A stretch of DNA of 62,847 nucleotides, the filler included, from Reclinomonas americana ATCC 50394 (lineage: Eukaryota), in assembly GCA_048213135.1 (NCBI GenBank). It is 5 parts of 3 records of this genome, joined end to end, with 100 filler letters (N's around TTAATTAATTAA, not from the genome) between each part and the next. Parts side by side here need not be neighbours in the genome. Positions count along the whole stretch, not along the records: positions 1 to 10,495 come from PS015471.1; positions 10,596 to 33,914 come from PS015471.1; positions 34,015 to 38,607 come from PS015471.1; positions 38,708 to 59,194 come from PS015472.1; 1 more part is not named here. One strand, written 5' to 3'. The first letter of the stretch is position 1. Each line of letters opens with the position of its first letter. Below the pieces are notes generated by a model that was given only the letters and a program-made list of their open reading frames with translations, did not search any database and was not told the origin of the DNA. Positions 1 through 62,847 of this stretch are shown in pieces. The position numbers were made by a program, and so were the translations under genes.

Positions 1-30
1 TTTGATTGCCTTTTCTCCCTCGCTGGATAG

Positions 31-3000
31 GATGGTGAAAAGTACGTGGCGACGCACGACTTTGTGTCGGAGAGCGATCACGAGTTGTCGGTTCGAGACG
101 GGCAGCTGGTGCTGGTGCTGTCGGTCGAGGAGAACGGGTGGTGCTTGGGCCAGATTTATGAGGAGAAACCAGTCTCATCGCAACTGCAACCAATGGGCTG
201 GGTGCCGCTGTCGCACTTGCAGAGGGTTCACGTACCGGGCCCAGAGTCGCTGACACGAACGCCCCCCGCTCGCTTCGAGAGAGACTATCCACCCGCAGGC
301 GCCACTGCCGAGACCGTGAATCCGCTGTACGCGTCGCCAGCTGCCAAGATGCCCGACGTGAGCTTTGTGGCGCACGCTGACGACACGCCGGTAGTGCCTC
401 GGCGCTCCAGCGTCACTATCCGTCCGGATGCAGACGCCGCACCGATGGCTGCGGCAGCTGGTCGTCCGCGAGCGGGATCCGCCAGTGGTGGAGTGCCACC
501 GCTGATGCCCGCACTTCCGCAACTACCGCCGGCGCAGCCACAGCCACAGTCGCAGAACACGGGCACCGGTCGTCCTGCCAACATCTCGCCGGGAAGATCA
601 CGCGCCTCCACTGTCGGGGCGATGCCGAGCGCACTGAACACTGCGAAGTTCCTCGCGCATCCCGGTGCCTCGGGCATGCAGCAGCTATCGCTGCCTCTCC
701 CACCGCAGCTGCCGGTCAGAATTCCGGCACAGGGATCGCAGTCGAACCGCTCCTCTCGTGGTGTGTGCATCCGTGTGAAGCTCTGTGTGTGTGTTTTTTT
801 CTCGCTGCTCATGTGCTCTCTCGGCGCAGATTTGACTCCAGCGGCGCCCGCCTCACAAGGAGAAGCCGGCATGCTCAATCCAATCCCAACACCACCCGCA
901 ATGGCGCGTCCTGCCCCAGTGGCTCGACCGGCGCTCTCGACACGGAATGCACCCGGTGGCACCAACAATCGCGACTCGTTCCGCGAGTTGCCGCTGGACG
1001 AGGAACCAATCGGTAAAATACCCATTACTGTGGTAGTGTGTGTGGCTTGTGCGCTCACGTGTGGTGATTTGCATCTGCAGTCAATGGCGTGTCCACGGTT
1101 CAGCCGCCGTCGCAACGGTACGTTTGGAATCGTGTGTTCCATCTCCGCCCTCGTCACCGCTGCTCATCTTCTCTTCACATGCAGTGAGGGCGAACTGCGC
1201 AGTGTCAAGTACTGGAAGGACAGAAGCATGATGCTGGAGAATGGTGTGTGTGCTGACTAAAGGCATACTGTACCACCAACCCATGCTTTTGTCAACTGAT
1301 CGGTGACATGCAGAGGCCAACGAGCTGAAGCACAACAATGAGGTTCTGGGGAAGCGAGTCCAGGAACTGGAGCGCGATCAGTCCAATGTGCGTGCGAGGG
1401 ACGGTGCATTTGTTTCCCCATGTGAGGCACACGCTGACTGCGGGCGAAAAAATTCGTGTAGGTGGAGTTGGAGATTCACACATTGGCCTCGGAGCTGGAG
1501 AGGGAGCGCGAAACCTATCGGGAGCTGGAACAGAAGCTGGGTATGGGTTCGAATGGGCAAGACGGAGACAGCCCGTCAAAGCGACCATTCGACGCCGTCG
1601 CAGCCGATGTGTTGCGTTTCTCCCACGTTGAACCCTCGTGGAACGGGACTTGCTGCTGACGTGTGGATATACACACACACAGGCTCAAGGAGCAAGTGCA
1701 ACATCTGCAAGAGGAACTCATTCGTGCCAAGATGTCCAACGAGCAGCTGCAGTCGGAGAACGCGCACTTGCATGGGTGAGTGGTTGACAGTGTTGTGCAC
1801 ATGCACACTTCGATGGCGAACTCAATCAATGGTGTCGTGTCAGTCTGGTGCGCAAGTACAAGAAGGAGAACGCGGTGGCTAACGCAGCCGTGGCGGAGGC
1901 GTCTCAAGAAAAGACCAAACTGGAGCAGGAGGTCGAGAAGGACACAATGGCGAACGACCGCGTGCAGCGACTGACACGTGAGAACGCCCGTCTCAAGTCG
2001 TACGTCGACGACTTGATTCGTGAACGATCGAGTGAGTCGAGCTTGCTGCGCTCTTCACCCCCACGTGCTGCCTTCTGAATTTAACTTTTGTGTGTGTATG
2101 GTAGCACTGAGCCAGCGTGTGGACGAACTGGCGGAGAGACTAAAGGCAGCAGAGGCAAACAGGCCACCGGTTGTCGAGCCTGTTCGGACGGCGACGCGGA
2201 CTCAGTCGGTAGGGCCTCAGCAGAGTGGGGGAAGGGGAAGGGGAAGGAAGTGGGAAGGAGGTGAGGGAGAAGACCTCGCCCTTCTCCCTCGTTGTTGCCT
2301 TTCGCCCTCCCCTTCCTCCCCCTTCCTCCCTCCCTTTTCCCCTCTCCCTCCCTTTTCCCCACTCCCTCCCCCTTTCCCCCCTCCGTCCCCCTTTCCTCCA
2401 TCCCTTCCCCCTTCCCCCTTCTGACACGTCTTGTTTTTTCACAGCCACTCTCATTCTTGGCCGACGTCCCGCCAGCTCCTCGCATGCCATCGTTTTCTGT
2501 GTATCCATACGCACAGCGAGTGCCAGTAGAGTCAGCACCGTCACTGGAACCGGCTCCGTCTCGATTGTCTTCCGCTCTGCCGATGCCGATGATGACAGAT
2601 ATCAAGTTGTGTGCACGCGCTCCGTCATTACTCGTGTGCGCGAGTTGCTGACAGCTCTCCTATTTTCCTCAGTGCTGCACCTGCGACATTTGGCGGTCAC
2701 CACAGACACGGTGAGCCGCTTGACTCCATCTCTTCGGTGGCGGCAGCGGCACCGTCGAACCGAAATCCGTCGGCATACGAGCTTGACGCATTGGAGCGTC
2801 GGCTGCGTGACAGCCTGCGGCGAATGGAGGAATCGAACTCGACTCTTGTGAGTGGTGAACCCGGTGGCGGTGGTGGTGGTGGTGGGCGAACTACGGCGCC
2901 AACAGCAGGCGCCGAATTCCGCTCCTACTACCATCCGCGGTCGGCTGACCCCATTGGTGCGTCGCCCATGCTTCAACTCGACGTCAAGCGGCCGGCGATC

Positions 3001-3586
3001 GTCTCTGCTGCGGCCGATCTTCGCGCACGCACGAGTGCAGTCGATGGCTACTCGCCGGTATGTGTGGTGTGGCATGTTTCTCTGACACTCCACCACCCTT
3101 TAGCTCACCAACTTGCACACACAGGATCATGGTGGCGGCCGTGCCGATCCGTTCCGCTCGTTGCAACGCGAACGAGAACGCCTCCTGCAAGACCAACTGA
3201 TGTACCCGCTGCCGTCGGTGCTCGGCAACGGCCACATCCCTGTCGCCGGCGTGCGACCCACGACTCCCCCTTCGCCCGGACGCTCGACCAGTCCATACGA
3301 CGCACTGGTATCGCGCATACAAAACAAGCTGGAGGAGGTGAGTCGCGATCGCGGCGCACCAACCCGGACCGCCGGACGCAGTACGGTGCTGCGAAATCCA
3401 TTCGAGGCCACCCTGCCTCCAAGCCACCTGCCTCCAGCCTCCTCCTCGTCGTCGCGACCCTCCAGCCCCACCGAGTACGGCAGTCGACCGTCGCTGAACG
3501 GACATGCCTACGCCGGCAACTCCCGAAAGGCTCCTCCACACCGCAAACCGCCACCCCCACACTACGGCGTGTCGGGGTTGTACTGA
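31..3586 (+). CDS. SH3-domain, Pro-rich, coiled-coil protein (multi-exon, 5' part upstream of window)
   Basis: Exon after AG at 29-30 reads DGEKYVATHDFVSESDHELSVRDGQLVLVLSVEENGWCLG...GWVPLSHL (SH3). A Pro-rich region and coiled-coil exons follow, joined by about 11 GT-AG introns; stop TGA at 3584-3586. Confidence 0.8.
2227..2422. repeat. Polypurine (GGGAA-like) tract followed by long polypyrimidine (CCCTT-like) tract, intronic
   Basis: Visible directly inside the intron 2209-2444. Confidence 0.85.
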
Positions 3587-3706
3587 ATACACATAACAAT
3601 CTCTCATAGTTGTGTAAAAAAAAAAGCGGTCGCGAAGGGCGTGGAAAAGGCGGGACCAAAATCGCGAACACACATTGTATTGGCACAAGCGGCTCCAGTC
3701 ACTCTC

Positions 3707-6381
3707 ATGAGCCACGACGACGGCTTCGAGGACCCATGTGCACTACAAGAGGATCGCAGACCTAGTCTACAGGTGCCTTGACACACGCACACACGCACAC
3801 ACTCACTCACTTCTCTGCTCCTCGGAGGAATTCTTTTTGTTGAGCTCACACACACATTGACATAGGTCTGTGTGGGCTCCGTGCCGCAAGCCTCTCCCGT
3901 CACCACACACTTCGTGTCACGCGAGGAGGAGGAGGCACACGAGAAGACGATGATGCCTGCTCATCCGCCAATCATTGATCATCAGCCTGACAGCGACGAT
4001 GATGATGCGGAAGAGGAGGAAGATGATGATGNNNNNNNNNNNNNNNNNNNNNNNNNNNNNNNNNNNNNNNNNNNNNNNNNNNNNNNNNNNNNNNNNNNNN
4101 NNNNNNNNNNNNNNNNNNNNGGAAGAAGAGTGGTGCGTCGTCGCTGACGCGCTGTGCATGCAGTCCGGTGTCGGTGTTGCCAGCAGAGTTGCACGTGACG
4201 GTGTGGGACGCGGTGAAACCACTGCAAGAGAATCACGTCTTTCTCGGGTACACGCGGTACAATGTTGCCGAGTTGCTCGAGAATCCTGGTGCACAAGCGC
4301 GGCAGTTCCCGCTGGGCACCAGCAAGCCGCGCGACAGTGCTGTCGGGACCCTCTCCCTCAGTCTGACGCTGAATTTTGCACATGTGAGTCCTCCTTTTGG
4401 TTTTGCTTGTTCATGCTTGGTGCATTTGCTGACCTGATTGTGTGCACAGTTGTACACTACGCCCGTGCCGGAAACGTCGTTCTTTGGCAGTCCTCTCGCG
4501 CGAGTCATGCAGCGCTCCGACCACACACGGCACTCGTTGCCGGTGCCCTTGAAACGCGCCCTGCTGTGCATCCGTTCACAAGGTGCGCGCAACAGCTGTG
4601 TGGCATTGGGAGTTGATGGGTGAGCTGAACAGAGTTGTATCCGACTCGGCAGGGTTGAATTTCGATGGCGTCTTCCGTGTTAGTGGCCTCCGCTCTCGTC
4701 TCGACACACTAAAGATGCGATTCGATCGCGGCGAGGACATCCACCTGCTCAGCCAGTCGGAGGTCGACATTCCCACTGTGGCCAGTCTCATCAAGCTCTA
4801 CTTCCGCGAGCTGCCAGAACCGATCGTGACATTCGATCAGTATCGCAAGGCGGTGCACATTGGTGGTGCGTCTCCTTCTCTCCTTTCTGTGCATTCGCTG
4901 TGCATTCTAGGACTCACGCGCGCGCGCGCGGGCGGACTGATGCAGAGCTTCCGGAGCACACGGATGCGGCGACGATTGTTGGTGTTCTGCGAGAGTTGAT
5001 CCACTCATTACCACCCATCAACATTCACCTGCTGCGCTGCACCTGTGCGCTGATGATGGAGGTGGCCGAGCACAGTGCGACAAATCGCATGCCACTCCAA
5101 AACCTCTCGATTGGTGCGTATCGCTGCGGTAAAAGTCAGCACTCTCTCTCCCCCTCTGCTCACCCACCGTAACGACGACAGTGTTCGGGCCGGCATTTTG
5201 TCGCAGCATGAGTGACTCACTGGAGACGGCACTCAGCGACACGAATTCCGCCAACCGGTGTGTGGCGCTGATTTTGCGACACTTTTCCGACCTGTTTGGC
5301 GTTGCGTTTTCGCCTGCTCGTGTATGAAACGAGGAGCGCAATCGCTGACTTGACTGCGCATTGACAGGACCACCGCTCCATTCTCGACATGATCGCCGGT
5401 GGTGAGTTTGGTGTCAAGCTTCATTGAGGTCACATCCAACTCACTTGCCGCTTCACAGAACCGGACGATCCCATTGTGCCACAGCGACCACCACCGGCCG
5501 ACCAGGATCTGTCGTTGTGGAATGTGGCTGTGTCCTCGTTCTCGTTGCTGCCACTGCCCGGAATGCCGCGTGTGGAATCGGAACCGGCGCCGGTGGCGGC
5601 AGAGCCCTCACCAGTTCAGGCAGTGGTGGATGTCGACGTGCACCACGACGACGATGCAGCAGTAGCTGTGGCTGCGGCGCCACCACCTGACGACTCTTCC
5701 AGCGACCATGCACTCCATGAGCCGGCTCCAGTGTCTGTGGATGATGATGTTGACGACAAAGGCGACGTCGATGATGCAGGTGGCGCAGACGATGTAGACC
5801 ACGCCGCAGCGGGTGAGGCAGGCGACGAAATCATTGACGACGACGGCGAGAATGGCGATGGTGCATGGACGGACTCGGGCAGCGAATCCGAGTCGTCGCC
5901 GTCGCCGCCACCACCGCCGCCAGCCGATGACGATGCCGTCAGCGACGATGATGCCTACGGTCGTGGTGCTGTTGACGAAAACGTAGAGCCGGCCGCTGCC
6001 GTTGGCGACAGCGAGTCATCGACTGCAGCGGCGGACGAGCCGGCTGCTGTGGTGGACGACGAAAGAAGGCCCGAGTCGATGGGCAGCCTGACGGCGGAGC
6101 TTGGCTCCGCGGGTGATCTCCTCGATGCCGCCGGTGCCTTCTCGCCCGTGTCTTCCGGATCTCCGTCATCGTCGCCGTCGTCGTCGGCAAGTGGTGGCGG
6201 TCGCGAACGTGCGCCCACCGACATGCTGTCGATTCGAGCACGAACAATGGCCGCCGCCTTCCGTTCCGGTAGTGTTCCCGGTGCCACCATCGCCGCCATG
6301 TTTGCTTCCACACTTGTCACGTCCCCCAAGAACGTCGACGGCGACGACGAGGAGGATGAGAAGAAGAAGAAGAAACCATAA
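3707..6381 (+). CDS. C2-domain RhoGAP protein with acidic low-complexity tail
   Basis: C2-like LHVTVWDAVK...FLGYTRYNVAELL...GTLSLSL. RhoGAP motifs FFGSPL, GLNFDGVFRVSG, DIPTVASLIKLYFRELPEPI, NRMPLQNLSIVFGPAF after splicing. Spans an N gap at 4032-4120. Confidence 0.88.
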
Positions 6382-6467
6382 AAACGTCGACCCCATCTTC
6401 GTCCTGCATCTCATCCATCGATTAGATCTTCTTGTTGTTGTGTTGTTGAGCACGAGTAGAGAAAGCC

Positions 6468-6641
6468 ATGTTCTACTTGGTGAGTCTGTCTCTGCCTCCA
6501 CAGCACGCCAGTCGCACACCACGACGAGCTCACCTTGATCGCGCACACAGCTCAAGCTGAAGAGGCGCATTCAGTTGCAACCAAAGGAACTTGGTCGCGA
6601 GATCGCCGACAAGATCAGACGAGCACTCATTCGCGAGGTTC

Positions 6642-6672
<31 letters not shown>

Positions 6673-7350
6673 TGCACACACGCGCATGTCGAGTTGAATT
6701 TCGATCGCTCTGCAGGTGGAAGGCACATGTGACCAGAATGGATACATCATTGCGTTGCTGGAGATCACACACACGGGTGCCGGCAAGATCGACGAGCTCT
6801 CCGGTGCGGTGTCTTTCCAAGTGGAGTATCAGGCGCTCATCTTCAGACCCGAGAAGGGTGAAGTGTGCGACGGCGTGTGTCTGTCTGTGTCACAGGTGCG
6901 GTGTCTCGCCACCCTTTCTTCCCCCCCCTCACGCGCGTGTGCTCATCTTCTGAGTCACCACACGCGCACACAGCATGCCATCATCGTGCAGGTCGGGCCT
7001 GCGCAGGTGTTGGTGCCGCCGCAAGTTGTGTCAACATTGATCGACTCCTTTCGTGTCTGTGACCTGCTGATGCTGACGTCTCTCTCTCTGTTCTCCACAG
7101 ATGATTCCCGAGGAGATGAAGTTTGACAACTCGCAGACGCCCATGTTTGCCAACGAGGATCGCTCACTGAAGATCACACGCGGCACCGAGCTGCGCATTC
7201 AGATTTTCGGCACCAAGTTCATGGGCACCAGCATTGTTGCGTGTCGACTGTCAGGTTGTGCTTTGTGTTTTTCGGGGGCTGACGCAGGCTGTCCATGCGC
7301 AGAACGCACTGGGATCCATTCAGGGTGACTACTTGGGTCCAATCGGGTGA
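6468..7350 (+). CDS. RPB7: RNA polymerase II subunit RPB7
   Basis: Six exons splice to MFYL|LKLKRRIQLQPKELG...VEGTC..NGYIIA...IFRPEKGEVCDG...GTELRIQIFG...ALGSIQGDYLGPIG*. Confidence 0.9.
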
Positions 7351-7411
7351 GGTGTGGGAGGGGAGGAGCGAGAGCAGCACGAGAGGCAATGTACACTTGC
7401 GTGGCTTGTCG

Positions 7412-9538
7412 TTATCCGTCAATCAGCTGCTCGATTCTTCGCTCTCGTGCCGCCATGTCTTTTCTCTTGTCGACATCTCGGAAGTACCGTTCTGTCACGT
7501 GCTCAACAGCCGAGGTGAATACCCGCGCCGCATTCTGCCGCAGCTGCTGTCGCGGGGAGAGGTGAGTGGGCGACTGCGACAGTGGCGGTGGCGACGCCGT
7601 GTCTGGGCGATGCGGTGTCTCGGTGGCGTCGCCCGAGTTCTCCTGCGCCTGGAGGTGCGTCCACACCTCGAGGAGCTGCCGCTCCGACTCTTTCAGCGCC
7701 ACATCCACCAGTACGGGTTGAGGAACGAGCAGTTCTGCGCGGGCGGGGCAATGAGTAATGGGTGCGCCGCAGTGACGACAGTCACACGCTGACCAACCCG
7801 CAGCACTCGGCCAGTGTGTGGACATGCGCGGTGAGAGGCGAGGCGACGACCGATGGGTGCGTGGCGAGTGGGGAGAGCGTGGAGACTGCGGGGCACGCGC
7901 GGACATGGGTTGCGGCGCCGACTCCAAACGAGCCGACACCAACTCGGCATTTTCCTGCAAAGCAACCGAACTGTGAGCTGAGAAAAGCACACAAAAAGCG
8001 ATCGAAAGCAGAGCCGACCTTGACTTTGACGACCGCGGCCAAGTTCTCCAGTGACTCGCGTTGCTCAACCGACTGCGGCCGGCTGTCGTCGTCACTCAGC
8101 TTGTGCACCGTCGTGAGCGTCTGTCGCTCAATGCCCACTTGCAGAGCCTCGAGCTTGGAGCGCAAATGTGCCGACCACTGTGACGCAACCGCAGCAGCAG
8201 CATGGGAGTGTGTGAGTGAGACACAGAGAGAGAGAGATCGGAGACGAGTTCTTCATGTGAGTGAATGCGCACGTTTTGCGGGAGTGCCGCGTCTGGTCCT
8301 CCCACTGCACCCGCCGGTCCGAGCAATCGCAGATTGGTGGCACCTGGCGGAGGCGTTGGCACGGGCGTGGTGGCTGCCGACTGTGGCAAGCGTCAGAAGC
8401 CGCGATGGACGTGAGCAGAGTGAGAGACGCACGCACGCAACTGCACGTTGTGCTCGTGCACTATTCAGTCGACTGGCAGGCACCGACGGCAGCGACGGCG
8501 TGAGCGACATGGCCGACAGGGAGCCGGAGGGGTGGGGAGGTTCGTTTCCAGTGGCGTTGGCAGCTGCGCATGCGCGTCAGTCGTTGTGTATTTCCCAACC
8601 GCTCGCGATAGCTGAGACTCACCTCCAGTGTCGCCCCCTGGCTGCGCCGCATCGCCACCGGCAGAGTCGACCAGTGCCGGGCTCGGCTGTTCACGCGAGC
8701 GCACCTCTGGCGGAATTCTGCATCGCCCTCACTCATCAGTCTCATGGCCAACAACAAGCACGACGAACGAGCAACGCACAATGTCGGCATGGTCAGCGGC
8801 ACCTTTGCAGGCGACTTGGGTCTCTTTCTCGGCGTAATCACTGCCACAGAGGCGACAAGAGTGAGCAGCGCTGCTCAAACACAACACACACACTCACAGA
8901 GAGAAGAGAGTGCGCATCGCAACTCTCACGCTCCTGATCACGATACATCATGTCGGCCGCAGCCTCGGCCAGCAACGTATTGCGTGGCTCCAGCTCCGAC
9001 GCACGCGCAAAGCACCGGTGTGCCTCGCGGTACTGATACGACCGAGCATACGCCTGTGTGCGCAGAGTGAGGGGGAAAGAGTGATTGCGTGAGCAGTGTG
9101 TCACACGAGTGTGCTGACCTCGCCTCCCAACACCCAGCCCTCCACATCGTACGGAAGCAGACGCATCATGTTCTCGGCATCGAGACGCGCCGAACCCGAC
9201 AGGCCCAGCTTGAGATACGAACGTGCCCTCAGGCTCAACAGAAAACCATCAGCGGGCTCCACGACCAAACCCTGTCATCATCAAATGGCGAATGCGCGTG
9301 TGTGTGTGTGTGTGAGAAAGAGAGAGAGGTAGAGGAGAATGCGTGTGAGAGAGTGGCACCTTGGTGGCGAGGTCGGCCGCCTGCTGGTACTGCCCGCGCT
9401 CAAACAAATCAATGGCGCGTTGCGACAGCTGCTCGTGCTCACTGGCCGCTTTCCTGTGAACACCAGCCTGCAAGTCAGTCACTCACTACGCCACACTCTC
9501 TCTTTCACACACAGACACACGGACCTGCGCGAGGCCAT
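7412..9538 (-). CDS. TPR-repeat protein with low-complexity C-terminal half
   Basis: MASRR|KAASEHEQLSQRAIDLFERGQYQQAADLATK|GLVVEP...LRARSYLKLG...|AYARSYQYREAHRCFARASELEPRN gives three TPR-like units; intron phases are consistent. Confidence 0.75.
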
Positions 9539-10235
9539 TGTCGTGACTTTTCTCGACCGACGATGGAAAGAAAAAATCACACTGGCTCTCCTCTTGTCTG
9601 TCTGTCCCCCGTCTCTTTTGTTGCTAGAGGTTGTTTTCGTGGCACGCCGAGGTTGTGTGGTCGGTGTTAGAGTGGACTCGAGTACACCTCCTCTGCACGT
9701 GTGCGCCTTGCGACCTTTTCCCTCGCCAACACAGCAAGCAGCGGATCCACTCAGCTCTCTCTCACTCCCTCAAGCACTCTCTCTTTTTCCCATGGGCAGT
9801 CCAGCGTTGCGTACCCCTCGCCTGCTCTCTCTGCTTGCCTATATCTCTCGCCACCTGCATGTGCCCCACGCAAGCAGAAGGGCATCCCTCTTTGTGTGCT
9901 TGTTTTTTTTGTACCCGCTCTTTCCCCCCCGCTCTCCACTTGTTCCTCCTCCTCTTCCTCTCGTCTTGCTCTCTCAAAGCGCCGCTGTTCCGCGCCAGTG
10001 TGTGGGTTCCTGTCAGTAGAGCACTTCAGTGCATGTGCGGGGTGTGTGTGAGGGAGCGGCAGAGAGGCGCTGGCCATGCCCCATCGCCCCAAGCCAAAGA
10101 GCACGCACGCGCGCGCGCGCAAAATTTCTGTCATCACTCGTGCTGCCTTTCCTCCTCTCATCCTCCTCCTCCTCTACTGCTGCTCGTGGGTGTTGTTGGT
10201 GTGCACGTGACGTGTTTTGCTCATCGTGTGGCTGC

Positions 10236-13200
10236 ATGTCTGCGAAACACAGTCCGGAGACGTGGTGTGGCCAGGCGGAGGCCGTCCTCCGACAGATTGG
10301 AGAGCCGCTCTCCGTGACGCTCCTCTACGAGAAGATTGCCGAGCGGGGCGTGATGAAGACGAAAGCACGGTGAGTGGGTGGAGTCACGCAGACACACAGA
10401 CACACGCACATGCACACGCAGAGCAGACTGCGTGCATGTTTTGCAGTGTGTGATGTGAGCCGCCATGATTGTGTGTGCATGGTGTGTGTGTGTGTNNNNN
10501 NNNNNNNNNNNNNNNNNNNNNNNNNNNNNNNNNNNNNNNTTAATTAATTAANNNNNNNNNNNNNNNNNNNNNNNNNNNNNNNNNNNNNNNNNNNNGTGTG
10601 ATCATTGTGGTGTTACCGTTTGATGATGCGCGGTTGTGTAATAGACATGACAAGAGCAATGAGAATGGGCGAGTGAGCGAGAGAGTTGGTGAAGAGTGAG
10701 AGTGATCGTACACGAAATGTCATTTGGGCAGAAACCGTCTGTCGTGTTCGGAAATTCATGCAATCCATGACTGATTTTTTTGTTGCTCCCTCTCCTCATC
10801 CTCTGCAGGCATCCGGTCGAGGCTCTCAAGAAGGCCGTGTACAAGGAGACCACGCGAGTCGGTTCGGTGCTGGTGCAGCTCGATGATGGTCGGGTGTCAC
10901 TCACGGATTGGACACTGCAAGCGCTCTCGCCTGTTGCGTCCTCCCTCCGCTCCCCCCGTTGCATTTCCACCGCTTGCTAACACATACGTGCAGTCACGAG
11001 CTGGCACCAAGCGACCTCAAACACCGCTGGAGGGACTTGGTGAGGCGACAAGAGTCAGTGTGTGTGTTTCAATTTCTTCTCATCCTTTTTTCNNNNNNNN
11101 NNNNNNNNNNNNNNNNNNNNNNNNNNNNNNNNNNNNNNNNNNNNNNNNNNNNNNNNNNNNNNNNNNNNNNNNNNNNNNNNNNNNNNNNNNNNNNNNNNNN
11201 NNNNNNNNNNNNNNNNNNNNNNNNNNNNNNNNNNNNNNNNNNNNNNNNNNNNNNNNNNNNNNNNNNNNNNNNNNNNNNNNNNNNNNNNNNNNNNNNNNNN
11301 NNNNNNNNNNNNNNNNNNNNNNNNNNNNNNNNNNNNNNNNNNNNNNNNNNNNNNNNNNNNNNNNNNNNNNNNNNNNNNNNNNNNNNNNNNNNNNNNNNNN
11401 NNNNNNNNNNNNNNNNNNNNNNNNNNNNNNNNNNNNNNNNNNNNNNNNNNNNNNNNNNNNNNNNNNNNNNNNNNNNNNNNNNNNNNNNNNNNNNNNNNNN
11501 NNNNNNNNNNNNNNNNNNNNNNNNNNNNNNNNNNNNNNNNNNNNNNNNNNNNNNNNNNNNNNNNNNNNNNNNNNNNNNNNNNNNNNNNNNNNNNNNNNNN
11601 NNNNNNNNNNNNNNNNNNNNNNNNNNNNNNNNNNNNNNNNNNNNNNNNNNNNNNNNNNNNNNNNNNNNNNNNNNNNNNNNNNNNNNNNNNNNNNNNNNNN
11701 NTCCTCCTCATCTGCAGCCGAGATCTCACTACGAAAGAGACCACACACTGCTGCCGAGAAGCTCCAATCCCTTGTCGGTGTGGTAGCACCGCTTCTCCCG
11801 CCGCCAACACCGCCACCACCCCCTCCACCAGCCGCAGCGGCTGTCATTAGCTTGTCACCATCGTCCATGGCCTCGTCATCGTCACCGTCGCCGTCCTCAG
11901 CAGGTGGAGCCACAGCCACCAGCGTGTCACCGTCCAATGGCTCGCATGGACAGTTTGTGTCGCCACCTTCACGCAGCGCGCCACTCAAGCGCGCCTTCAA
12001 GGCCACGCACAAAATGTCTGGCAACGGCTCCTCGTCACCGACCAACGGCAGCAGCAGCAGCACAACCACCACCACTACCACAACAACAACTGTCGCCACC
12101 AGCAGCAGTTCTGCCGCCGCGGCGGCTGCGGCTGCTGCTGCTGCTGCTGGCAATGGCAGCAGTGCAGGAGCGTCGTCAAGGCGCGGCTCCATGATGGCGC
12201 CACCACCCATCATGACGGCACTACCGACAACGCCTCCCACTGGACCGCGTCCGCCGCCGGTTGAAATCTCCAAGGTTCGTTTCTATGTTGTTTCGTTGCC
12301 CTTGCATCATCGTGTATCTGACTTGCAATGCCGGCAGTGCTATGGTGTGGATGCCGGTGCGGTGGATGCGGAGAGCGAAAAGGCGGTCGACAACTCGCTG
12401 GACGCCGATGTGCGACTGGTGGTGGACAGTGGACGATCGGTGGTGTATGCGCACTCGGCACGGTTGACAGCCAGCTGCCCGTTCTTCGCCGCGCTGCTGA
12501 ACGAGCGCGCCAGCAAGCGGGCGGCAGCAGACAAGAAGGCAGCAGTCGCGATGCAAGACGACCGTGAGGGTGGCGATGCGCCGACTGTCACCGCGAGCAC
12601 AACCAATGTCGCCGACGCCGATGATATCGACTCGGCGAGCGTGCCGCGTGTGCTGTCACTGGAGGACGTGGAAATGGACGATCGCAATGCCCGTTCAAGT
12701 CCAAACACCACCAGCAAGTCGACGCTGCCGCCGCTGCCGCCCATGTCGGAGGCTGAATGTTGCGACTGAGTTTCTCTCTCCTTCAAAAGGAGTCTCTTGT
12801 GCGTTTAGCTCACACGCACACGTTTCTACGCAGTTGTGACGCTGGAAGTCGCCGGTGTCAGTCGCGAGGCCATGATTCGAACTCTGCAGTTCTTGTACAC
12901 GCAGCGTCTGCACGTCAGCACGAGCGTGGTGTTGCAGTTGGTGGCAGCTGCCCGCTCTCTGCATCTGCCGGTGATGCTGGCGCACTGCACGACATTCATG
13001 CACGAGAACCTGACGCCGCACCTGGCGCTGGCGTGCTGGGACTTGTCGCGAGCGGACCCGACGCTCTTCTCTGCCGCCTTCCTCGAGCACTGTGAACAGT
13101 TTGTGTCGCTGGAGATGAGCGCAGTGCTATCGGAGGACGCCTTTTTGCGTCTGTCGCCCGATTCGCTCCTGGCGTTCCTCGAGGCCTTCCACGAGTTCAT

Positions 13201-14679
13201 GTGCGAGAAGCCAGAGGAACTCTTTGTGAAGCTCGTGCAGTGGGGCAGGTGAGCGCTGGGAAGTCTTCGAAAGAAACAGTGGCGACTCTCTGCTCACTTC
13301 ACCTCCCCCCTCGCTCTCTCTGTGTGCGTGCACGCAGAATACATTTGCATCTGGCGCATGTGCCGCTGCAGGCGCTGCCGTCGGACGATCGCCGTACGCT
13401 TGCCGCACTCCTGGCACGGTTCATGGAGTTTGTGCAGTTCAACGAAATACCATTCCAGCACTTTGTGCAGCGCATTGAGCCGACGCAACTGGTGCCGCTG
13501 GAGGTGGCGCATGCGCGATACAAGCAGCACCTGTTTACTTCGAACGCGGAGCAGAGACTATCGCCTCGTGGTGCGTCGTCATCATCATTTCCGTTGCAGG
13601 AAGTTCAGTCGTTCGACTCACCTTTGCCCTTTTTTCCCTCTCTCTCAGCGGACCATCTCGAGCTGTTGAGTGCCGTGGCCACGTCAGACCCGCAGATGGA
13701 TCAGTGCTCCATTCGCTGGGAGATTGAGCAGTTTGCTCAGATCACCGAGACGTACATTTCGAGCCCGGTGTTTGTGGCCGGCAATCAGTTTTGGTGAGAA
13801 CCGATTTCCTCTCGTGACTCGCGCGCAATCATGGTCTCTCACAAACGCTGGTGGCTGGCGCGCAACAGGAGTCTCGTCTTGTATCCACGTGGCGATTCAG
13901 ATGCGGCTGGATTCATTTCGTTGTTTGTGCGGCGTGTGTCGGCGACCTCTGTCAATGCCAAGGTACTGTCGTGCACTCCGTTTTTTGTCTCTCTCTTTAC
14001 CTAAGAGGTCACTGACGCTGCTGCAGTCGTGGGCCACCTCGTCCGTCGCCGGCAATGTGTCGTTCCGGTCGCCCGACGAAGACTTTAGGGTTTGTAGTCT
14101 TGAGTGGTTTCACTGTTGCTGTCAACACTCTTTTTTGTTGGCCTGCTCACTCGTTCGCGCAGTCTGCCACGCCATCGCCACTGTCTCGCATGGACGACAG
14201 AGTTGCGTCTATATGCGCACGCACACGCACCATCATCGATGGCGACTGACGTGTTTCATTATTTTGCTTGTAGGGCACACCTACCAATGCTGACGAACGA
14301 ACGGCATCGCGGCCTGGCACGCCGGCGATGAGCATGACGGTCAAGCCCGGAAGTGAATGGGATCACGAGCAGGTTACACACATGGACCTGCGCTTCTCTG
14401 CGCATCCGGAGCCGCCTCATATGGACCCGCGTCGATGCAGTTGCGCAGTTGCCGCCGCCGCTGAAACAAACAACGCCTGTGCTCGTGACTCACGAGTTGG
14501 TGGTGACTGCAGAGTTGGTGTTCCGAAAAGATTGCAATGCGCTTGGATTCGGACCGTGCGTCGAGCGAGAGAAGCTGGTGGAGGCGTTGGGCGAGGGTGG
14601 GACTCTGTGGCTTCACCTACTGATGTGCACGCCGCTGACCTCCAGCCGCCGGATGGTGTCGCTAGCAGGCTTTGCGTGA
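10236..14679 (+). CDS. HARE-HTH + BTB/BACK + MATH domain protein
   Basis: TWCGQAEAVLRQIGEPLSVTLLYEKIAERGV...HPVEALKKAVY (HARE-HTH-like). DADVRLVVD..VYAHSARLTASCPFFAALL and LQFLYT (BTB). IRWEIEQF...SSPVFVAGNQFWSLVLYPRG..GFISLFV (MATH). Crosses two gaps, so a single gene is inferred. Confidence 0.7.
10540..10551. other. Artificial contig linker TTAATTAATTAA inside an N run
   Basis: Identical 12-mer with stops in all six frames, centred in N runs at four places. Confidence 0.95.
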
Positions 14680-14797
14680 GGCACTGAGGAGCGTGCATGC
14701 GTGTGTATGTGTGTGGAGAGGGGAGGACGATGTGATGTGGATAAAAGAGATGACCAATTTGTGTGAATAAGCAAGCATTCAATCCTCCGCATCCCCT

Positions 14798-17700
14798 CTA
14801 TTCTTGTATGGATGTTGGTGACAGTGAGCTGTAGCGACCGCGCTGTTGCTCGCGATCCCACAACACCACTGTGCCGGCCAGGCCGAGAAGCGACAGAAGC
14901 TGCACCGACGCGTTGGAGCTGAGGAACAGCGACACTGCACTGCCGCACGACGCCAGATACACAAACGCTGGCTTTGGCAACTCTGCGTGCGCACAGAGTC
15001 AGCAGAGAATATATCTGGTGAAAGAGAGAGAGAGAGTGTCGTGCAACTCACCGATCTTGATGCCGACAATCTCCGGCAATCCGCGTGTTGTACGGAACAC
15101 CAAGTGCGCCAGCAGCGTCACCAGCTGTGCCGTGGTCACCGCCAAGCAGCCAAAGTTCCACAACGCAGACAGCACAGAGCCGCCGCGAACGACGGAGCCA
15201 ATGATGCGGAAAACGCCTGTCCAGAAGAGCGGGAAGGTGCACGCGACAGTGGGCAGGATGTAGCGATTGTTATCGTTGAGATCGCGGGCGAGGAAGTTGT
15301 CCGGATGCATCAGCAAGAACAGCGAGGCGAAGAGGACAGTGGCGCCCTCGCTGGGGATGCCCCACACCGACATTTGGAAGTTGGCCAACTGCACATGCGT
15401 GTGTCAGCGTGATGATGATGATGACGACCACGACGACCAAATGACATGATTGTCGCAACACTCAACTTGCGCAAAGATGTACGCGGTAATCACGCCGACA
15501 TTGCACAGCAGTCCCATGCGTGACTTTTCTGACCGACTCAGGTGCACAACTCCAGCCTTCTTCGACAACGACTGCTCCGACATGAACTCGTCGCTCTTCT
15601 CCGTCGACTCCCTACACACGCGCACACTGTCAGAGACCAGTGCGGCAAGAAGAACTGCAACGCACTGCGTTGCGACTCACTTCTTGAGTGCCCTCTCCGA
15701 GGCCGTGAGCTTCAGCTTGAGCGACAAGGCGAAGAGCAGTGCGACGGCGGCATGCAGCGCAAAGAGCGCCACTGACGACTGTCGCTGCCACTCCAAGTAG
15801 AAGCCGGGCGGCACCGACGCCTCCGACGTGAAGTAGATGAACAGGAAGGAGAAGGGGAAGCAGGCGACGCAAACCAGCAACCTGTAAACAGATGAAGAGA
15901 GCACTTGTGAGCCGTGAGCGTGCAGCTTGCCATGACAACGCCTTGCGTACCCAATGATCAGCGCTCGCACTTGGAATTTCGATGTCGTGAACGTAATGTG
16001 CGCAATCATCATGGTTCCCGCCACGCACGTGATCGAGATGCTGAGACCGAGCAGCAGGTTGACGTAGCGGAAAATGGCAAACGACACTCCAATGCCGAGA
16101 CCCAGACCGGCCACCGCACTCAATGCCATTCGCGCAGCTGCGGCGATGATTTGTGAGGCACAAAGCTTAACTGCACCAGCACATACATCAAGGGGGACGA
16201 AAACGCACGAGGAGTGTCCGGCAGCGGGGCAAGGGTGGCGACGCCGGCGCAAATCAGCACCACCGTGAGGACAGTGAACCGCACACGCGTTTCGTCACTC
16301 GCTGCCGAGCCAGCCCACACGCATACGAGACCAGCAACACTGCAGAAGAACTGCAGGCGCTTGAGGTAGCGCACGTGCGGCAAGAACGACAAAGTGACCG
16401 GCAGCGAGGCTGCGGCCACCGTCAGGAAGAAGGCGCCCATGGAGAACGTCTCCGAGACCACTGGTCGGTAGAAGAGCAGGCTGAAGACGCGTGCCAGCAC
16501 CATGTTGCGCGTGAAGAATGCCACCGCCACGAGGCCCAGCAGGTACTGGGCGACCTGCGGTGGTTGAAGATGAAGAGAGAGGAACACTGTGAGTCATCCG
16601 TGTCGTCTCACACAAGCACACACGCAGGCGCCGATGCGACTTACCTCCAGCTTGGTGACCTGCTGCTCACGGACGACGGCAATCTGCATGCGAGCGAAAG
16701 CGCACACCAACAGGAACAATGGCGGCAACGACCGAATGATGAGGTCGGAGCCCAGCAGCACCATCAGCTTGCACGAGTACAGTCCAATCAGCACCGAGGC
16801 GATGTTGGGCGAAATTAGCTCCTTCTTGAGTAGCCTGTAGCGAGTTGCTATTCAGCCAGCACGACTGATACTGCTGACATGCACGAAGACACGAACCGGT
16901 ACGCAAAGAAGAGACCGCCCACAAGCGTCAGCAGGAAGAGGAACGATGGGTACATGGCTATGTGTGGCAAAGCGAGTCCAATGAGTGAGCAAATGAAGAA
17001 AGCGCGCACAGGAGATGGGGTGATGACGCAACGTTCCGCCTGGAACATGACAATCGTCTCCACCACCGACATGAACAGCGCCTGCAAGCACAGCAGTGCC
17101 GGGAAGCTGACTTGCACAACGTGCGCCAGCTGCGTCATGGAATACACGCGACGTCGATCAGTAGTCGCGCGACGCGAGCAAGCAAACAAGAAACCACACA
17201 TGCAGTACACAACTGAGCCCTTGGCCGCCGACCCACTGCGCGATGGCGACAGAGGCGCGTCGCCAGCACCACCCGCAACCAGTGTAGCACCGCCCAGCAG
17301 ATCCAGGGCCACCAAGTGGTGGTAGGCACACACCACAAGCAGCGAGAGCACACCCAGCATGAAGAGCAGGATGGAGAAGTGCTTCAGAGCAATGCTGAAC
17401 GAGCCGCCCTCCAGTGTCAGGCGCATCTCGTAGCTGTGCAGCGCGCAATGAGGAACAGGAGATCAAACACGCCGAAATTGCTTGCCACGCAACAAAATGT
17501 GTCCAAACGAGCGCGAAATGTACTGCAGCAAGCACACCGTGAAAGCGCCCACAGCCGCATACAGCAGCTGTCTCGCGCACACAACGAAACAAAACAATGC
17601 ACTTGAGTTCCTTTTCCAACAGCACCACCACGAATAATGGAGAACAAGTGGCGAACCTGGAACGAGCGCTTCATGATCCATGCTCCGCCTGCCGCACCGG

Positions 17701-19192
17701 CGAGGATGGCACACAGAACGCCGATCGGACCGAACCCCATCAGCACAGCAGCACAGAAGCCACCGAATCCGCACACCGACGCCATGACGATGATCAGCAG
17801 TCGGTGGCTGGCCGACGAGACCACTCGCTCGTCGTCGGCGGCAATCGCTGGCAATCGAGTGATAATCACCAGCAGCAGGAAGCCACCCGTCGCGGTCACC
17901 GCTGTGCCCAAGAACAAGCGGCCCACCATGCTCATGCTGACAAAGAAGGCGGCGAACCACTCGAACAGCACACGCGCCTCGAACCAAATGGACAGAATGG
18001 TGATGCACACGGCCAGCACAATGGTGTCGCGATTGACTGCGTCGCACAACAGAAATATGCATAAGATGAAGAATTCAACTTGTAGTCAGTGGTAATCCTG
18101 GCACGTTGCTCACCAATCGACGGAGAGGCGCTGCCGGCGCGCTCATCCTCCTCAGCAAAGAACGACGATGTCGACGCCTTGCGACGACTGGCACGGCCTG
18201 GCGAACCCACCGACATCCACCAAAGCAGACTCGGGCGCACTGCCATGTGCAACAGCAAGACCACCAGTGCGACCAGCGCCGCATTGTTGAGACCGTGACG
18301 GAACAGCGAATCGGTTCCACCGAGCAGACCGCCACCGCCCACGAGGCGGTACACGGACGAGCCGTCGTTGGCTGAGGCACATGTGATGAATACAAACAAA
18401 ATCGAGAGGAGTGGGTTGCAAGTGTTGTGTGTGCGAGACTCACCGGGTGCCAGGTTCGACGGATAACTCAGGTGCAAGATCCAGTACACCGTAGTTGGCA
18501 GGCCGACAGGCAACACAAAAGAGACGAGCGCGCCCTCCATGTCGGTCTGTACGCGATCCTCGGCCGAGGTGGCGAGGTAGCGCGGAATCGACGACTTGCC
18601 GTTGTTGCTGGTTCGCACCGGCGACATGGGCGACGATGCCGACGAGGACGACGAAGGACCGGCGTTTACCGAGGTTCCCGGCAAGTCCACATCCACAAAG
18701 CCGGGGGGATTGTGCACGAGCGGGGCGCTCGACGAGGCACGAGACGGGTCACTCGTGTCGCGGTCGTGGCGATGCGAGTTGGGTCCCAGCTTGAACGACG
18801 ATCGCAGCGGCTGCATCATGGGACTGGCCACGGCCACCAAGAGCACGGCAAACAGAGCCGGCACCTGTTGCACTGACGACGACAACGTCGACGCCAGCTG
18901 CAAAACGCCCGACAGGCTGGCGATCGGCAGGCAGACGATCAGCATGCGCTCCATTGCCTGCACGCACCAAGCAGCTGTTAGCCACGGCAGTTCTTTTCCC
19001 GTGACGCGCGTGCGTCACACAGACTCTTTGCGCTCACCAGCACCCATCGCGGACGCGTCCACTGCAGCCACCTGAACTGCAGCGTCGCCCAGAAACCGCA
19101 CAGAATCAGCAGAGCAAAGGAACTTGCCAGATCGATCGTCAATCGGATGGTGATGCTGCGGGAAGCAATGAGAAAAGGATGAGTCGGAAAGT

Positions 19193-19284
<92 letters not shown>

Positions 19285-19659
19285 CGACGCNNNNNNNNNN
19301 NNNNNNNNNNNNNNNNNNNNNNNNNNNNNNNNNNNNNNNNNNNNNNNNNNNNNNNNNNNNNNNNNNNNNNNNNNNNNNNNNNNNNNNNNNNNNNNNNNNN
19401 NNNNNNNNNNNNNNNNNNNNNNNNNNNNNNNNNNNNNNNNNNNNNNNNNNNNNNNNNNNNNNNNNNNNNNNNNNNNNNNNNNNNNNNNNNNNNNNNNNNN
19501 NNNNNNNNNNNNNNNNNNNNNNNNNNNNNNNNNNNNNNNNNNNNNNNNNNNNNNNNNNNNNNNNNNNNNNNNNNNNNNNNNNNNNNNNNNNNNNNNNNNN
19601 NNNNNNNNNNNNNNNNNNNNNNNNTTCGTTGACACAGGACGCGCAGTTTGGTTTTTCAT
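14798..19659 (-). CDS. Multi-pass membrane protein, NEF1 (No Exine Formation 1)-like; 5' end crosses a gap
   Basis: LCGFWATLQFRWLQWTRPRWVL|AMERMLIVCLP...PLRSSFK resembles the NEF1 motif WASLQFKW..LALERLLF..SSFK as I recall it. Many TM segments and about 14 introns. Start at 19659 is tentative. Confidence 0.7.
19194..19282. repeat. (CA)n microsatellite
   Basis: Perfect CA dinucleotide run of about 88 nt next to an N gap. Confidence 0.97.
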
Positions 19660-19698
19660 TTAAGGCGACGGCGACGGTCTGCGACCTCCTCCCCGCTG

Positions 19699-21188
19699 TC
19701 ATGTGGCTTCGGTGGCGGCCGCAGAGGCAACAGAGTCACCATTTCCGGTGGCTCTTTGCAGCACTGCCCAGGCGTCGTCGGAAACGTCGAGACCCCGCGT
19801 GATAATCAGTCGCTTCACCGGGCACACCGAGGCCGGTTCGCTGACGGCCAGCGCCAGTGCACGCACGCCCACGTCGGAGATGTGCGGGTTGGCGCGTAGG
19901 TTCAGCGCGCGAAGCGTCTGATTGCCTGGCATCTGTGTCACCTGGGCGCCGGGCTCGGTCTTGACCAGTTTCTCCTCGAACTGCGTCAGAGTCGGTGGCT
20001 TGCCCTTTGCTGGCGGCTGTCGACAAATACATTGTGTTGAGACGACGTCGATCGAGAAGGAAGTGGGCCGCAGAAGCCAAACCTTCTTCGGGCCCAACAA
20101 CGCATCCTCTCGTCGCAATTGCAACGCAATCAACTGCTTCACCCACTCGTCGTCTTGCGACGGCCGCAGTGGCACGCGATCGCGCAGCACACGAGACAGC
20201 ACCAGAGCACCCGAGTCGCCGACAAAGTTGTGACTGAGGTCAATGTGCAACAGGCGCGGATGCACAACCAGCAGGTCGGCCAGCGCCCGCGCCGCTCCAT
20301 CGCCCAACTCGTTGCCGTACAAATCCAGCGTGCACAGCGAGTCGTCCACGATGAGCCCATCGACCAGCGCCGCCAGGTCCTCGTCCACCAGATGGCAGTC
20401 GCGGAAGGCCAGGTGTCGTGCTACGTTGCGGATCTCGCGAAGAATTCTGCGTCGCGCTATGCATGAGCCGACGACAACAACAACGAACGAGGAAGTGTGA
20501 GTGAGTGGAGAGAGAGCGAAACTGTCGGAATTCTACTCGGGCATCAGAAGGCGATCCACCGGCGTCGCTGCCGGCCACCGCTGCCGCAGAGGCAAACTCA
20601 CAATTCTGAAACTCGACAAACGGCACTCGCCACGATCGCTGCTTGTTGCCATGACACGCATCGCGCAAGCACGTGAGCACCAGCTGCCGCAGCGCTGCAT
20701 TCGACACCCGAGTGTGCGAGATCACCACTCGTCGCACACAGTTGCTGTACTCGGGCAACACATCGCACAGCGGCCGCAGCTGCTCCGGTGACAGCGGGGT
20801 GACGGTGGCCAGCGCGGGTGCACTGATGGGTTTCACTGCGAGCGCGCGTGTCAGACACAGAGAGAGAGAGCAAGCAGGCAGGAAGACCGACCATCGCCAC
20901 CAGAGGGCAAGTGGACGCGAATGAGCACATCGCATCGCGTGTGCAGCAGCTCGACGTATGGATCCGTCTCTTCCAGTCCCGTGAGGTCTGTGTGAACGGC
21001 GAAGAGAAGAGATCGAGTGTGCGTGAGAGAGGGAGAGAGTGGGGAGAGAAGCATCACACTCACAACGATCACTGACCTGCCGGGTACGATGGCAGCTTCT
21101 CTGTGATCACTCGCACATGCGGATGCGCTGCTTCTGCACTGCCTCCACCGTATGCCTCAAGCACACGAGCAGCCAGCGAGGGAAACAT
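19699..21188 (-). CDS. RNI-like leucine-rich repeat protein
   Basis: SLCTLDLYGNELGDGAARALADLL, LLHIDLSHNFVGDSGALVL, LRALNLRANPHISDVGVRALA; five exons. Confidence 0.85.
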
Positions 21189-21234
21189 TGCGAAAAAAAG
21201 AGGAGAGAAATCGAGGACAATCACTCATCAACGG

Positions 21235-22579
21235 CTATTTCACTACAGAACAGAAACGCACAGTTTGGTTCCGCCATCGCATTCCGTTCACAAAGCTCTC
21301 CGCGTCGGTCACTCGCTTGCCTGGTCGTTGCAGCGAGGTGACGACGAGCAGCTGCGTGCCGGCTGCCAATGATGAATCGGCGCAGCGCACGAGCAGTCCG
21401 TTGATGTTGTCGGGCAGCAGTCCGCGACGCCACACTGCGTCGCCAGGCTGCGCCGTGTCGAGCCACTGGCGCAGTGCGTCGTTCACTTGCGTGCCATTGG
21501 CGACGGAATGCACGTGGCAGGCGCGCAGCAGCACGGCGTTGTGATCAAAGTCGACCGTGTCTCCATTTGCAATGGTCCCTCCGAGAAGCACACGACAGCC
21601 GACATTATCGTCGGTGGCACGCCACATGTTGCAGATGGCGGTCGCTGTGTGCGTCGCTGGATCCACAACGCCGGTGGCGGTGGTGACTTTGGGGGCGGCG
21701 GTGACTTGCGATGCATCCTGCGAGACGGCGGCGCTGGAGAGCGTCTCCCACTCGAGAATAGTGCGTTCCAGCGCTGCAGCGCCCACTGCACATGGACGAG
21801 TGAGACGCCTGCACGCGCGCACACACACACGAATGGGAGATGCACACAACTCTCCGCCAAGTGTGCCCGCAGCTGCTTGTACATCCAGTCGTCGGGTATT
21901 CTCTTCATGCACAAACGCAGTCAGCACCTGCCACGCGCGACGAGGAGGAAGCCACGACGCACCATGCGCTCCTGCAACAGAATCCGCCCAGCATCAAACC
22001 TCTCCGGATGCACCTCAATGATCGACACGCCCGTCTCCTTGTCGCCCGCAATCAGCGTGTGATGCATCGGCGCCGCCCCTCGATGCCTACGAGCGCACTC
22101 AGCACACACGAGCATCACACACGCGCGCGTCTCTCCGCACCTCGGCAGCAACGACGGATGCATGTTGATGGCACCGTACGGAAACGCCTGGATCACCCGC
22201 GGTGGCAGAAAGTACCGGAACGACACCACCACGCCCAAGTCAAAGGGCGACTCGTCACACATCGGAACCTGCGCATCAATCAGTCTCCTGCTCCTCATCG
22301 CCTTCCCCACCCCCCCATGACGCTCACCGCCCACGACTTGAGTGACAGTGGATCGTCGGGTGTGTGCACGGTGAGACCCTGCGCAGTGGCAAAGCGACGC
22401 AGCGGCGACTGCGGATCGCTGCTTTTCCCGCCACTCTCGGGCGGACACACCACATGCAGTCGCCACGGCTCTTGCGGCGTGCGTTGCATCATCTGCAGCA
22501 GTCGACGCAGCGACGCCACGCTGACGTCATCCGAGCCGAAGAAGAGCAGGCGGCGAGGCGGTAATGCAGTCAGGCGCAT
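21235..22579 (-). CDS. MTFMT: Methionyl-tRNA formyltransferase (probably mitochondrial)
   Basis: LLFFGSDDVS, DLGVVVSFRYFLP, GAINMHPSLLPR|HRGAAPMHHTLIAGDKETGVSII...FDAGRIL. Confidence 0.92.
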
Positions 22580-22645
22580 CAGTCGGAAGAGAGGGGACAG
22601 ATCGATTGTGCAACCGACGACTCATCAATCATCTTGTGTGCAAGT

Positions 22646-23998
22646 ATGAGCGGCGGTGACGCCATGGAGTTTCTGGTGGCAGAGGTGCAGCGGATGTGGG
22701 CCAAGCTGGTCGATGTGGCGTCCTCAAACTTCCACTGGGAAGAGTTTGTGCGACCGTGGGACATGGCGAAAGGTACACACACACTCTCTCTCACACGCAC
22801 GCACACACACGAGAGAGACTCCATGAGCGTGTGAGCGAGAGAGCGCGCGGTTGCATCGCATCTCAAATTAGTTTTGCGTGCATGCATGCAGGATGGGATT
22901 GGTCGCAACTCGTCAATCCCTCCGCGTTTGAGTGGCACTCTGCGCCGTTTTCGAATCTGGCATTCGTGGTGTGGGCCTCGATTGCGTACTTGACCGTGGT
23001 CGTTGTCCTCAAGCTGTGCATGAGCTCGCGCAAGGTCGGCCTGCCGATTCGGCCAATGGTCGCACTGCACAATTACCACTTGCTGCTCATCTCCGTCGCC
23101 ATGTCCGTCGGCACCATCTGTGCTGTTGCGTGTTTTTTTATTCTTCTCCCTTGCATCTTCTGCTGCTGCTGTGCGTGAGTGTGGGCTCAGCGCCCCCTTT
23201 CCGCAGGTGTGGAAGATCCTGGTGAATCACATGTCGTCGGTCAGCGAGTTTTTCGAGTCGTGGGGATGCGACACGGCGGGCGAGATGAGCGTCGGAGCTG
23301 TGCGCTACTGGTGCTACATTTTCTACATCTCCAAGGTGGGCAGGCAGGAGCCGTTTCGCTGTTGTTGGTTGTGCAGCCTGCTGACGATTGCTGCTGCTTG
23401 CTGCTAGTTTTACGAGTTGCTCGACACGATGGTGCTGGTGCTGCGCAAGCGCGACATCTCGTTCCTGCACATCTTCCATCACTTTATTGTGATGTACCTC
23501 TTCTGGATGTTCATGGAGATTAAGCTCAGCATCCACTGGGTGGCGGTGTTGTTGAACGTTGCGTCGGGATAGACGTGAGCCGTGTGAGGCGCAAACCGGC
23601 GCACTGACGATTTCTTGCTTCCTCTCCGACAGTCGCTGGTGCACGTCCTCATGTACTACTACTACATGATGACATCGTTTGGGCAGCCGCCGCGCTGGAA
23701 GCGCATGGTCACCAAGCTGCAGGTATTGATTGCATCGAAAAAATCGTGTAGTCACTGTGGATGGCACACTCAGCTCGTCGATGCGTGCATGCTGTCACAG
23801 ATTCTGCAGTTCGTGTCCGACATGCTCTTTGGCTGGCCCTACGTGTACTACCACTACATCGACGAGAAGAAGTGCACCGGTCACCCGATTGGCTTCTGGT
23901 CCGGCTTCACCATCGGCTCCATTTTCATCGTGTTGTTCAGTCGCCTCTTGTGCTGTGGTGGCGCGCGCTCCGCCGACAGCAAAGAGAAGGAGGAGTAG
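22646..23998 (+). CDS. GNS1/SUR4 (ELO) fatty-acid elongase
   Basis: FYISK|FYELLDTMVLVLRK..ISFLHIFHH...LLN|SLVHVLMYYYY...WKRMVTKLQ|ILQF. Confidence 0.95.
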
Positions 23999-24101
23999 CA
24001 CGCGCTGCGTCGTATCTTTCTCTTCTTTCTTCGCCCGAGACAAGCCAAAAAGCGTCTTGTCTCACCACCCCCTTCAACCTACAATATATGCATGTCCATT
24101 T

Positions 24102-27081
24102 CTATTCGGTAGCCACTTCTTCTGCTTCCGCAGGTTCCTCTCCATCTCGCTGCTGCTGCTGCTGCTGCTCCGCCTCCCGTAGCCGTTGCTGCTGCGCGAT
24201 CTGCTTCTTGAACTGCGAGTACTGGCGCAGAATACCGCGAATGTCGGCCACTTCGCCGGCAAACTCGGGCTTGTCGCGCACCCGTGTCAGGTAGTCCTCG
24301 AACGCGGACGCCATGCGTGCGGCAATCGAGGCGTCGGTGAAGCCGCCCACGCCCCACGCACGATGCAGCGCGATGCCGAGGTTCTGCAGTGGCACACAAC
24401 ACGTTGATACCAAGGAAAAAACAACCACTTTCCACTCCCTCCCACCCTCCACTCTCTCACCTTGAAAATGTAGTCCGGCATCGGCTCTCCCACATCCTCC
24501 TTCATGATGGCCTCCAGATCGGCGGCCATGAACTCCCAGATGCGCTGCAGCTTGACCCGCTGGCGAGTCACGTAGTCGCGCTCGGCAGGGCTGTCGGGAC
24601 CCGTCGGTGCAATGGCGTCGGCACCCTCCGCCAGCGCGCGAGTCATAAAGTAGTGCACGCGGTTGTGGTGCACAATGATAAAGTCGTGGCACGCAATGCG
24701 CTCCCACGTGCCCTCGGGATACTTGATCGGATCGCAACGCGGGAACGTGCCCAGCGGTACCAACGCATGCCGCGTGACCTCCAACAACCGATAGGCCTCG
24801 TGCGACACAATGTTGGCGCGTCCCGACACATACTCACGCGGCATCATGCGCTCCGCAAAGCCGTGTGGCACCAGCACGAACGAGGCCTTGTAGGAGTCGT
24901 CGCCAGCCTTGACGCCGTAACACGTGTAAATGTCGCGCTGGGGAATGTTGGCGTTGACAAAGTCGAGCATCGTGTACCCGCCCCGCTCCGTCGGACTGTA
25001 CAACTCGCCGGGGAAGATGACGGTGCCGGGGAGGCCTTGCGTCTCCAGCGTACGCACGTAGTTGGGAGCAAACCACTGATACGACATCATCTCCTGGTCG
25101 AGGACCACCACGTCGGTGCGGTAGCCCTCGCACTCCTGCACGTAGCGCACGGCGTTCGCCACCAGGTCGCCGCGCGTCAGCAATATCGCACCCGGAGTCA
25201 ACGGCATCAGCACTCCACGCCCAAATGCCGCAATGATGCTGTGCAGTCGGGGACGGGGAACAAACACAGCAGTAAGCATTCTGGCGGAGGCGGCAAGTGT
25301 CGACACTGCGGACGCAACTCATTGTCACTCTGGTTGGCGAGACGGTACCGCAGCGCGACCACGGTGACCAGCAGTGCCACAGCCAGTGCCTGCAGTACCC
25401 ACTGCGTGTACGGCTGCTGCTTTGGCGAGGCCTCTGCACTCGACGACGATGCCGGTCCATCCACAGGATTTGCATTGTCAGCGGCCGGCGCCGGCGCGAG
25501 TCCCAGCACGCGACACACGGCATGCACTCCAATGCCAATCACCACGCACACCAGCAGATCCGGCTGCATCCAGAAGCGCGACACCACGTTGGCCATCAGC
25601 GGCTTGTCGGGATCGAGATTGGCGCGTGAGTGGAAAAACACCAAGTACAGCGCCAGGGCACCCAGCCACGGGAATGCCAGTCGACCAACACCGCGCGACA
25701 GAACTAATCGGTGAGAGAGAAGGGGGGAGAGATGAGAACCAGACCACTGGCACGCAATGCACGCAAACACACCGTTGAGCGACGAACGACGACGCCAGGC
25801 CGCCAAAAACGCCACCGCACCAATGCCAAACAGCACGAGGCCGGTGTGCCACGTCACTGACTGCACGTGCGCAGCGTAGCTGCCGAGGCCGCGCATCAAA
25901 TCCGGCGGCACTGTGTTGTCGCCACGCGAGGCCAGCTGGAAGGTGCCGTACTCCTCGCGCGACATGTGGCGAAGGAGGCCCGACACGGACAACATGTCAC
26001 CTGCACCAGTGCGCGGTCTGTCTCTGATGACGTGACGGACGCGCGACGAGAGAATGCATACGAACCCCAGGTGTGCGCTGGCGATGCCAGAGCGGCTGCG
26101 ATTGGCATGTAGAGATATGGCGTCAGACCAAGCGCAAAGTAGCCGGCGAGTTGCAGGATCAGGCGTCGGAATGACGCCCACGAAGACGCCGCACGCGGAA
26201 CGGTGGCCAGCACCCACACAATGATGGGAAACTCGTACAGTACCAGCGTGTGCTGGTTGGACAGACCGAGTCCACAGACGAGAGCGCCCATACGGCACAG
26301 CCACAACTGTCGCCCGGTGAAGATGACCGGTGCCCTCTTGACTGGCGACGCTGGCGCCGCCTTCTTCGGTGCCGGCACAGGACTGCTGTCGGCCTTGAGC
26401 TTCGCCGCACCGGTTTCCTCATCGCTGTCCACCTGCAGCGCCAGCTCCACCGACAGCCACAACAGCGCCACCACAAACAAGTTGTTCAAGGCAAACACCT
26501 CGGCGCCGATCGAGAACTCCCACGTGAGCGGACTAAAGGCGAACAGGGTCGTGGCCACAAGCGACGCCGCCACGTTCTTGGTCAGTCGCCAGCACACCGC
26601 GAACACGCCCGCCGCAGTCAGCGAGGCCAACACGGCGTTGGCCAGATTTGCCCGCCACGCTGGCGACGGGCCGGCAGTCTGCGGAAACACGCCCAGCACA
26701 CTCATGGCCGCACGTGCAAACATGGTGAAGAGTGGATATCCAGGCGGATGTGCCACGCCAAAGTTGCTGGCTGTCAACACACGACGCCGATGAGAAGTCG
26801 GAAGACAACTCTTCTCTTGCAATACATGCATGCATGCGTGAAATATGATGACGCATACATCTCACTCACACTCACACACACGCATTCTCTTTCTCTCTCT
26901 CTCGCTCACACACACTCACTCCTCTCTCTCTCCTCTGCCTCGCACACACACAGAGAGAAGACTGACCGACGGCCAGCAGCTCTCCGCTGTCACCACCCGG
27001 TACACTCTTGTACAGCGTGGAGCTGTACACGGCCAGTGCCACCGCAAAGCACACGAAACACCATCGTCGCCACGACTCCAT
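24102..27081 (-). CDS. TMEM260: TMEM260 / DUF2723 protein O-mannosyltransferase family
   Basis: [73 protein letters not shown]. Confidence 0.92.
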
Positions 27082-27133
27082 CACAAATCACTTTTTCTTC
27101 CCTTCACTCTCTGAACGAATTGCCGGCGGCTGG

Positions 27134-30100
27134 TCATCGACCGGGACCGCGCGACGTCTCCGACACGCGTTGTGAGGCCTTGGCGTCGGTCTCCTTCTTG
27201 CGCACCACTGCAGAGAACTTGTGTCCGTATGACTTGCGGATCTGATCCAGCAGGTTGACAATCACGTTCGGGTCGCCGCGCAAAATGTCATTCTCCGACC
27301 ACAGATAGTCGAGTGGCATGTTCTGCAGTGGAGGCGTACACATGAGATACACAACGCGCGTGCACCGCCCCCCCACCACCCCTCCAGCTCCCACAAACCT
27401 TTCTCGTGCGCAGCACTTCGAGTGCCTTTCGAATGTTGTGCAGCGAGCTGGCCGACGACTTGGGCACGCGGGAAATGCCCTTCAGCTCGGCGTGCTCCAG
27501 GGCGCCCACCAGATCGCACAGCAGCACGCCAGTGGAGAACTCAGGTACCGAGGTGCCCTCCAGCGAGAAAGGCGAGCGCAGCTCAATGCCGAGCGAGGCC
27601 AGCCACTTACCCAACAAGTAGGCGAGTGAGGGTGCGAGCTGGTCGTCGTCTTGACCGCCGCGCTGCTGACCCTCAAACACGTCGTGCAGGTGGCGGTGCG
27701 TGCCCGAGTGCACCAACTCACTCAGACCCAACGCCGGCCCATTGGGTGCGAGCCCCANNNNNNNNNNNNNNNNNNNNNNNNNNNNNNNNNNNNNNNNNNN
27801 NNNNNNNNNNNNNNNNNNNNNNNNNNNNNNNNNNNNNNNNNNNNNNNNNNNNNNNNNNNNNNNNNNNNNNNNNNNNNNNNNNNNNNNNNNNNNNNNNNNN
27901 NNNNNNNNNNNNNNNNNNNNNNNNNNNNNNNNNNNNNNNNNNNNNNNNNNNNNNNNNNNNNNNNNNNNNNNNNNNNNNNNNNNNNNNNNNNNNNNNNNNN
28001 NNNNNNNNNNNNNNNNNNNNNNNNNNNNNNNNNNNNNNNNNNNNNNNNNNNNNNNNNNNNNNNNNNNNNNNNNNNNNNNNNNNNNNNNNNNNNNNNNNNN
28101 NNNNNNNNNNNNNNNNNNNNNNNNNNNNNNNNNNNNNNNNNNNNNNNNNNNNNNNNNNNNNNNNNNNNNNNNNNNNNNNNNNNNNNNNNNNNNNNNNNNN
28201 NNNNNNNNNNNNNNNNNNNNNNNNNNNNNNNNNNNNNNNNNNNNNNNNNNNNNNNNNNNNNNNNNNNNNNNNNNNNNNNNNNNNNNNNNNNNNNNNNNNN
28301 NNNNNNNNNNNNNNNNNNNNNNNNNNGCGTTGGAGGGCGTGGCCGTTGATCCCACAAACGGTTCCGGGTTGGCCGGTGCGTGGTCTAATGCGGTGCGAAA
28401 ACAGGAGTGTGAGGAGAGTGAAATACCGATGTGAAGCAAAAACGAAAGATGAATGCGCAACTGAGGCCAGCGCCGGTGAGACGTGCCGGTGTCGGGACGG
28501 CGGATTTGAGCAGCGTGGGTGGTGTCACTGGGCGCTGCAGCTGCACAAACGACTTGTGGATGAACAAGATGGCGCAGCGAGTAACGGTAGGCAACAGGAG
28601 CGACTTACCGACGCGTACTCTGAAACACCGCCGGCGCGTGTGTCGATGCGGCGACCATTCAGAATGACTCCCATCTCCTCCTGCGGGTCGACCAACACAC
28701 TAAAGTCCATCTGCTGTACAATATGCTGGAACTCGCCGAGGTACGGCAGCTCCACTGAACCCGGCATTGGCATGGACGGCCGTGGTGGCAGCTTATCGTA
28801 CATGCGATGAATGTCTTCCACCAGACCCAGACACACAATCTTGTTGCCGCTGTAAATCTCCCCGTCGCACCTGTGTGCGTCTTGGTTGAGGAACGCAACA
28901 AAGCGCAAAAACAAAAATAGATGCATCAATGTCGACGCACCACAAGAACCGATTGCTCATGTCCTTCCTGTGGCGCAGGATCTCCATGGCCTTGCCGATG
29001 TTGGACAGGGCGGTGGCCTTGACCTTGGGATTGCGTGTCACTCCAATCACACGCTTGCCGCAAGTGACAGACACCAGATCACACAGCATGACTCCGTTCT
29101 GAATCGACGGCATGGCTTCGTCGAGGGTGTTGACGGGCGTGGCCGCGTAGCGGAACACACCGAGCGAGTTGAGCCACAGCATCGTGGCCACCTCGAGTCG
29201 CCGCAGCTGCTCGCCATCGTACGGGCAACGTGGATCAGAGACAGTGCGCGATCGCATGCGACTGCGGGCCGTGCGCAATGACGTGGCATTGGGGTACGCC
29301 TTGCTGATGCTCCACACGAGATCCCACAGCACAGTGTCGTTGCCCTGAGCAAACACACACACGCGCGCACACACATGCAGTGGTGGGTGCAACAGACTCC
29401 GAAAACTGCTACCACAGCGACGACGACATCACCAACCTTGACGACCTCTTCACCAGCCCACAGCAGTGTTGTTGGTATTTGCCTCTTCTTGCGCAGCACA
29501 CTCAACGCCTTCTCCACATTCTCGCGGGCGGCGACCACAGTCTTCGGTTGCCGCACCACTCCAGTCAACTTCTCACCCTCCAACGTCTCCACGAGATCAC
29601 ACAGAAGTGTGCCATTGCGTCGCGGATCGCGAAGCGGATGCGTCCACTCGTGTAGTGTGGCATTATCGGTGCTGCGTGCGCGATCCGCATCCCGCCTGCG
29701 AGTGGTGGTTACCACTGCACGGAAGGGAGAACGAGAGAGCGAGAAAAAAGTGAGAACGGAGACAAGAGGGGAGATGTGGCGACACACTCACCGCCCACAT
29801 ACTCGGCCGTCCGCGAATCGTACAGCGGGCCGTCTCCACTGTTCATGCCTGCTGCGGTTTCGTAATCCGACATAACAAGACCGAGCTTGAGCAGGAATCG
29901 TTTGCACGCCGCCTGCCATCATCATCATCCGTGAATCATAACGAAAGACTGAAGGAGGCTGCAGGGTGCGCACGAACCTCACGCTGCAGTTTCGTTTCCT
30001 CGTCATCGCGCTGCTCCTGATCCATCTCTGCTAGATGCGGCAGACCGCCCTCCAAGTGGCTGAGCCGGCCAGGTGAGTACGCTCCACTGCCTGCCATCGG

Positions 30101-32396
30101 TTTGGGCAGCGGACTCTTCGCCACGTCTGCCATGTGTTGCAGTGATGCGCCGAGACCAGAGGAGCCGCCACGAGAACGAGGAGCACTCTGCGAGCGCTCA
30201 CGCGATCGCCTCCTGCTGCCGTCGCCGGCATTAGCGCCCCCTTCTGTGGCATTCTGCGGCTTGGAGTCGTTGTGCAGATGTTCCAGGTGCGCAAACACTC
30301 CGTCGATCGAGTTGGTGCGCTTCCTCGACCGTGAGGCCGGTCGTCTCGGGAACTCCTGTCGCAGCAGTGAGTATACTGTGCGCGCCCCTCAGCAATACAT
30401 ACACGCACACACGCACGCAACTTGCATAATGTCGGCGAGGAGACCCCAGATGACCTCCGTGTCGCCATTCACAATCTCGTCGGTCGCCCACAAATAGCGC
30501 GGATTGAGCTTCTTGACGTGCCGAAAGTGCGCAAGTGAGCGATCGACGTTGCTGATTTGACGTGCACGCGATCGCGGATTGGCCTCCACACCCGACACCG
30601 GCTGCTTGAGCAACAAGTTCGACAGCTCTGCCAGCATGACACCAGTGCTCATGCCCTCCAGAATGTTCTTGGCCTTGATGCGCACATCGCCTGCTTCGCC
30701 GCCAGCAAAACTGCGAACGCCCGCGTCGAGCAACCACGCAGCAATGTCCTCCTACACAGCGTACACCACTCGGAAGTGAGACGTGCAGACTGAAAGCATC
30801 GCGCGACGCACACCAGCTCAACTTGCTCCTTGGTCATGGGAATGACAAAGCTGTGATCGAACGGACGCGTGGAGACACGCTCATCGCGACCGCCACTTGT
30901 CGCGCCCGTCATGTTGGTGGTCATCGACAGCCCCGTGGCGCCTCCGGCGGCGGAACCAGTGCCCACAGTGGCCACTGCAGCTCCGCTGGCATTCCACTCG
31001 GCGTTGCCCGGTAACCGGCTGTGGCAGGAGGTGAGTCAGAGCGACAGAATTCGAGAAAAAACCACAGCAGCCACACGTGACTGACCGATGCGGTGGTGAG
31101 ACGGTGCTTGTATGCATGGCACTGCCTGCTGCGCGTCGACGATTGACTCCGAAAAACAGATTCTTCATCGGCGGTGTAGGTGTGGGTCTGCGAGAACCCG
31201 TGCTGGTGCTGCGTGCTCGTGACGCTGAAGCAACACAGAGGATAAGAAGTCAAACAACCAAAATCGTGAGCAACACGGACTGCTCTGGTCTCGCCTCACC
31301 AGAGTCAGGCACTCCACTGCCTCCCGCGGCCGCCGAGAGACCACTAAAGGCCAGCGCGGCGGACGGACTGGAGGCTGTGGGAGTAAAGATCTGACGCACC
31401 AGCGGCATCGGCGACGGTGTGCGAGCGCGCGATGGTGTCGTGGCAGCCGCAGCCGCTGTTTGGCCCGAACCAGCACCGCCACTGGCAGCACCAGAGGGGG
31501 CACCAGAAGGTCCCACTCCATCCTCTGATGACCGTCGGCGATGCGACGACGACGGTGTGCGTCGGCGACCACCGGATCGTGATCGACGAGAGGCACCACC
31601 GTTTTGTTGCGGTGTGCCGACCGAGCTCGCCAACGACGACGGCGTCGGTGCACTGCCGCCTGCTACAGCTGCGCCTCCATTCGCCCGGGGTGGCGGTGAT
31701 GGATCGCGTTTCCTACGACCGTTGGTGGGTGATGCGGCCCACGACGCATCACGCCTCCGCGCTGTCGACGCTGTCGAAATGCGCATCGAAATGCCGCTGT
31801 CGACGCTCTCCAACGCCGCCGCCGACGACACCGACTGCGTGCAATGCGAAACACACACACCACGCACATACACAAGTGAGCGAGTGCGACACAAAGCAGG
31901 CGAAACGTAAGCGCGCGCTCAAACCTTCTCGGTGCCGACCGCCGATCGCGGATCCTCTCCGTCGCCAAACGCGAAGCGAAACATGGCCAGCAAATGCAAC
32001 GCGGCCAGCTTGTCGCCCTGTTCGCACGCTCCACGAGTGAGCGCAAGAGGCGAAAGCGTGCACACACACCAAGAAGAGTACCTTGACGAGATCCATGGCG
32101 GCAAATCGACTGCCAAGGGTGACCGGCAACGGTCCAACACACCGCCGCAGCGTCTGCAACACCCACTCCACTCGTTCCAATGGCGATCCCAACGACTCCT
32201 GCTGCACGTCACTCGACGCGGAAGGGTGGGTGCTGAGCCAGTGTCGCATCATGTCGACAAAGACCACTCCATCGCGCAATTCGCTGAGTGACGACACCAG
32301 CAGGCATGAGGGCACACTCAGCGAGTTGATCCAGTACACCAGAATGCGCTCGTGGAAAATGCTGTCGTGCGCCGACGGCGACGACGACAACGACAT
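27134..32396 (-). CDS. Large protein with about five calponin-homology (CH) domains
   Basis: Repeated CH signatures: LSELRDGVVFVDMM, MSTGVMLAELSNLL..NVDRSLAHF, LRNGTLLCDLVETL..NVEKALSVL, IQNGVMLCDLVSV..NIGKAMEIL, FSTGVLLCDLVGAL..NIRKALEVL. Crosses gap 27758-28326. Confidence 0.8.
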
Positions 32397-32638
32397 GACA
32401 CACTCCACTCACGCACACACACTCTCTCTCTCTCTCTCTCACTCAATCGCTTGCACTCACACACACGAGCTCTGTCTCTGCGAGTGCACAGGCCACTACT
32501 ACACACGCACACTCTCTGTGTTGCACGCGTGTGTGTGTGGCGACGAGTCGAATCGGTGTTTCCCGCCAACAACGTGCAAAGGACAGCGCGACGTTTTACT
32601 GCGGATCACTCTCTCTATCGCCGGCTTGCTCCACGTCT

Positions 32639-33283
32639 TCAGAAGCAACAATCGCAGCTGCACGACAACAGAGCACGCACGAATGAGTTAGCACAAAACG
32701 CCCACGTGTGAGAAAGACGACATCGCAACTCAAAGGGACACAACGGGGTGTCGCCACCCTTGCCGATCCGCAGCTCCTCCGACGAGTACACGCGAACACC
32801 GTCGACAATCTTCCCTGCACCACAAAACAACGCGCGCACATGTCACGAATCGCGATCAGAGAGGTCGTCGACGTTCTCCCCCACGACGCAACTAGAAGCC
32901 GCTGATCGTGCGCCTCGTGGATCCGAGAACAGATCATCACCGTCACCGCCGCGCTTCTTGCTCTTCCTTCTGCTGTCGCCTTCTGTCACCTCATAGTCGT
33001 CGTCATCATCGTTGCCGGCGACTGCTGACGCGACCTCGCCTGCTCGTCGCTTGCTGCTCTTCTTCGCCGGTGCTCTTCTCTCCTCTTTCGCCGCTGCCTC
33101 CTCTGATGCCTCTGCCTCACGCTTCTTGCTCTTCACCACAGCAAAGATCGATTCGATGTCTTCGGAGGAAGCAGCAGCAGCAGTGGGTGCCTTCGTCGTC
33201 TTCTTCTTCTCCTCCTCCTTCTTCTCCTTTTGCTGCTTCTTGCCCTTCTTGGGCTTGACCTCCTTCTTCTTCCCGGCGTTCAT
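32639..33283 (-). CDS. DUF1764 family protein
   Basis: Lys-rich N-terminus, then DDLFSDPRG...RKIVDGVRVYSSEELRIGKGGDTPLCPFDCDCCF* after two introns. Start uncertain. Confidence 0.88.
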
Positions 33284-33675
33284 TGCGTGCGTGATTGGGG
33301 GATGTCCTGCTCGTCGTCCGTGTGTGTGAATGCAGAGTGAGGAAGAGGCGGCGGCCACTGCACTGCGCACATCGCTGCAGGCACTGACGGAGCTCGTCGC
33401 ACAATGATATGCCATGCTTTGCCTGCTCGTTTGCTACCTGGTTGTTGTTGTGCTGACAATGTTTGGTGCAGCGCACTGAGGCCGACTTGCACGTGCTCGC
33501 CGACAACTACCGCAGCATGACGCACGTCAACGAGGCGTGGAGGCAACTGATGCAGCCGCAGACGCCACCTCCATCATGACATGAACTTGTGGATGTTTTT
33601 TCTTATCTAATGATTGCATTCACTACTCGCGAGGGCCCTCCGCACTCCCCGAGTACGGCTGGCTCCCACATTCTA

Positions 33676-33913
33676 TCACCACTTGACCTGCGGATTGCTC
33701 ACAAACGCAGCATAATCGTCGCCATTGAAGATCGAGATCTCGGTCTCGTTTTCTGCACATGTACACCAGCAGCAGGCGGCTGAGTAACTCGCCAAGAGAG
33801 AGAAAACTCTATATATCCCTCTCACCGACACCTGCGTCGGCCAGCGTCTGATCATCGTGGATCCACAGTCGCTCGTCGGGATTGGTGTTCACAATGAGAT
33901 CCGATGTCTTTTG
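33676..33913 (-). CDS. UPF0538 / C2orf76 (DUF2340)-like protein, 3' two exons (5' lost in gap)
   Basis: KTSDLIVNTNPDERLWIHDDQTLADAGV|ENETEISIFNGDDYAAFVSNPQVKW*; intron 33753-33825. Absent from the ORF track. Confidence 0.8.
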
Positions 33914-33958
33914 TNNNNNNNNNNNNNNNNNNNNNNNNNNNNNNNNNNNNNNNNNNNN

Positions 33959-33970
33959 TTAATTAATTAA
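33959..33970. other. Artificial contig linker TTAATTAATTAA
   Basis: Same 12-mer inside an N run. Confidence 0.95.
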
Positions 33971-34028
33971 NNNNNNNNNNNNNNNNNNNNNNNNNNNNNN
34001 NNNNNNNNNNNNNNCCCCCGTGTCGCAC

Positions 34029-34800
34029 ATGGAGCTCGACGACCACACCGCGTACTCGGCTAATCCACCACCACCACCACCACCACCATCTTCATCTTCC
34101 GCCCAACAAGTGAGCGAGGCCATTTTGTGGAACGCGCACGGTCTCACTGTCGAAAATGTTGAGAGCGATGCGCCTATTGGCGGGGATGATGGAGGCAGCC
34201 TCAGCAGCTCGGTGTCGCAGTTTCGTGCTGTTTCGTGCCACTCGCCCACGCACAATGTGACTGACGTGAATGCGCAGGCCGAATGAACGCAAGAGAAGAC
34301 GAGAGAGCGATGGCAGTGACGAGGTGGATGAGCCAGCACAAAAGGAGGCTCTGCCGGCAGTAGCGCAAGCGCGGCGTCTGTGGATTGAACTGTGTACGGC
34401 TGGCACCGTTGAGGGACCATTGGGTGGGTGGCTGTCGGATTCTGTTGTCGTTGTGTGTGTGTGTGCTGACTGACGCTTCGTGCAACTCTTGGTGCCAGAT
34501 GGTGTGCGAGTTCCGCTCCGAATCATTCGCAGCACAACACTGGAGGACTTTGGGCGACTGGCGAAGCAGCAAGTCCGAGCCGTGCTGCAGCGCGACCCGC
34601 ATGTACTGTGGTATCACATTGGCGACAAGAGAGTGGAGCTGCCGCTGGCGTCGACAGGCGGTATCGATGACGACGACGTGAATCAATGGGCCGACTTGCG
34701 CCGCCTTGCGTGGCAGCCATCTGTCCTTGATGGTGATGAGGGTGGTGAGCGGGTAGGGGATCAGCTGCAGGAGGCGCCCGTCTTGCTCTTTGCCTCATAG
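34029..34800 (+). CDS. Hypothetical protein (probably 5'-partial)
   Basis: Exon-like ORFs RKRRRESDGSDEVDEP...LWIELC and GVRVPLRIIRSTTLEDF...LLFAS*, separated by GT-AG introns. Confidence 0.5.
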
Positions 34801-34890
34801 TATCACGAAGAGGGAGGGAAACATTTAAAGAGAAACAAGAAATACAATAATGCTTGCGCAATGATAACTTTACGAGACCCGAACTGTCTG

Positions 34891-35821
34891 TCACGGACGC
34901 CGCCGATCATCAATGATTGGTCTCACCGCTGACAGACCGACCCCCCGGATTCCATCCTCGTCACCGCCGCCGCCGGAGGGTTTTGAGGAGGACGAGGAGC
35001 CACCGCCACTGCGTGCATTCGCCGTCACCATGGCCCTGCCTGCCGCGTGATCGTCGTCCTCGTCGTCGTCTTCTTCATCCTCCTCCTCCTCGTCATCGGC
35101 ATGGTGTCGCCGCACAACTTCTGCATCATCGTCGTCGTCGGCATAGTTGACTCCCCGACCGGCGCCGGCACCATCATCGCCATCGCCATCCTCCCCGTCA
35201 TCGTCGTCGTCATCGTCATCATCGTCGTCGTCGTCTCGGTACGCCAGGTCGCTGTCCTCCAAGTAGACGCCACGACGGATCAGCTCCACCTCCGCCTCGG
35301 CTCGCGCCTTGCGCAAGTCGGCGACTTTTTGCTCCATGCGTTGCATTTTCTGCGCGAGTGTCGCAAATCAGCAACGACGCAACGCAACGCGCACGCGCGT
35401 TCAGCCACGGGATCCAACGCACCTCTGCAGACTCGGCAATCTTCTCCTCCAGATTCCTCATAATCTGTGGATATTCTTCTTGCAAAAATCGCTCCTCATC
35501 GACACCCAGTCCGCTCCCACTGCGCGGGCGATTGCCAGCTGCTGCACCACCGGCCGCCGCAGTGGCTGGTGGCGATGTTCCACTGGCAGCCGCAGCGGCC
35601 TCGCGATCGCGATCTCGCAGAATGCTAACACGAGTGTGTGATTAGCAGGACCGACGAGCACACTCTGCTTTTCGTCGCTGCTCACCCTTGGTACGCCGAC
35701 TCCAGCTGTCGTTTCCTGCTCAGCATCTCACTGTGCCGCGCGCGCAACTCCAGCAACGAGTGCTCCACCGCCAGCGCCTCCTCGCGCATCTCGGCTGCCC
35801 GGCGCAGCGCGGGATCCTGCA
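34891..35821 (-). CDS. Coiled-coil/acidic protein, 3' exons (may be the C-terminus of the kinase across the gap)
   Basis: DPALRRAAEMREEALAVEHSLLEL..., EERFLQEEYPQIMRNLEEKIAESAE|KMQRMEQKV..., poly-Asp tract. Confidence 0.6.
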
Positions 35822-36574
35822 GACGACGCCACAATAAACAACTAGAGCAACAGCAGGCACGACGTCTCANNNNNNNNNNNNNNNNNNNNNNNNNNNNNNN
35901 NNNNNNNNNNNNNNNNNNNNNNNNNNNNNNNNNNNNNNNNNNNNNNNNNNNNNNNNNNNNNNNNNNNNNNNNNNNNNNNNNNNNNNNNNNNNNNNNNNNN
36001 NNNNNNNNNNNNNNNNNNNNNNNNNNNNNNNNNNNNNNNNNNNNNNNNNNNNNNNNNNNNNNNNNNNNNNNNNNNNNNNNNNNNNNNNNNNNNNNNNNNN
36101 NNNNNNNNNNNNNNNNNNNNNNNNNNNNNNNNNNNNNNNNNNNNNNNNNNNNNNNNNNNNNNNNNNNNNNNNNNNNNNNNNNNNNNNNNNNNNNNNNNNN
36201 NNNNNNNNNNNNNNNNNNNNNNNNNNNNNNNNNNNNNNNNNNNNNNNNNNNNNNNNNNNNNNNNNNNNNNNNNNNNNNNNNNNNNNNNNNNNNNNNNNNN
36301 NNNNNNNNNNNNNNNNNNNNNNNNNNNNNNNNNNNNNNNNNNNNNNNNNNNNNNNNNNNNNNNNNNNNNNNNNNNNNNNNNNNNNNNNNNNNNNNNNNNN
36401 NNNNNNNNNNNNNNNNNNNNNNNNNNNNNNNNNNNNNNNNNNNNNNNNNNNNNNNNNNNNNNNNNNNNNNNNNNNNNNNNNNNNNNNNNGGTGGGTGAGT
36501 GAGTGCGTGGAGGGGAAAGAGACTACGACAACACAAAGCAACAAGAAGGACAAGAAGAATCACACATGCGCACC

Positions 36575-36933
36575 CATACTTCCTCCGTGTCGGCATCGTA
36601 GACCAGCTTGACCTTCCCGTAGGCGCCGGCGCCTAGTTTCTTCACCACCACGTACTTGTTGATCATCTTGGCGCCGTCCTCGGTCGACCCAAAATGCACC
36701 TGGCCCGACGAGAGCACGCGAACGTGTGATGATGATGAGCCGCCACCTCTGTTCCCATCCATCGTCGTCATCTCGCCCGACTGTGGTCCTCCGCCTTCGC
36801 CGTCGTCGTCGGTCACGGGGCGCACACCGGCCGCTGTTGTGTGTGTGTGTGAGAGAGAGAGAGAGTGAGTTGCTGATCAGCGCATGCATTCCCTTTCGGT
36901 GCGCGCACCATCCTTGGATTTGCTGCAGCCCAT
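36575..36933 (-). CDS. CAMKK/SAK1-like Ser/Thr kinase, 5' exons, with N-acylation motif
   Basis: MGCSKSKD|AAGVRP...KMINKYVVVKKLGAGAYGKVKLVYD; remainder lies in the N gap. Confidence 0.75.
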
Positions 36934-38349
36934 GGTTCAAACTCCGCTGTCGCCAGGCGTATGTGTGTGTGTGCGATGTGCGTGTGTGTGTGTGCGTGTG
37001 TGTGTGCGTGGGGAGTTCGGGGAAAATGTCGGCGACTCCTCACAACGCGCGCACGCCCTCGCCCTCCACTGGTGTGGGTTTGAGTGGGATGCAAAGAGAG
37101 ACAGAGGCCAGCAGGCGACGGCAGCCGCAACCGACGTTGAGGCGTGCGGCAACGAGCGAGAGAGAGAGAGAGAGGAAGGGGGGTCAATGGACTCGCGAGC
37201 GCGGCGGCTACATGTTCGAACCCGCGCGTGGATGCAGTCGTCCTCGGCGGTGGAGGCGTGTGGTGGTCTGCAGTTATCGGGCCAGCATGAGATCAATGAA
37301 GCGCAGGGAGAGGGAGGGGAGAGAGGGGGAGAGAGACAACGAGAGTGGTTATTCGAAATCCCGATATTCCTCCGATATTGCACTCGCGGTCGTTTCTGGT
37401 TCCTGCGAGGACGCTGTTGCGGTCATGCGCAGCGGTATGCCGTGCAGTGAGGGGTCTCCTCCCCGTCAGCCACACACACCACCACAGCTGTCGTGTCGTT
37501 CCTGCGTGCAACGCAATTGTTCGGATTCATGGTGTTGCATCGCATTGACCAGTTTTTTTGTAGAGCTCACGACGGAGGGACTTCTGTGGATGAAAGGCCC
37601 ATTTTTCGTCTCTCCAGATGCGTTCACCACTGAAGCCGTGCATTCTCGCAGCAATGCGGATCGGAGCCGACCTGTGGTCGCGCCGGTGCCGGCGGTGCGT
37701 GCAAAAGACAAAGCGATTGCGGTGTGAGCTGTCCGTGTGAATTCGGCAAGCGGGTTGCGTTCAGGGATGACCTGACGCCGAGTGGACCACTGCAGTCAGC
37801 TCCTGCAACTCGAACTGCGGCAAACCAGCGATTTGATTGGCGAACTGGATTGCAATTCAAATCCTCCAGGTTGAATCAGGGTTGTCAACTATTCAACCTG
37901 GCTAGAATTGTATACTCTTCCCCTACTAGTACTGTAGACGGGCACCACGGGCAAGATCTCGATCCGCCGTTCCAATATCGCGTGAGCTTCGAATTCACAG
38001 ATTGTATCGCTCACCTCGCTATCTGCGCTTTGTATCCAGTTTCCGGACTGCCGTGGAGATGACAACAAACGCCATGCAGCCGGCCACAGCTTTGGATTTC
38101 ACCACCCGACGAGCCAATCGACTGCCACTTGTACATCGAGATCGAAGTGCACAAGTGAAGTGCGTCCGCACTCTGGCCTCCCCGCACGCGCGCTTTCGAC
38201 ATTTGGCGTGCTCCGTTTCCCGCACACACACACACACACACGACATTTGCGCGCGCGCGTGTGTGTGAGCGTGAGCGTGAGCGTGTGCGCTTCTGATCGC
38301 GCGTCATCGCCACCTCCTCGTCTCTTTCTCTCTTCTCTCTGTTGAGCGG

Positions 38350-38586
38350 ATGGCAGAAAAGTTGTTTCTGAAGGTGGTGGAGGGACTGTATGTGTTTCGC
38401 TATCCGGGCTACGACTACAACAAGCCGAGCTCGCACCCCTCCAACGTGTCGGCACTAACGGTTGAGAAGCGAGACAAGTACCTCACGCAAGTCAACGAGC
38501 ATGTGCGCTCCCGCCACTGCGGCTGCTACATGGTGGTCTCGTGGGATCGCAGGAAGTTTGCCGAAGATCTCTTTGTCGATGGCTCG
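38350..38586 (+). CDS. First exon of a PTEN-like-domain protein (tentative)
   Basis: MAEKLFLKVVEGLYVF...YLTQVNEHVRSRHCGCYMVVSW resembles the N-terminus of PTEN/tensin-type domains; truncated by a gap. Confidence 0.4.
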
Positions 38587-38651
38587 GTGCGTGCGTGCGT
38601 GCGTGTGNNNNNNNNNNNNNNNNNNNNNNNNNNNNNNNNNNNNNNNNNNNN

Positions 38652-38663
38652 TTAATTAATTAA
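38652..38663. other. Artificial contig linker TTAATTAATTAA
   Basis: Same 12-mer inside an N run. Confidence 0.95.
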
Positions 38664-38749
38664 NNNNNNNNNNNNNNNNNNNNNNNNNNNNNNNNNNNNN
38701 NNNNNNNGGAGTGAGCAAGAGTATGCGAGCAGCAAAACAGCTGACGTAC

Positions 38750-41069
38750 CGCTTTTGCTGAGGACGAGATCAGCCGTTCAAGGTCGACTTGCGGAAGAAG
38801 CTGAGGGACGTGGGCCGGCGGTGCCAATCGTCCCGGCGGTGCTGGCGGGTACGGGTGGTGCGGTTGTGGTGGAGGTGGTGGCGGTGGCAGTGGCACAGGG
38901 TTTGCAGGGGCAACAGATACCACACCAAAGCGTATTGGCGAGCCGTCCTTATTAAGCGGCACGTCATAGATATCGCGCGCCTTGGCCACCTCTGGTTGTG
39001 GTCGTCGAAGCGACAAAAACGGATTGGAGGGGCTCGCCGGCGATTGCAGTGACTTGGGTGACGCCGGCGACGGTGATGACGCCTGCTGAGCGAACGGACC
39101 GGTCGGCAGTGGAGATGACACGGGTGACGAGATCGCCGCCAGCGCCGACACTACAGCGTCACCAACCTCCTCCGACTTCTTCTCCTCCGGTTCCCACTCG
39201 CTGCGAACGCTGTCGACAAGACTCCGCAGCGACTGTAGCGCCTCGCCGAAGCCGCCAGTGCGCTCATTCACCTGGCCGATGCGCTCCAAGCTGCGCCGCA
39301 GGGAGACCAATAGATCGCCGTGTGACGTTGGTGGAGCGCGCTCCATCTGAGCGCAGTGGGCGGGTGAGTACCACATCGCATGTCGCACACTCACCATGCA
39401 AGCTTCTCACCTTGGGCAACTGCGGTGGCGGGAGTGTGTGCACTGGGCGCGCCTCCTCTCGTCGACCCAGCGCTGGCATGGGAAACTGCAGCGCTGGAGA
39501 ATTGAAGAACTTGCTGCCACTTGACGACGCCGAGCCACCCGCCGCCGCCGTCGGAACCCCACTTGACGACGCCGAACTGCCGCCGGCACCAAACGAGGAG
39601 GGAGAACTGAAGTGCAGCAGGAGAACATTGCGCAGCTGGTTGAAGCCGAAGCGCGGCGTGCCAAGAAGTGCCCGCAGAGGTGGATCGCACACCACCATCT
39701 CCCTGGCCGAGTACAAGTTGTTCTGCTCAATGTACCGCCCGAGCCACCTGCCAGCACCGGCCACGAGGATCAGTTAGGAGTGAAGCTTGCGCAATGCATT
39801 TCATATCCCCCCACTCACCGAAACACTTGCTGGTACGTACACGGACCTCGCTGATAGCCAGGCACGTACTTGGACAAGAACGCCGACAGCTGCGGGCCAA
39901 CCAACACCTTCTCCGACGAACCCTCATTCGCCTCCTCCATGGCCTCCACATTCTCTTCCTCGTCGTCGCTGGCGTCGGCAGCCTTCAGCTCGTCCTCCGT
40001 CTGCGCCGAGTCAGCAAGGCATACAAGAGAGAGAGAGAGAGAGAGAGATTGCAGAGAGACGCAACGAGATCGGGCTTGGCGCTCCACGTGCCGGGAGGCG
40101 ACTCGACGGCCACCTGCGGCAGCGTGTGCGTCCACACCGGTGGATCCACATTGTACTCCTTGACGAGACGATCGTGTGGCGTCGGCCCCAGCTCTCGCAG
40201 TCGATTCAGCAGGTTGCACGCCAACGCCATCCCACTCTGCGTTCCGAAAAACAAGCCATACGCCTCCCGACTGCCTGCCGCTGCGCGCACAACGCGGAAA
40301 AAAACACAAAGCATGACTCTCTCACAAACAAGCGACGCCATGATGATGCCCAGCTTACCATCAACATCCAGCATCGTAGTCACACGAATGAGCTCCTCCG
40401 AGCGCACCTTGAGTGTCGACAGCGAGCCTCGCGACTCCTCCAGCACATGCACCTTGGGCATTCTCCACGACGGTTTCCCCGACTCGTCCCCTCCCAATGA
40501 CTCCACCGTCGCCGGCAACAGGCCCACATTCTGCATCGCCACCAGCGTGGCACTGGCTGGTGGTGGCTTGGGCACTGGAAACTCACGTGTCGGCATGTGC
40601 AACACCAGCACCGCGACATCGATCTTGAGTGCGGCCGCCACTCGCTCACGCAAATGCCGAACACTGCGCGCGTACTGACGCACAACGGTGCCATTCGGCA
40701 ACAGCACTAGCACGCTGACCAGTGGCCCTGTGCCCAGTGAGAGAGAGAGAGAGAAGTGTCAGCGGTGGAATGGACTCTTGACTCCTCACACACTCATGCA
40801 TTGTGTGTGCATGTCACGCAACAATCAGGGTCGTCTAGAACAGGTGGAGGTGCTGGTTGCGCGGGTGCTGGTGGTGCTGGCATGTTGACACCAAAGCGAG
40901 GCGGAGGTGGAGCGGGAACGGGGGGCGCTTGTGGGCGGCCAAACATCAGCTGATGTGGTGCCTGTACAGGCTGTGCTAGCCGTGGTGCCGGTACAGGTTG
41001 TGGTAGCTGTGGTGGCTGCGGGCGAGGTCCATTGTCCTCGTTTTCGTTGGGTGATGCTGCGCGTTGCAT
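38750..41069 (-). CDS. SWIB/MDM2-domain protein with Pro-rich regions (3' end in gap)
   Basis: KVLVGPQLSAFLS...TYQQVFR|WLGRYIEQNNLYSAREMVVCDPPLRALLG..FGFNQLRNVLLLHF matches a SWIB pattern. Confidence 0.72.
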
Positions 41070-41185
41070 GCGACTCGACTTGACTTTGTTTGTCTGTCGT
41101 CCGTCACGCAATGACGTGCGGGACATTAGTGAAGCCGGCATGCAAGATGCAAGTTGCGAGTGTGCTTGTCTAGTACGTTCATTAA

Positions 41186-43493
41186 TTATGTGCACACGCT
41201 CTTGAAGCCCATTCTTCCGCCAATCTCAAGGTCGTTGAGCACCTGCGCGCGCTGCGTGTGAGCAGCTGCATGCAGAGAGTTACCGGCATACACGAACACG
41301 CAACTGTACGAATTCCAGTGTACACCATGAGGCACGTGGAGGCGGCGATGAGGGAGCCGATGACGAGGACGACGGCGCTCTGCTTGCGGTACTTCTTCAC
41401 CACGTAGCCAATGGCCATGTTGCCGATCAGAGCGGAGAAGAGACCGGCGAAAAAGTACACGATACCGAAACCGAGTGGCATGCGACCGAGGCTGATGAAC
41501 TGGAAGGTGGCCGACGAGGCGGTGAACCCCTGCAGCGTTTGTGCACAAGTGAGAGTCGCAGTAAATAAGGCAACAGACAGAAGAGGGGGCGGGACGGGAC
41601 GCAACAATCATGAGCGCGGCGGTGGCCGAGGCCACTTGCGGATTGACGCCCAAGTACAACAGGATTGGACCCTTGATCATGCCGCCACCAATGCCCAGCA
41701 GACCGGCGATGACTCCCGCAAACACCGAGAGAGCGGGAAGCACGAACAGATTGCGTCGTGTCCACTTGATGTCTGACGACTGCGTGCGCAGGTCAGTTTT
41801 CTGCTGCAAGGCAGCAAAGAAAAAACATCAACGCGACAAACCAGCGACGGATAGCCGATGCTTATCTGCACAACAACAATAACAGCACGCATGTGGGGGT
41901 GGGGCAACAACAAAGATCACAGTGACATGAGCAAGAACGAAACCTTCAGGTCATGCTCGCGGATGAGACGGCGGCCAACAAACCACGTGATGCCGACGAG
42001 GACCGGCACCGAGAGCAGCACGAGAACCCAGTACAGCGGACTGCAGCTGGCCACTCCAAGCACACTCGGTGCTGGCGTCGTGCCTCAGCACACAGCAAAC
42101 GAACAGATACAGCGCGTGCAAGCCACAACGCACCACCGTGACCGCCCTTGAGCATCATCAGAGTAAAGACCACCACCCACGAAATGCCGAGGAGCAGCAG
42201 CTTGTCCCACGGTGTCTTGCTCTCCTTGACCTTTAGTTTGGTGACTTGCGGGTTCTCCACTGCGGCGAGTGGTGCAGGTGAGCGGAGGAGAAAAAGTCCA
42301 TTTCACCCCTCGTGCACACGCAACAAATGAGCGGCTCGTCGTCCGACAGATCGTCGTCGTCGTCGGCGGTCGACGTGACCGACCCCGACGACGCCAGCAG
42401 CTTCTTGCCGTCATTGGTGCCCTTCTTGGCGGCCACCACCTGCATCTCGGTCTCGGCCTTGGCACGAGCCGCGGCAGCCGTGCGCTCTACCGCCAAGACC
42501 AGCCAACCAACATCAGAAAACGATTGCGCAGAAGCGAGAGCAGCGCGCATGGAGCGGAGCAGCACCTTTGCGATGCAGCTGCACGCCCTTCTCGATGGTC
42601 TTCCACGCCGAGAAGCCCAGCACACCGAGCAGGAGAATAACGACGAGCCAGGTGGGGAACATGACGTTGAGGAAGACGCCGAGCGTGGTGCCGAGCAGTG
42701 TCGACGGCTCCAACACCAGTGCCGTTCCTGCACCACAACTCGCGGTCAGCAGAAGACCACCGTGCCTCCCTTCCTCAACGCCACACGCACGCACCATAAT
42801 CGATGAGTGGGCGGTCGGCCTCGGGATGGCGCTGCCACACGTTGAGCGAAAAGTTCCCGATGGAACCACCAAAGATGGCCACGGTCGACAGCGCCACCGC
42901 CAGGCCCGTCGAGTACTGGCCCACCAGCAAGAAGATGGGAATGAACAGGCCTCCGCCACCAATGCCACCGGCACCGGCAAACGCACCACCCACAAACATG
43001 CACTGTGTGACAGTCAGCAGCGATTGGAACACACGCCACCTTTTTTGCTCGCAGCTTGCTCACCACCAGAGCAACAATATCGCGTGTGGTGAACGGCAGC
43101 AGTCGCTTCACATCGCACACGCCTGCGTAGCAGAGCTCCACGTTGGGGCAGTCATCGGCCACGTCTTCATCGCACAGGCTGTTTGTTAAACCCCCGTGAG
43201 AAGAATGCATGCTTTCTTTTGTATGTGTGTGATCACATTGGCACACACCTGCAGACTGCGGTGTTGTTTGAGGCGCGACAAGGCATGTGATTGCAGTCGT
43301 GCCACGTGCTACATGCGTCGCCTGCTGCACCGTCGCCCCAACCAACATCTGTTGATTGCACGCGAGTGTGAGTGAGAATGCATGTGTGCGAGCGGAAGAA
43401 TGCATGCATGCAACTGTCAGCATGCGCGACACTGATGCAGCATGCGGCGATGAGGATGAGGAGTATGACCACGGTGGAGTGCCGTGGTGTCAT
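41186..43493 (-). CDS. TauE/SafE sulfite-exporter family membrane protein with Cys-rich N-terminus
   Basis: GAGGIGGGGLFIP, RHPEADRPLIDY, LEPSTLLGTTLGV, AGLLGIGGGMIKGP, PQVASATAALMI|GFTAS. Confidence 0.92.
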
Positions 43494-43615
43494 CGCTCTC
43501 ACACAACAAGAAAAGGCAAGGGACGAGGACTTTCACTCGTGATTGCTTTCATTCCGACGTTCAAAAATGAGGAGGGGGGTTGAATTAATAAGCGGGGGGT
43601 GGAAGAAAGAGGCGC

Positions 43616-44636
43616 TTAGCTGCGGGCAGCGTAGTACTCGTGCACCTTGGGGTGCGCGTGTGCCTTCTCGTGCACAGTCATGAGGTGCGAGTAGCTGTCG
43701 GCAATGGTGGTGGGGATGTGGTCGAGGTTGCCCGACTGCATGCGCATCAAAGACAACAACATCAGCGACAGAAAGAAGGAAAGGAGGGAGGGAGGAGGCG
43801 CAGTATGCACCTTGATGGCGTCAATCGACTGCATAATGTACAGATCGGCGACGGTGATGTTCTCGCCGACGGCGTAGCCACTGCCCGTGGTGTTGAGCGC
43901 GAGGATCTCCTCCAGTCCGCGCAGCAGCGTGGGGATGTCCTTCGCGGCCAGCTCCTCGCGCATGGCCTTCTTCTTCTCCGGATCCTGCTCCTTGAACGAC
44001 GGACCCATGCGGTAGCTGCAACATGCAACAACAATGGTGAGTCTCTCTCATGGAGTGAGGCCAAGCAAGAACACAGCAGTGTGCAACGCAACAAGAGGTC
44101 GTGGAACGCATCGAGCAGCTCGTCCACGCGCAGCTGGGCGAGGTCGTCGCTGGGGTACAAGCCCACCTGCTTGGCCACGTATCTGCGCACCAAAAAAACA
44201 ACACAAACAGTCAAAAACAAGAAAAAAACGCGGAGAATTACATGCATTATTGCATGCATTGTCATCTCTCACTCACCGAGCAATAGGGATGCTCTGCGTG
44301 TACTTGACGCCGTTCACCTACACAGTGTGCACAACAGTGAGCATGGCGCAGTGTGCGTGCACACACAGAGAGAGAGGAAAGACGCAACGTGCAGCTCGGG
44401 CAACGCGTTGAAGCGCACCTCGCCGGCGGCCTTGCGGCGGCCAAACTCCTCAAAGGAGATACGCTCTGTGCGTGTGTGCGCGCGCGCCTTCAGTGAGACA
44501 CAGAGAGAGTGAGAGAGAGAGGAGAGCGAGAGAGGGGCAAACCATCCTCAAACGAGATGCCACCAATGTGGAACAGCAGGCGCGCAAGCTCAGCGCGGCC
44601 CGGGAACGGGAAGTAAGTCAACTTGTACTCAGCCAT
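43616..44636 (-). CDS. Glutathione S-transferase, sigma-like (copy 1)
   Basis: YKLTYFPFPGRAELARL...LPELH|VNGVKYTQSIPIAR|YVAKQVGLYP...GENITVADL; five introns. Confidence 0.95.
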
Positions 44637-44947
44637 GGAAGAAGAAGAAGGAGTGGTGGTCAGCGCTCACGAGAACACAAAAGAATGTTGGAATAATCAA
44701 AATTGCGCACGCGCTGCGATATTTCTCCGAGCGAGCTCCGAGGTCGGAGTGCATGCAATGCCGGCTCGCGCTTGCTCGCTGCGTGCGAGAGCGAGCACTC
44801 CCGGTCGCACGGATGCGAGCATTTATTTCGGGTCTACGTGGCACACACACATGAACGGGAATGAAAAAGAAACGAACGGATCAGGATTTGCAAGCACATT
44901 TCACTCGCTGGCACGTGCACACAATTTGCCAGAGCTTCCCCTCGAGC

Positions 44948-45872
44948 TCACTTTGCGTGCATGGCCTTCCACTCCTGCACTTTGGGGTGCTCCGCCACGC
45001 GATTGACAATGCTGATGATGAGCGGGTAATCGTCGGCAATGGTCGCCGGCATGCCCTCGATGCGTCCGCCACGCAAATAGTTAATGTTTTGCGCCAGCCA
45101 CAAGTCAGCCACGGTCATGTTCTCGCCCACGGCCCACCCGCTGCGCGTGGGATTCGTCGAGAGGATCTGCTCGACTCCGCGCAGGCAGTTGGGCACGTCC
45201 ACGGTCACGGCGGTGGCCAGGCGCGTTTTGCGCACCTCGGGATCCTTCTCGTGCACCGCCGGTGAAATGCGGTACACAATGTCGTGCAGCGCGTCCAGCA
45301 GCTCATCCACGCGGAATGCCTCCATTCTGTGCACGAGAAGGTTAGCCGGAAGAGAGAGAGAGAGAGGGAGAGGAGAAGAGGAGAAGACGAAGAGAAGAGC
45401 GCGCGCAACGGATCCTCTGGGTACAAGTGGGCGAGACGAGCAGCAAAGCTGCACAAGAGGCGCGTTCAGTCAGAGAGGGCGGTGAGTGGAGAGACACTCG
45501 TACACAGAGGGGGGACGCACCGTGCCATTGGCACACACTGAGTGAACTTGACGCCGTCGACCTGCAGCTTGCTCACTCAGTCTCAAAATGTGCATTTTGC
45601 ATCTCTGACTCTCTCACACGCACAATCATCTCTGGCACTTGGCCGAAACGCAGTTCACCAGCGGCCTTGCGACGCGCAAACTCCTCAAACGAAATGCGTT
45701 CTGTGAAGTGCGTGTGTGTGTGTGTGTGTGATCGGAACAATGCACACAATGGTCGCCTGACAACAACGCGACGCATACCATCCTCAAACGGAATGTCGCC
45801 CAGGAAGAGCGCAAGGCGAGTGACCTCCACACGGCCGGGGAAGTCAAAGTATGTGACCTTGATTTCAGACAT
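44948..45872 (-). CDS. Glutathione S-transferase, sigma-like (copy 2, tandem paralog)
   Basis: IKVTYFDFPGRVEVTRL...FGQVPEMI|VDGVKFTQCVPMAR|FAARLAHLYP...GENMTVADL; four introns. Confidence 0.95.
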
Positions 45873-45989
45873 CGGGGACGGCGACGACGATGATGATTCC
45901 GCAAGAGTGTAGCAAACAGGATGATTAGCGGACAAGCCGCAATGGAACAACGTCGCCACCGCGCATGTTTTTATGTTGCTACGGGCGAC

Positions 45990-48898
45990 TCAGGCGGGGC
46001 CAGTGGGCGTGACCCACGTTCTCCACCCGTATCGTTCTGAATCGGTCTCGAAACCGGTAATGGTTCGACGGCAAAGCGGGCACTCGGCACCGCCACGCGC
46101 CGTCAGCATACCGGCGCACGAGTGGCACAGCACCTGGTGACTGCACGGCTGGAGANNNNNNNNNNNNNNNNNNNNNNNNNNNNNNNNNNNNNNNNNNNNN
46201 NNNNNNNNNNNNNNNNNNNNNNNNNNNNNNNNNNNNNNNNNNNNNNNNNNNNNNNNNNNNNNNNNNNNNNNNNNNNNNNNNNNNNNNNNNNNNNNNNNNN
46301 NNNNNNNNNNNNNNNNNNNNNNNNNNNNNNNNNNNNNNNNNNNNNNNNNNNNNNNNNNNNNNNNNCGGATCGGCGTAACGCAAATCGCCGGCAAACACGG
46401 TGCGAACAGTCTGCACACCACGCCACACAACAAAAAACATCAGTCACTGCGAGTCGGTGCTGTGTGCGAGCACACGTGACCTGATCCGCCTTGAACCAGT
46501 GCGCAATGCCGAGGTCGCCAACACACGCTCGTCCGGCGTCATCAAACAGGATGTTGTCGGGCTTGATGTCGCGATGAATCACTGAGCGTGTATAGTGGTG
46601 AGGTAATACTGCACAGACGGGTGCGAAAGGATGGTTGTCTTACCATTCTGTTGTGCAGGTTTGGCACGGATCAGCAAAAACGTGAGCAACAAGAAAAAAT
46701 CAAAACCTACGTGAAGATCGTGTCAAAATTGCACCTTGCTGCAGTGCACCACAGTGCGGTGGCGGTGAGCGAATAGCGACGTATACAGAGAAGAGAGAGA
46801 GTGTGTGCATCTCTCGTACCTATGAATCCCGGCCACCACTTCCGCACATCGCAAGATGCATGCAATGCGTTCCTCGATGGTCATGGGAGGCAGACTGCGC
46901 TCCTGGTAGTGCAATAGCCGGTGGCTCAGGTTGTGCTCACTGCGCCAGATTTGGTGAGTGTGCTCTACTTTGATCGACCAAGATGCAATAGCAGACTGCT
47001 ACACCTCATGGCCTCCAACACGATGCACCGGTCGGCGGTGTCCGACTCAGCGAAACCAATCATGCGCACCAGACCAGGGATGCACAACTTGGTCAACATC
47101 TCCACCTGCATCACGAGGGGGAGAATCGTCAGCGTGTGTCAAATCCCACATGCAACCAGGAGGAGGAGGAGGAGGAGATTGCGACGAAACTTCGGTGCCA
47201 AACGACGCAATGTTCCACGGAGAGGCGGCGTCAAACACTTTAACTACCACCGGCTGCTGGCCCCACATGCCGCGGTACACCGCCGCTTGCCCTCCCTCCG
47301 CCATGCGCTGTGAGAGGCCTCCTGTAATGGTCACAATCTGTGACCATGTGAACACCGTCGGCGACACTGCGTCGCATTTGCCCAGACTTGCGTGAGCCAA
47401 CAAAACAAGCGCGGAAACATGAACGGCGCACATACCCTGCTGATGCATCTGTTGCTGCAAAATGGCCAGATCACGACGAGCCGCTTCGGCACGCTCACAT
47501 TCCTCGGCGCGCTGCCGGTCCAGCTGCTCTAGCGCCGCCTGCATCTGCACCAGTTGTTCGTTGGCGGCGGCGAGCTCCTGCTGCACGAGCTGTGAGGAGC
47601 GCACGCCAGAGTCGACGGTGCCGTTCTTGTACTCGTGCAGGCGCGTGCGCAGCCGCTCATTCTCCGCCGTCAGCTCATCCACCTGCTTGCGCAGATGGTG
47701 CGCTTCGTCGGCGGCGTCATCGAGTTGTTCACGCAGATCAGCCGCCGACTCGGTGGCCACCGACAGCTGTAACCGGAGCGAGTCTTTCTCCTGGTAACTG
47801 TCCTCCAGCGCCAACTGCATCTCGGTGAGCAGGTCGCTGGAGACCGCCGCCGCCGCCGCCGCCCCCGCTACATCGGCATCATCGCGCCGAGCAGCTCGCG
47901 CCGCCGTGAGCGCCTGCTGTAATTGCACAATCTGCCAACCACGCGCGCGATCAGTGCCGACGACACACTCGCGTCACAACACATGTAGCACACGCACCAC
48001 GGCACGCTGTGCAGCCACCTCCTCGGCCAGCAACTCAGCGCGTCGCGAGGATGACGATGACGACGACGGCGACGCATCCGCTGCGGCTCGGCTCTGGATG
48101 ACAATGAGTTCATCCATCGGAACAACATACAGCTCGACAGACAGCGACACGCACCGGACTCTTGGCCGCACCCCCGGCCGCCGCGGACTTTTGTCGCGAT
48201 CCACTACCAGCACCTTGCGCTACGCAAAAGAGCAAAAAAAGCAGGCAGGCCGTGTGAGCATACGCGCCACTCAGGGGGAAGCAATCGAACAAAACCCACC
48301 CTGGCCCATCTTTCTTCGCAAGTACTCGACCACCGCCGTGCGCCCGTGCTTCTCGGCCGTATCCAACGCCGTCTTGCCCTTGTTGCTGCGCGCATTCAGC
48401 AGCGACACACCGTGATTACGCACGAGGTACTTGACAACATCGAGGTGGCCACACGAGGCCCCGAGATGCAACGCCGTCTTGCCCTTGTCGGTGGCGCGCA
48501 TCACCAGCTGCGGCCGCTCTCGACACAAGTACTCCACTGCAGCAGTGTGCCCATTGGAGGCCTGCCACCACACATACACCAGTGAGAACGCAAGCACACA
48601 GCGCAGTGAGAGAGACAGGCAGAAACACACCGCACGATGCAACGCTGTTTGGCTGTACTTGTCCATGCTGCGCCATCATCACACATGTGAACAACAGTGA
48701 GAGAAGACGCGATGAGTGGCACGACACGCACCTCTCCAGCACCGCCTTGCCATGCTCACGCGCCAGAGCTCGCAGCTGCTCAACGTTCCCATCGCGCCCA
48801 GCAACACGCACTTGCCGACCTCTACAAAACACACTGTTCAACACACACACACACACAGCATGATAGAGAGGGAGAGGAAGACGCAACACTGAGGCCAT
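45990..48898 (-). CDS. Ankyrin repeat - coiled coil - IRAK/RLK-like kinase - RING protein
   Basis: ANK: QTALHRA, GKTALHLGA, GKTALDTA. Kinase: EGGQAAVYRG, VVVK, IHRDIKPDNIL, GDLG, GDLRYADP. RING tail: PCSHQVLCHSCA..ECPLCR. The RING link crosses gap 46156-46365 and is inferred. Confidence 0.78.
46644..46647 (-). other. 4-nt micro-exon AATG of the kinase gene
   Basis: Flanked by CAACAG and GTAAGA; needed to restore HSKNVIHRD. Confidence 0.75.
46735..46738 (-). other. 4-nt micro-exon CAAG of the kinase gene
   Basis: Flanked by CTGCAG and GTGCAA; needed to restore HSKNVIHRD. Confidence 0.72.
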
Positions 48899-48941
48899 CC
48901 TCTCAATGTGTCGGCTTTCTGACTGAAGATCCGACAACACA

Positions 48942-50123
48942 ATGGATAATGGATCTTCGTTACGCGCGACGCTCGCCTTTGTTCATTACACGTCTTTCTC
49001 TCTTCTCTCATGCTTTCTACAGGAATGTGCTGATTACAACTTGGAGACCATCATATCGACGAGCAATCGTCGCCACACGGGTTCGGGGAGACCGCGCGCA
49101 CGCAGGCGCTCAGCAATCTCCTGCTTCAACTCGGTGGGGAGCAGGCGCACAGGCCCGCACTCTTGCACGTGCTCGCCTTGTGTCACTGGTGCAGAGGACG
49201 AGGAGGAGGCAGCGTCATTGTCATTGTGCAGCTCGCGAAGGATCTCTGAGGCCGCTGGAAATGCTGCGCGCGCGTGTCTCTCAGTGAGTGAGTGAGTGTG
49301 TGTGAGTGAGACTGAGGGGAAGCGCAGTGTGACAGACCAAACGCTGGCCGCTCCTCTGTCATGCATTCGCCAGAGACAATCGCTGCGCACTGAGTCACTC
49401 AACATAACAATGGCGTGGGGTGAGCGCGCGTCTTCTCCCTTTCTCCACCTTCGCTTGCTCCACTCACTTGTGTGCGTGTGTCTGCGTGTGTGTGCAGATC
49501 GTCGCAACACGCGCAATCCATCGCTGTATGACACGCGCGCCCTGATGGACCCTCAGTTGCGAGCTTGTCTTCCACTGACTCACTCGTTGCACACTGTCTC
49601 ACACACACACACACCCTCGCAGAGCACCATATGTCGCACAGCAGCGCGACCGGTACACCAACATGTTTGATCCACGGTTGCGTTCCCACTCGCTTTCTCT
49701 CATGCTCTCTCGCTCACTCTTTTGCACTCTTGCAGGAGTCGCTACTTTGAGGACTTCCCGTACCGCGAGCGGGCGACGTACTCTCGCGGCTCGGCCCTCG
49801 GCAATCCCGATTTCGGCAACTTCCGCTTCCGCAAGGGCTACTCGGCCGAGCTCACGCTGCGCGACGGCGAAACGGCCATGTTGTCGGGCGACTCGCGCAG
49901 CAAGTCGTACCGCACGCACTACTCGCCCGAGTACCGCTCCTCGTTCTTCTACTCGTGGCTCGGCAAGCTGATGCGCCTGCTCTGGCTCGATCGCCTGTTC
50001 GGCTTGCATGTCGACACGGTCAAGCATGTCCGCACGCGATCGTATGTGTTTGTCACCGCGCGCATCCTCCCCGATGCTGCTACGGCCACAGCAGCGCCTT
50101 TGCAAGCCTCCGAAGTCTCATAA
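48942..50123 (+). CDS. Hypothetical protein (start uncertain)
   Basis: Phase-consistent exon chain ending SRYFEDFPYRERATYSRGSALGNPDFGNFRFRKGYS...EVS*. The last exon has a strong C/G third-position bias. Confidence 0.55.
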
Positions 50124-50279
50124 ACATCGGTCGAAGTTGTCCGGTCCGTCCGTCTTCACGTTCGTCGTCCGTCGCTTGTCTCCATCCCGCGCTCGCGCAC
50201 TCCCCGCTGTCTGTGTCTGTTCCCGCACCTCCACTTGTGTGGCTGGTGGTGGCGAGCACAGAGCACAAGAGAAGAAAAG

Positions 50280-50372
50280 ATGGGCACCAAGGGTTCGAAA
50301 GCCTCGCCCGACCTCAACTACTACACGCCGACTGGCCTCTACCCGTCGTGCCCGTGGGATGACAAGCAGGTC

Positions 50373-50409
<37 letters not shown>

Positions 50410-51693
50410 TCCGTCACACGCACGCACACGAATAGGAGCTGAAAAAACTCCACGCGCACTTCACACACAGGTAAAGAAGCTGGTCACTCGTCAGCGTGTG
50501 GCGCCGCGGTGGCCTGGCAAGCAGGAGCGCTCAGCAGAGGCGGGCGAGGAGTGTCCCATTTGCTATCTCGTTGCGTGGTGGAATGACTTCTGAGTGCGCG
50601 CGCGCGCGGACATCTCGCTCTCCGGGCTCCGGCGTTTTCGCGCACGCCATTCTCTCTTTCTGTGTGTGTATGTGCGTGCGAGTGTCATCTCTCTTGTGGT
50701 GTCTTGTCAATGTGCGCATGTGCAAAAAAAAGGTGCGGTTGCGAATGATCTCTGTTGCGCGTTCTCCGTCTTCGGCGCATCAGTGTCATCATTATCAATC
50801 GAGAATAGTCACTGGCCACAATCATTGCACATCTTACTCACTTCATTCTTCCTCTTGCAGGCGTATCCAGCGCTCAACACATGCACGTGCTGTCGGCAGA
50901 CGCTGTGCACTGGTCAGTCAGTCAGTGTGTCTTGTCTCTGTCTGATTCATGCGTGTGTGCGTGCTCATTTGGTGGTGGTGGTGGCGGCGCAGAGTGCTAC
51001 TTGCAAGTGAAGAGCCCGACGTATCCTGCGGCCTCCGAGTGCCCGTTCTGCAAGAAGCGGAACTTTGACGTCAAGTACTTTGGCGTGCGAGCGCTGGAGG
51101 AGCGAGTGAAGGAGGAAGAGGTCGGAACCTCGATCTCTCTCTCTCTCTCTCGCTTACAGTGGTGATGGCGTTTCTTATTCGGTGTGTTGTGTGCAGGAAC
51201 TGTTGCGAGTACAGGAGCTGCAGCGCAAGGCGCGTGAGTTGCAGGAGGAGGAGCGGCAGCGGAAGCGCGCCCAGTCACTACGCTCCAGTGCGAGTCCTGT
51301 GGCCGGTGTTGCGGGTTCGCCGGCCTCGGTGGGCAGTGCCGATGCCTCTTTTGATCCCACCGAGTTTGGTTTCTCCAGTCGCGAGGGCTACGAAGCGGGT
51401 GCGTAGACACCGTTCTCGAGACGTGCTGTGCACTCCATTGCGCTCACACGATTGGTGTGACACACGCAGCACGGAACGCGGCGCAAAGTGTGCGAGTGCC
51501 GCCGCCGGGCATTATCGAGATTGGTGGGCGCTCACGACGCCACCGCTCGCACCGGGAGCACTCGGGTGGTGGCGGAAGCGGCAGCCGCTCCCATCGACAC
51601 TCGTCTCGCCGTGCCTCGCGCGATGCAGTGGTGCGTTGTCGTTGTTTGTCGGTGCTGACTCGATCCTTCTCCCATCACCAGGAATACTCACGC

Positions 51694-51724
<31 letters not shown>

Positions 51725-53223
51725 GTCGCGTCGGCAGCAGCAACAGCAGGCAGATGATGTGATGCAACTCTCATTCAATGTCGGTGATTATATTCCCGAG
51801 AGCCTGCGTGACATGGCGCGCACGTTGCCGACAGGCATGGATGTGGACTACGAATCTGCCATGCTCTCCGAAGCCATTCGCCTGTCCATCTTGGCGGCGC
51901 AAGAGGACGCTGCTCGTACCGAACAGCAGCAACAACAGCAACTGCAGCAACAACAACTGGCGGATGGCTCTGCGGAGCTGCAATTACAGTCGCCGCAATT
52001 GGAGTCGGAGAAGGCCGTGCGAGTGCGAAAGGAGGAAGAGGAAGACGACGAGGACGACGGTAGTCACATTTTTGGTGGTGACGCAGTTACGCGGGCAATT
52101 GCACAAAAACTGTCGTCGAGGGACGATGAATCGTTGACGCGGTTACGACGGGGCGATACTGGCGCGCCGAGCGACGAGCAGCACGTGGATGCAATGTTCT
52201 ATCTGCGAGCCGTCGCGGCGGCGCATCAGGCGGCAGAGGCCGCACGACACCCAGGTATGGATGGACCGCTGTCGTTCTTGCCGGAGATGTGCGCACGTGT
52301 TGACTGTCTTTCTTATGCAGCCGTGGTCACCATGCCGTCGGCATCGCCGCTTGCCGAGTCACCTCTTGATGCGGCCACAATGCCGGGATCCGCAGGCGCT
52401 CTTGCTGTTGCTGTTGCGTTTGCCTTGTGCGCGCGACAACCGTCTTTCCATTTCTCACACACTCTGCAGGAGAAGCTCGATGGTCCGGCTTATGGCGGCG
52501 ACGAGGCAGGCTCGTCGCTGTCGAATTCACCACGCGACAGCACGGCTCGCCTGCGGTCGGCCAGTCTGTCGTCGCAGTCGACCAAGCCGAAGGCCGGTCT
52601 GTTGGGCACCATGTCGCAGGAAATCACCTCGTCGTCGCCAACCTCGGAGGGTCTGACGACGGGTAAGGAGGATGGGGAGCACTCACCAAAGGGCGCGTCG
52701 GGCTTCACTGTGCCTGGTCTGGCCGACGATTTTGGTGTGGTCGACGAGGACATGGGCGATCGGGATGCGGTACGTGTGTATGTGCGTGTGCGTGCGCGTG
52801 TGCGATGCCGTAACTCACCGGTGTCATTCCGCCGAACAGCGCGAGGAGCTGCCTCTTAGTGGCCTGTTGATGTCGCAGAATCCGGCCGTGATGACTCTGC
52901 CTCCCACTGGTCGTCGGAGAAGTAGCAGTACGTCTCCGATTGCTGAGCGACGGACTGGAAAACTGGAAGAGGGTTCGCTTCACCGTTTCTTCTTTTTTCT
53001 CGTCGTATGGCTTCGCGTGCGCTCACCGTGTGTAACAGGTGTCGCCGCCTCGTCAGCATCTTCGTCAACCCCGCCGCCACCACCACCACCACTGCCACCC
53101 GGTGCCTTGCGGCCCAGTGCCAGTGTGGAAGGCGGTGCTGCTGCTCAAGGTAGCGACGACGAAGAGGAGGACGAGGAGGCCATTCTTGCGCTGGCAATCG
53201 CCATGTCGCTGCGTGAATCATGA
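50280..53223 (+). CDS. SIP5/DA2/GW2-like RING protein with C-terminal UIM-like motif
   Basis: MGTKGSK..PTGLYPSCPWDDKQVKKL..RVAPRWPG, ECPICYL|AYPALNTCTCCRQTLCTECYLQ...ECPFCK, MLSEAIRLS, EEAILALAIAMSLRES*. Confidence 0.88.
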
Positions 53224-53395
53224 TAGAGATTGCTGCGGTTCCCCGCCCGCCCTCCTTTTGTCTCTCTCTCTCTCTCTCTCTTTTTGTTGTTTGTTTGGTT
53301 TGTACGTCGCGCGGTTGCTGCCTCGTCGACGGTGTGTTTGTGTGGATTCAGAAAAAGAAGAAGAAGAAGAACAGTGTATTGTTTTCTCTGGTGTG

Positions 53396-54611
53396 CTACT
53401 GCAAAGGTGTGGTCGATGCGCACGTGTTGCTGTCGTCGGCGGTCACATTCAGTGGCACCACTCCCACCGTGACATTGTCGTCGGCGTGCGGGGCGGTGAC
53501 GGCGCTCTTGGCGAGGAAGAGCGCCAGGCTGTCGCAGTTCGCGTCGCTCACACTGGCGTATTCGTCGACCAGGCGCGCAACCGCATTCGCGTCCAACGCA
53601 TCCCACAAACCATCGGTGGCCACCAGGAGGCACACATCGCGGCGAGTGACCTTGTACTCCACAATGTCCGGCTCGGGGATGACAAATGGGCGGAGGTAGC
53701 GATCGCCAATGGCGCGTGTCGCAGCCAGGACGCCTTGCACGCGAAGGATGCCGCACGGCTGTGCAGGACGCAGATACCCACCCGACAGCGCCTCGATGCG
53801 CTGCCTCTCGCTCTTCTCCGTCGGCGAGTGCAGGCGGGTGAGCCACTCCAACTTGAAACCGGGTCCGTGTGATCGACGGCGGACGACGGCACACCGACTA
53901 ACGCACAGTGTCTGAGTATGCGAGGCTCTCTCTCTCTCTCTCACCCTTCTTCAGACTCACCTGTCGCCCGTGTTGGCCACGAAGCACACGTCGGGACGCG
54001 TTGGGTGGATGGCGACAACACACGCTGTCGAGCCGATATTGCTGGGTGGCGCCTCGCAATTGTTGAATCGCAAGCCGCCCGCACGAACAACGCGCGCAGC
54101 AAAGAACCGCTCAAAGTCCTCGTCGAGTTGTACGAGTGTGGCACTCAGCATCGCCCTGCGGATGTCGCACGGTGCAGTCAAGAGGAGAAAACCAGCGAGC
54201 GAACAAACCAACAAACAACTGCTGCGCACCCTGTACACGAGGAGGCACTGTGTTGCAGCTTGGCCTCGGCTGCCAGCGGCAGGCGATCGCGCAAAAAGGT
54301 CGCGCACATGGAACCGTTGTGTCCGTCAAACACAGCATAGAGCTCTGTAATCCTCGCACATGAGGAACGACTCGAATTGGACATTTTGCGATCGACGTCA
54401 AACGCAAGCACCGCATCCGTTGGACAGCGTGACCGCGGTATGCGCGTCCTCCTGATACGGGCGGCTACCGATAAGAGAGGCGAACTGTTCGTGCGAGAAT
54501 CGCAGACGGGCAACCTGCATTGGCGTCTGGAAGCACACATGTGGAAGCGGCAAGATTGCATTGGGATCGGAACAACGCGCTCACCTTTGGCGACGAATTT
54601 GTGGAGCCCAT
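53396..54611 (-). CDS. Protein phosphatase 2C (PPM family)
   Basis: GSRPYQEDAH, YAVFDGHNG, GSTACV, VANTGDSR, LAATRAIGD, VATDGLWD, DDNVTV. Confidence 0.95.
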
Positions 54612-54979
54612 GGTGACGGCGGTTGTCTGTTGTCGGCGCACGTGACGCGATCAAGAAGGGTGTGTGGTGATGAAGAGTGGGAACGGGGCAAGAAGCAGAG
54701 GGCGATGAGGAAGCGATCATGTCACAACATGGAAAGTGAAAAAATAAAGAACACGTCGGAATCGTCCAGACAACCTCCATCGAATGATCGCATAGGACAC
54801 ACAATAGCGCACGACGGGTAGTTGAATAAGCACCACACTTGTTTCATTTTGCGGAAGAAGAAAACAAACGACAAGAAGAGAGGACAAGAATGTTGAAAAA
54901 AACTGAGGAAATGCCCGAGAGCGAAAAACAACAATCCACTACAGAAAATCGTGGAGAGNNNNNNNNNNNNNNNNNNNNG

Positions 54980-55323
54980 CAGAACGGCTACTCACCCGAG
55001 GACAAGTACTGCCCGTTCTACAAGCTGGTGTGGATGGTGCGCAACATGATCACGTTCTACCAGGAGGCACGCAAGGGTGAGTTATATTGTGTTTGCACAC
55101 CGTGGTCACTCTGGCGTCTGCTGAACCGTCTTCTTCGTGTGTAGCCATTGAGCAAGACAAGATCCGCTGGGCCACCATCAAGTCGCGCATGCCATGGGCA
55201 CTGGACGAGCTGAAGAAGATGAAGTTTGCGAACCCGCACGACGGACAGGAGAAGCTGGAGGGTGACTTCCGCAACATGTTGGAGCGCATGCAGACGGCAT
55301 TCCGCAGCCTCGAGGAGGACTAA
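54980..55323 (+). CDS. ATP6V1A: V-type ATPase catalytic subunit A, C-terminal fragment
   Basis: [27 protein letters not shown]...[12 protein letters not shown]...AFRSLEED*; 5' part is missing behind the gap. Confidence 0.92.
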
Positions 55324-55566
55324 AAAGACGCGAGTGAGGGAGATTGTAGAACCGAACTCCGTCTGTCGAGGCGTTTCCTCTTTTGCGTCGTCGTCGTCAT
55401 TTTGTGCCGTTTTTAGTACTGGTGGTTGGCGGTGTGCGTCTGTCTGTGTTGGACGCGGTAGCTGGCGTGATTTCTCGATCCTCACACTCTTTTTTCTTCG
55501 CTTTCGTTTTGCTCTTTCATCTTGTTCGGAATGTGTATACTCGTTTACTTCAAAGTGGTTGTTGCG

Positions 55567-57846
55567 TCATCGCTGTCCTTCAAACAGTCGACGTCGCTCG
55601 GCAACGCTCATACTCGAGAGGTCCCGCCCGTCGTCCACTGCCCGGTTCACACCGAAACGCGCTGGCAGACGAGCTGTGCCAAGGACACTCGTGTCGTGAG
55701 TTCACCCGTGCACGTGATAACCATCAGTGTGGCGCATACGCAACTGGAGACGTGCACCAGGTTCTGGATCGCGGCCTCGATTTCCGAAGGCCGATTTTCC
55801 TCTCTCGGCCACTCACGAGCGGGCACCGTCGGTCGCGTCAGCGATTGTTGGCGCAGGGACTCGCCGAACGAGATCACCGCCGAGAGGGAGGTGGGAAGTT
55901 GGTCCACGGCGTTGCGCACCGCGTTTGCCGTGTCGGCATCGTACAACTCGGGGACCATGGCGTCCGTGTACCGCACGATTTGACTGACATAATCCGGGTC
56001 CGGATGTGCGTCCACTCGGCGCGGTGGCGCCGGCAGGTCCTGCAGCAGGGGGTCGAGTGGCGGCACAAACTGACGTCGGCTGGCCGGCTGTGACGATGGT
56101 GCAGCAATCTCGGCAGCCGGTGGCGACACGGGCTCTTCGCCTCGGGCGGGGGAGAGGGCAGAGGGTGGATGTGAACTCGGCTGCAACGCCTCACACAGCC
56201 ACACCAGTTGGTACTCGAACATCGATCGCCGCAACTCGTTCCTCACATCCGCATCAGCTACGCAGACGGATCAGACGTGAAACGAGACAGCACCACAGCG
56301 AGGATCTTCACGCAACAGTCGTCGTCGCTGGGCGGCGCCGTATCCAACGGCAGAGACAGGCAGGTGGCCAGAGTCATCTGCTGCTCCGCTGCCGCGCTGC
56401 CGCTCACCAGTGACGCGCGCATGCGAATGTCCGCCGCCTCCGCGTGAGTTCGCATCAGCAGCGGAATGTGCCGTACGTCGGGGCAGGTGAGTGGCGCCAG
56501 CGGGATACGCACGCGCAACCCGTCGGCATCTTCGTCGATTGGCCCCGGCGAGTAAATTGACTCGACGTAATCGGCGACCCGCTGCGGTTCGCCAGTGACA
56601 GCATGCACAACTTCCAGCACAATGTGGGCGCGCGGATGGAACACGGATTGCAGACTGGAGATAATGTTCCAGAACGCCAAGCGCAGTTCGTCAAATGTAC
56701 GAATGTCAAAATGCCTGCCCCACGGAAACCGTCGGCGCACAAGCGACAAGTATGTGGCTCCCAGATCGGCAAACTCCATGTCGTAGAAGCCCATCGTGTA
56801 GACGGCAATCTCCTCCACTGGCATCTTCAGCTCTGCCACCATGCGATCCAACTGTCGCTCAAAGGAGCGCAACGACACTGCGTCGACACCGTCGTTCATG
56901 GTCGGGTGGCCGTCGGTGAGGAACAGAACCACGGGATGACGATTCTGCACGCAAAAGCGCACACATAATCCACAATGAGTGCATGTAATGCATACAGAGA
57001 AAGCAGTCGATGCCCTGACGCACCATGCCCGTCTCTCGGCGTCGACGGGCCGCCTGCTCACACGCATTCAGAATACCATTGTACAGCGCGTCGAGAAACG
57101 CGTCTGTGCTGTAGCCGGCGTCGGTGGGCAAGCTGCTCATCCAATCCAGCATCGACTGCACCGTGCGGAGCGTTTGCTCCCGGTGCACTTCGTCGGGCGA
57201 GTTCATCGACGAGAACGGCAGCACCTCCACCACTCGACCGGCATACGCAATCACCGTGGCGTCGTGCTTCCCGGCCTCCACAAACACTTGTTCTGTTGTT
57301 TCAGGCCGGCGTCTCATGAGGGATCGCGTGCGTTTCGCTGGCAGACAAAGGAGCGACAGAGAGAGAGACGCACACACACCGACATGATCGAGGAGGAAAA
57401 GGCGGAGTGTTTCAGTGACCATGTGCAGCTTGGTGTAGCCCTCGTCGGGCGTGGCATCGTACATGGATGCACTGCGATGCATGCGATCAACACGATGAGA
57501 GGAAGAGCGGGAGAGAGTGGGGGTGAGAAACGAAACCTCATGTCGAGCACAATCGCCATATCACAACCCTGGCGACTTGTGAATGAGCACACGCACACAC
57601 ACTCTCTCATATGCACAAGTGTTGCCACTCACTGGTGCCTCGTAGGCTACTGGCGCTGCTGCGCTGGCGCCCGCCGGAGCGTCGACAGTGAGTGTGATCA
57701 GATCGTGCACACGGCCACCGACGCGCGCGTGACGTATGTTCAGTCGAGCACTCTGTGTGTGTGCGTGCTCAGTCAGAGAGGGAGGAGAGGAGGAGAGAAG
57801 AGGTTGGAGGTGACGAGTGCTCGCAACACACATCCATCGTACTCAT
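55567..57846 (-). CDS. von Willebrand factor A (vWA) domain protein
   Basis: DMAIVLDMSASM (MIDAS DxSxS), VVLFLTDGHPT, VYTMGF; eight exons ending SVAERRRLFEGQR*. Confidence 0.82.
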
Positions 57847-57929
57847 TGTTGGCGTGTGGGTTTGGTTTTGTCAATGAAAGGTTGATTGGCGGACGGGGCG
57901 GCGTGAAGTGACTGACTGCGTGTATTCGT

Positions 57930-59137
57930 TCATTGTTTCGGGCGATACGAAAAGCGATCGAGTACTCCTGGAGTGCTGCCCTCTCCACCATTCTTTGCGG
58001 CCTTCTCCCTCGCCTCCTTCTCCCGCTCCAGTCGCTCGCGAATGAGCATCTGTGTGGTGGTGGGTGATATCAGTCGGAAAAATGACAACATGCCGTTCTG
58101 CGACAGCGAGCCAAACCTTGCGCTTGTCAATCACGTTGCGGTTCTTCTCCAGGAAGCGCTTCATCTTGCGCTTCGTCTTCTTCGACTTGTGCTTCTCAGT
58201 TGCTGCGTCGTCCTCACCAGACTTTGGAGCATCGCGCTGCGTACGAGGACACGATTGAGTAAAAAGGAGTGGCGAAAACGCATTGCAGCGAGCGACGAGG
58301 CGTAGCATACCGTGCTCAGCTCGGCGCGCCTGGCAAGCACCACCGAATCGTGACCCACATCGACGCGGCCAATCATCTCCGGATCCAGTTGAATGTGTGT
58401 TGGTTGAATCTGCAGCAGCAAGCACGGTCAGCGGTACACGAGAGGTGTCGCAGTTGCCGTCATACAACAGACCTTGTCGAGCAGTTGCACCACTTCGGCC
58501 TCGCGACGCTGTCGCTTGGTCTGGAACGGATTCACTTCGACGGAATCGTAGTTGGCCTCGCCGGCACCCGGCACCAAAATCGACGAGAAACCGCTGTCGT
58601 GACTGAGACCCAGCACATCCTCAAATGGTCTAAAGTGTGCGTCACGAACGGCACATCGCGCAGGTGTCGTGTGCGTCATGTATGGCGCAGAGTGCTTGGA
58701 CGAAATGTTGGGCCATATCTGTCGACAGGTGAGGACATTGACGAGCAGCATGCACATGCACACACACAAACACACACACCTCCACACGTTGTCCGAAGCT
58801 GACACTGAGCAAGCCGCTCTGCGAAATCGACAGTGTCTCCACGGGTGCAGGAGCCGAGTACGCGTACAGTTCCTTGTAGGTGCGCACGTCCCACACCTTG
58901 ACCAACTTGTCGTTGCCGGCAGTCACCAAATACCTGCATCGTTTGTGTGGCCAGTGAGCACTCGTACAAAGGCGTACGCATGGAAATATAATTGCAGTCG
59001 CCAGCACGCACCTGCCAGTGTTGTCCACGGCCACAGCGTTAATGTTTCCACGGTGTGTCAACATGGTCACCAGGGCCTCGTTCATCTGCGGGCTCCACAT
59101 GGTCACGCGTCCATTGTGGTGACCCAGCAGCGTCACC
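57930..59137 (-). CDS. WDR46: WDR46/UTP7 (BING4) small-subunit processome WD40 protein, 3' half
   Basis: [64 protein letters not shown]. Confidence 0.95.
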
Positions 59138-59238
59138 TGTGGCACGCAATGCAGTCAGTAAACACCTCATACCTTCGCCGCTCACCCACACACANNNNNN
59201 NNNNNNNNNNNNNNNNNNNNNNNNNNNNNNNNNNNNNN

Positions 59239-59250
59239 TTAATTAATTAA
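59239..59250. other. Artificial contig linker TTAATTAATTAA
   Basis: Same 12-mer inside an N run. Confidence 0.95.
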
Positions 59251-59294
59251 NNNNNNNNNNNNNNNNNNNNNNNNNNNNNNNNNNNNNNNNNNNN

Positions 59295-61571
59295 TTGAGC
59301 AGCGGAACTCCCTGAAGGCTACGGAGTTTCTTGCGCAAGTCGTGCGCGATAGGTGCGTGAAGAAAAAAGTGGCGGAGCGCCTGTGGACTGGCGAGACTAC
59401 TAGATTGCGGCTGGCTGCCTTCGCTCACTGCTTGTGGATGGCGCCGGATGATGCCACCGTCGTCACTCTCCTTCACGAGGTGCCGATCGGCTTTTTCAAG
59501 AAGTCGGTCGCGGACTGTCCATGGTGGCCTGTCGCTGCGGTCGTCACTGGTCGACTGCCGGCGGTGCTGGACGCAGTGCGCGCACGAGCTCAACTGGAGG
59601 ATGTTCCGCTGCTGGAGTCAATGATGGACCCCACTGCTCTCGACTTTGCGCTTCGAGCAGCTGTCAGCGTCGGTGATGGCGTCGCCATTCGTTACCTCGG
59701 CAGTCTCGCTCTGCCAGTCGCCGATCCACAGCTCATCAGGATGACGTTGTTCTACTGCGTGCGCCACTGCATCGGGCGGGGGAAGGAGGCCGTCCTCAAT
59801 GACCTTCGTGAGTCGTGGCCGCTGGACAACGTGGAGGCGAGCGCGCGACTCGAGTTGGCGGCCGCCAAGAACGACGTGGAGACGGTGCGGCGGCTGCTGG
59901 GCGAAGGCGTCGCCGACCCCACCATTGCCGACAACTTACCGTTGCGACAGGCCGCGTTCCGTGGCCACACTGAGGTGGTGGCTGCGTTGCTCGCCGATGA
60001 TCGTGTCCACCCGGAACGACCGCATAACGTTGCGCTTTTGCATGCGTGCGTGGATGGCCACTTGGATGTCGTGTCGCTGCTGCTGAGGCGTGATGAGGTG
60101 ATTGTGGGTGACGGTTCTGAGGAGATGTTTACTTACGACAGCTGGGCTTTCCCCGGTACACCGGCAGATCCGGATGTGCAAGTCGTGGACTCTGCCATCG
60201 ACCCTGATCATTTTGAAACACATTTCTCTAGTGATGATCATCCCGTCTCCCCGCTTGAGGTTGCTGTCCGGATGAATCGCAGCGCCTTGGTTCGGACGGT
60301 GCTGCAAGAGGACGTGTTGCACCATCCACACGAGGCCACCTTCCTGAGGGACTCAGTGCCCGAAATCAACAACGAAGGCATGCTGCGGGTCTTTCTGGAC
60401 AATCCTCCCTACTGGGAGGGAGTTCTTGACGATGCAGAATTCGTCGATCGCATCCTGGATTGTAGACTTTTGCCGTCGATCAAGGTGCCGTGTCTGTTGG
60501 AGTATCCGCGCTATCGACCGCACGTGGACTTGCAAGCTCTGACCGGTTGTATCATCGGCCGCGTCAGATCTGCATACGCGGATCGGCCGCTAGAATCCGT
60601 GGTGACTGCAGTTTACGTGGAGGCCGAGAGCCGTGGTGAATGGAGAGCGGTTCTCGACGATGTGGCTGACTCTATCCTACACGACATGGACAGTTATCAT
60701 ACATGTATATTGTCAATGCGGAGCCTGTTGGCCATGTCATGCGTTCAGCCGCTGACAGACCACCACTTCGTCGAGACGGCGATGGCAAAAACTTTCGACG
60801 AGTTTCGGATGGAGCCGAATTCCGGCTTTGCACGTCGGTCGTACCTGCACGAAGTGGCCTTGTTTTGTCTCGCCGGTGCCGAGATGCCACAGGTCTGTTT
60901 TCTGGGTGGAGAAGTTGCAGAGAGAGAGAGAGAGAAAGAGAGCAAGATGGCAAGCATACTGGCGCTTTCTCTCTCTCTCTCCTGTCCGTTTCCTCTTCTC
61001 ACCGCCACTTTCTATCTCTTGTTTCTCTCCCTCTCTTTCTGTCTGCGCCCTCTCGCACTCTCATGATTATCACTGACGACGCTCTCTGCAGTTGTCGGAC
61101 GAGCGAAATTGGTTCTGTATGACAGGCGCGGAGCACATGATCATCGAGTGGATCGACCAGCGCAAGTGTGCCCTCGCCTCCCCCGAGCTCCAGCCGATGC
61201 TGGATGCGTCGGTGCCGTTCCCGCTGGTGAAACTCAGCTGCGCCATTGCTCCGCCGACGCTCCATTCGGCGCCGTCGTGTGACGTGCTGCGCCGCCTGAT
61301 CGACGTTCTTGTTGTCGGGGATGAGCATCGCATGTACCGCAGCCGTCGTCGACATCACTGCTCCGAATTCGTGTCACCACTGGCCCGGGTGCTGGCGCCA
61401 GGTGGCGTCGTGCGTGGTTTCGCGCGTGCAACGCTGCATCGGGTGCTCCTATTCGAGATCTACCACGTGCTGCTGGCCGACAAGTTGCAGGCCAGCATGG
61501 GCGTGGTGTTGCCGGCCGACGTGTGGATGCAGATTGTGCTGTTTGTTAAGTTCCCGATGACATATGTGTGA
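59295..61571 (+). CDS. Ankyrin-repeat protein with C-terminal F-box-like motif (5'-partial)
   Basis: ADPTIADNLPLRQAAFRGHTEVVAALLADDRVHP, ACVDGHLDVVSLLL; single intron 60893-61091; ends LPADVWMQIVLFVKFPMTYV*. Confidence 0.8.
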
Positions 61572-61940
61572 GACTCCAGTTTTTGTAAATGATCGTTCAG
61601 TCTACAACATCCGCACTATCGCGACTTATTCCTGCTTGTCGTTGGCGACAGCACAGAGCGATTTTTCGACCTCACATGTGAACAGCCGCAAAACAGGAGT
61701 GGTCGTAACACATGTCGGGGCTCGAAGGATGTCACTCTTTTTCTGAGCTTTCCACAAGTTCGCTCCAAGAGCAATAGAATGGCCAAGAAATGAGCCCTGG
61801 TCGTTTCTCACACTGCAAACCCAAGTATAGTAATCAGTCTGTAACCAGCGTCAACTGCAAGCTCGTGATACTGAGGACAGAGCACCGCTTAAACATCAAC
61901 ACTGCGCAATCACACTGAAACATTGCCAAACAACATTTTC

Positions 61941-62717
61941 TCAGTCCATTTTCTGTTTCCTCCTCTTCTCATCCTCTGCGGCAACAGCTGCTGGCCTGGC
62001 CAACAGAATCAACAGCGACATCAAACAGAGTGGCAAGTAGATCAAGAAGACGGCAACGGAGAGCATGTTGTCGGTGGAGAACGAGGTGCCCTCGGCCACT
62101 GCACATAGGATCGCCGGTGAGACGCATGTTCGTGCAATGAAAAGAAGCCGATTGCAACACTCACCGACACCATGGTAAGCGCCGCGCAACACGCGATGCA
62201 GTGTGCCGCCACCGTCAGTGTTCGACGTCAGCAAACTGAGGAGAATGGCGCCGGCAAACGGCACCGTAAGCAGGAGGCGCAGTGGCGCCGTGAGCACAGA
62301 AATGACGCGTTCTGCGCGCCGTGCAGCCGGTAATCGCAGCGGCCACGACGACACGAGCGACAGTGGGAAGAGAGCCACACTCAGCGCAATGCCAAGCACC
62401 GGCAGAGTGGGAATGAGCGAGCCGATGGTCAGCGCGGCATAGGCGTGCATCACCATGCTGTACATGTGCCAGTTGTCCACGGTCAGCGGAAGTGCGCGAC
62501 GCACGAGGAGGCCGGCGGCCACCAGCCACAAGCCAGCCGTCAGCACCAGCCACTGCTGGATCGCCACGTCCTCGTCCAACGGGGAGCTGCCGACGATTTT
62601 GGTCGCCACCAGGTGTGGAATGGCGTGTGCCACGGCTCCCACGCCGATGCAGGCCAGCAGTGCGGCGATGGGTCCGCCCACGCTGAGAATCGGGCGCTCG
62701 CAGGACCAGCGGATGGG
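61941..62717 (-). CDS. Multi-pass ER membrane protein, GPAA1/Gaa1-like C-terminus (5' beyond window)
   Basis: Several TM helices, a last helix FLIYLPLCL and an ER-retrieval-like ending KQKMD*. Family call is tentative. Confidence 0.5.
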   Translation of the reverse strand, partial: PIRWSCERPILSVGGPIAALLACIGVGAVAHAIPHLVATKIVGSSPLDEDVAIQQWLVLTAGLWLVAAGLLVRRALPLTVDNWHMYSMVMHAYAALTIGSLIPTLPVLGIALSVALFPLSLVSSWPLRLPAARRAERVISVLTAPLRLLLTVPFAGAILLSLLTSNTDGGGTLHRVLRGAYHGVGECCNRLLFIARTCVSPAILCAVAEGTSFSTDNMLSVAVFLIYLPLCLMSLLILLARPAAVAAEDEKRRKQKMD

Positions 62718-62722
62718 CTGCG

Positions 62723-62847
62723 GAAAGAGAGGGGAGAAGGGAGAAGGGAGGGGGAGGGAAAGGGAGAGTGAGGGAGAGCAAGGGAGGGGGAAGGGGAAAA
62801 GGGTGATCAAGGGAGAGGGAAGGGTAACGGGAGAAGGGAACGGTAAA
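62723..62847. repeat. Polypurine (GGGA/GAA) tract, the intronic pyrimidine tract of the minus-strand gene
   Basis: Visible directly. Confidence 0.85.

Follow-up and report, generated by a model that had tools for sequence, protein, structure and literature searches.

The window analysed, a single stretch of 62.8 kb (62,847 nucleotides) from the jakobid protist Reclinomonas americana ATCC 50394 to which all results below refer, is densely packed with introns and contains RPB7, ELO, TauE-like, DUF1764, BTB, formyltransferase, TMEM260-like and RING genes and two GST genes. The original prediction had listed 40 introns in it whose donors resemble the usual donor with one extra T. All 40 coordinates were found to carry the predicted string on the predicted strand: GTTGCG at 32 sites, GTTGTG at four, and GTTGAG and GTTTCG at two each. 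Exact independent support was obtained for seven of them (7025, 7236, 44388, 44092, 23558, 41605 and 45409).

Two genes were backed by EST-derived proteins labelled Reclinomonas americana, and four of their ten introns had GTT donors. Protein P0003 mapped to the RPB7 gene with 168/170 identical residues across five GT-AG introns, of which one began GTTGTGT and one GTTGCGT. Its spliced alignment left an in-phase GT at 7028 unused. The exon at 7101-7235 aligned to PDB RPB7 residues 113-152, and the sole PDB match of the last exon was a weak one (E=1.6) to the C-terminus of an RPB7-family chain. Protein P0001 mapped to GST gene 2 with 201/208 identical residues and five GT-AG introns, two of them GTTGCGT. 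The residue encoded by the codon that the intron at 44092 splits is F in the window, against V in P0001; as no other cut yields V, the mismatch was read as a strain difference. The transcript evidence is at the protein level, and the ESTs are 97-99% identical to the window, so they probably come from another strain. An intron sits at one and the same protein position in GST genes 1 and 2. It starts with GTGCGTG in one of them and with GTTGCGT in the second, so the type of donor has switched while the intron stayed put.

7025-7100, plus: GTT-class intron GTTGTGTCA, RPB7 gene; P0003 spliced alignment, junction VPPQ/MIPEE
7236-7302, plus: GTT-class intron GTTGCGTGT, RPB7 gene; P0003 junction GTSI/NALG
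44318-44388, minus: GTT-class intron GTTGCGTCT, GST gene 2; P0001 junction ELH/VNG
44016-44092, minus: GTT-class intron GTTGCGTTG, GST gene 2; P0001 junction HDL-x-YRM
45327-45409, minus: GTT-class intron GTTGCGCGC, GST gene 1; 208-aa model gapless against the paralogue P0001

Protein profiles located further junctions. In the ELO gene, the exon at 23408-23557 (aa 1-50) matched Pfam ELO 98-148 and the exon at 23633-23722 (aa 1-30) matched 149-181; the profile coordinates fitted only loosely across 23125, going from 58 to 64 within a loop. A custom TauE profile built from 57 homologues gave gapless matches in which one exon ended at 394 and the next began at 395. Its positions across 42324 were consistent but lay within a loop, and it was uninformative at 41304. 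The exon upstream of 32729 aligned as far as the donor with positions 67-94 of the 100 in Pfam DUF1764.

23558-23632, plus: GTT-class intron GTTGCGTCG, ELO gene; Pfam ELO 148/149 across the junction
23125-23206, plus: GTT-class intron GTTGCGTGT, ELO gene; donor-informed parse, local score
41530-41605, minus: GTT-class intron GTTGCGTCC, TauE-like gene; custom TauE profile 394/395
41243-41304, minus: GTT-class intron GTTGCGTGT, TauE-like gene; local support only, score 9.8
42260-42324, minus: GTT-class intron GTTGCGTGT, TauE-like gene; donor-informed parse, local score 36.7
32658-32729, minus: GTT-class intron GTTGCGATG, DUF1764 gene; gene parse
32815-32892, minus: GTT-class intron GTTGCGTCG, DUF1764 gene; gene parse, local score

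The donor-informed parse recovered 22 of the 40 listed sites, and local support (coding score, frame and 3' end; lengths 55-105 nt) was present for 29, which with 44388 makes 30 supported sites. The other ten, about a quarter of the list, were without model support. The gene parse also placed two GTT donors outside the list. In place of 30421, the parse chose the donor at 30416 with an atypical 357-nt intron. Donors 17213 and 17210 compete in the way that 7025 and 7028 do, 3 nt apart, and there the EST-derived protein decided for GTTGTG at 7025.

1611-1682, plus: GTT-class intron GTTGCGTTT; donor-informed parse, local score, branch CTGAC
5301-5367, plus: GTT-class intron GTTGCGTTT; donor-informed parse, local score
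10933-10993, plus: GTT-class intron GTTGCGTCC, 61 nt; local support only (total 11.6), absent from donor-informed parse
12759-12833, plus: GTT-class intron GTTGCGACT, BTB gene; donor-informed parse, local score
49677-49735, plus: GTT-class intron GTTGCGTTC, 59 nt; gene parse; sole listed site with G at -1
8381-8441, minus: GTT-class intron GTTGCGTGC; local support only (score)
8841-8923, minus: GTT-class intron GTTGCGATG; local support only (score)
15389-15466, minus: GTT-class intron GTTGAGTGT; donor-informed parse, local score
16958-17032, minus: GTT-class intron GTTGCGTCA; donor-informed parse, local score
17130-17213, minus: GTT-class intron GTTGTGTAC, competing donor GTGTAC at 17210; local score, parse took 17210
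17434-17493, minus: GTT-class intron GTTGCGTGG; donor-informed parse, local score
21786-21850, minus: GTT-class intron GTTGTGTGC, formyltransferase gene; donor-informed parse, local score
25239-25318, minus: GTT-class intron GTTGCGTCC, TMEM260-like gene; gene parse, local score
30356-30421, minus: candidate GTT-class intron GTTGCGTGC, overlapping GTGCGT at 30416; local score
30752-30822, minus: GTT-class intron GTTGAGCTG; local support only (score)
40001-40065, minus: GTT-class intron GTTGCGTCT; donor-informed parse, local total 32.6
47106-47190, minus: GTT-class intron GTTTCGTCG; donor-informed parse, local score
56258-56316, minus: GTT-class intron GTTGCGTGA; donor-informed parse, local score
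28385-28461, minus: further GTT-class intron GTTGCGCAT, outside the list; gene parse
41866-41943, minus: further GTT-type donor GTTTCGTTC, outside the list, G at -1; gene parse

Eight of the ten weak sites were followed, 57-95 nt downstream, by a YAG acceptor accompanied by the CTSAY branch motif; at 50570 and 48887 this combination was not found under the 3'-end rule applied. Three in-frame sites had earlier been called weaker. Of these, 17032 gained both parse and local-score support, 17213 proved ambiguous and 52413 stayed weak.

2606-2672, plus: weak listed site GTTGTGTGC; typical 3' end at 67 nt, flanking coding scores near zero
14202-14273, plus: weak listed site; typical 3' end at 72 nt, without coding support
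14440-14512, plus: weak listed site; typical 3' end, without local-score support
49556-49622, plus: weak listed site; typical 3' end, without local-score support
52413-52469, plus: weak listed site, in frame; typical 3' end, without local-score support
20447-20522, minus: weak listed site GTTTCGCTC; typical 3' end, without local-score support
40728-40822, minus: weak listed site; typical 3' end, without local-score support
55674-55744, minus: weak listed site; typical 3' end, without local-score support
50570-50576, plus: donor string only, RING gene; typical 3' end not found
48881-48887, minus: donor string only; 3' end not found under the rule applied

The hexamer GTTGCG was not enriched overall in the window (78 occurrences against 68.6 +/- 7.9 in shuffles), and 34 of the 78 were followed by T. 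The heptamer GTTGCGT was strongly biased towards the local coding strand (31 sense to 3 antisense, p=7.7e-7), whereas GTTGCG followed by A, C or G was not (23 to 21). When genes were parsed with no donor sequence scored beyond GT, GTTGCG was the commonest donor hexamer, with 16 of 148 introns against 1.78 expected (p=4.8e-11); earlier runs of this donor-blind parse gave 12/137, 14/112 and 12/83. The gene parse is crude; GTT introns were among those used to train its 3' model, and it picked 7028 and 6875 where the EST-derived protein places 7025 and 6896. Together, the transcript-derived proteins, the collinearity with profiles and the donor-blind parse bore out an abundant donor class with conserved G and T at +6 and +7. 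The analysis confirms GTTGCGT, with the rarer GTTGTGT, GTTGAG and GTTTCG, as a real and abundant type of 5' splice site in ordinary U2-type GT-AG introns; the introns that carry it are cut out exactly at the GT. Its share in the gene parse was 17% (24/145). We put the class at about 15-25% of introns in the window, roughly one in six, and the fifth to a quarter first proposed lies at the upper end of the supportable range.

Apart from the donor, the GTT-class introns are like all the others in length, branch motif and acceptor. In the donor-blind parse their lengths were 59-83 nt, compared with 58-94 nt plus two outliers for canonical introns. Confident introns had a YGCAG acceptor, and 40 of the 55 carried the CTSAY branch motif, which occurred in 18% of random windows. 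Alignment of 18 class introns showed nothing in common but GTTGCG(T) at the start and AG at the end, with a mean column identity of 31%.

Base composition around the donor set the class apart. In the donor-blind parse, C occupied +5 in 16 of 18 class donors, compared with 14 of 46 canonical donors at +4 (p=4.4e-5). The description as the usual donor plus one T is therefore only partly right, since GAG, GCG and GTG occur at 19:14:10 in the usual donors and the shifted ones have almost only GCG. G at -1 was found in 4/35 class donors against 56/70 donors with G at +5 (p=1.6e-11); the donor-blind parse gave 0/16 and 53/74, respectively. None of 29 supported sites had it, where 10.4 were expected from codon-position composition. 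In the transcript-backed genes, the four GTT donors were preceded by c, t, a and t and the other six all by G. A stood at -1 in 13/29 of the supported set, yet in only 2/16 of the donor-blind subset (T 8, C 6), and the safe reading of this position is 'not G' rather than 'A'. The trade-off expected between G at -1 and C at +4 in canonical donors was not significant (p=0.22). Class -1 and canonical -2 matched in composition (p=0.40), but the almost even base usage at canonical -2 makes this a test of low power.

As possible mechanisms, the original prediction had offered a shifted or bulged U1 register, variant U1/U6 snRNAs or altered protein factors. A Rfam search of the window found no snRNA genes, and U1 pairing was approached through nearest-neighbour duplex energies. 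A standard U1 5' end gave -1.4 to +0.5 kcal/mol for GUUGCGU preceded by A, U or C and -2.8 kcal/mol with G at -1; it favoured GUUGAGU (-5.8 kcal/mol). A U1 with ACGUAC gave -7.3 kcal/mol for GUUGCGU after A, in a shifted register, and -2.6 kcal/mol for GUUGAGU. After G the value was -7.1 kcal/mol, so close to that after A that the energies leave the avoidance of G at -1 unexplained. Taken with these energies, the almost invariable C at +5 points to a non-standard U1, and the U1 of this organism probably differs from the standard one at its 5' end.

Our leading reading, held at about even confidence and, for the register and the U1 5' end, inferred from the donors and duplex energies, is that a one-base shifted register and a U1 with G opposite C read the class. 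U1 would pair one base out of register, with intron G+1 taking the place of the exon's last G opposite U1 C9, U+2 forming the single mismatch, and U+3, G+4, C+5, G+6 and U+7 standing where +2 to +6 usually stand. The shift would lose one G:C pair, so that all other positions must pair, which would explain the rigid heptamer. Later steps involving U6, U5 and Prp8 would set the cut at GU. The U1 5' end may carry G rather than U opposite the C, giving an ACGUAC-like recognition sequence.

A dedicated second U1 variant or other snRNA, its 5' end fully complementary to GUUGCGU while ordinary U1 reads GTRNGT after G, is possible though rather unlikely. It would suit the seven nearly fixed positions (G, T, T, G, C, G, T), much tighter than in the canonical class, the dominance of C at +5 (16/18), the predicted near-failure of standard U1 to bind and the release of the exon from its -1 G, and U1 5' ends are changeable in Entamoeba, Mastigamoeba and Physarum according to bioRxiv 10.1101/2022.06.08.495308. 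Two recognition codes would then feed one U2-type spliceosome. Against it, the Rfam search found no snRNA in the window, one U1 with G opposite +4/+5 covers both classes in the duplex estimates, and a -1 position free of selection would be about 35% G rather than 0/29. Less probable still is a normal U1 register with one U (+2 or +3) bulged, the 'bulge +3 (or +2)' register documented for human sites in PMC4856993, even though for donors with G at -1 it gives the most stable predicted pairing with an ACGUAC U1. There the -1 base would pair with U1 C9 as in canonical donors, so G should be as common as in these or commoner. Its depletion is already visible in the window in all three comparisons (4/35 against 56/70, 0/16 against 53/74, and 0/4 against 6/6 in the transcript-backed genes), and its near-absence therefore favours the shifted register. 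Common descent, with the introns as copies of a spreading introner-like element rather than bearers of a separately recognised signal, could account for a rigid terminal motif in many short introns of similar length, but is very improbable given the lack of likeness between the first seven bases and the final AG in the 18 aligned introns and the change of donor in place in the GST genes. That the class as a whole is a hand-splicing artefact, with true donors elsewhere in a genome of rare stop codons, has practically no probability left: TA is strongly depleted (observed/expected 0.34), hence long open stretches in each of the six frames (337 ORFs reach at least 100 codons), the hexamer is not enriched and ten of 40 sites lack model support, but the seven exact sites, the donor-blind parse and the 31:3 strand asymmetry refute it.

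No prior description of a bulk GTTGCGT donor class was found in the open-access literature, and on that basis GTT donors as a bulk feature of a genome are apparently new. Rare human 5' splice sites are read in a shifted U1 register (PMC4856993), and the proposed setting of the cut at GU by U6, U5 and Prp8 would be like that at those sites. In bioRxiv 10.1101/2022.06.08.495308, U1 is reported to have co-evolved in Entamoeba and Mastigamoeba and Physarum is said to have both a standard and a modified U1; the ACGUAC-like sequence proposed here would be of the kind reported there for Mastigamoeba.

Direct inspection of the sequence showed that all 40 coordinates of the original prediction bear the claimed strings on the claimed strand. 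These donors begin GTTGCG(T), or more rarely GTTGTG, GTTGAG or GTTTCG, and are here called the GTT class; their conserved G and T lie at +6 and +7 instead of +5 and +6. The hexamer GTTGCG was not enriched overall in the window (78 occurrences against 68.6 +/- 7.9 in shuffles), so the case for the class cannot rest on string counts. The base that followed these 78 hexamers was T in 34. When compared with the local gene orientation, GTTGCGT occurred 31 times in the sense and 3 times in the antisense direction (p=7.7e-7), while the sense:antisense counts of the comparison strings were 23:21 for GTTGCG[ACG], 71:45 for GTGCGT and 37:40 for GTGAGT. This test is free of any intron model, the strand labels being taken from coding-score cores. 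GT/CA microsatellites were also very common, with 275 GTGTGT in the window at a sense:antisense ratio of 174:101.

The window as a whole had a G+C content of approximately 57%, with TA at 0.34, CA/TG at approximately 1.35 and CC/GG at 0.70 of expectation. TGA was by far the commonest stop triplet (approximately 300 per frame), with 27-62 each for TAA and TAG. Because TA is depleted and TAA and TAG are consequently rare, long spurious ORFs arise in six frames; 337 ORFs of at least 100 codons were counted, spread over all six. With long open frames everywhere, the argument that the frame forces an intron is weaker than may have been assumed when the sites were first listed. Pfam scans of 560 stop-free ORFs placed about 25 recognisable genes, including SH3/RhoGAP, RPB7, BTB, formyltransferase, ELO, TMEM260-like, CH-domain, DUF1764, DUF2340, SWIB and TauE genes, two GSTs, a kinase, ankyrin proteins, a PP2C and a BING4/WD40 protein. 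For RNA genes, Rfam at gathering thresholds gave no matches in the window. A large multi-exon gene with strong coding scores at 14825-19154 on the minus strand carries four of the listed GTT donors (15466, 17032, 17213 and 17493) and had no Pfam match (ORFs at E<=0.01, exons at E<=1). A predicted 125-nt intron at 19156-19280, also on the minus strand, opens with a (GT)n run of approximately 40 repeats. The 12-base string TTAATTAATTAA was found between paired 44-base N runs, for example at 38608-38707. There were five such pairs, one of them inside a predicted intron, and the string with its N runs has the look of a linker used to join contigs in the assembly, not of a biological feature.

Exact splice boundaries were available from two EST-derived proteins, the GST protein P0001 and the RPB7 protein P0003. 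Both are ORFs from EukProt attributed to Reclinomonas americana, a jakobid, and each was the sole near-identical match of one exon query. Besides these two, no close relatives were found for three exon queries among 5.8 billion clustered proteins, and the public protein sets apparently lack this genome's own gene models. No EST-derived protein matched the exon query of GST gene 1, which returned only a 28%-identical GST, and no relatives of P0003 were found in a metagenome scan. Aligned to the window, P0003 (170 aa) was identical at 168/170 residues and P0001 (208 aa) at 201/208, each with five GT-AG introns. The spliced translations thus differed from the EST proteins at 2/170 residues over 6468-7347 and at 7/208 over 43619-44636 (97-99% amino acid identity). 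This places the window in R. americana or a very close relative, and to judge from these sequences the ESTs and the assembly probably represent different strains. The donors obtained, each numbered by its first G, were as follows.

6480, plus strand, RPB7 donor GTGAGTCTG (P0003 alignment)
6638, plus strand, RPB7 donor GTTCGTGTG (P0003 alignment)
6896, plus strand, RPB7 donor GTGCGGTGT (P0003 alignment)
7025, plus strand, RPB7 donor GTTGTGTCA (P0003 alignment)
7236, plus strand, RPB7 donor GTTGCGTGT (P0003 alignment)
44542, minus strand, GST gene 2 donor GTTTGCCCC (P0001 alignment)
44388, minus strand, GST gene 2 donor GTTGCGTCT (P0001 alignment)
44276, minus strand, GST gene 2 donor GTGAGTGAG (P0001 alignment)
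44092, minus strand, GST gene 2 donor GTTGCGTTG (P0001 alignment)
43810, minus strand, GST gene 2 donor GTGCATACT (P0001 alignment)

In these two transcript-backed genes, 4/10 introns were of the GTT class and 10/10 were GT-AG, the evidence being at the protein level only. The P0001 alignment was unchanged when non-GT-AG boundaries were allowed at a higher penalty. The codon split at 44092 is one of the seven P0001 mismatches (F vs V). We read it as a strain difference, since V cannot be obtained from any alternative cut and the remaining six mismatches are all exon-internal. At 7025, GTTGTGT was used and the in-phase GTGTCA three bases downstream was not. For the last two RPB7 exons, PDB matches agreed with the P0003 alignment.

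Profiles and a paralogue added further boundaries. At ELO 23558, the upstream exon spans Pfam positions 98-148 from first to last residue and the downstream exon spans 149-181. In the TauE-like gene, one exon ends at 41606 (profile position 394) and the next starts at 41529 (position 395), as two gapless hits to a profile built from 57 full-length homologues. The GST genes are arranged in tandem on the minus strand (43619-44636 and 44954-45872); both encode 208 aa, their C-terminal domains are approximately 46% identical, and their first three intron positions match while later ones differ. The 208-residue model of GST gene 1 aligned gap-free with P0001 and contained introns at 45778, 45623, 45520 and 45409, the last of which is a listed site.

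45409, minus strand, last intron of GST gene 1, donor GTTGCGCGC (collinearity with P0001)

At one intron position shared by the paralogues, one gene uses a GTGCGTG donor and its partner a GTTGCGT donor, which indicates that the donor types interconvert in place.

Genes were parsed with a codon model seeded from Pfam-matched stretches, with strand competition and semi-Markov exons and introns. Naive self-training gene finders were dropped, one giving very few genes and another calling over 50% of the sequence coding on both strands. In a donor-blind run, with no donor scoring beyond GT and no 3' model, GTTGCG was the commonest donor hexamer picked (12/137). A 3' model of acceptor, branch motif and length was then added; its confident training set contained GTT introns among others, and the model holds no donor information. 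GTTGCG now made up 16/148, 14/112 and 12/83 of the donors at three intron penalties. The first of these compares with 1.78 expected from a background of 54/4485 sense-strand GT hexamers (p=4.8e-11), and the next commonest hexamers were GTGCGT (12) and GTGAGT (10). With iteratively learned donor hexamers, the parse gave 145 introns (GTTGCG 20, GTGCGT 16, GTGAGT 13) and recovered 22/40 listed sites. Parser errors were seen at two RPB7 donors, where 7028 and 6875 were picked and the transcript-derived protein has 7025 and 6896. A 43-position acceptor matrix was rejected, as introns were over-predicted (320). The per-site local score was unspecific, being passed by 24% of all sense GTs, and was used only for placing 3' ends. 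An exact CTGAC downstream was without discriminating power in its association with donor hexamers.

Exact outside support was thus obtained for 7/40 listed sites and ab initio support for 23 of the remainder, leaving ten weak. A normal 3' end still follows eight of these at a distance of 57-95 nt; for 48887 and for 50570, which had been put forward as the RING example, none was found under the rule applied. The donor observation itself was confirmed by the transcript-derived proteins, the profiles, the paralogue, the donor-blind parse and the strand bias, and the GTT class is almost certainly real.

The exon side of the two donor types differed markedly. G at the last exon base (-1) was present in 4/35 GTT-class donors compared with 56/70 donors with G at +5 (p=1.6e-11), and the same comparison in the donor-blind parse gave 0/16 against 53/74. 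At 29 supported listed sites, -1 was A in 13, T in 10, C in 6 and G in none, against A 4.4, C 8.9, G 10.4 and T 5.4 expected from codon-position composition. No excess of A was seen in the donor-blind subset, where -1 was T in 8, C in 6 and A in 2, and the robust statement for the class is 'not G'. The original prediction had described the GTT donor as the usual donor with an extra T. This holds for the displaced G and T, with T at +7 in 26/35 GTT-class donors (G at +6 being part of the class definition), but not for the donor spectrum, as C is near-fixed at +5. In the donor-blind parse, N in the canonical GTG-N-G was A 19, C 14, T 10 and G 3, whereas N in the shifted GTTG-N-G was C 16, A 1 and T 1 (p=4.4e-5). 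Among canonical donors, a trade-off between -1G and +4A/C was not significant (p=0.22). G occupies -1 at three donors of the transcript-backed genes whose intron side is weak, GTTTGCCCC at 44542 (minus), GTGCATACT at 43810 (minus) and GTGCGGTGT at 6896 (plus); donors of this kind seem to rely on their exon side instead, a mirror image of the GTT class.

Set side by side as eight letters, AG|GTGCGT (a typical canonical donor) and A|GTTGCGT (typical of the class) have all but one letter in common, and U1 would bind both alike along the RNA. In the GTT class, the intron G at +1 would face C9 of U1, the slot normally held by the exon -1G. U at +2 would be mismatched opposite C8, the remaining bases would pair like the normal +2 to +6, and cleavage would occur one base further upstream, relative to U1, than it usually does. 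Because the -1G slot would be filled by the intron G, -1 itself need not be G, and this would account for the avoidance of G there. On balance, we lean towards such a shifted U1 register for the GTT class.

Duplex energies were estimated by the nearest-neighbour method for assumed U1 5' ends, with pseudouridine and proteins ignored. For the standard U1 5' end, the estimates were -1.4 to +0.5 kcal/mol for A/U/C|GUUGCGU and -2.8 kcal/mol with G at -1. A|GUUGAGU reached -5.8 kcal/mol, though GUUGAGU-type donors are rare here, and because these are favoured yet rare, the standard 5' end fails to explain C at +5. For a U1 with ACGUAC, the estimates were -7.3 kcal/mol for A|GUUGCGU in the shifted register, a similar -7.9 kcal/mol for the canonical AU|GUGCGU and -2.6 kcal/mol for GUUGAGU. 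Since ACGUAC, unlike the standard U1, favours GUUGCGU over GUUGAGU, a changed U1 recognition sequence is predicted, and a modified sequence with G opposite the C is a reasonable if tentative proposal. The avoided G at -1 finds no explanation in these energies. A serious rival, albeit one that we consider rather unlikely, is a second U1 dedicated to the class and with full complementarity to GUUGCGU. Possible but doubtful is the broader reading that one major spliceosome uses two 5' splice-site codes, G|GTRNGT and a rigid H|GUUGCGU, the latter recognised either by a dedicated additional snRNA of the U1 type or by U1 itself, re-tuned and routinely used in the shifted register. A register with a bulge at +2 or +3 is unlikely, as it keeps the -1G:C9 pair and predicts G at -1, where G is depleted instead. 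The original interpretation, which had allowed a shifted or a bulged register, is supported in part and sharpened towards the shifted one, with a non-standard U1.

In other respects, the GTT introns resembled their neighbours. In the donor-blind parse, the 16 GTTGCG introns measured 59-83 nt, compared with 58-94 nt for 25/27 canonical introns. Of 55 confident introns, 40 contained a CTSAY branch motif 8-31 nt before their 3' end, whereas 18% of random windows contained one; the acceptor was YGCAG, and the GTT introns had the same branch (as CTGAC or CTCAC) and acceptor as other introns. In boundaries, branch, acceptor and length, every test applied found them to be ordinary U2-type GT-AG introns. 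U12-type introns are a second intron class with a rigid extended 5' motif (RTATCCTT), the branch TCCTTAAC and an exon side without consensus. The GTT introns are likewise a second class in one genome with a rigid 5' motif and no exon-side consensus, but they share CTSAY and YGCAG with the other introns, and U12-type identity was rejected on the GTTGCGT donor and CTGAC/CTCAC branch. Introner-like mobile introns were also rejected: 18 aligned GTT introns had only GTTGCG(T) and the final AG in common (mean column identity 31%), and without whole-intron similarity they are not element copies.

Rare human sites suggest that U1 can bind in one register and cleavage occur in another. The GTT class appears to use this mismatch between binding and cutting for approximately 1/6 of the introns of the window. 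If true, uncoupling of U1 register and cleavage site would be a normal, genome-wide mode and not a rare accident, and hundreds to thousands of natural substrates would be available for how the cleavage site is set after U1 leaves. They would also show the mismatch tolerance of the U1 step at +1 and +2 and any co-evolution of U1 and donor. For annotation, gene finders with a single position-weight matrix would mis-splice approximately 1/6 of introns in the lineage; our own parse erred at 7025. Jakobids serve as a point of reference for the early evolution of eukaryotes, which gives accurate gene models and a description of their spliceosome a wider use.

Searches of the open-access literature found no description of a displaced donor as a bulk class of any genome, nor of donor motifs or snRNAs of Reclinomonas or jakobids; for GTTGCG, GTTGCGT or GUUGCG as donors, the matches listed from open-access full text held only primers and unrelated RNAs. 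The jakobid Andalucia godoyi is reported to have few introns, every one of them GT...AG (PMC7050145). Mamiellales green algae share a GC-rich genome, short introns, a G-C-G donor core and a CTGAC-like branch with the present genome, but their constrained GTGCG(T/C) donors (GYGCGY in Roy & Bowser, bioRxiv 10.1101/2022.06.08.495308) form a single class that keeps to the normal register, and the preprint gives them a standard U1. According to the same preprint, the U1 recognition sequence of Archamoebae co-evolved with lineage-specific donor consensuses: Entamoeba has U1 AACAAAC with GUUUGUU, and Mastigamoeba has U1 ACGUAC with GUGCGC. Within the sources available, clear cases of U1/donor co-evolution were confined to this preprint. 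The Mastigamoeba U1 has a G opposite +4C, the feature predicted here; however, the Entamoeba and Mastigamoeba genomes each use a single class of donor, read in the normal register, whereas here there are two, of which one is shifted by one base.

At human shifted-register sites, as set out in PMC4856993, every U1:5'ss pair is displaced by one and the cut is still made at GU, so that U1 pairing does not fix the cleavage site. The human test oligonucleotide ACA|GUCAAGUAUA of that paper is like the GTT class in having a base other than G at -1 and G/U at +6/+7. The human shifted sites it covers are rare and individual, are read by the standard U1 and have a consensus that follows AAGU. By comparison, the GTT class makes up approximately 1/6 of introns, with a rigid GTTGCGT, C at +5 and a standard U1 predicted barely to bind. 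Human bulge registers, described in the same paper, also displace the conserved G/U by one, the additional nucleotide being at +2 or +3, but they keep the -1G:C9 pair, while the GTT class avoids G at -1. As far as these sources extend, the shifted register at rare human sites and the co-evolved U1 are known, and the displaced donor as a bulk class is new. The nearest known mechanism is the human shifted register, and the nearest evolutionary parallel is the co-evolution of U1 with its donors in Entamoeba and Mastigamoeba.

Follow-up and report, generated by a model that had tools for sequence, protein, structure and literature searches.

Introns and donor classes

The stretch of DNA analysed here, the window, comprises 62,847 nt of Reclinomonas americana ATCC 50394, and all counts below refer to it. 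The DNA is that of a compact eukaryote, in which introns of ∼70 nt are numerous. Introns were called with our own ab initio gene finder, in which donors are scored on intron positions +3 to +7 only and exon bases are never used; with manual corrections this gave 158 introns, to which 3 were added by eye. Most of the set are ab initio models, with known errors (the model of GST gene 2 was wrong, for one, and at 43810 a 75-nt intron that keeps the frame went undetected). Donors were classed from the intron side: a donor counts as shifted (S) if it carries T at +3 and G at +6 but lacks G at +5, and as unshifted (U) if G stands at +5 (GTNNG). The 40–43 S donors, ∼26% of introns, start GTT(G/T)CG in place of GTNNG, mostly as GTTGCGT. 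There are 108 U donors, or 84 once GTGTGT-type donors are left out, and 10 donors belong to neither class, 9 of them with G at -1. Introns of both classes have a median length of 71 nt, a GC content of ∼0.55 and common branch motifs and acceptors, and they are mixed within genes, S donors being present in 20 of the 29 intron-bearing gene models.

Shifted introns are given here with the last three exon bases in lower case and the cleavage site as a slash; they come from curated models unless another basis is named. Between positions 1 and 33,914, those on the plus strand are 1611..1682 (tgt/GTTGCGT, with branch CTGAC and a CAG acceptor), 2606..2672 (caa/GTTGTGT), 5301..5367 in a RhoGAP gene (ggc/GTTGCGT), 7025..7100 (caa/GTTGTGT), 7236..7302 (att/GTTGCGT), 12290..12337 (gtt/GTTTCGT; 48 nt, read-through open and less sure), 12759..12833 in a BTB gene (aat/GTTGCGA), 14202..14273 (aga/GTTGCGT) and 14440..14512 (gca/GTTGCGC), together with a probable intron at 10933..10993 (cct/GTTGCGT) that lies between N gaps and was found by eye, being absent from gene-finder output. 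An ELO gene on the same strand has two: 23125..23206 (gct/GTTGCGT), whose flanking exons match the ELO profile to 58 and from 64 in a consistent frame, and 23558..23632 (aac/GTTGCGT), a junction confirmed by exons that end at profile position 148 and resume at 149. The minus strand carries 8381..8441 (gca/GTTGCGT), 8841..8923 (aga/GTTGCGA), 15389..15466 (caa/GTTGAGT, the sole accepted GAGT form), 16958..17032 (aac/GTTGCGT), 17130..17213 (tca/GTTGTGT; read-through open, less sure), 17434..17493 (ttt/GTTGCGT), 17523..17590 (ttt/GTTTCGT), 20447..20522 (aca/GTTTCGC), 21786..21850 in a formyltransferase gene (aga/GTTGTGT), 25239..25318 in a TMEM260-like gene (tga/GTTGCGT, with no detectable branch motif), 30356..30421 in a CH-domain gene (caa/GTTGCGT) and 32815..32892 (cta/GTTGCGT). 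In a DUF1764 gene, the junction of 32658..32729 (tga/GTTGCGA) is supported by a profile match, the exon ending at this donor covering profile positions 67–94 (E 1.3e-8); a rival donor at 32744 was rejected, reaching only 67–89 (E 6e-4).

Between positions 34,015 and 62,847, plus-strand S introns lie at 34220..34277 (gca/GTTTCGT), 49556..49622 (tca/GTTGCGA), 49677..49735 (acg/GTTGCGT) and 52413..52469 (gct/GTTGCGT, read-through open). On the minus strand are 40001..40065 in a SWIB gene (ctc/GTTGCGT), three in a TauE gene at 41243..41304 (aca/GTTGCGT), 41530..41605 (att/GTTGCGT) and 42260..42324 (ttt/GTTGCGT), and others at 41780..41943 (aag/GTTTCGT; 164 nt, extent less sure), 47106..47190 (gaa/GTTTCGT), 55674..55744 (cca/GTTGCGT), 56258..56316 (act/GTTGCGT) and 57472..57536 (gag/GTTTCGT), as well as two probable ones placed by eye with uncertain acceptors, 40728..40822 (att/GTTGCGT) and 48834..48887 (agt/GTTGCGT). 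GST gene 1, also on the minus strand, contains 44016..44092 (ctt/GTTGCGT) and 44318..44388 (cac/GTTGCGT). Its spliced product (208 aa) can be aligned gap-free with P0001, a protein derived from a transcript, 201/208 residues being identical, and this alignment confirms both junctions, the second reading LH/VNG as in that protein; a GTT/GC boundary at 44388 was rejected, with one residue extra and a lower score (1020 vs 1028). The junction of 45327..45409 (tcc/GTTGCGC, minus strand) in GST gene 2 is supported by comparison with P0001, of which 37 residues stand opposite 37 across it when the sequence is read by hand. Five S junctions (23558, 32729, 44388, 44092 and 45409) are thus confirmed or supported at the protein level, independently of the gene finder, and show cleavage at N/GTT.

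GTTGCGT has 34 matches on both strands, from 1611 (plus) to 56316 (minus), the same limits as in the original prediction, as compared to 15.42 +/- 3.79 in 100 dinucleotide-preserving shuffles, none of which reached 34. Curated models use 22 of the 34 as donors and three more are donor-like (10933, 40822 and 48887). Five were rejected, four lying within other introns (8189, 28899, 35383 and 35388) and one antisense to an exon (13489), and four were placed in neither group (9806, 37754, 50570 and 55561). Among raw motifs with a 3′ signal, GTTGCGT occurs 24 times, against 0 for GTAGCGT, 1 for GTCGCGT and 3 for GTGGCGT, and the +3 base is T in 36 of the 38 donors that have G+6 and T+7 without G+5.

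The last exon base

The original prediction, made by eye, held that shifted donors and an exonic -1 G almost exclude one another, and the counts confirm this: G stands at -1 in 3 of 40–43 S donors and in 70 of 108 U donors (Fisher p=1.2e-10), or 63/84 U donors without the GTGTGT type (p=5.4e-13). That most unshifted donors follow G was likewise foreseen, as were the exceptions, unshifted donors with T at -1, at 1388..1461 (aat/GTGCGT, plus strand), 4384..4449 (cat/GTGAGT, plus strand) and 45562..45623 (att/GTGCGT, minus strand, missed by the gene finder). When only high-confidence introns are kept (no longer than 150 nt, with a branch motif and a YAG acceptor), -1 G is found in 2/37 S vs 50/63 U donors (p=7.7e-14), and under strict motifs in 1/22 GTTGCGT vs 29/41 GT[GA][CA]GT donors (p=2.1e-7). 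The proposed contingency test of -1 base against donor class, run on the window, therefore gives differing distributions under all five filters (Fisher p 2.1e-7 to 7.7e-14). The contrast is present in each intron phase, as tested on an earlier version of the gene models, and is also visible in the raw motif list, for which no gene model is needed.

The -1 base of the 40 S donors is A 19, C 6, G 3 and T 12, or T 15 with the 3 by-eye donors (n=43). The earlier tally of 40 (A 19, T 13, C 7, G 1) was right for A and differed in the rest; its single G arose because it set aside two AG/GTTTCG donors, which it had placed near 41945 and 57536 and which are both present as described (41943 and 57536). 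The G exception that it did name, 49677, is the sole accepted GTTGCGT donor of this kind. Compared to expectation from codon-position composition, A is in excess (19 vs 6.7, p=6.5e-6) and G deficient (3 vs 13.2, p=2.8e-4). A favoured -1 A, as had been claimed, holds for S donors as a whole and fails for GTTGCGT donors alone, where T is commonest (n=25; T 12, A 7, C 5, G 1); A dominates the weaker motifs (12/18 non-GTTGCGT vs 7/25 GTTGCGT, p=0.016). Together, these data show two donor classes with distinct -1 statistics and a T requirement at +3.

Pairing with U1 and the proposed register

The 5′ end of U1 is among the most conserved eukaryotic RNA sequences, with the standard form ACUUACCUG; a search for a U1 gene within the window found none. 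With the standard 5′ end AUACUUACCUG, S donors have on average 4.2 possible pairs in the canonical register, 6.5 when shifted by one base and 6.4 with a bulge, and mean nearest-neighbour energies of -0.26, -0.73 and -0.62 kcal/mol, respectively (medians 0), as compared to -6.06 kcal/mol for U donors. The pairing gain expected of the +1 register is thus borne out in number, at ∼2.4 possible pairs, but is small in energy, at most 0.5 kcal/mol. With standard U1, only very weak pairing is predicted for S donors in every register, and energy does not separate shift from bulge. The best shifted donor predicted for standard U1 is GUUGAGU (-2.7 to -4.0 kcal/mol).

We consider it somewhat better than an even bet (roughly 55%) that S donors are read by U1 one base further into the intron, with cleavage still before GT; we infer U1 as the reader, with a standard or nearly standard 5′ end, and no use of the bulged alternative. 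Donor class would be set by where the conserved G lies, the base with which U1 C4 normally pairs. With G at +5 (GTNNG), the usual register would apply and the exon-final base would face C9, being G in ∼65–75% of cases. Where an extra T puts this G at +6 (GTT[G/T][C/T]G), the whole U1 helix would move one base intronward, forming G+1:C9, U+3:A7, G+6:C4 and U+7:A3 and leaving U+2 unpaired opposite C8; the exon-final base would then lie opposite U10, where -2 usually sits. Occupancy of the -2 place would explain why S -1 has no G preference and is A/T-rich and G-poor like -2. Indeed, the S -1 composition does not differ significantly from that of U -2 (A 22, C 19, G 12, T 29; chi-square p=0.13) and differs sharply from that of U -1 (p=4.7e-11), which fits a +1 register and the original idea that the intron's G+1 takes the part of exon G-1. 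G is depleted at U -2 also (12 vs 24.9 expected, p=0.0016), so that both positions that would face U10 are poor in G. Pairing with A7 would require the inserted base to be T, as it is in nearly all cases, and compensation by an A-1:U10 pair would be expected to make -1 A more frequent beside weaker intron-side motifs, as is observed. Against the +1 register stand the weak predicted pairing and the scarcity in S donors of A opposite U1 position 5 (1/43), the base that GUUGAGU has there; T and C, moreover, make up 18–21 of the 40–43 S -1 bases and are unable to pair with U10. The suggestion that CA/ mimics CAG/ fares poorly: at S -2 and -1, CA is found more often than any other pair (8/40), but no CAG consensus exists among U donors.

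Alternative readings

The original prediction also saw the shift as a rescue, S donors arising or persisting where exon-end coding cannot provide G. Their lack of -1 G agrees with this, and for 5 of the 19 S donors in phase 0 the final codon has no synonymous G form (Ile, Phe, Asn and His). Yet the other 14 could end in G synonymously, often by the preferred codon (CAA occurs three times although the window prefers CAG, 286 vs 129, and GAG outnumbers GAA 609 to 143); from the amino acids at these donors and the codon usage of the window, G is expected to end 7.6 of the 19 codons and is seen to end 1. Phase make-up, moreover, is similar in the two classes (S 19/9/12, U 34/30/16). Rescue is largely contradicted within the window, and we hold it to be very improbable: -1 G is avoided even where synonymous, not unavailable. 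Only slightly more credible is the absence of any register effect, the contrast stemming from intron calling without RNA evidence, from GGTT context bias, or from non-U1 contacts (U5 loop 1, U6). The gene models do contain errors, and G precedes GTT in only 237/1407 cases window-wide (17%) and 14% within predicted coding sequence, against which the raw-list -1 G count (3/39) is a modest deficit only; in addition, a published view (PMC8283771) is that U1 alone does not explain the -1G/+5G association. Context bias cannot, however, yield 65–75% G in U donors, the excess of -1 A in S donors is left unexplained, and the contrast survives all filters and the raw list, with five junctions backed independently of the gene finder.

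The two remaining alternatives keep U1, or a U1-like RNA, as the reader. In a bulged register, which we regard as improbable, G+1 and U+2 would pair with C8 and A7, one U of +2/+3 would bulge, and pairing would resume from G+4 to U+7, the lack of -1 G being otherwise caused. Its pair count and energy nearly equal those of the shift, the AG/GTTTCG donors at 41943 and 57536 resemble it, and it has precedent in two-U-run bulges predicted at 68 human sites, 54 post-curation (PMC4856993, Table 3). But in silico a -1 G would add ∼3 kcal/mol in canonical or bulged registers only, G-1:C9 stacking on G+1:C8 (-3.76 vs -0.62), so a bulge would reward the very G that S donors lack (3/43 vs 63/84 U) and shun even where it is synonymous; the bulged base, too, could be any, not T in 36/38. 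A little more weight, though still in the range of the unlikely, goes to a U1 whose 5′ end departs from AUACUUACCUG in carrying G-C at positions 5-6 (ACGCAC), or a second, U1-like RNA complementary to GUUGCGU, either of which would make GTTGCGT strong in its own right and is compatible with a shift. The simple shift model does not explain the base opposite U1 position 5, which in S donors is C in 38/43 (33/84 in U, p=6e-8) and A in 1/43 (28/84 in U, p=3e-5); a divergent U1 would account for this, as for the rarity of +3 A in U donors (5/84). Among 16 hypothetical position 5-6 pairs, GC makes pairing most stable on average in both classes (U -8.28, S shift -6.25, S bulge -5.01, S canonical -0.27; with standard UU, U -6.02 and S shift -0.73), but this ranking is circular, the variant being fitted to these same donors. 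U donors, moreover, have no C preference (GTGAG 26 vs GTGCG 28), and such a U1 runs against the strong conservation of its 5′ end.

Comparison with human splice sites

The observation behind the original prediction is confirmed, and its interpretation, a +1 U1 register, is partly supported. In favour of that register, proposed here for the S donors of the window, it has been established by experiment at rare human sites: PMC4856993 gives the model ACA/GUCAAGUAUA for these sites and lists it as ‘Shifted +1’.

Donor classes and the last exon base

We sorted the donors of the final set, 158 called introns plus three probable shifted-type introns added by eye (donors 10933, 40822, and 48887), from the intron side only: S donors, of shifted type, carry T at +3 and G at +6 without G at +5 and are mostly GTTGCGT; U donors, unshifted, carry G at +5; the remainder are neither. 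The S donors, 40 of the 158 called introns, follow A in 19 cases, T in 12, C in 6, and G in 3; the three extras raise T to 15 (n = 43) and leave the other counts unchanged. G precedes 70 of the 108 U donors, 63 of the 84 U donors that are not GTGTGT, and 9 of the 10 remaining donors. As the original prediction anticipated, the -1 base differs between donor classes, and the contingency tests that it proposed, run here within the window, separate G from non-G between S and U donors over all donors (Fisher p = 1.2e-10), with the GTGTGT donors left out (p = 5.4e-13), in the high-confidence subset of introns of at most 150 nt with a branch motif and a YAG acceptor (2/37 versus 50/63; p = 7.7e-14), and for the strict motifs GTTGCGT and GT[GA][CA]GT (1/22 versus 29/41; p = 2.1e-7). 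Its near-exclusion of shifted donors from G-ending exons holds within the window, where 3 of the 82 donors preceded by G are S donors. Its tally over 40 listed donors (A 19, T 13, C 7, G 1) was reproduced save for two AG/GTTTCG donors that had been set aside, and the exceptions it named (1388, 4384, and 45623) are genuine unshifted donors, each preceded by T. The association of the -1 base with donor class is real and far beyond chance at the scope of the window.

Twenty-four predicted donors are GTGTGT words in GT repeats (785, 1244, 6644, 32069, 34457, 51698, 58779, and others). Subtraction of the U counts gives them a low share of -1 G (7/24), which suggests that many are misplaced, and they were left out of the stricter tests.

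Relative to codon-position composition, A is in excess before S donors (19 versus 6.7 expected, p = 6.5e-6), in line with the favored -1 A of the original prediction, and G is depleted (3 versus 13.2 expected, p = 2.8e-4); before U donors G is enriched (61 versus 28.5 expected, p = 3e-13). A stricter background is the base preceding any GTT in the window, which is G in 237 of 1407 occurrences, and against it the 3 of 39 in the raw motif list is a modest deficit. G being low before GTT window-wide, the strongest signal is therefore the G enrichment at U donors, absent in S donors. The 19 phase-0 S donors permit a synonymous-codon test: a G-ending synonymous codon was possible for 14 of them, and codon usage predicts 7.6 G where 1 was observed, which shows that S donors truly avoid -1 G. 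The proposal that the shift rescues introns whose exon end cannot supply a G is contradicted by these counts, and we reject it.

In all other respects S introns are ordinary GT-AG introns, the donor being the sole difference. They equal U introns in median length (71 nt) and GC (0.55), have like acceptors and branch motifs (CTCAC and CTGAC in both classes), and are mixed with them within genes, S donors occurring in 20 of the 29 intron-bearing models. The extra base at +3 is T in 36 of the 38 donors that have G+6 and T+7 without G+5. At +5, S donors have C in 38/43 and A in 1/43, whereas the equivalent +4 of U donors has C in 33/84 and A in 28/84; raw motif counts are 4 for GTTGAGT versus 34 for GTTGCGT. 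Window-wide, +3 A is scarce in U donors (5/84: AT 4, AA 1) and G is found in 60/84, and their working consensus is GTNNGT, not GTRAGT.

The 34 copies of GTTGCGT in the window compare with 15.42 +/- 3.79 in shuffled sequence, none of 100 shuffles reaching 34; they comprise 22 curated donors, 3 probable donors, 5 clear non-donors, and 4 possible donors. An overlapping pair (GTTGCGTTGCGT) at 35377-35388 (-), within the intron from 35422, consists of non-donors, and copies also lie 12 nt (8189) and 29 nt (28899) 5' of acceptors.

Gene models and intron calling

The window is gene-dense and eukaryotic in character, with a GC content of 48-60% per 4 kb, numerous short introns whose branch motifs read CT[GC]A[CT] and whose acceptors read CAG, and Pfam matches of single-exon translations that include SH3, RhoGAP, BTB, ELO, TauE, two GSTs, PP2C, BING4CT, ankyrin, and CH. 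The Viterbi gene finder with which introns were called used log-odds for codons, modeled GT..AG introns explicitly over lengths of 40-450 nt, and added a score each for branch site and acceptor. At the donor it scored only intron bases from +3 to +7, with exon bases excluded, so the -1 base was without influence on the calls. A donor-neutral start gave TGCGT as the commonest +3 to +7 word (24 of 142 introns), and the next version used a two-component position model fitted to donors, in place of a 5-mer model that was dropped because its own singletons were self-reinforced; a version with bare GT donors was also rejected, having misplaced many of them (e.g. 1412 for 1388). With opposite-strand masking added, the finder produced 31 gene models and 157 introns. 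Every S-type call was read by eye, and this reading together with protein evidence led to manual corrections: 35388 and 35748 were replaced by 35422 and 35685, 32744 by 32729, and 45772 and 45576 by 45778, 45623, and 45520, while 50570 was removed and 43810 inserted. The finder made errors, among them two wrong introns in the second GST gene and a 75-nt intron at 43810, in frame, that it overlooked.

Homologue searches gave no match for exon 17591-18034 (among longer proteins) or exon 55746-56255, and a single distant, uninformative match for exon 12338-12757 among representative proteins. N accounts for 2,803 of the 62,847 nt, in 15 runs. The same block of 44 N, 12 real bases, and 44 N stands at 10496-10595, 33915-34014, 38608-38707, and 59195-59294, and looks like a masking or scaffolding artefact rather than ordinary gaps. 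At 2213-2440 a purine-rich run (GGAAGGGGAAGG...) passes directly into a pyrimidine-rich mirror of itself (CCCTTCC...); the two fall within a doubtful predicted intron of 444 nt from 2032.

Protein support for shifted-type junctions

Five of the 43 S junctions (23558, 32729, 44388, 44092, and 45409) were compared with proteins, and all start with GU, with cleavage before the GU; for the remaining 38 the evidence is the reading frame and the splice signals. In the ELO gene, the exon ending at the GTTGCGT donor 23558 stops at position 148 of the Pfam profile and the following exon starts at 149, and in the DUF1764 gene the exon to donor 32729 covers profile positions 67-94, as compared to 67-89 only with the rival donor. 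The spliced product of the GST gene at 43619-44636 (-) aligns gap-free to P0001, a 208-aa database protein labeled as an EST-derived ORF, with 201 of 208 residues identical, and this alignment crosses two GTTGCGT donors, 44388 and 44092. Were the S introns GC-AG introns, with the boundary at GTT/GC, either of these donors would add one residue and lower the P0001 score, and the continuity of the ELO profile would be broken; on these junctions we reject that reading. In the GST paralogue at 44951-45872 (-), the sequence read against P0001 supports the GTTGCGC donor 45409 as well as the unshifted donor 45623.

The two GST paralogues are in tandem and ~44% identical in the C-terminal domain; their intron positions differ, the first intron alone (after FED, phase 1) being common to both. 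The 75-nt intron at 43736-43810 (-), aag/GTGCATAC...CAG, keeps the frame, contains no stop, and was revealed only by P0001; at its donor G is absent from both +5 and +6.

A proposed one-base shift in the U1 register

Which register U1 (standard 5' end ACUUACCUG) adopts at a donor appears to be determined by where the conserved G lies. At S donors the pairing would be moved one base, placing G+1 on C9 and U+3 on A7, with the downstream G and U paired to C4 and A3 and the last exon base filling the -2 slot. The -1 composition of S donors resembles that of U donors at -2 (p = 0.13) and differs from that at -1 (p = 4.7e-11), S -1 and U -2 alike are depleted of G, and -1 A is commoner with the weaker intron motif (12/18 versus 7/25, p = 0.016). 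The likeness of S -1 to U -2, the T at +3, and the A of weaker motifs together fit a shift of U1 by one base. We consider this +1 register shift, possibly with a divergent U1 in addition, the best available explanation of S donors, at a probability of roughly 0.55.

The pairing gain expected of the +1 register, whose absence the original prediction took as refuting it, was found in one respect and hardly in the other, because the register brings more possible pairs and almost no energy. Per S donor, the standard U1, which may not be the organism's own, makes 6.5 possible pairs when shifted versus 4.2 in the canonical alignment; its mean energies are -0.26 (canonical), -0.73 (shift), and -0.62 (bulge) kcal/mol, as compared to -6.06 for U donors, and the S medians are 0 for both shift and canonical. 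The best shifted donor predicted for the standard U1 is moreover GUUGAGU, against the near absence of that A in S donors. U1 positions 5-6 are normally a universal pseudouridine pair. In silico, a U1 with G-C at these positions, a variant fitted to these same donors, gives -8.28 for U donors, -6.25 for S donors in the shift, and -5.01 in the bulge, and such a U1 would mend both the weak pairing and the scarcity of A. An Rfam scan of the window returned 0 families, hence no U1 gene within it.

Other readings of the S donors fare less well. A bulge at +2/+3 would give similar energies with the standard U1, and with G-1 it reaches -3.76 kcal/mol in silico; under a bulge, G-1 ought to benefit S donors no less than U donors, and the S data are the opposite, with G-1 in 3/43 and the synonymous-codon deficit, which makes the bulge an improbable reading. 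U12-type introns, whose consensus is a [AG]TATCCTT donor with a tightly spaced branch site TCCTTAAC, and introner-like introns both share with S introns a distinct donor class inside one genome. The U12 type is ruled out: there is no [AG]TATCCTT donor, S donors read GTT[G/T][C/T]G, and their branch, acceptor, length, and GC are as in U introns. An introner family is rejected on an all-against-all blastn of the 161 introns with the donor removed, in which the first 15 of 740 matches were low-complexity repeats only.

Beyond the register shift itself, it is conceivable, if improbable, that the lineage has re-tuned 5' splice-site recognition, such that U1 reads roughly one intron in four with a one-base offset, the U1 itself being ACGCAC or accompanied by another U1 species. 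In that case GUUGCGU would be a strong site, -1 G would draw U1 into an unproductive register, and this would be the first genome with the shifted register as a main splicing mode; our search of open-access papers and preprints found no report of a species-wide donor class of the S type. Human shifted and bulged registers concern a small fraction of splice sites and were established by laborious suppressor experiments. A genome with about one-quarter shifted-type introns and a clean exon signature would be a large natural sample of U1 register choice, addressing the harm done by -1 G in the shifted context and the evolutionary freedom of the U1 5' end. Gene finders trained on GTNNGT and -1 G would mis-score a quarter of such a genome's introns.

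Comparison with known systems

The human shifted class numbers a few dozen sites and is rare compared to S donors among the called introns. Human +1 shifted sites (Roca and Krainer 2009, as cited in Tan et al. 2016, PMC4856993; also PMC9311317) have been proven by experiment in rare cases, whereas S donors are candidate shifted sites. Their model site there, ACA/GUCAAGUAUA, is labeled "Shifted +1". The human sites and S donors both retain GU at +1/+2, and S donors would share with them the displacement of all U1 pairs by one base, the pairing of C4 and A3 to the G and U downstream, and the last exon base in the -2 slot; the model site carries CA before GU, as some S donors do. The two differ after the extra base, where the human model has AAGU and S donors have GCGU with A nearly excluded, and S donors differ also in their avoidance of -1 G.

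The human bulge +2/+3 sites (Roca et al. 2012, with counts in Table 3 of Tan et al. 2016, PMC4856993) have a motif like that of S donors, GU plus an extra U plus the usual core, and a similar pairing potential, but their register retains the G-1:C9 pair that few S donors could form. At human 5' splice sites in general, the exon-end G and the +5 G are the two most conserved positions and are mutually dependent, according to the abstract of PMC8283771. U donors rely on the same two Gs; S donors lack both in conventional numbering and make sense only if renumbered by one base. By this comparison, the nearest mechanistic counterpart of S donors appears to be the human shifted-register class, and the bulge +2/+3 sites appear to be a separate kind.
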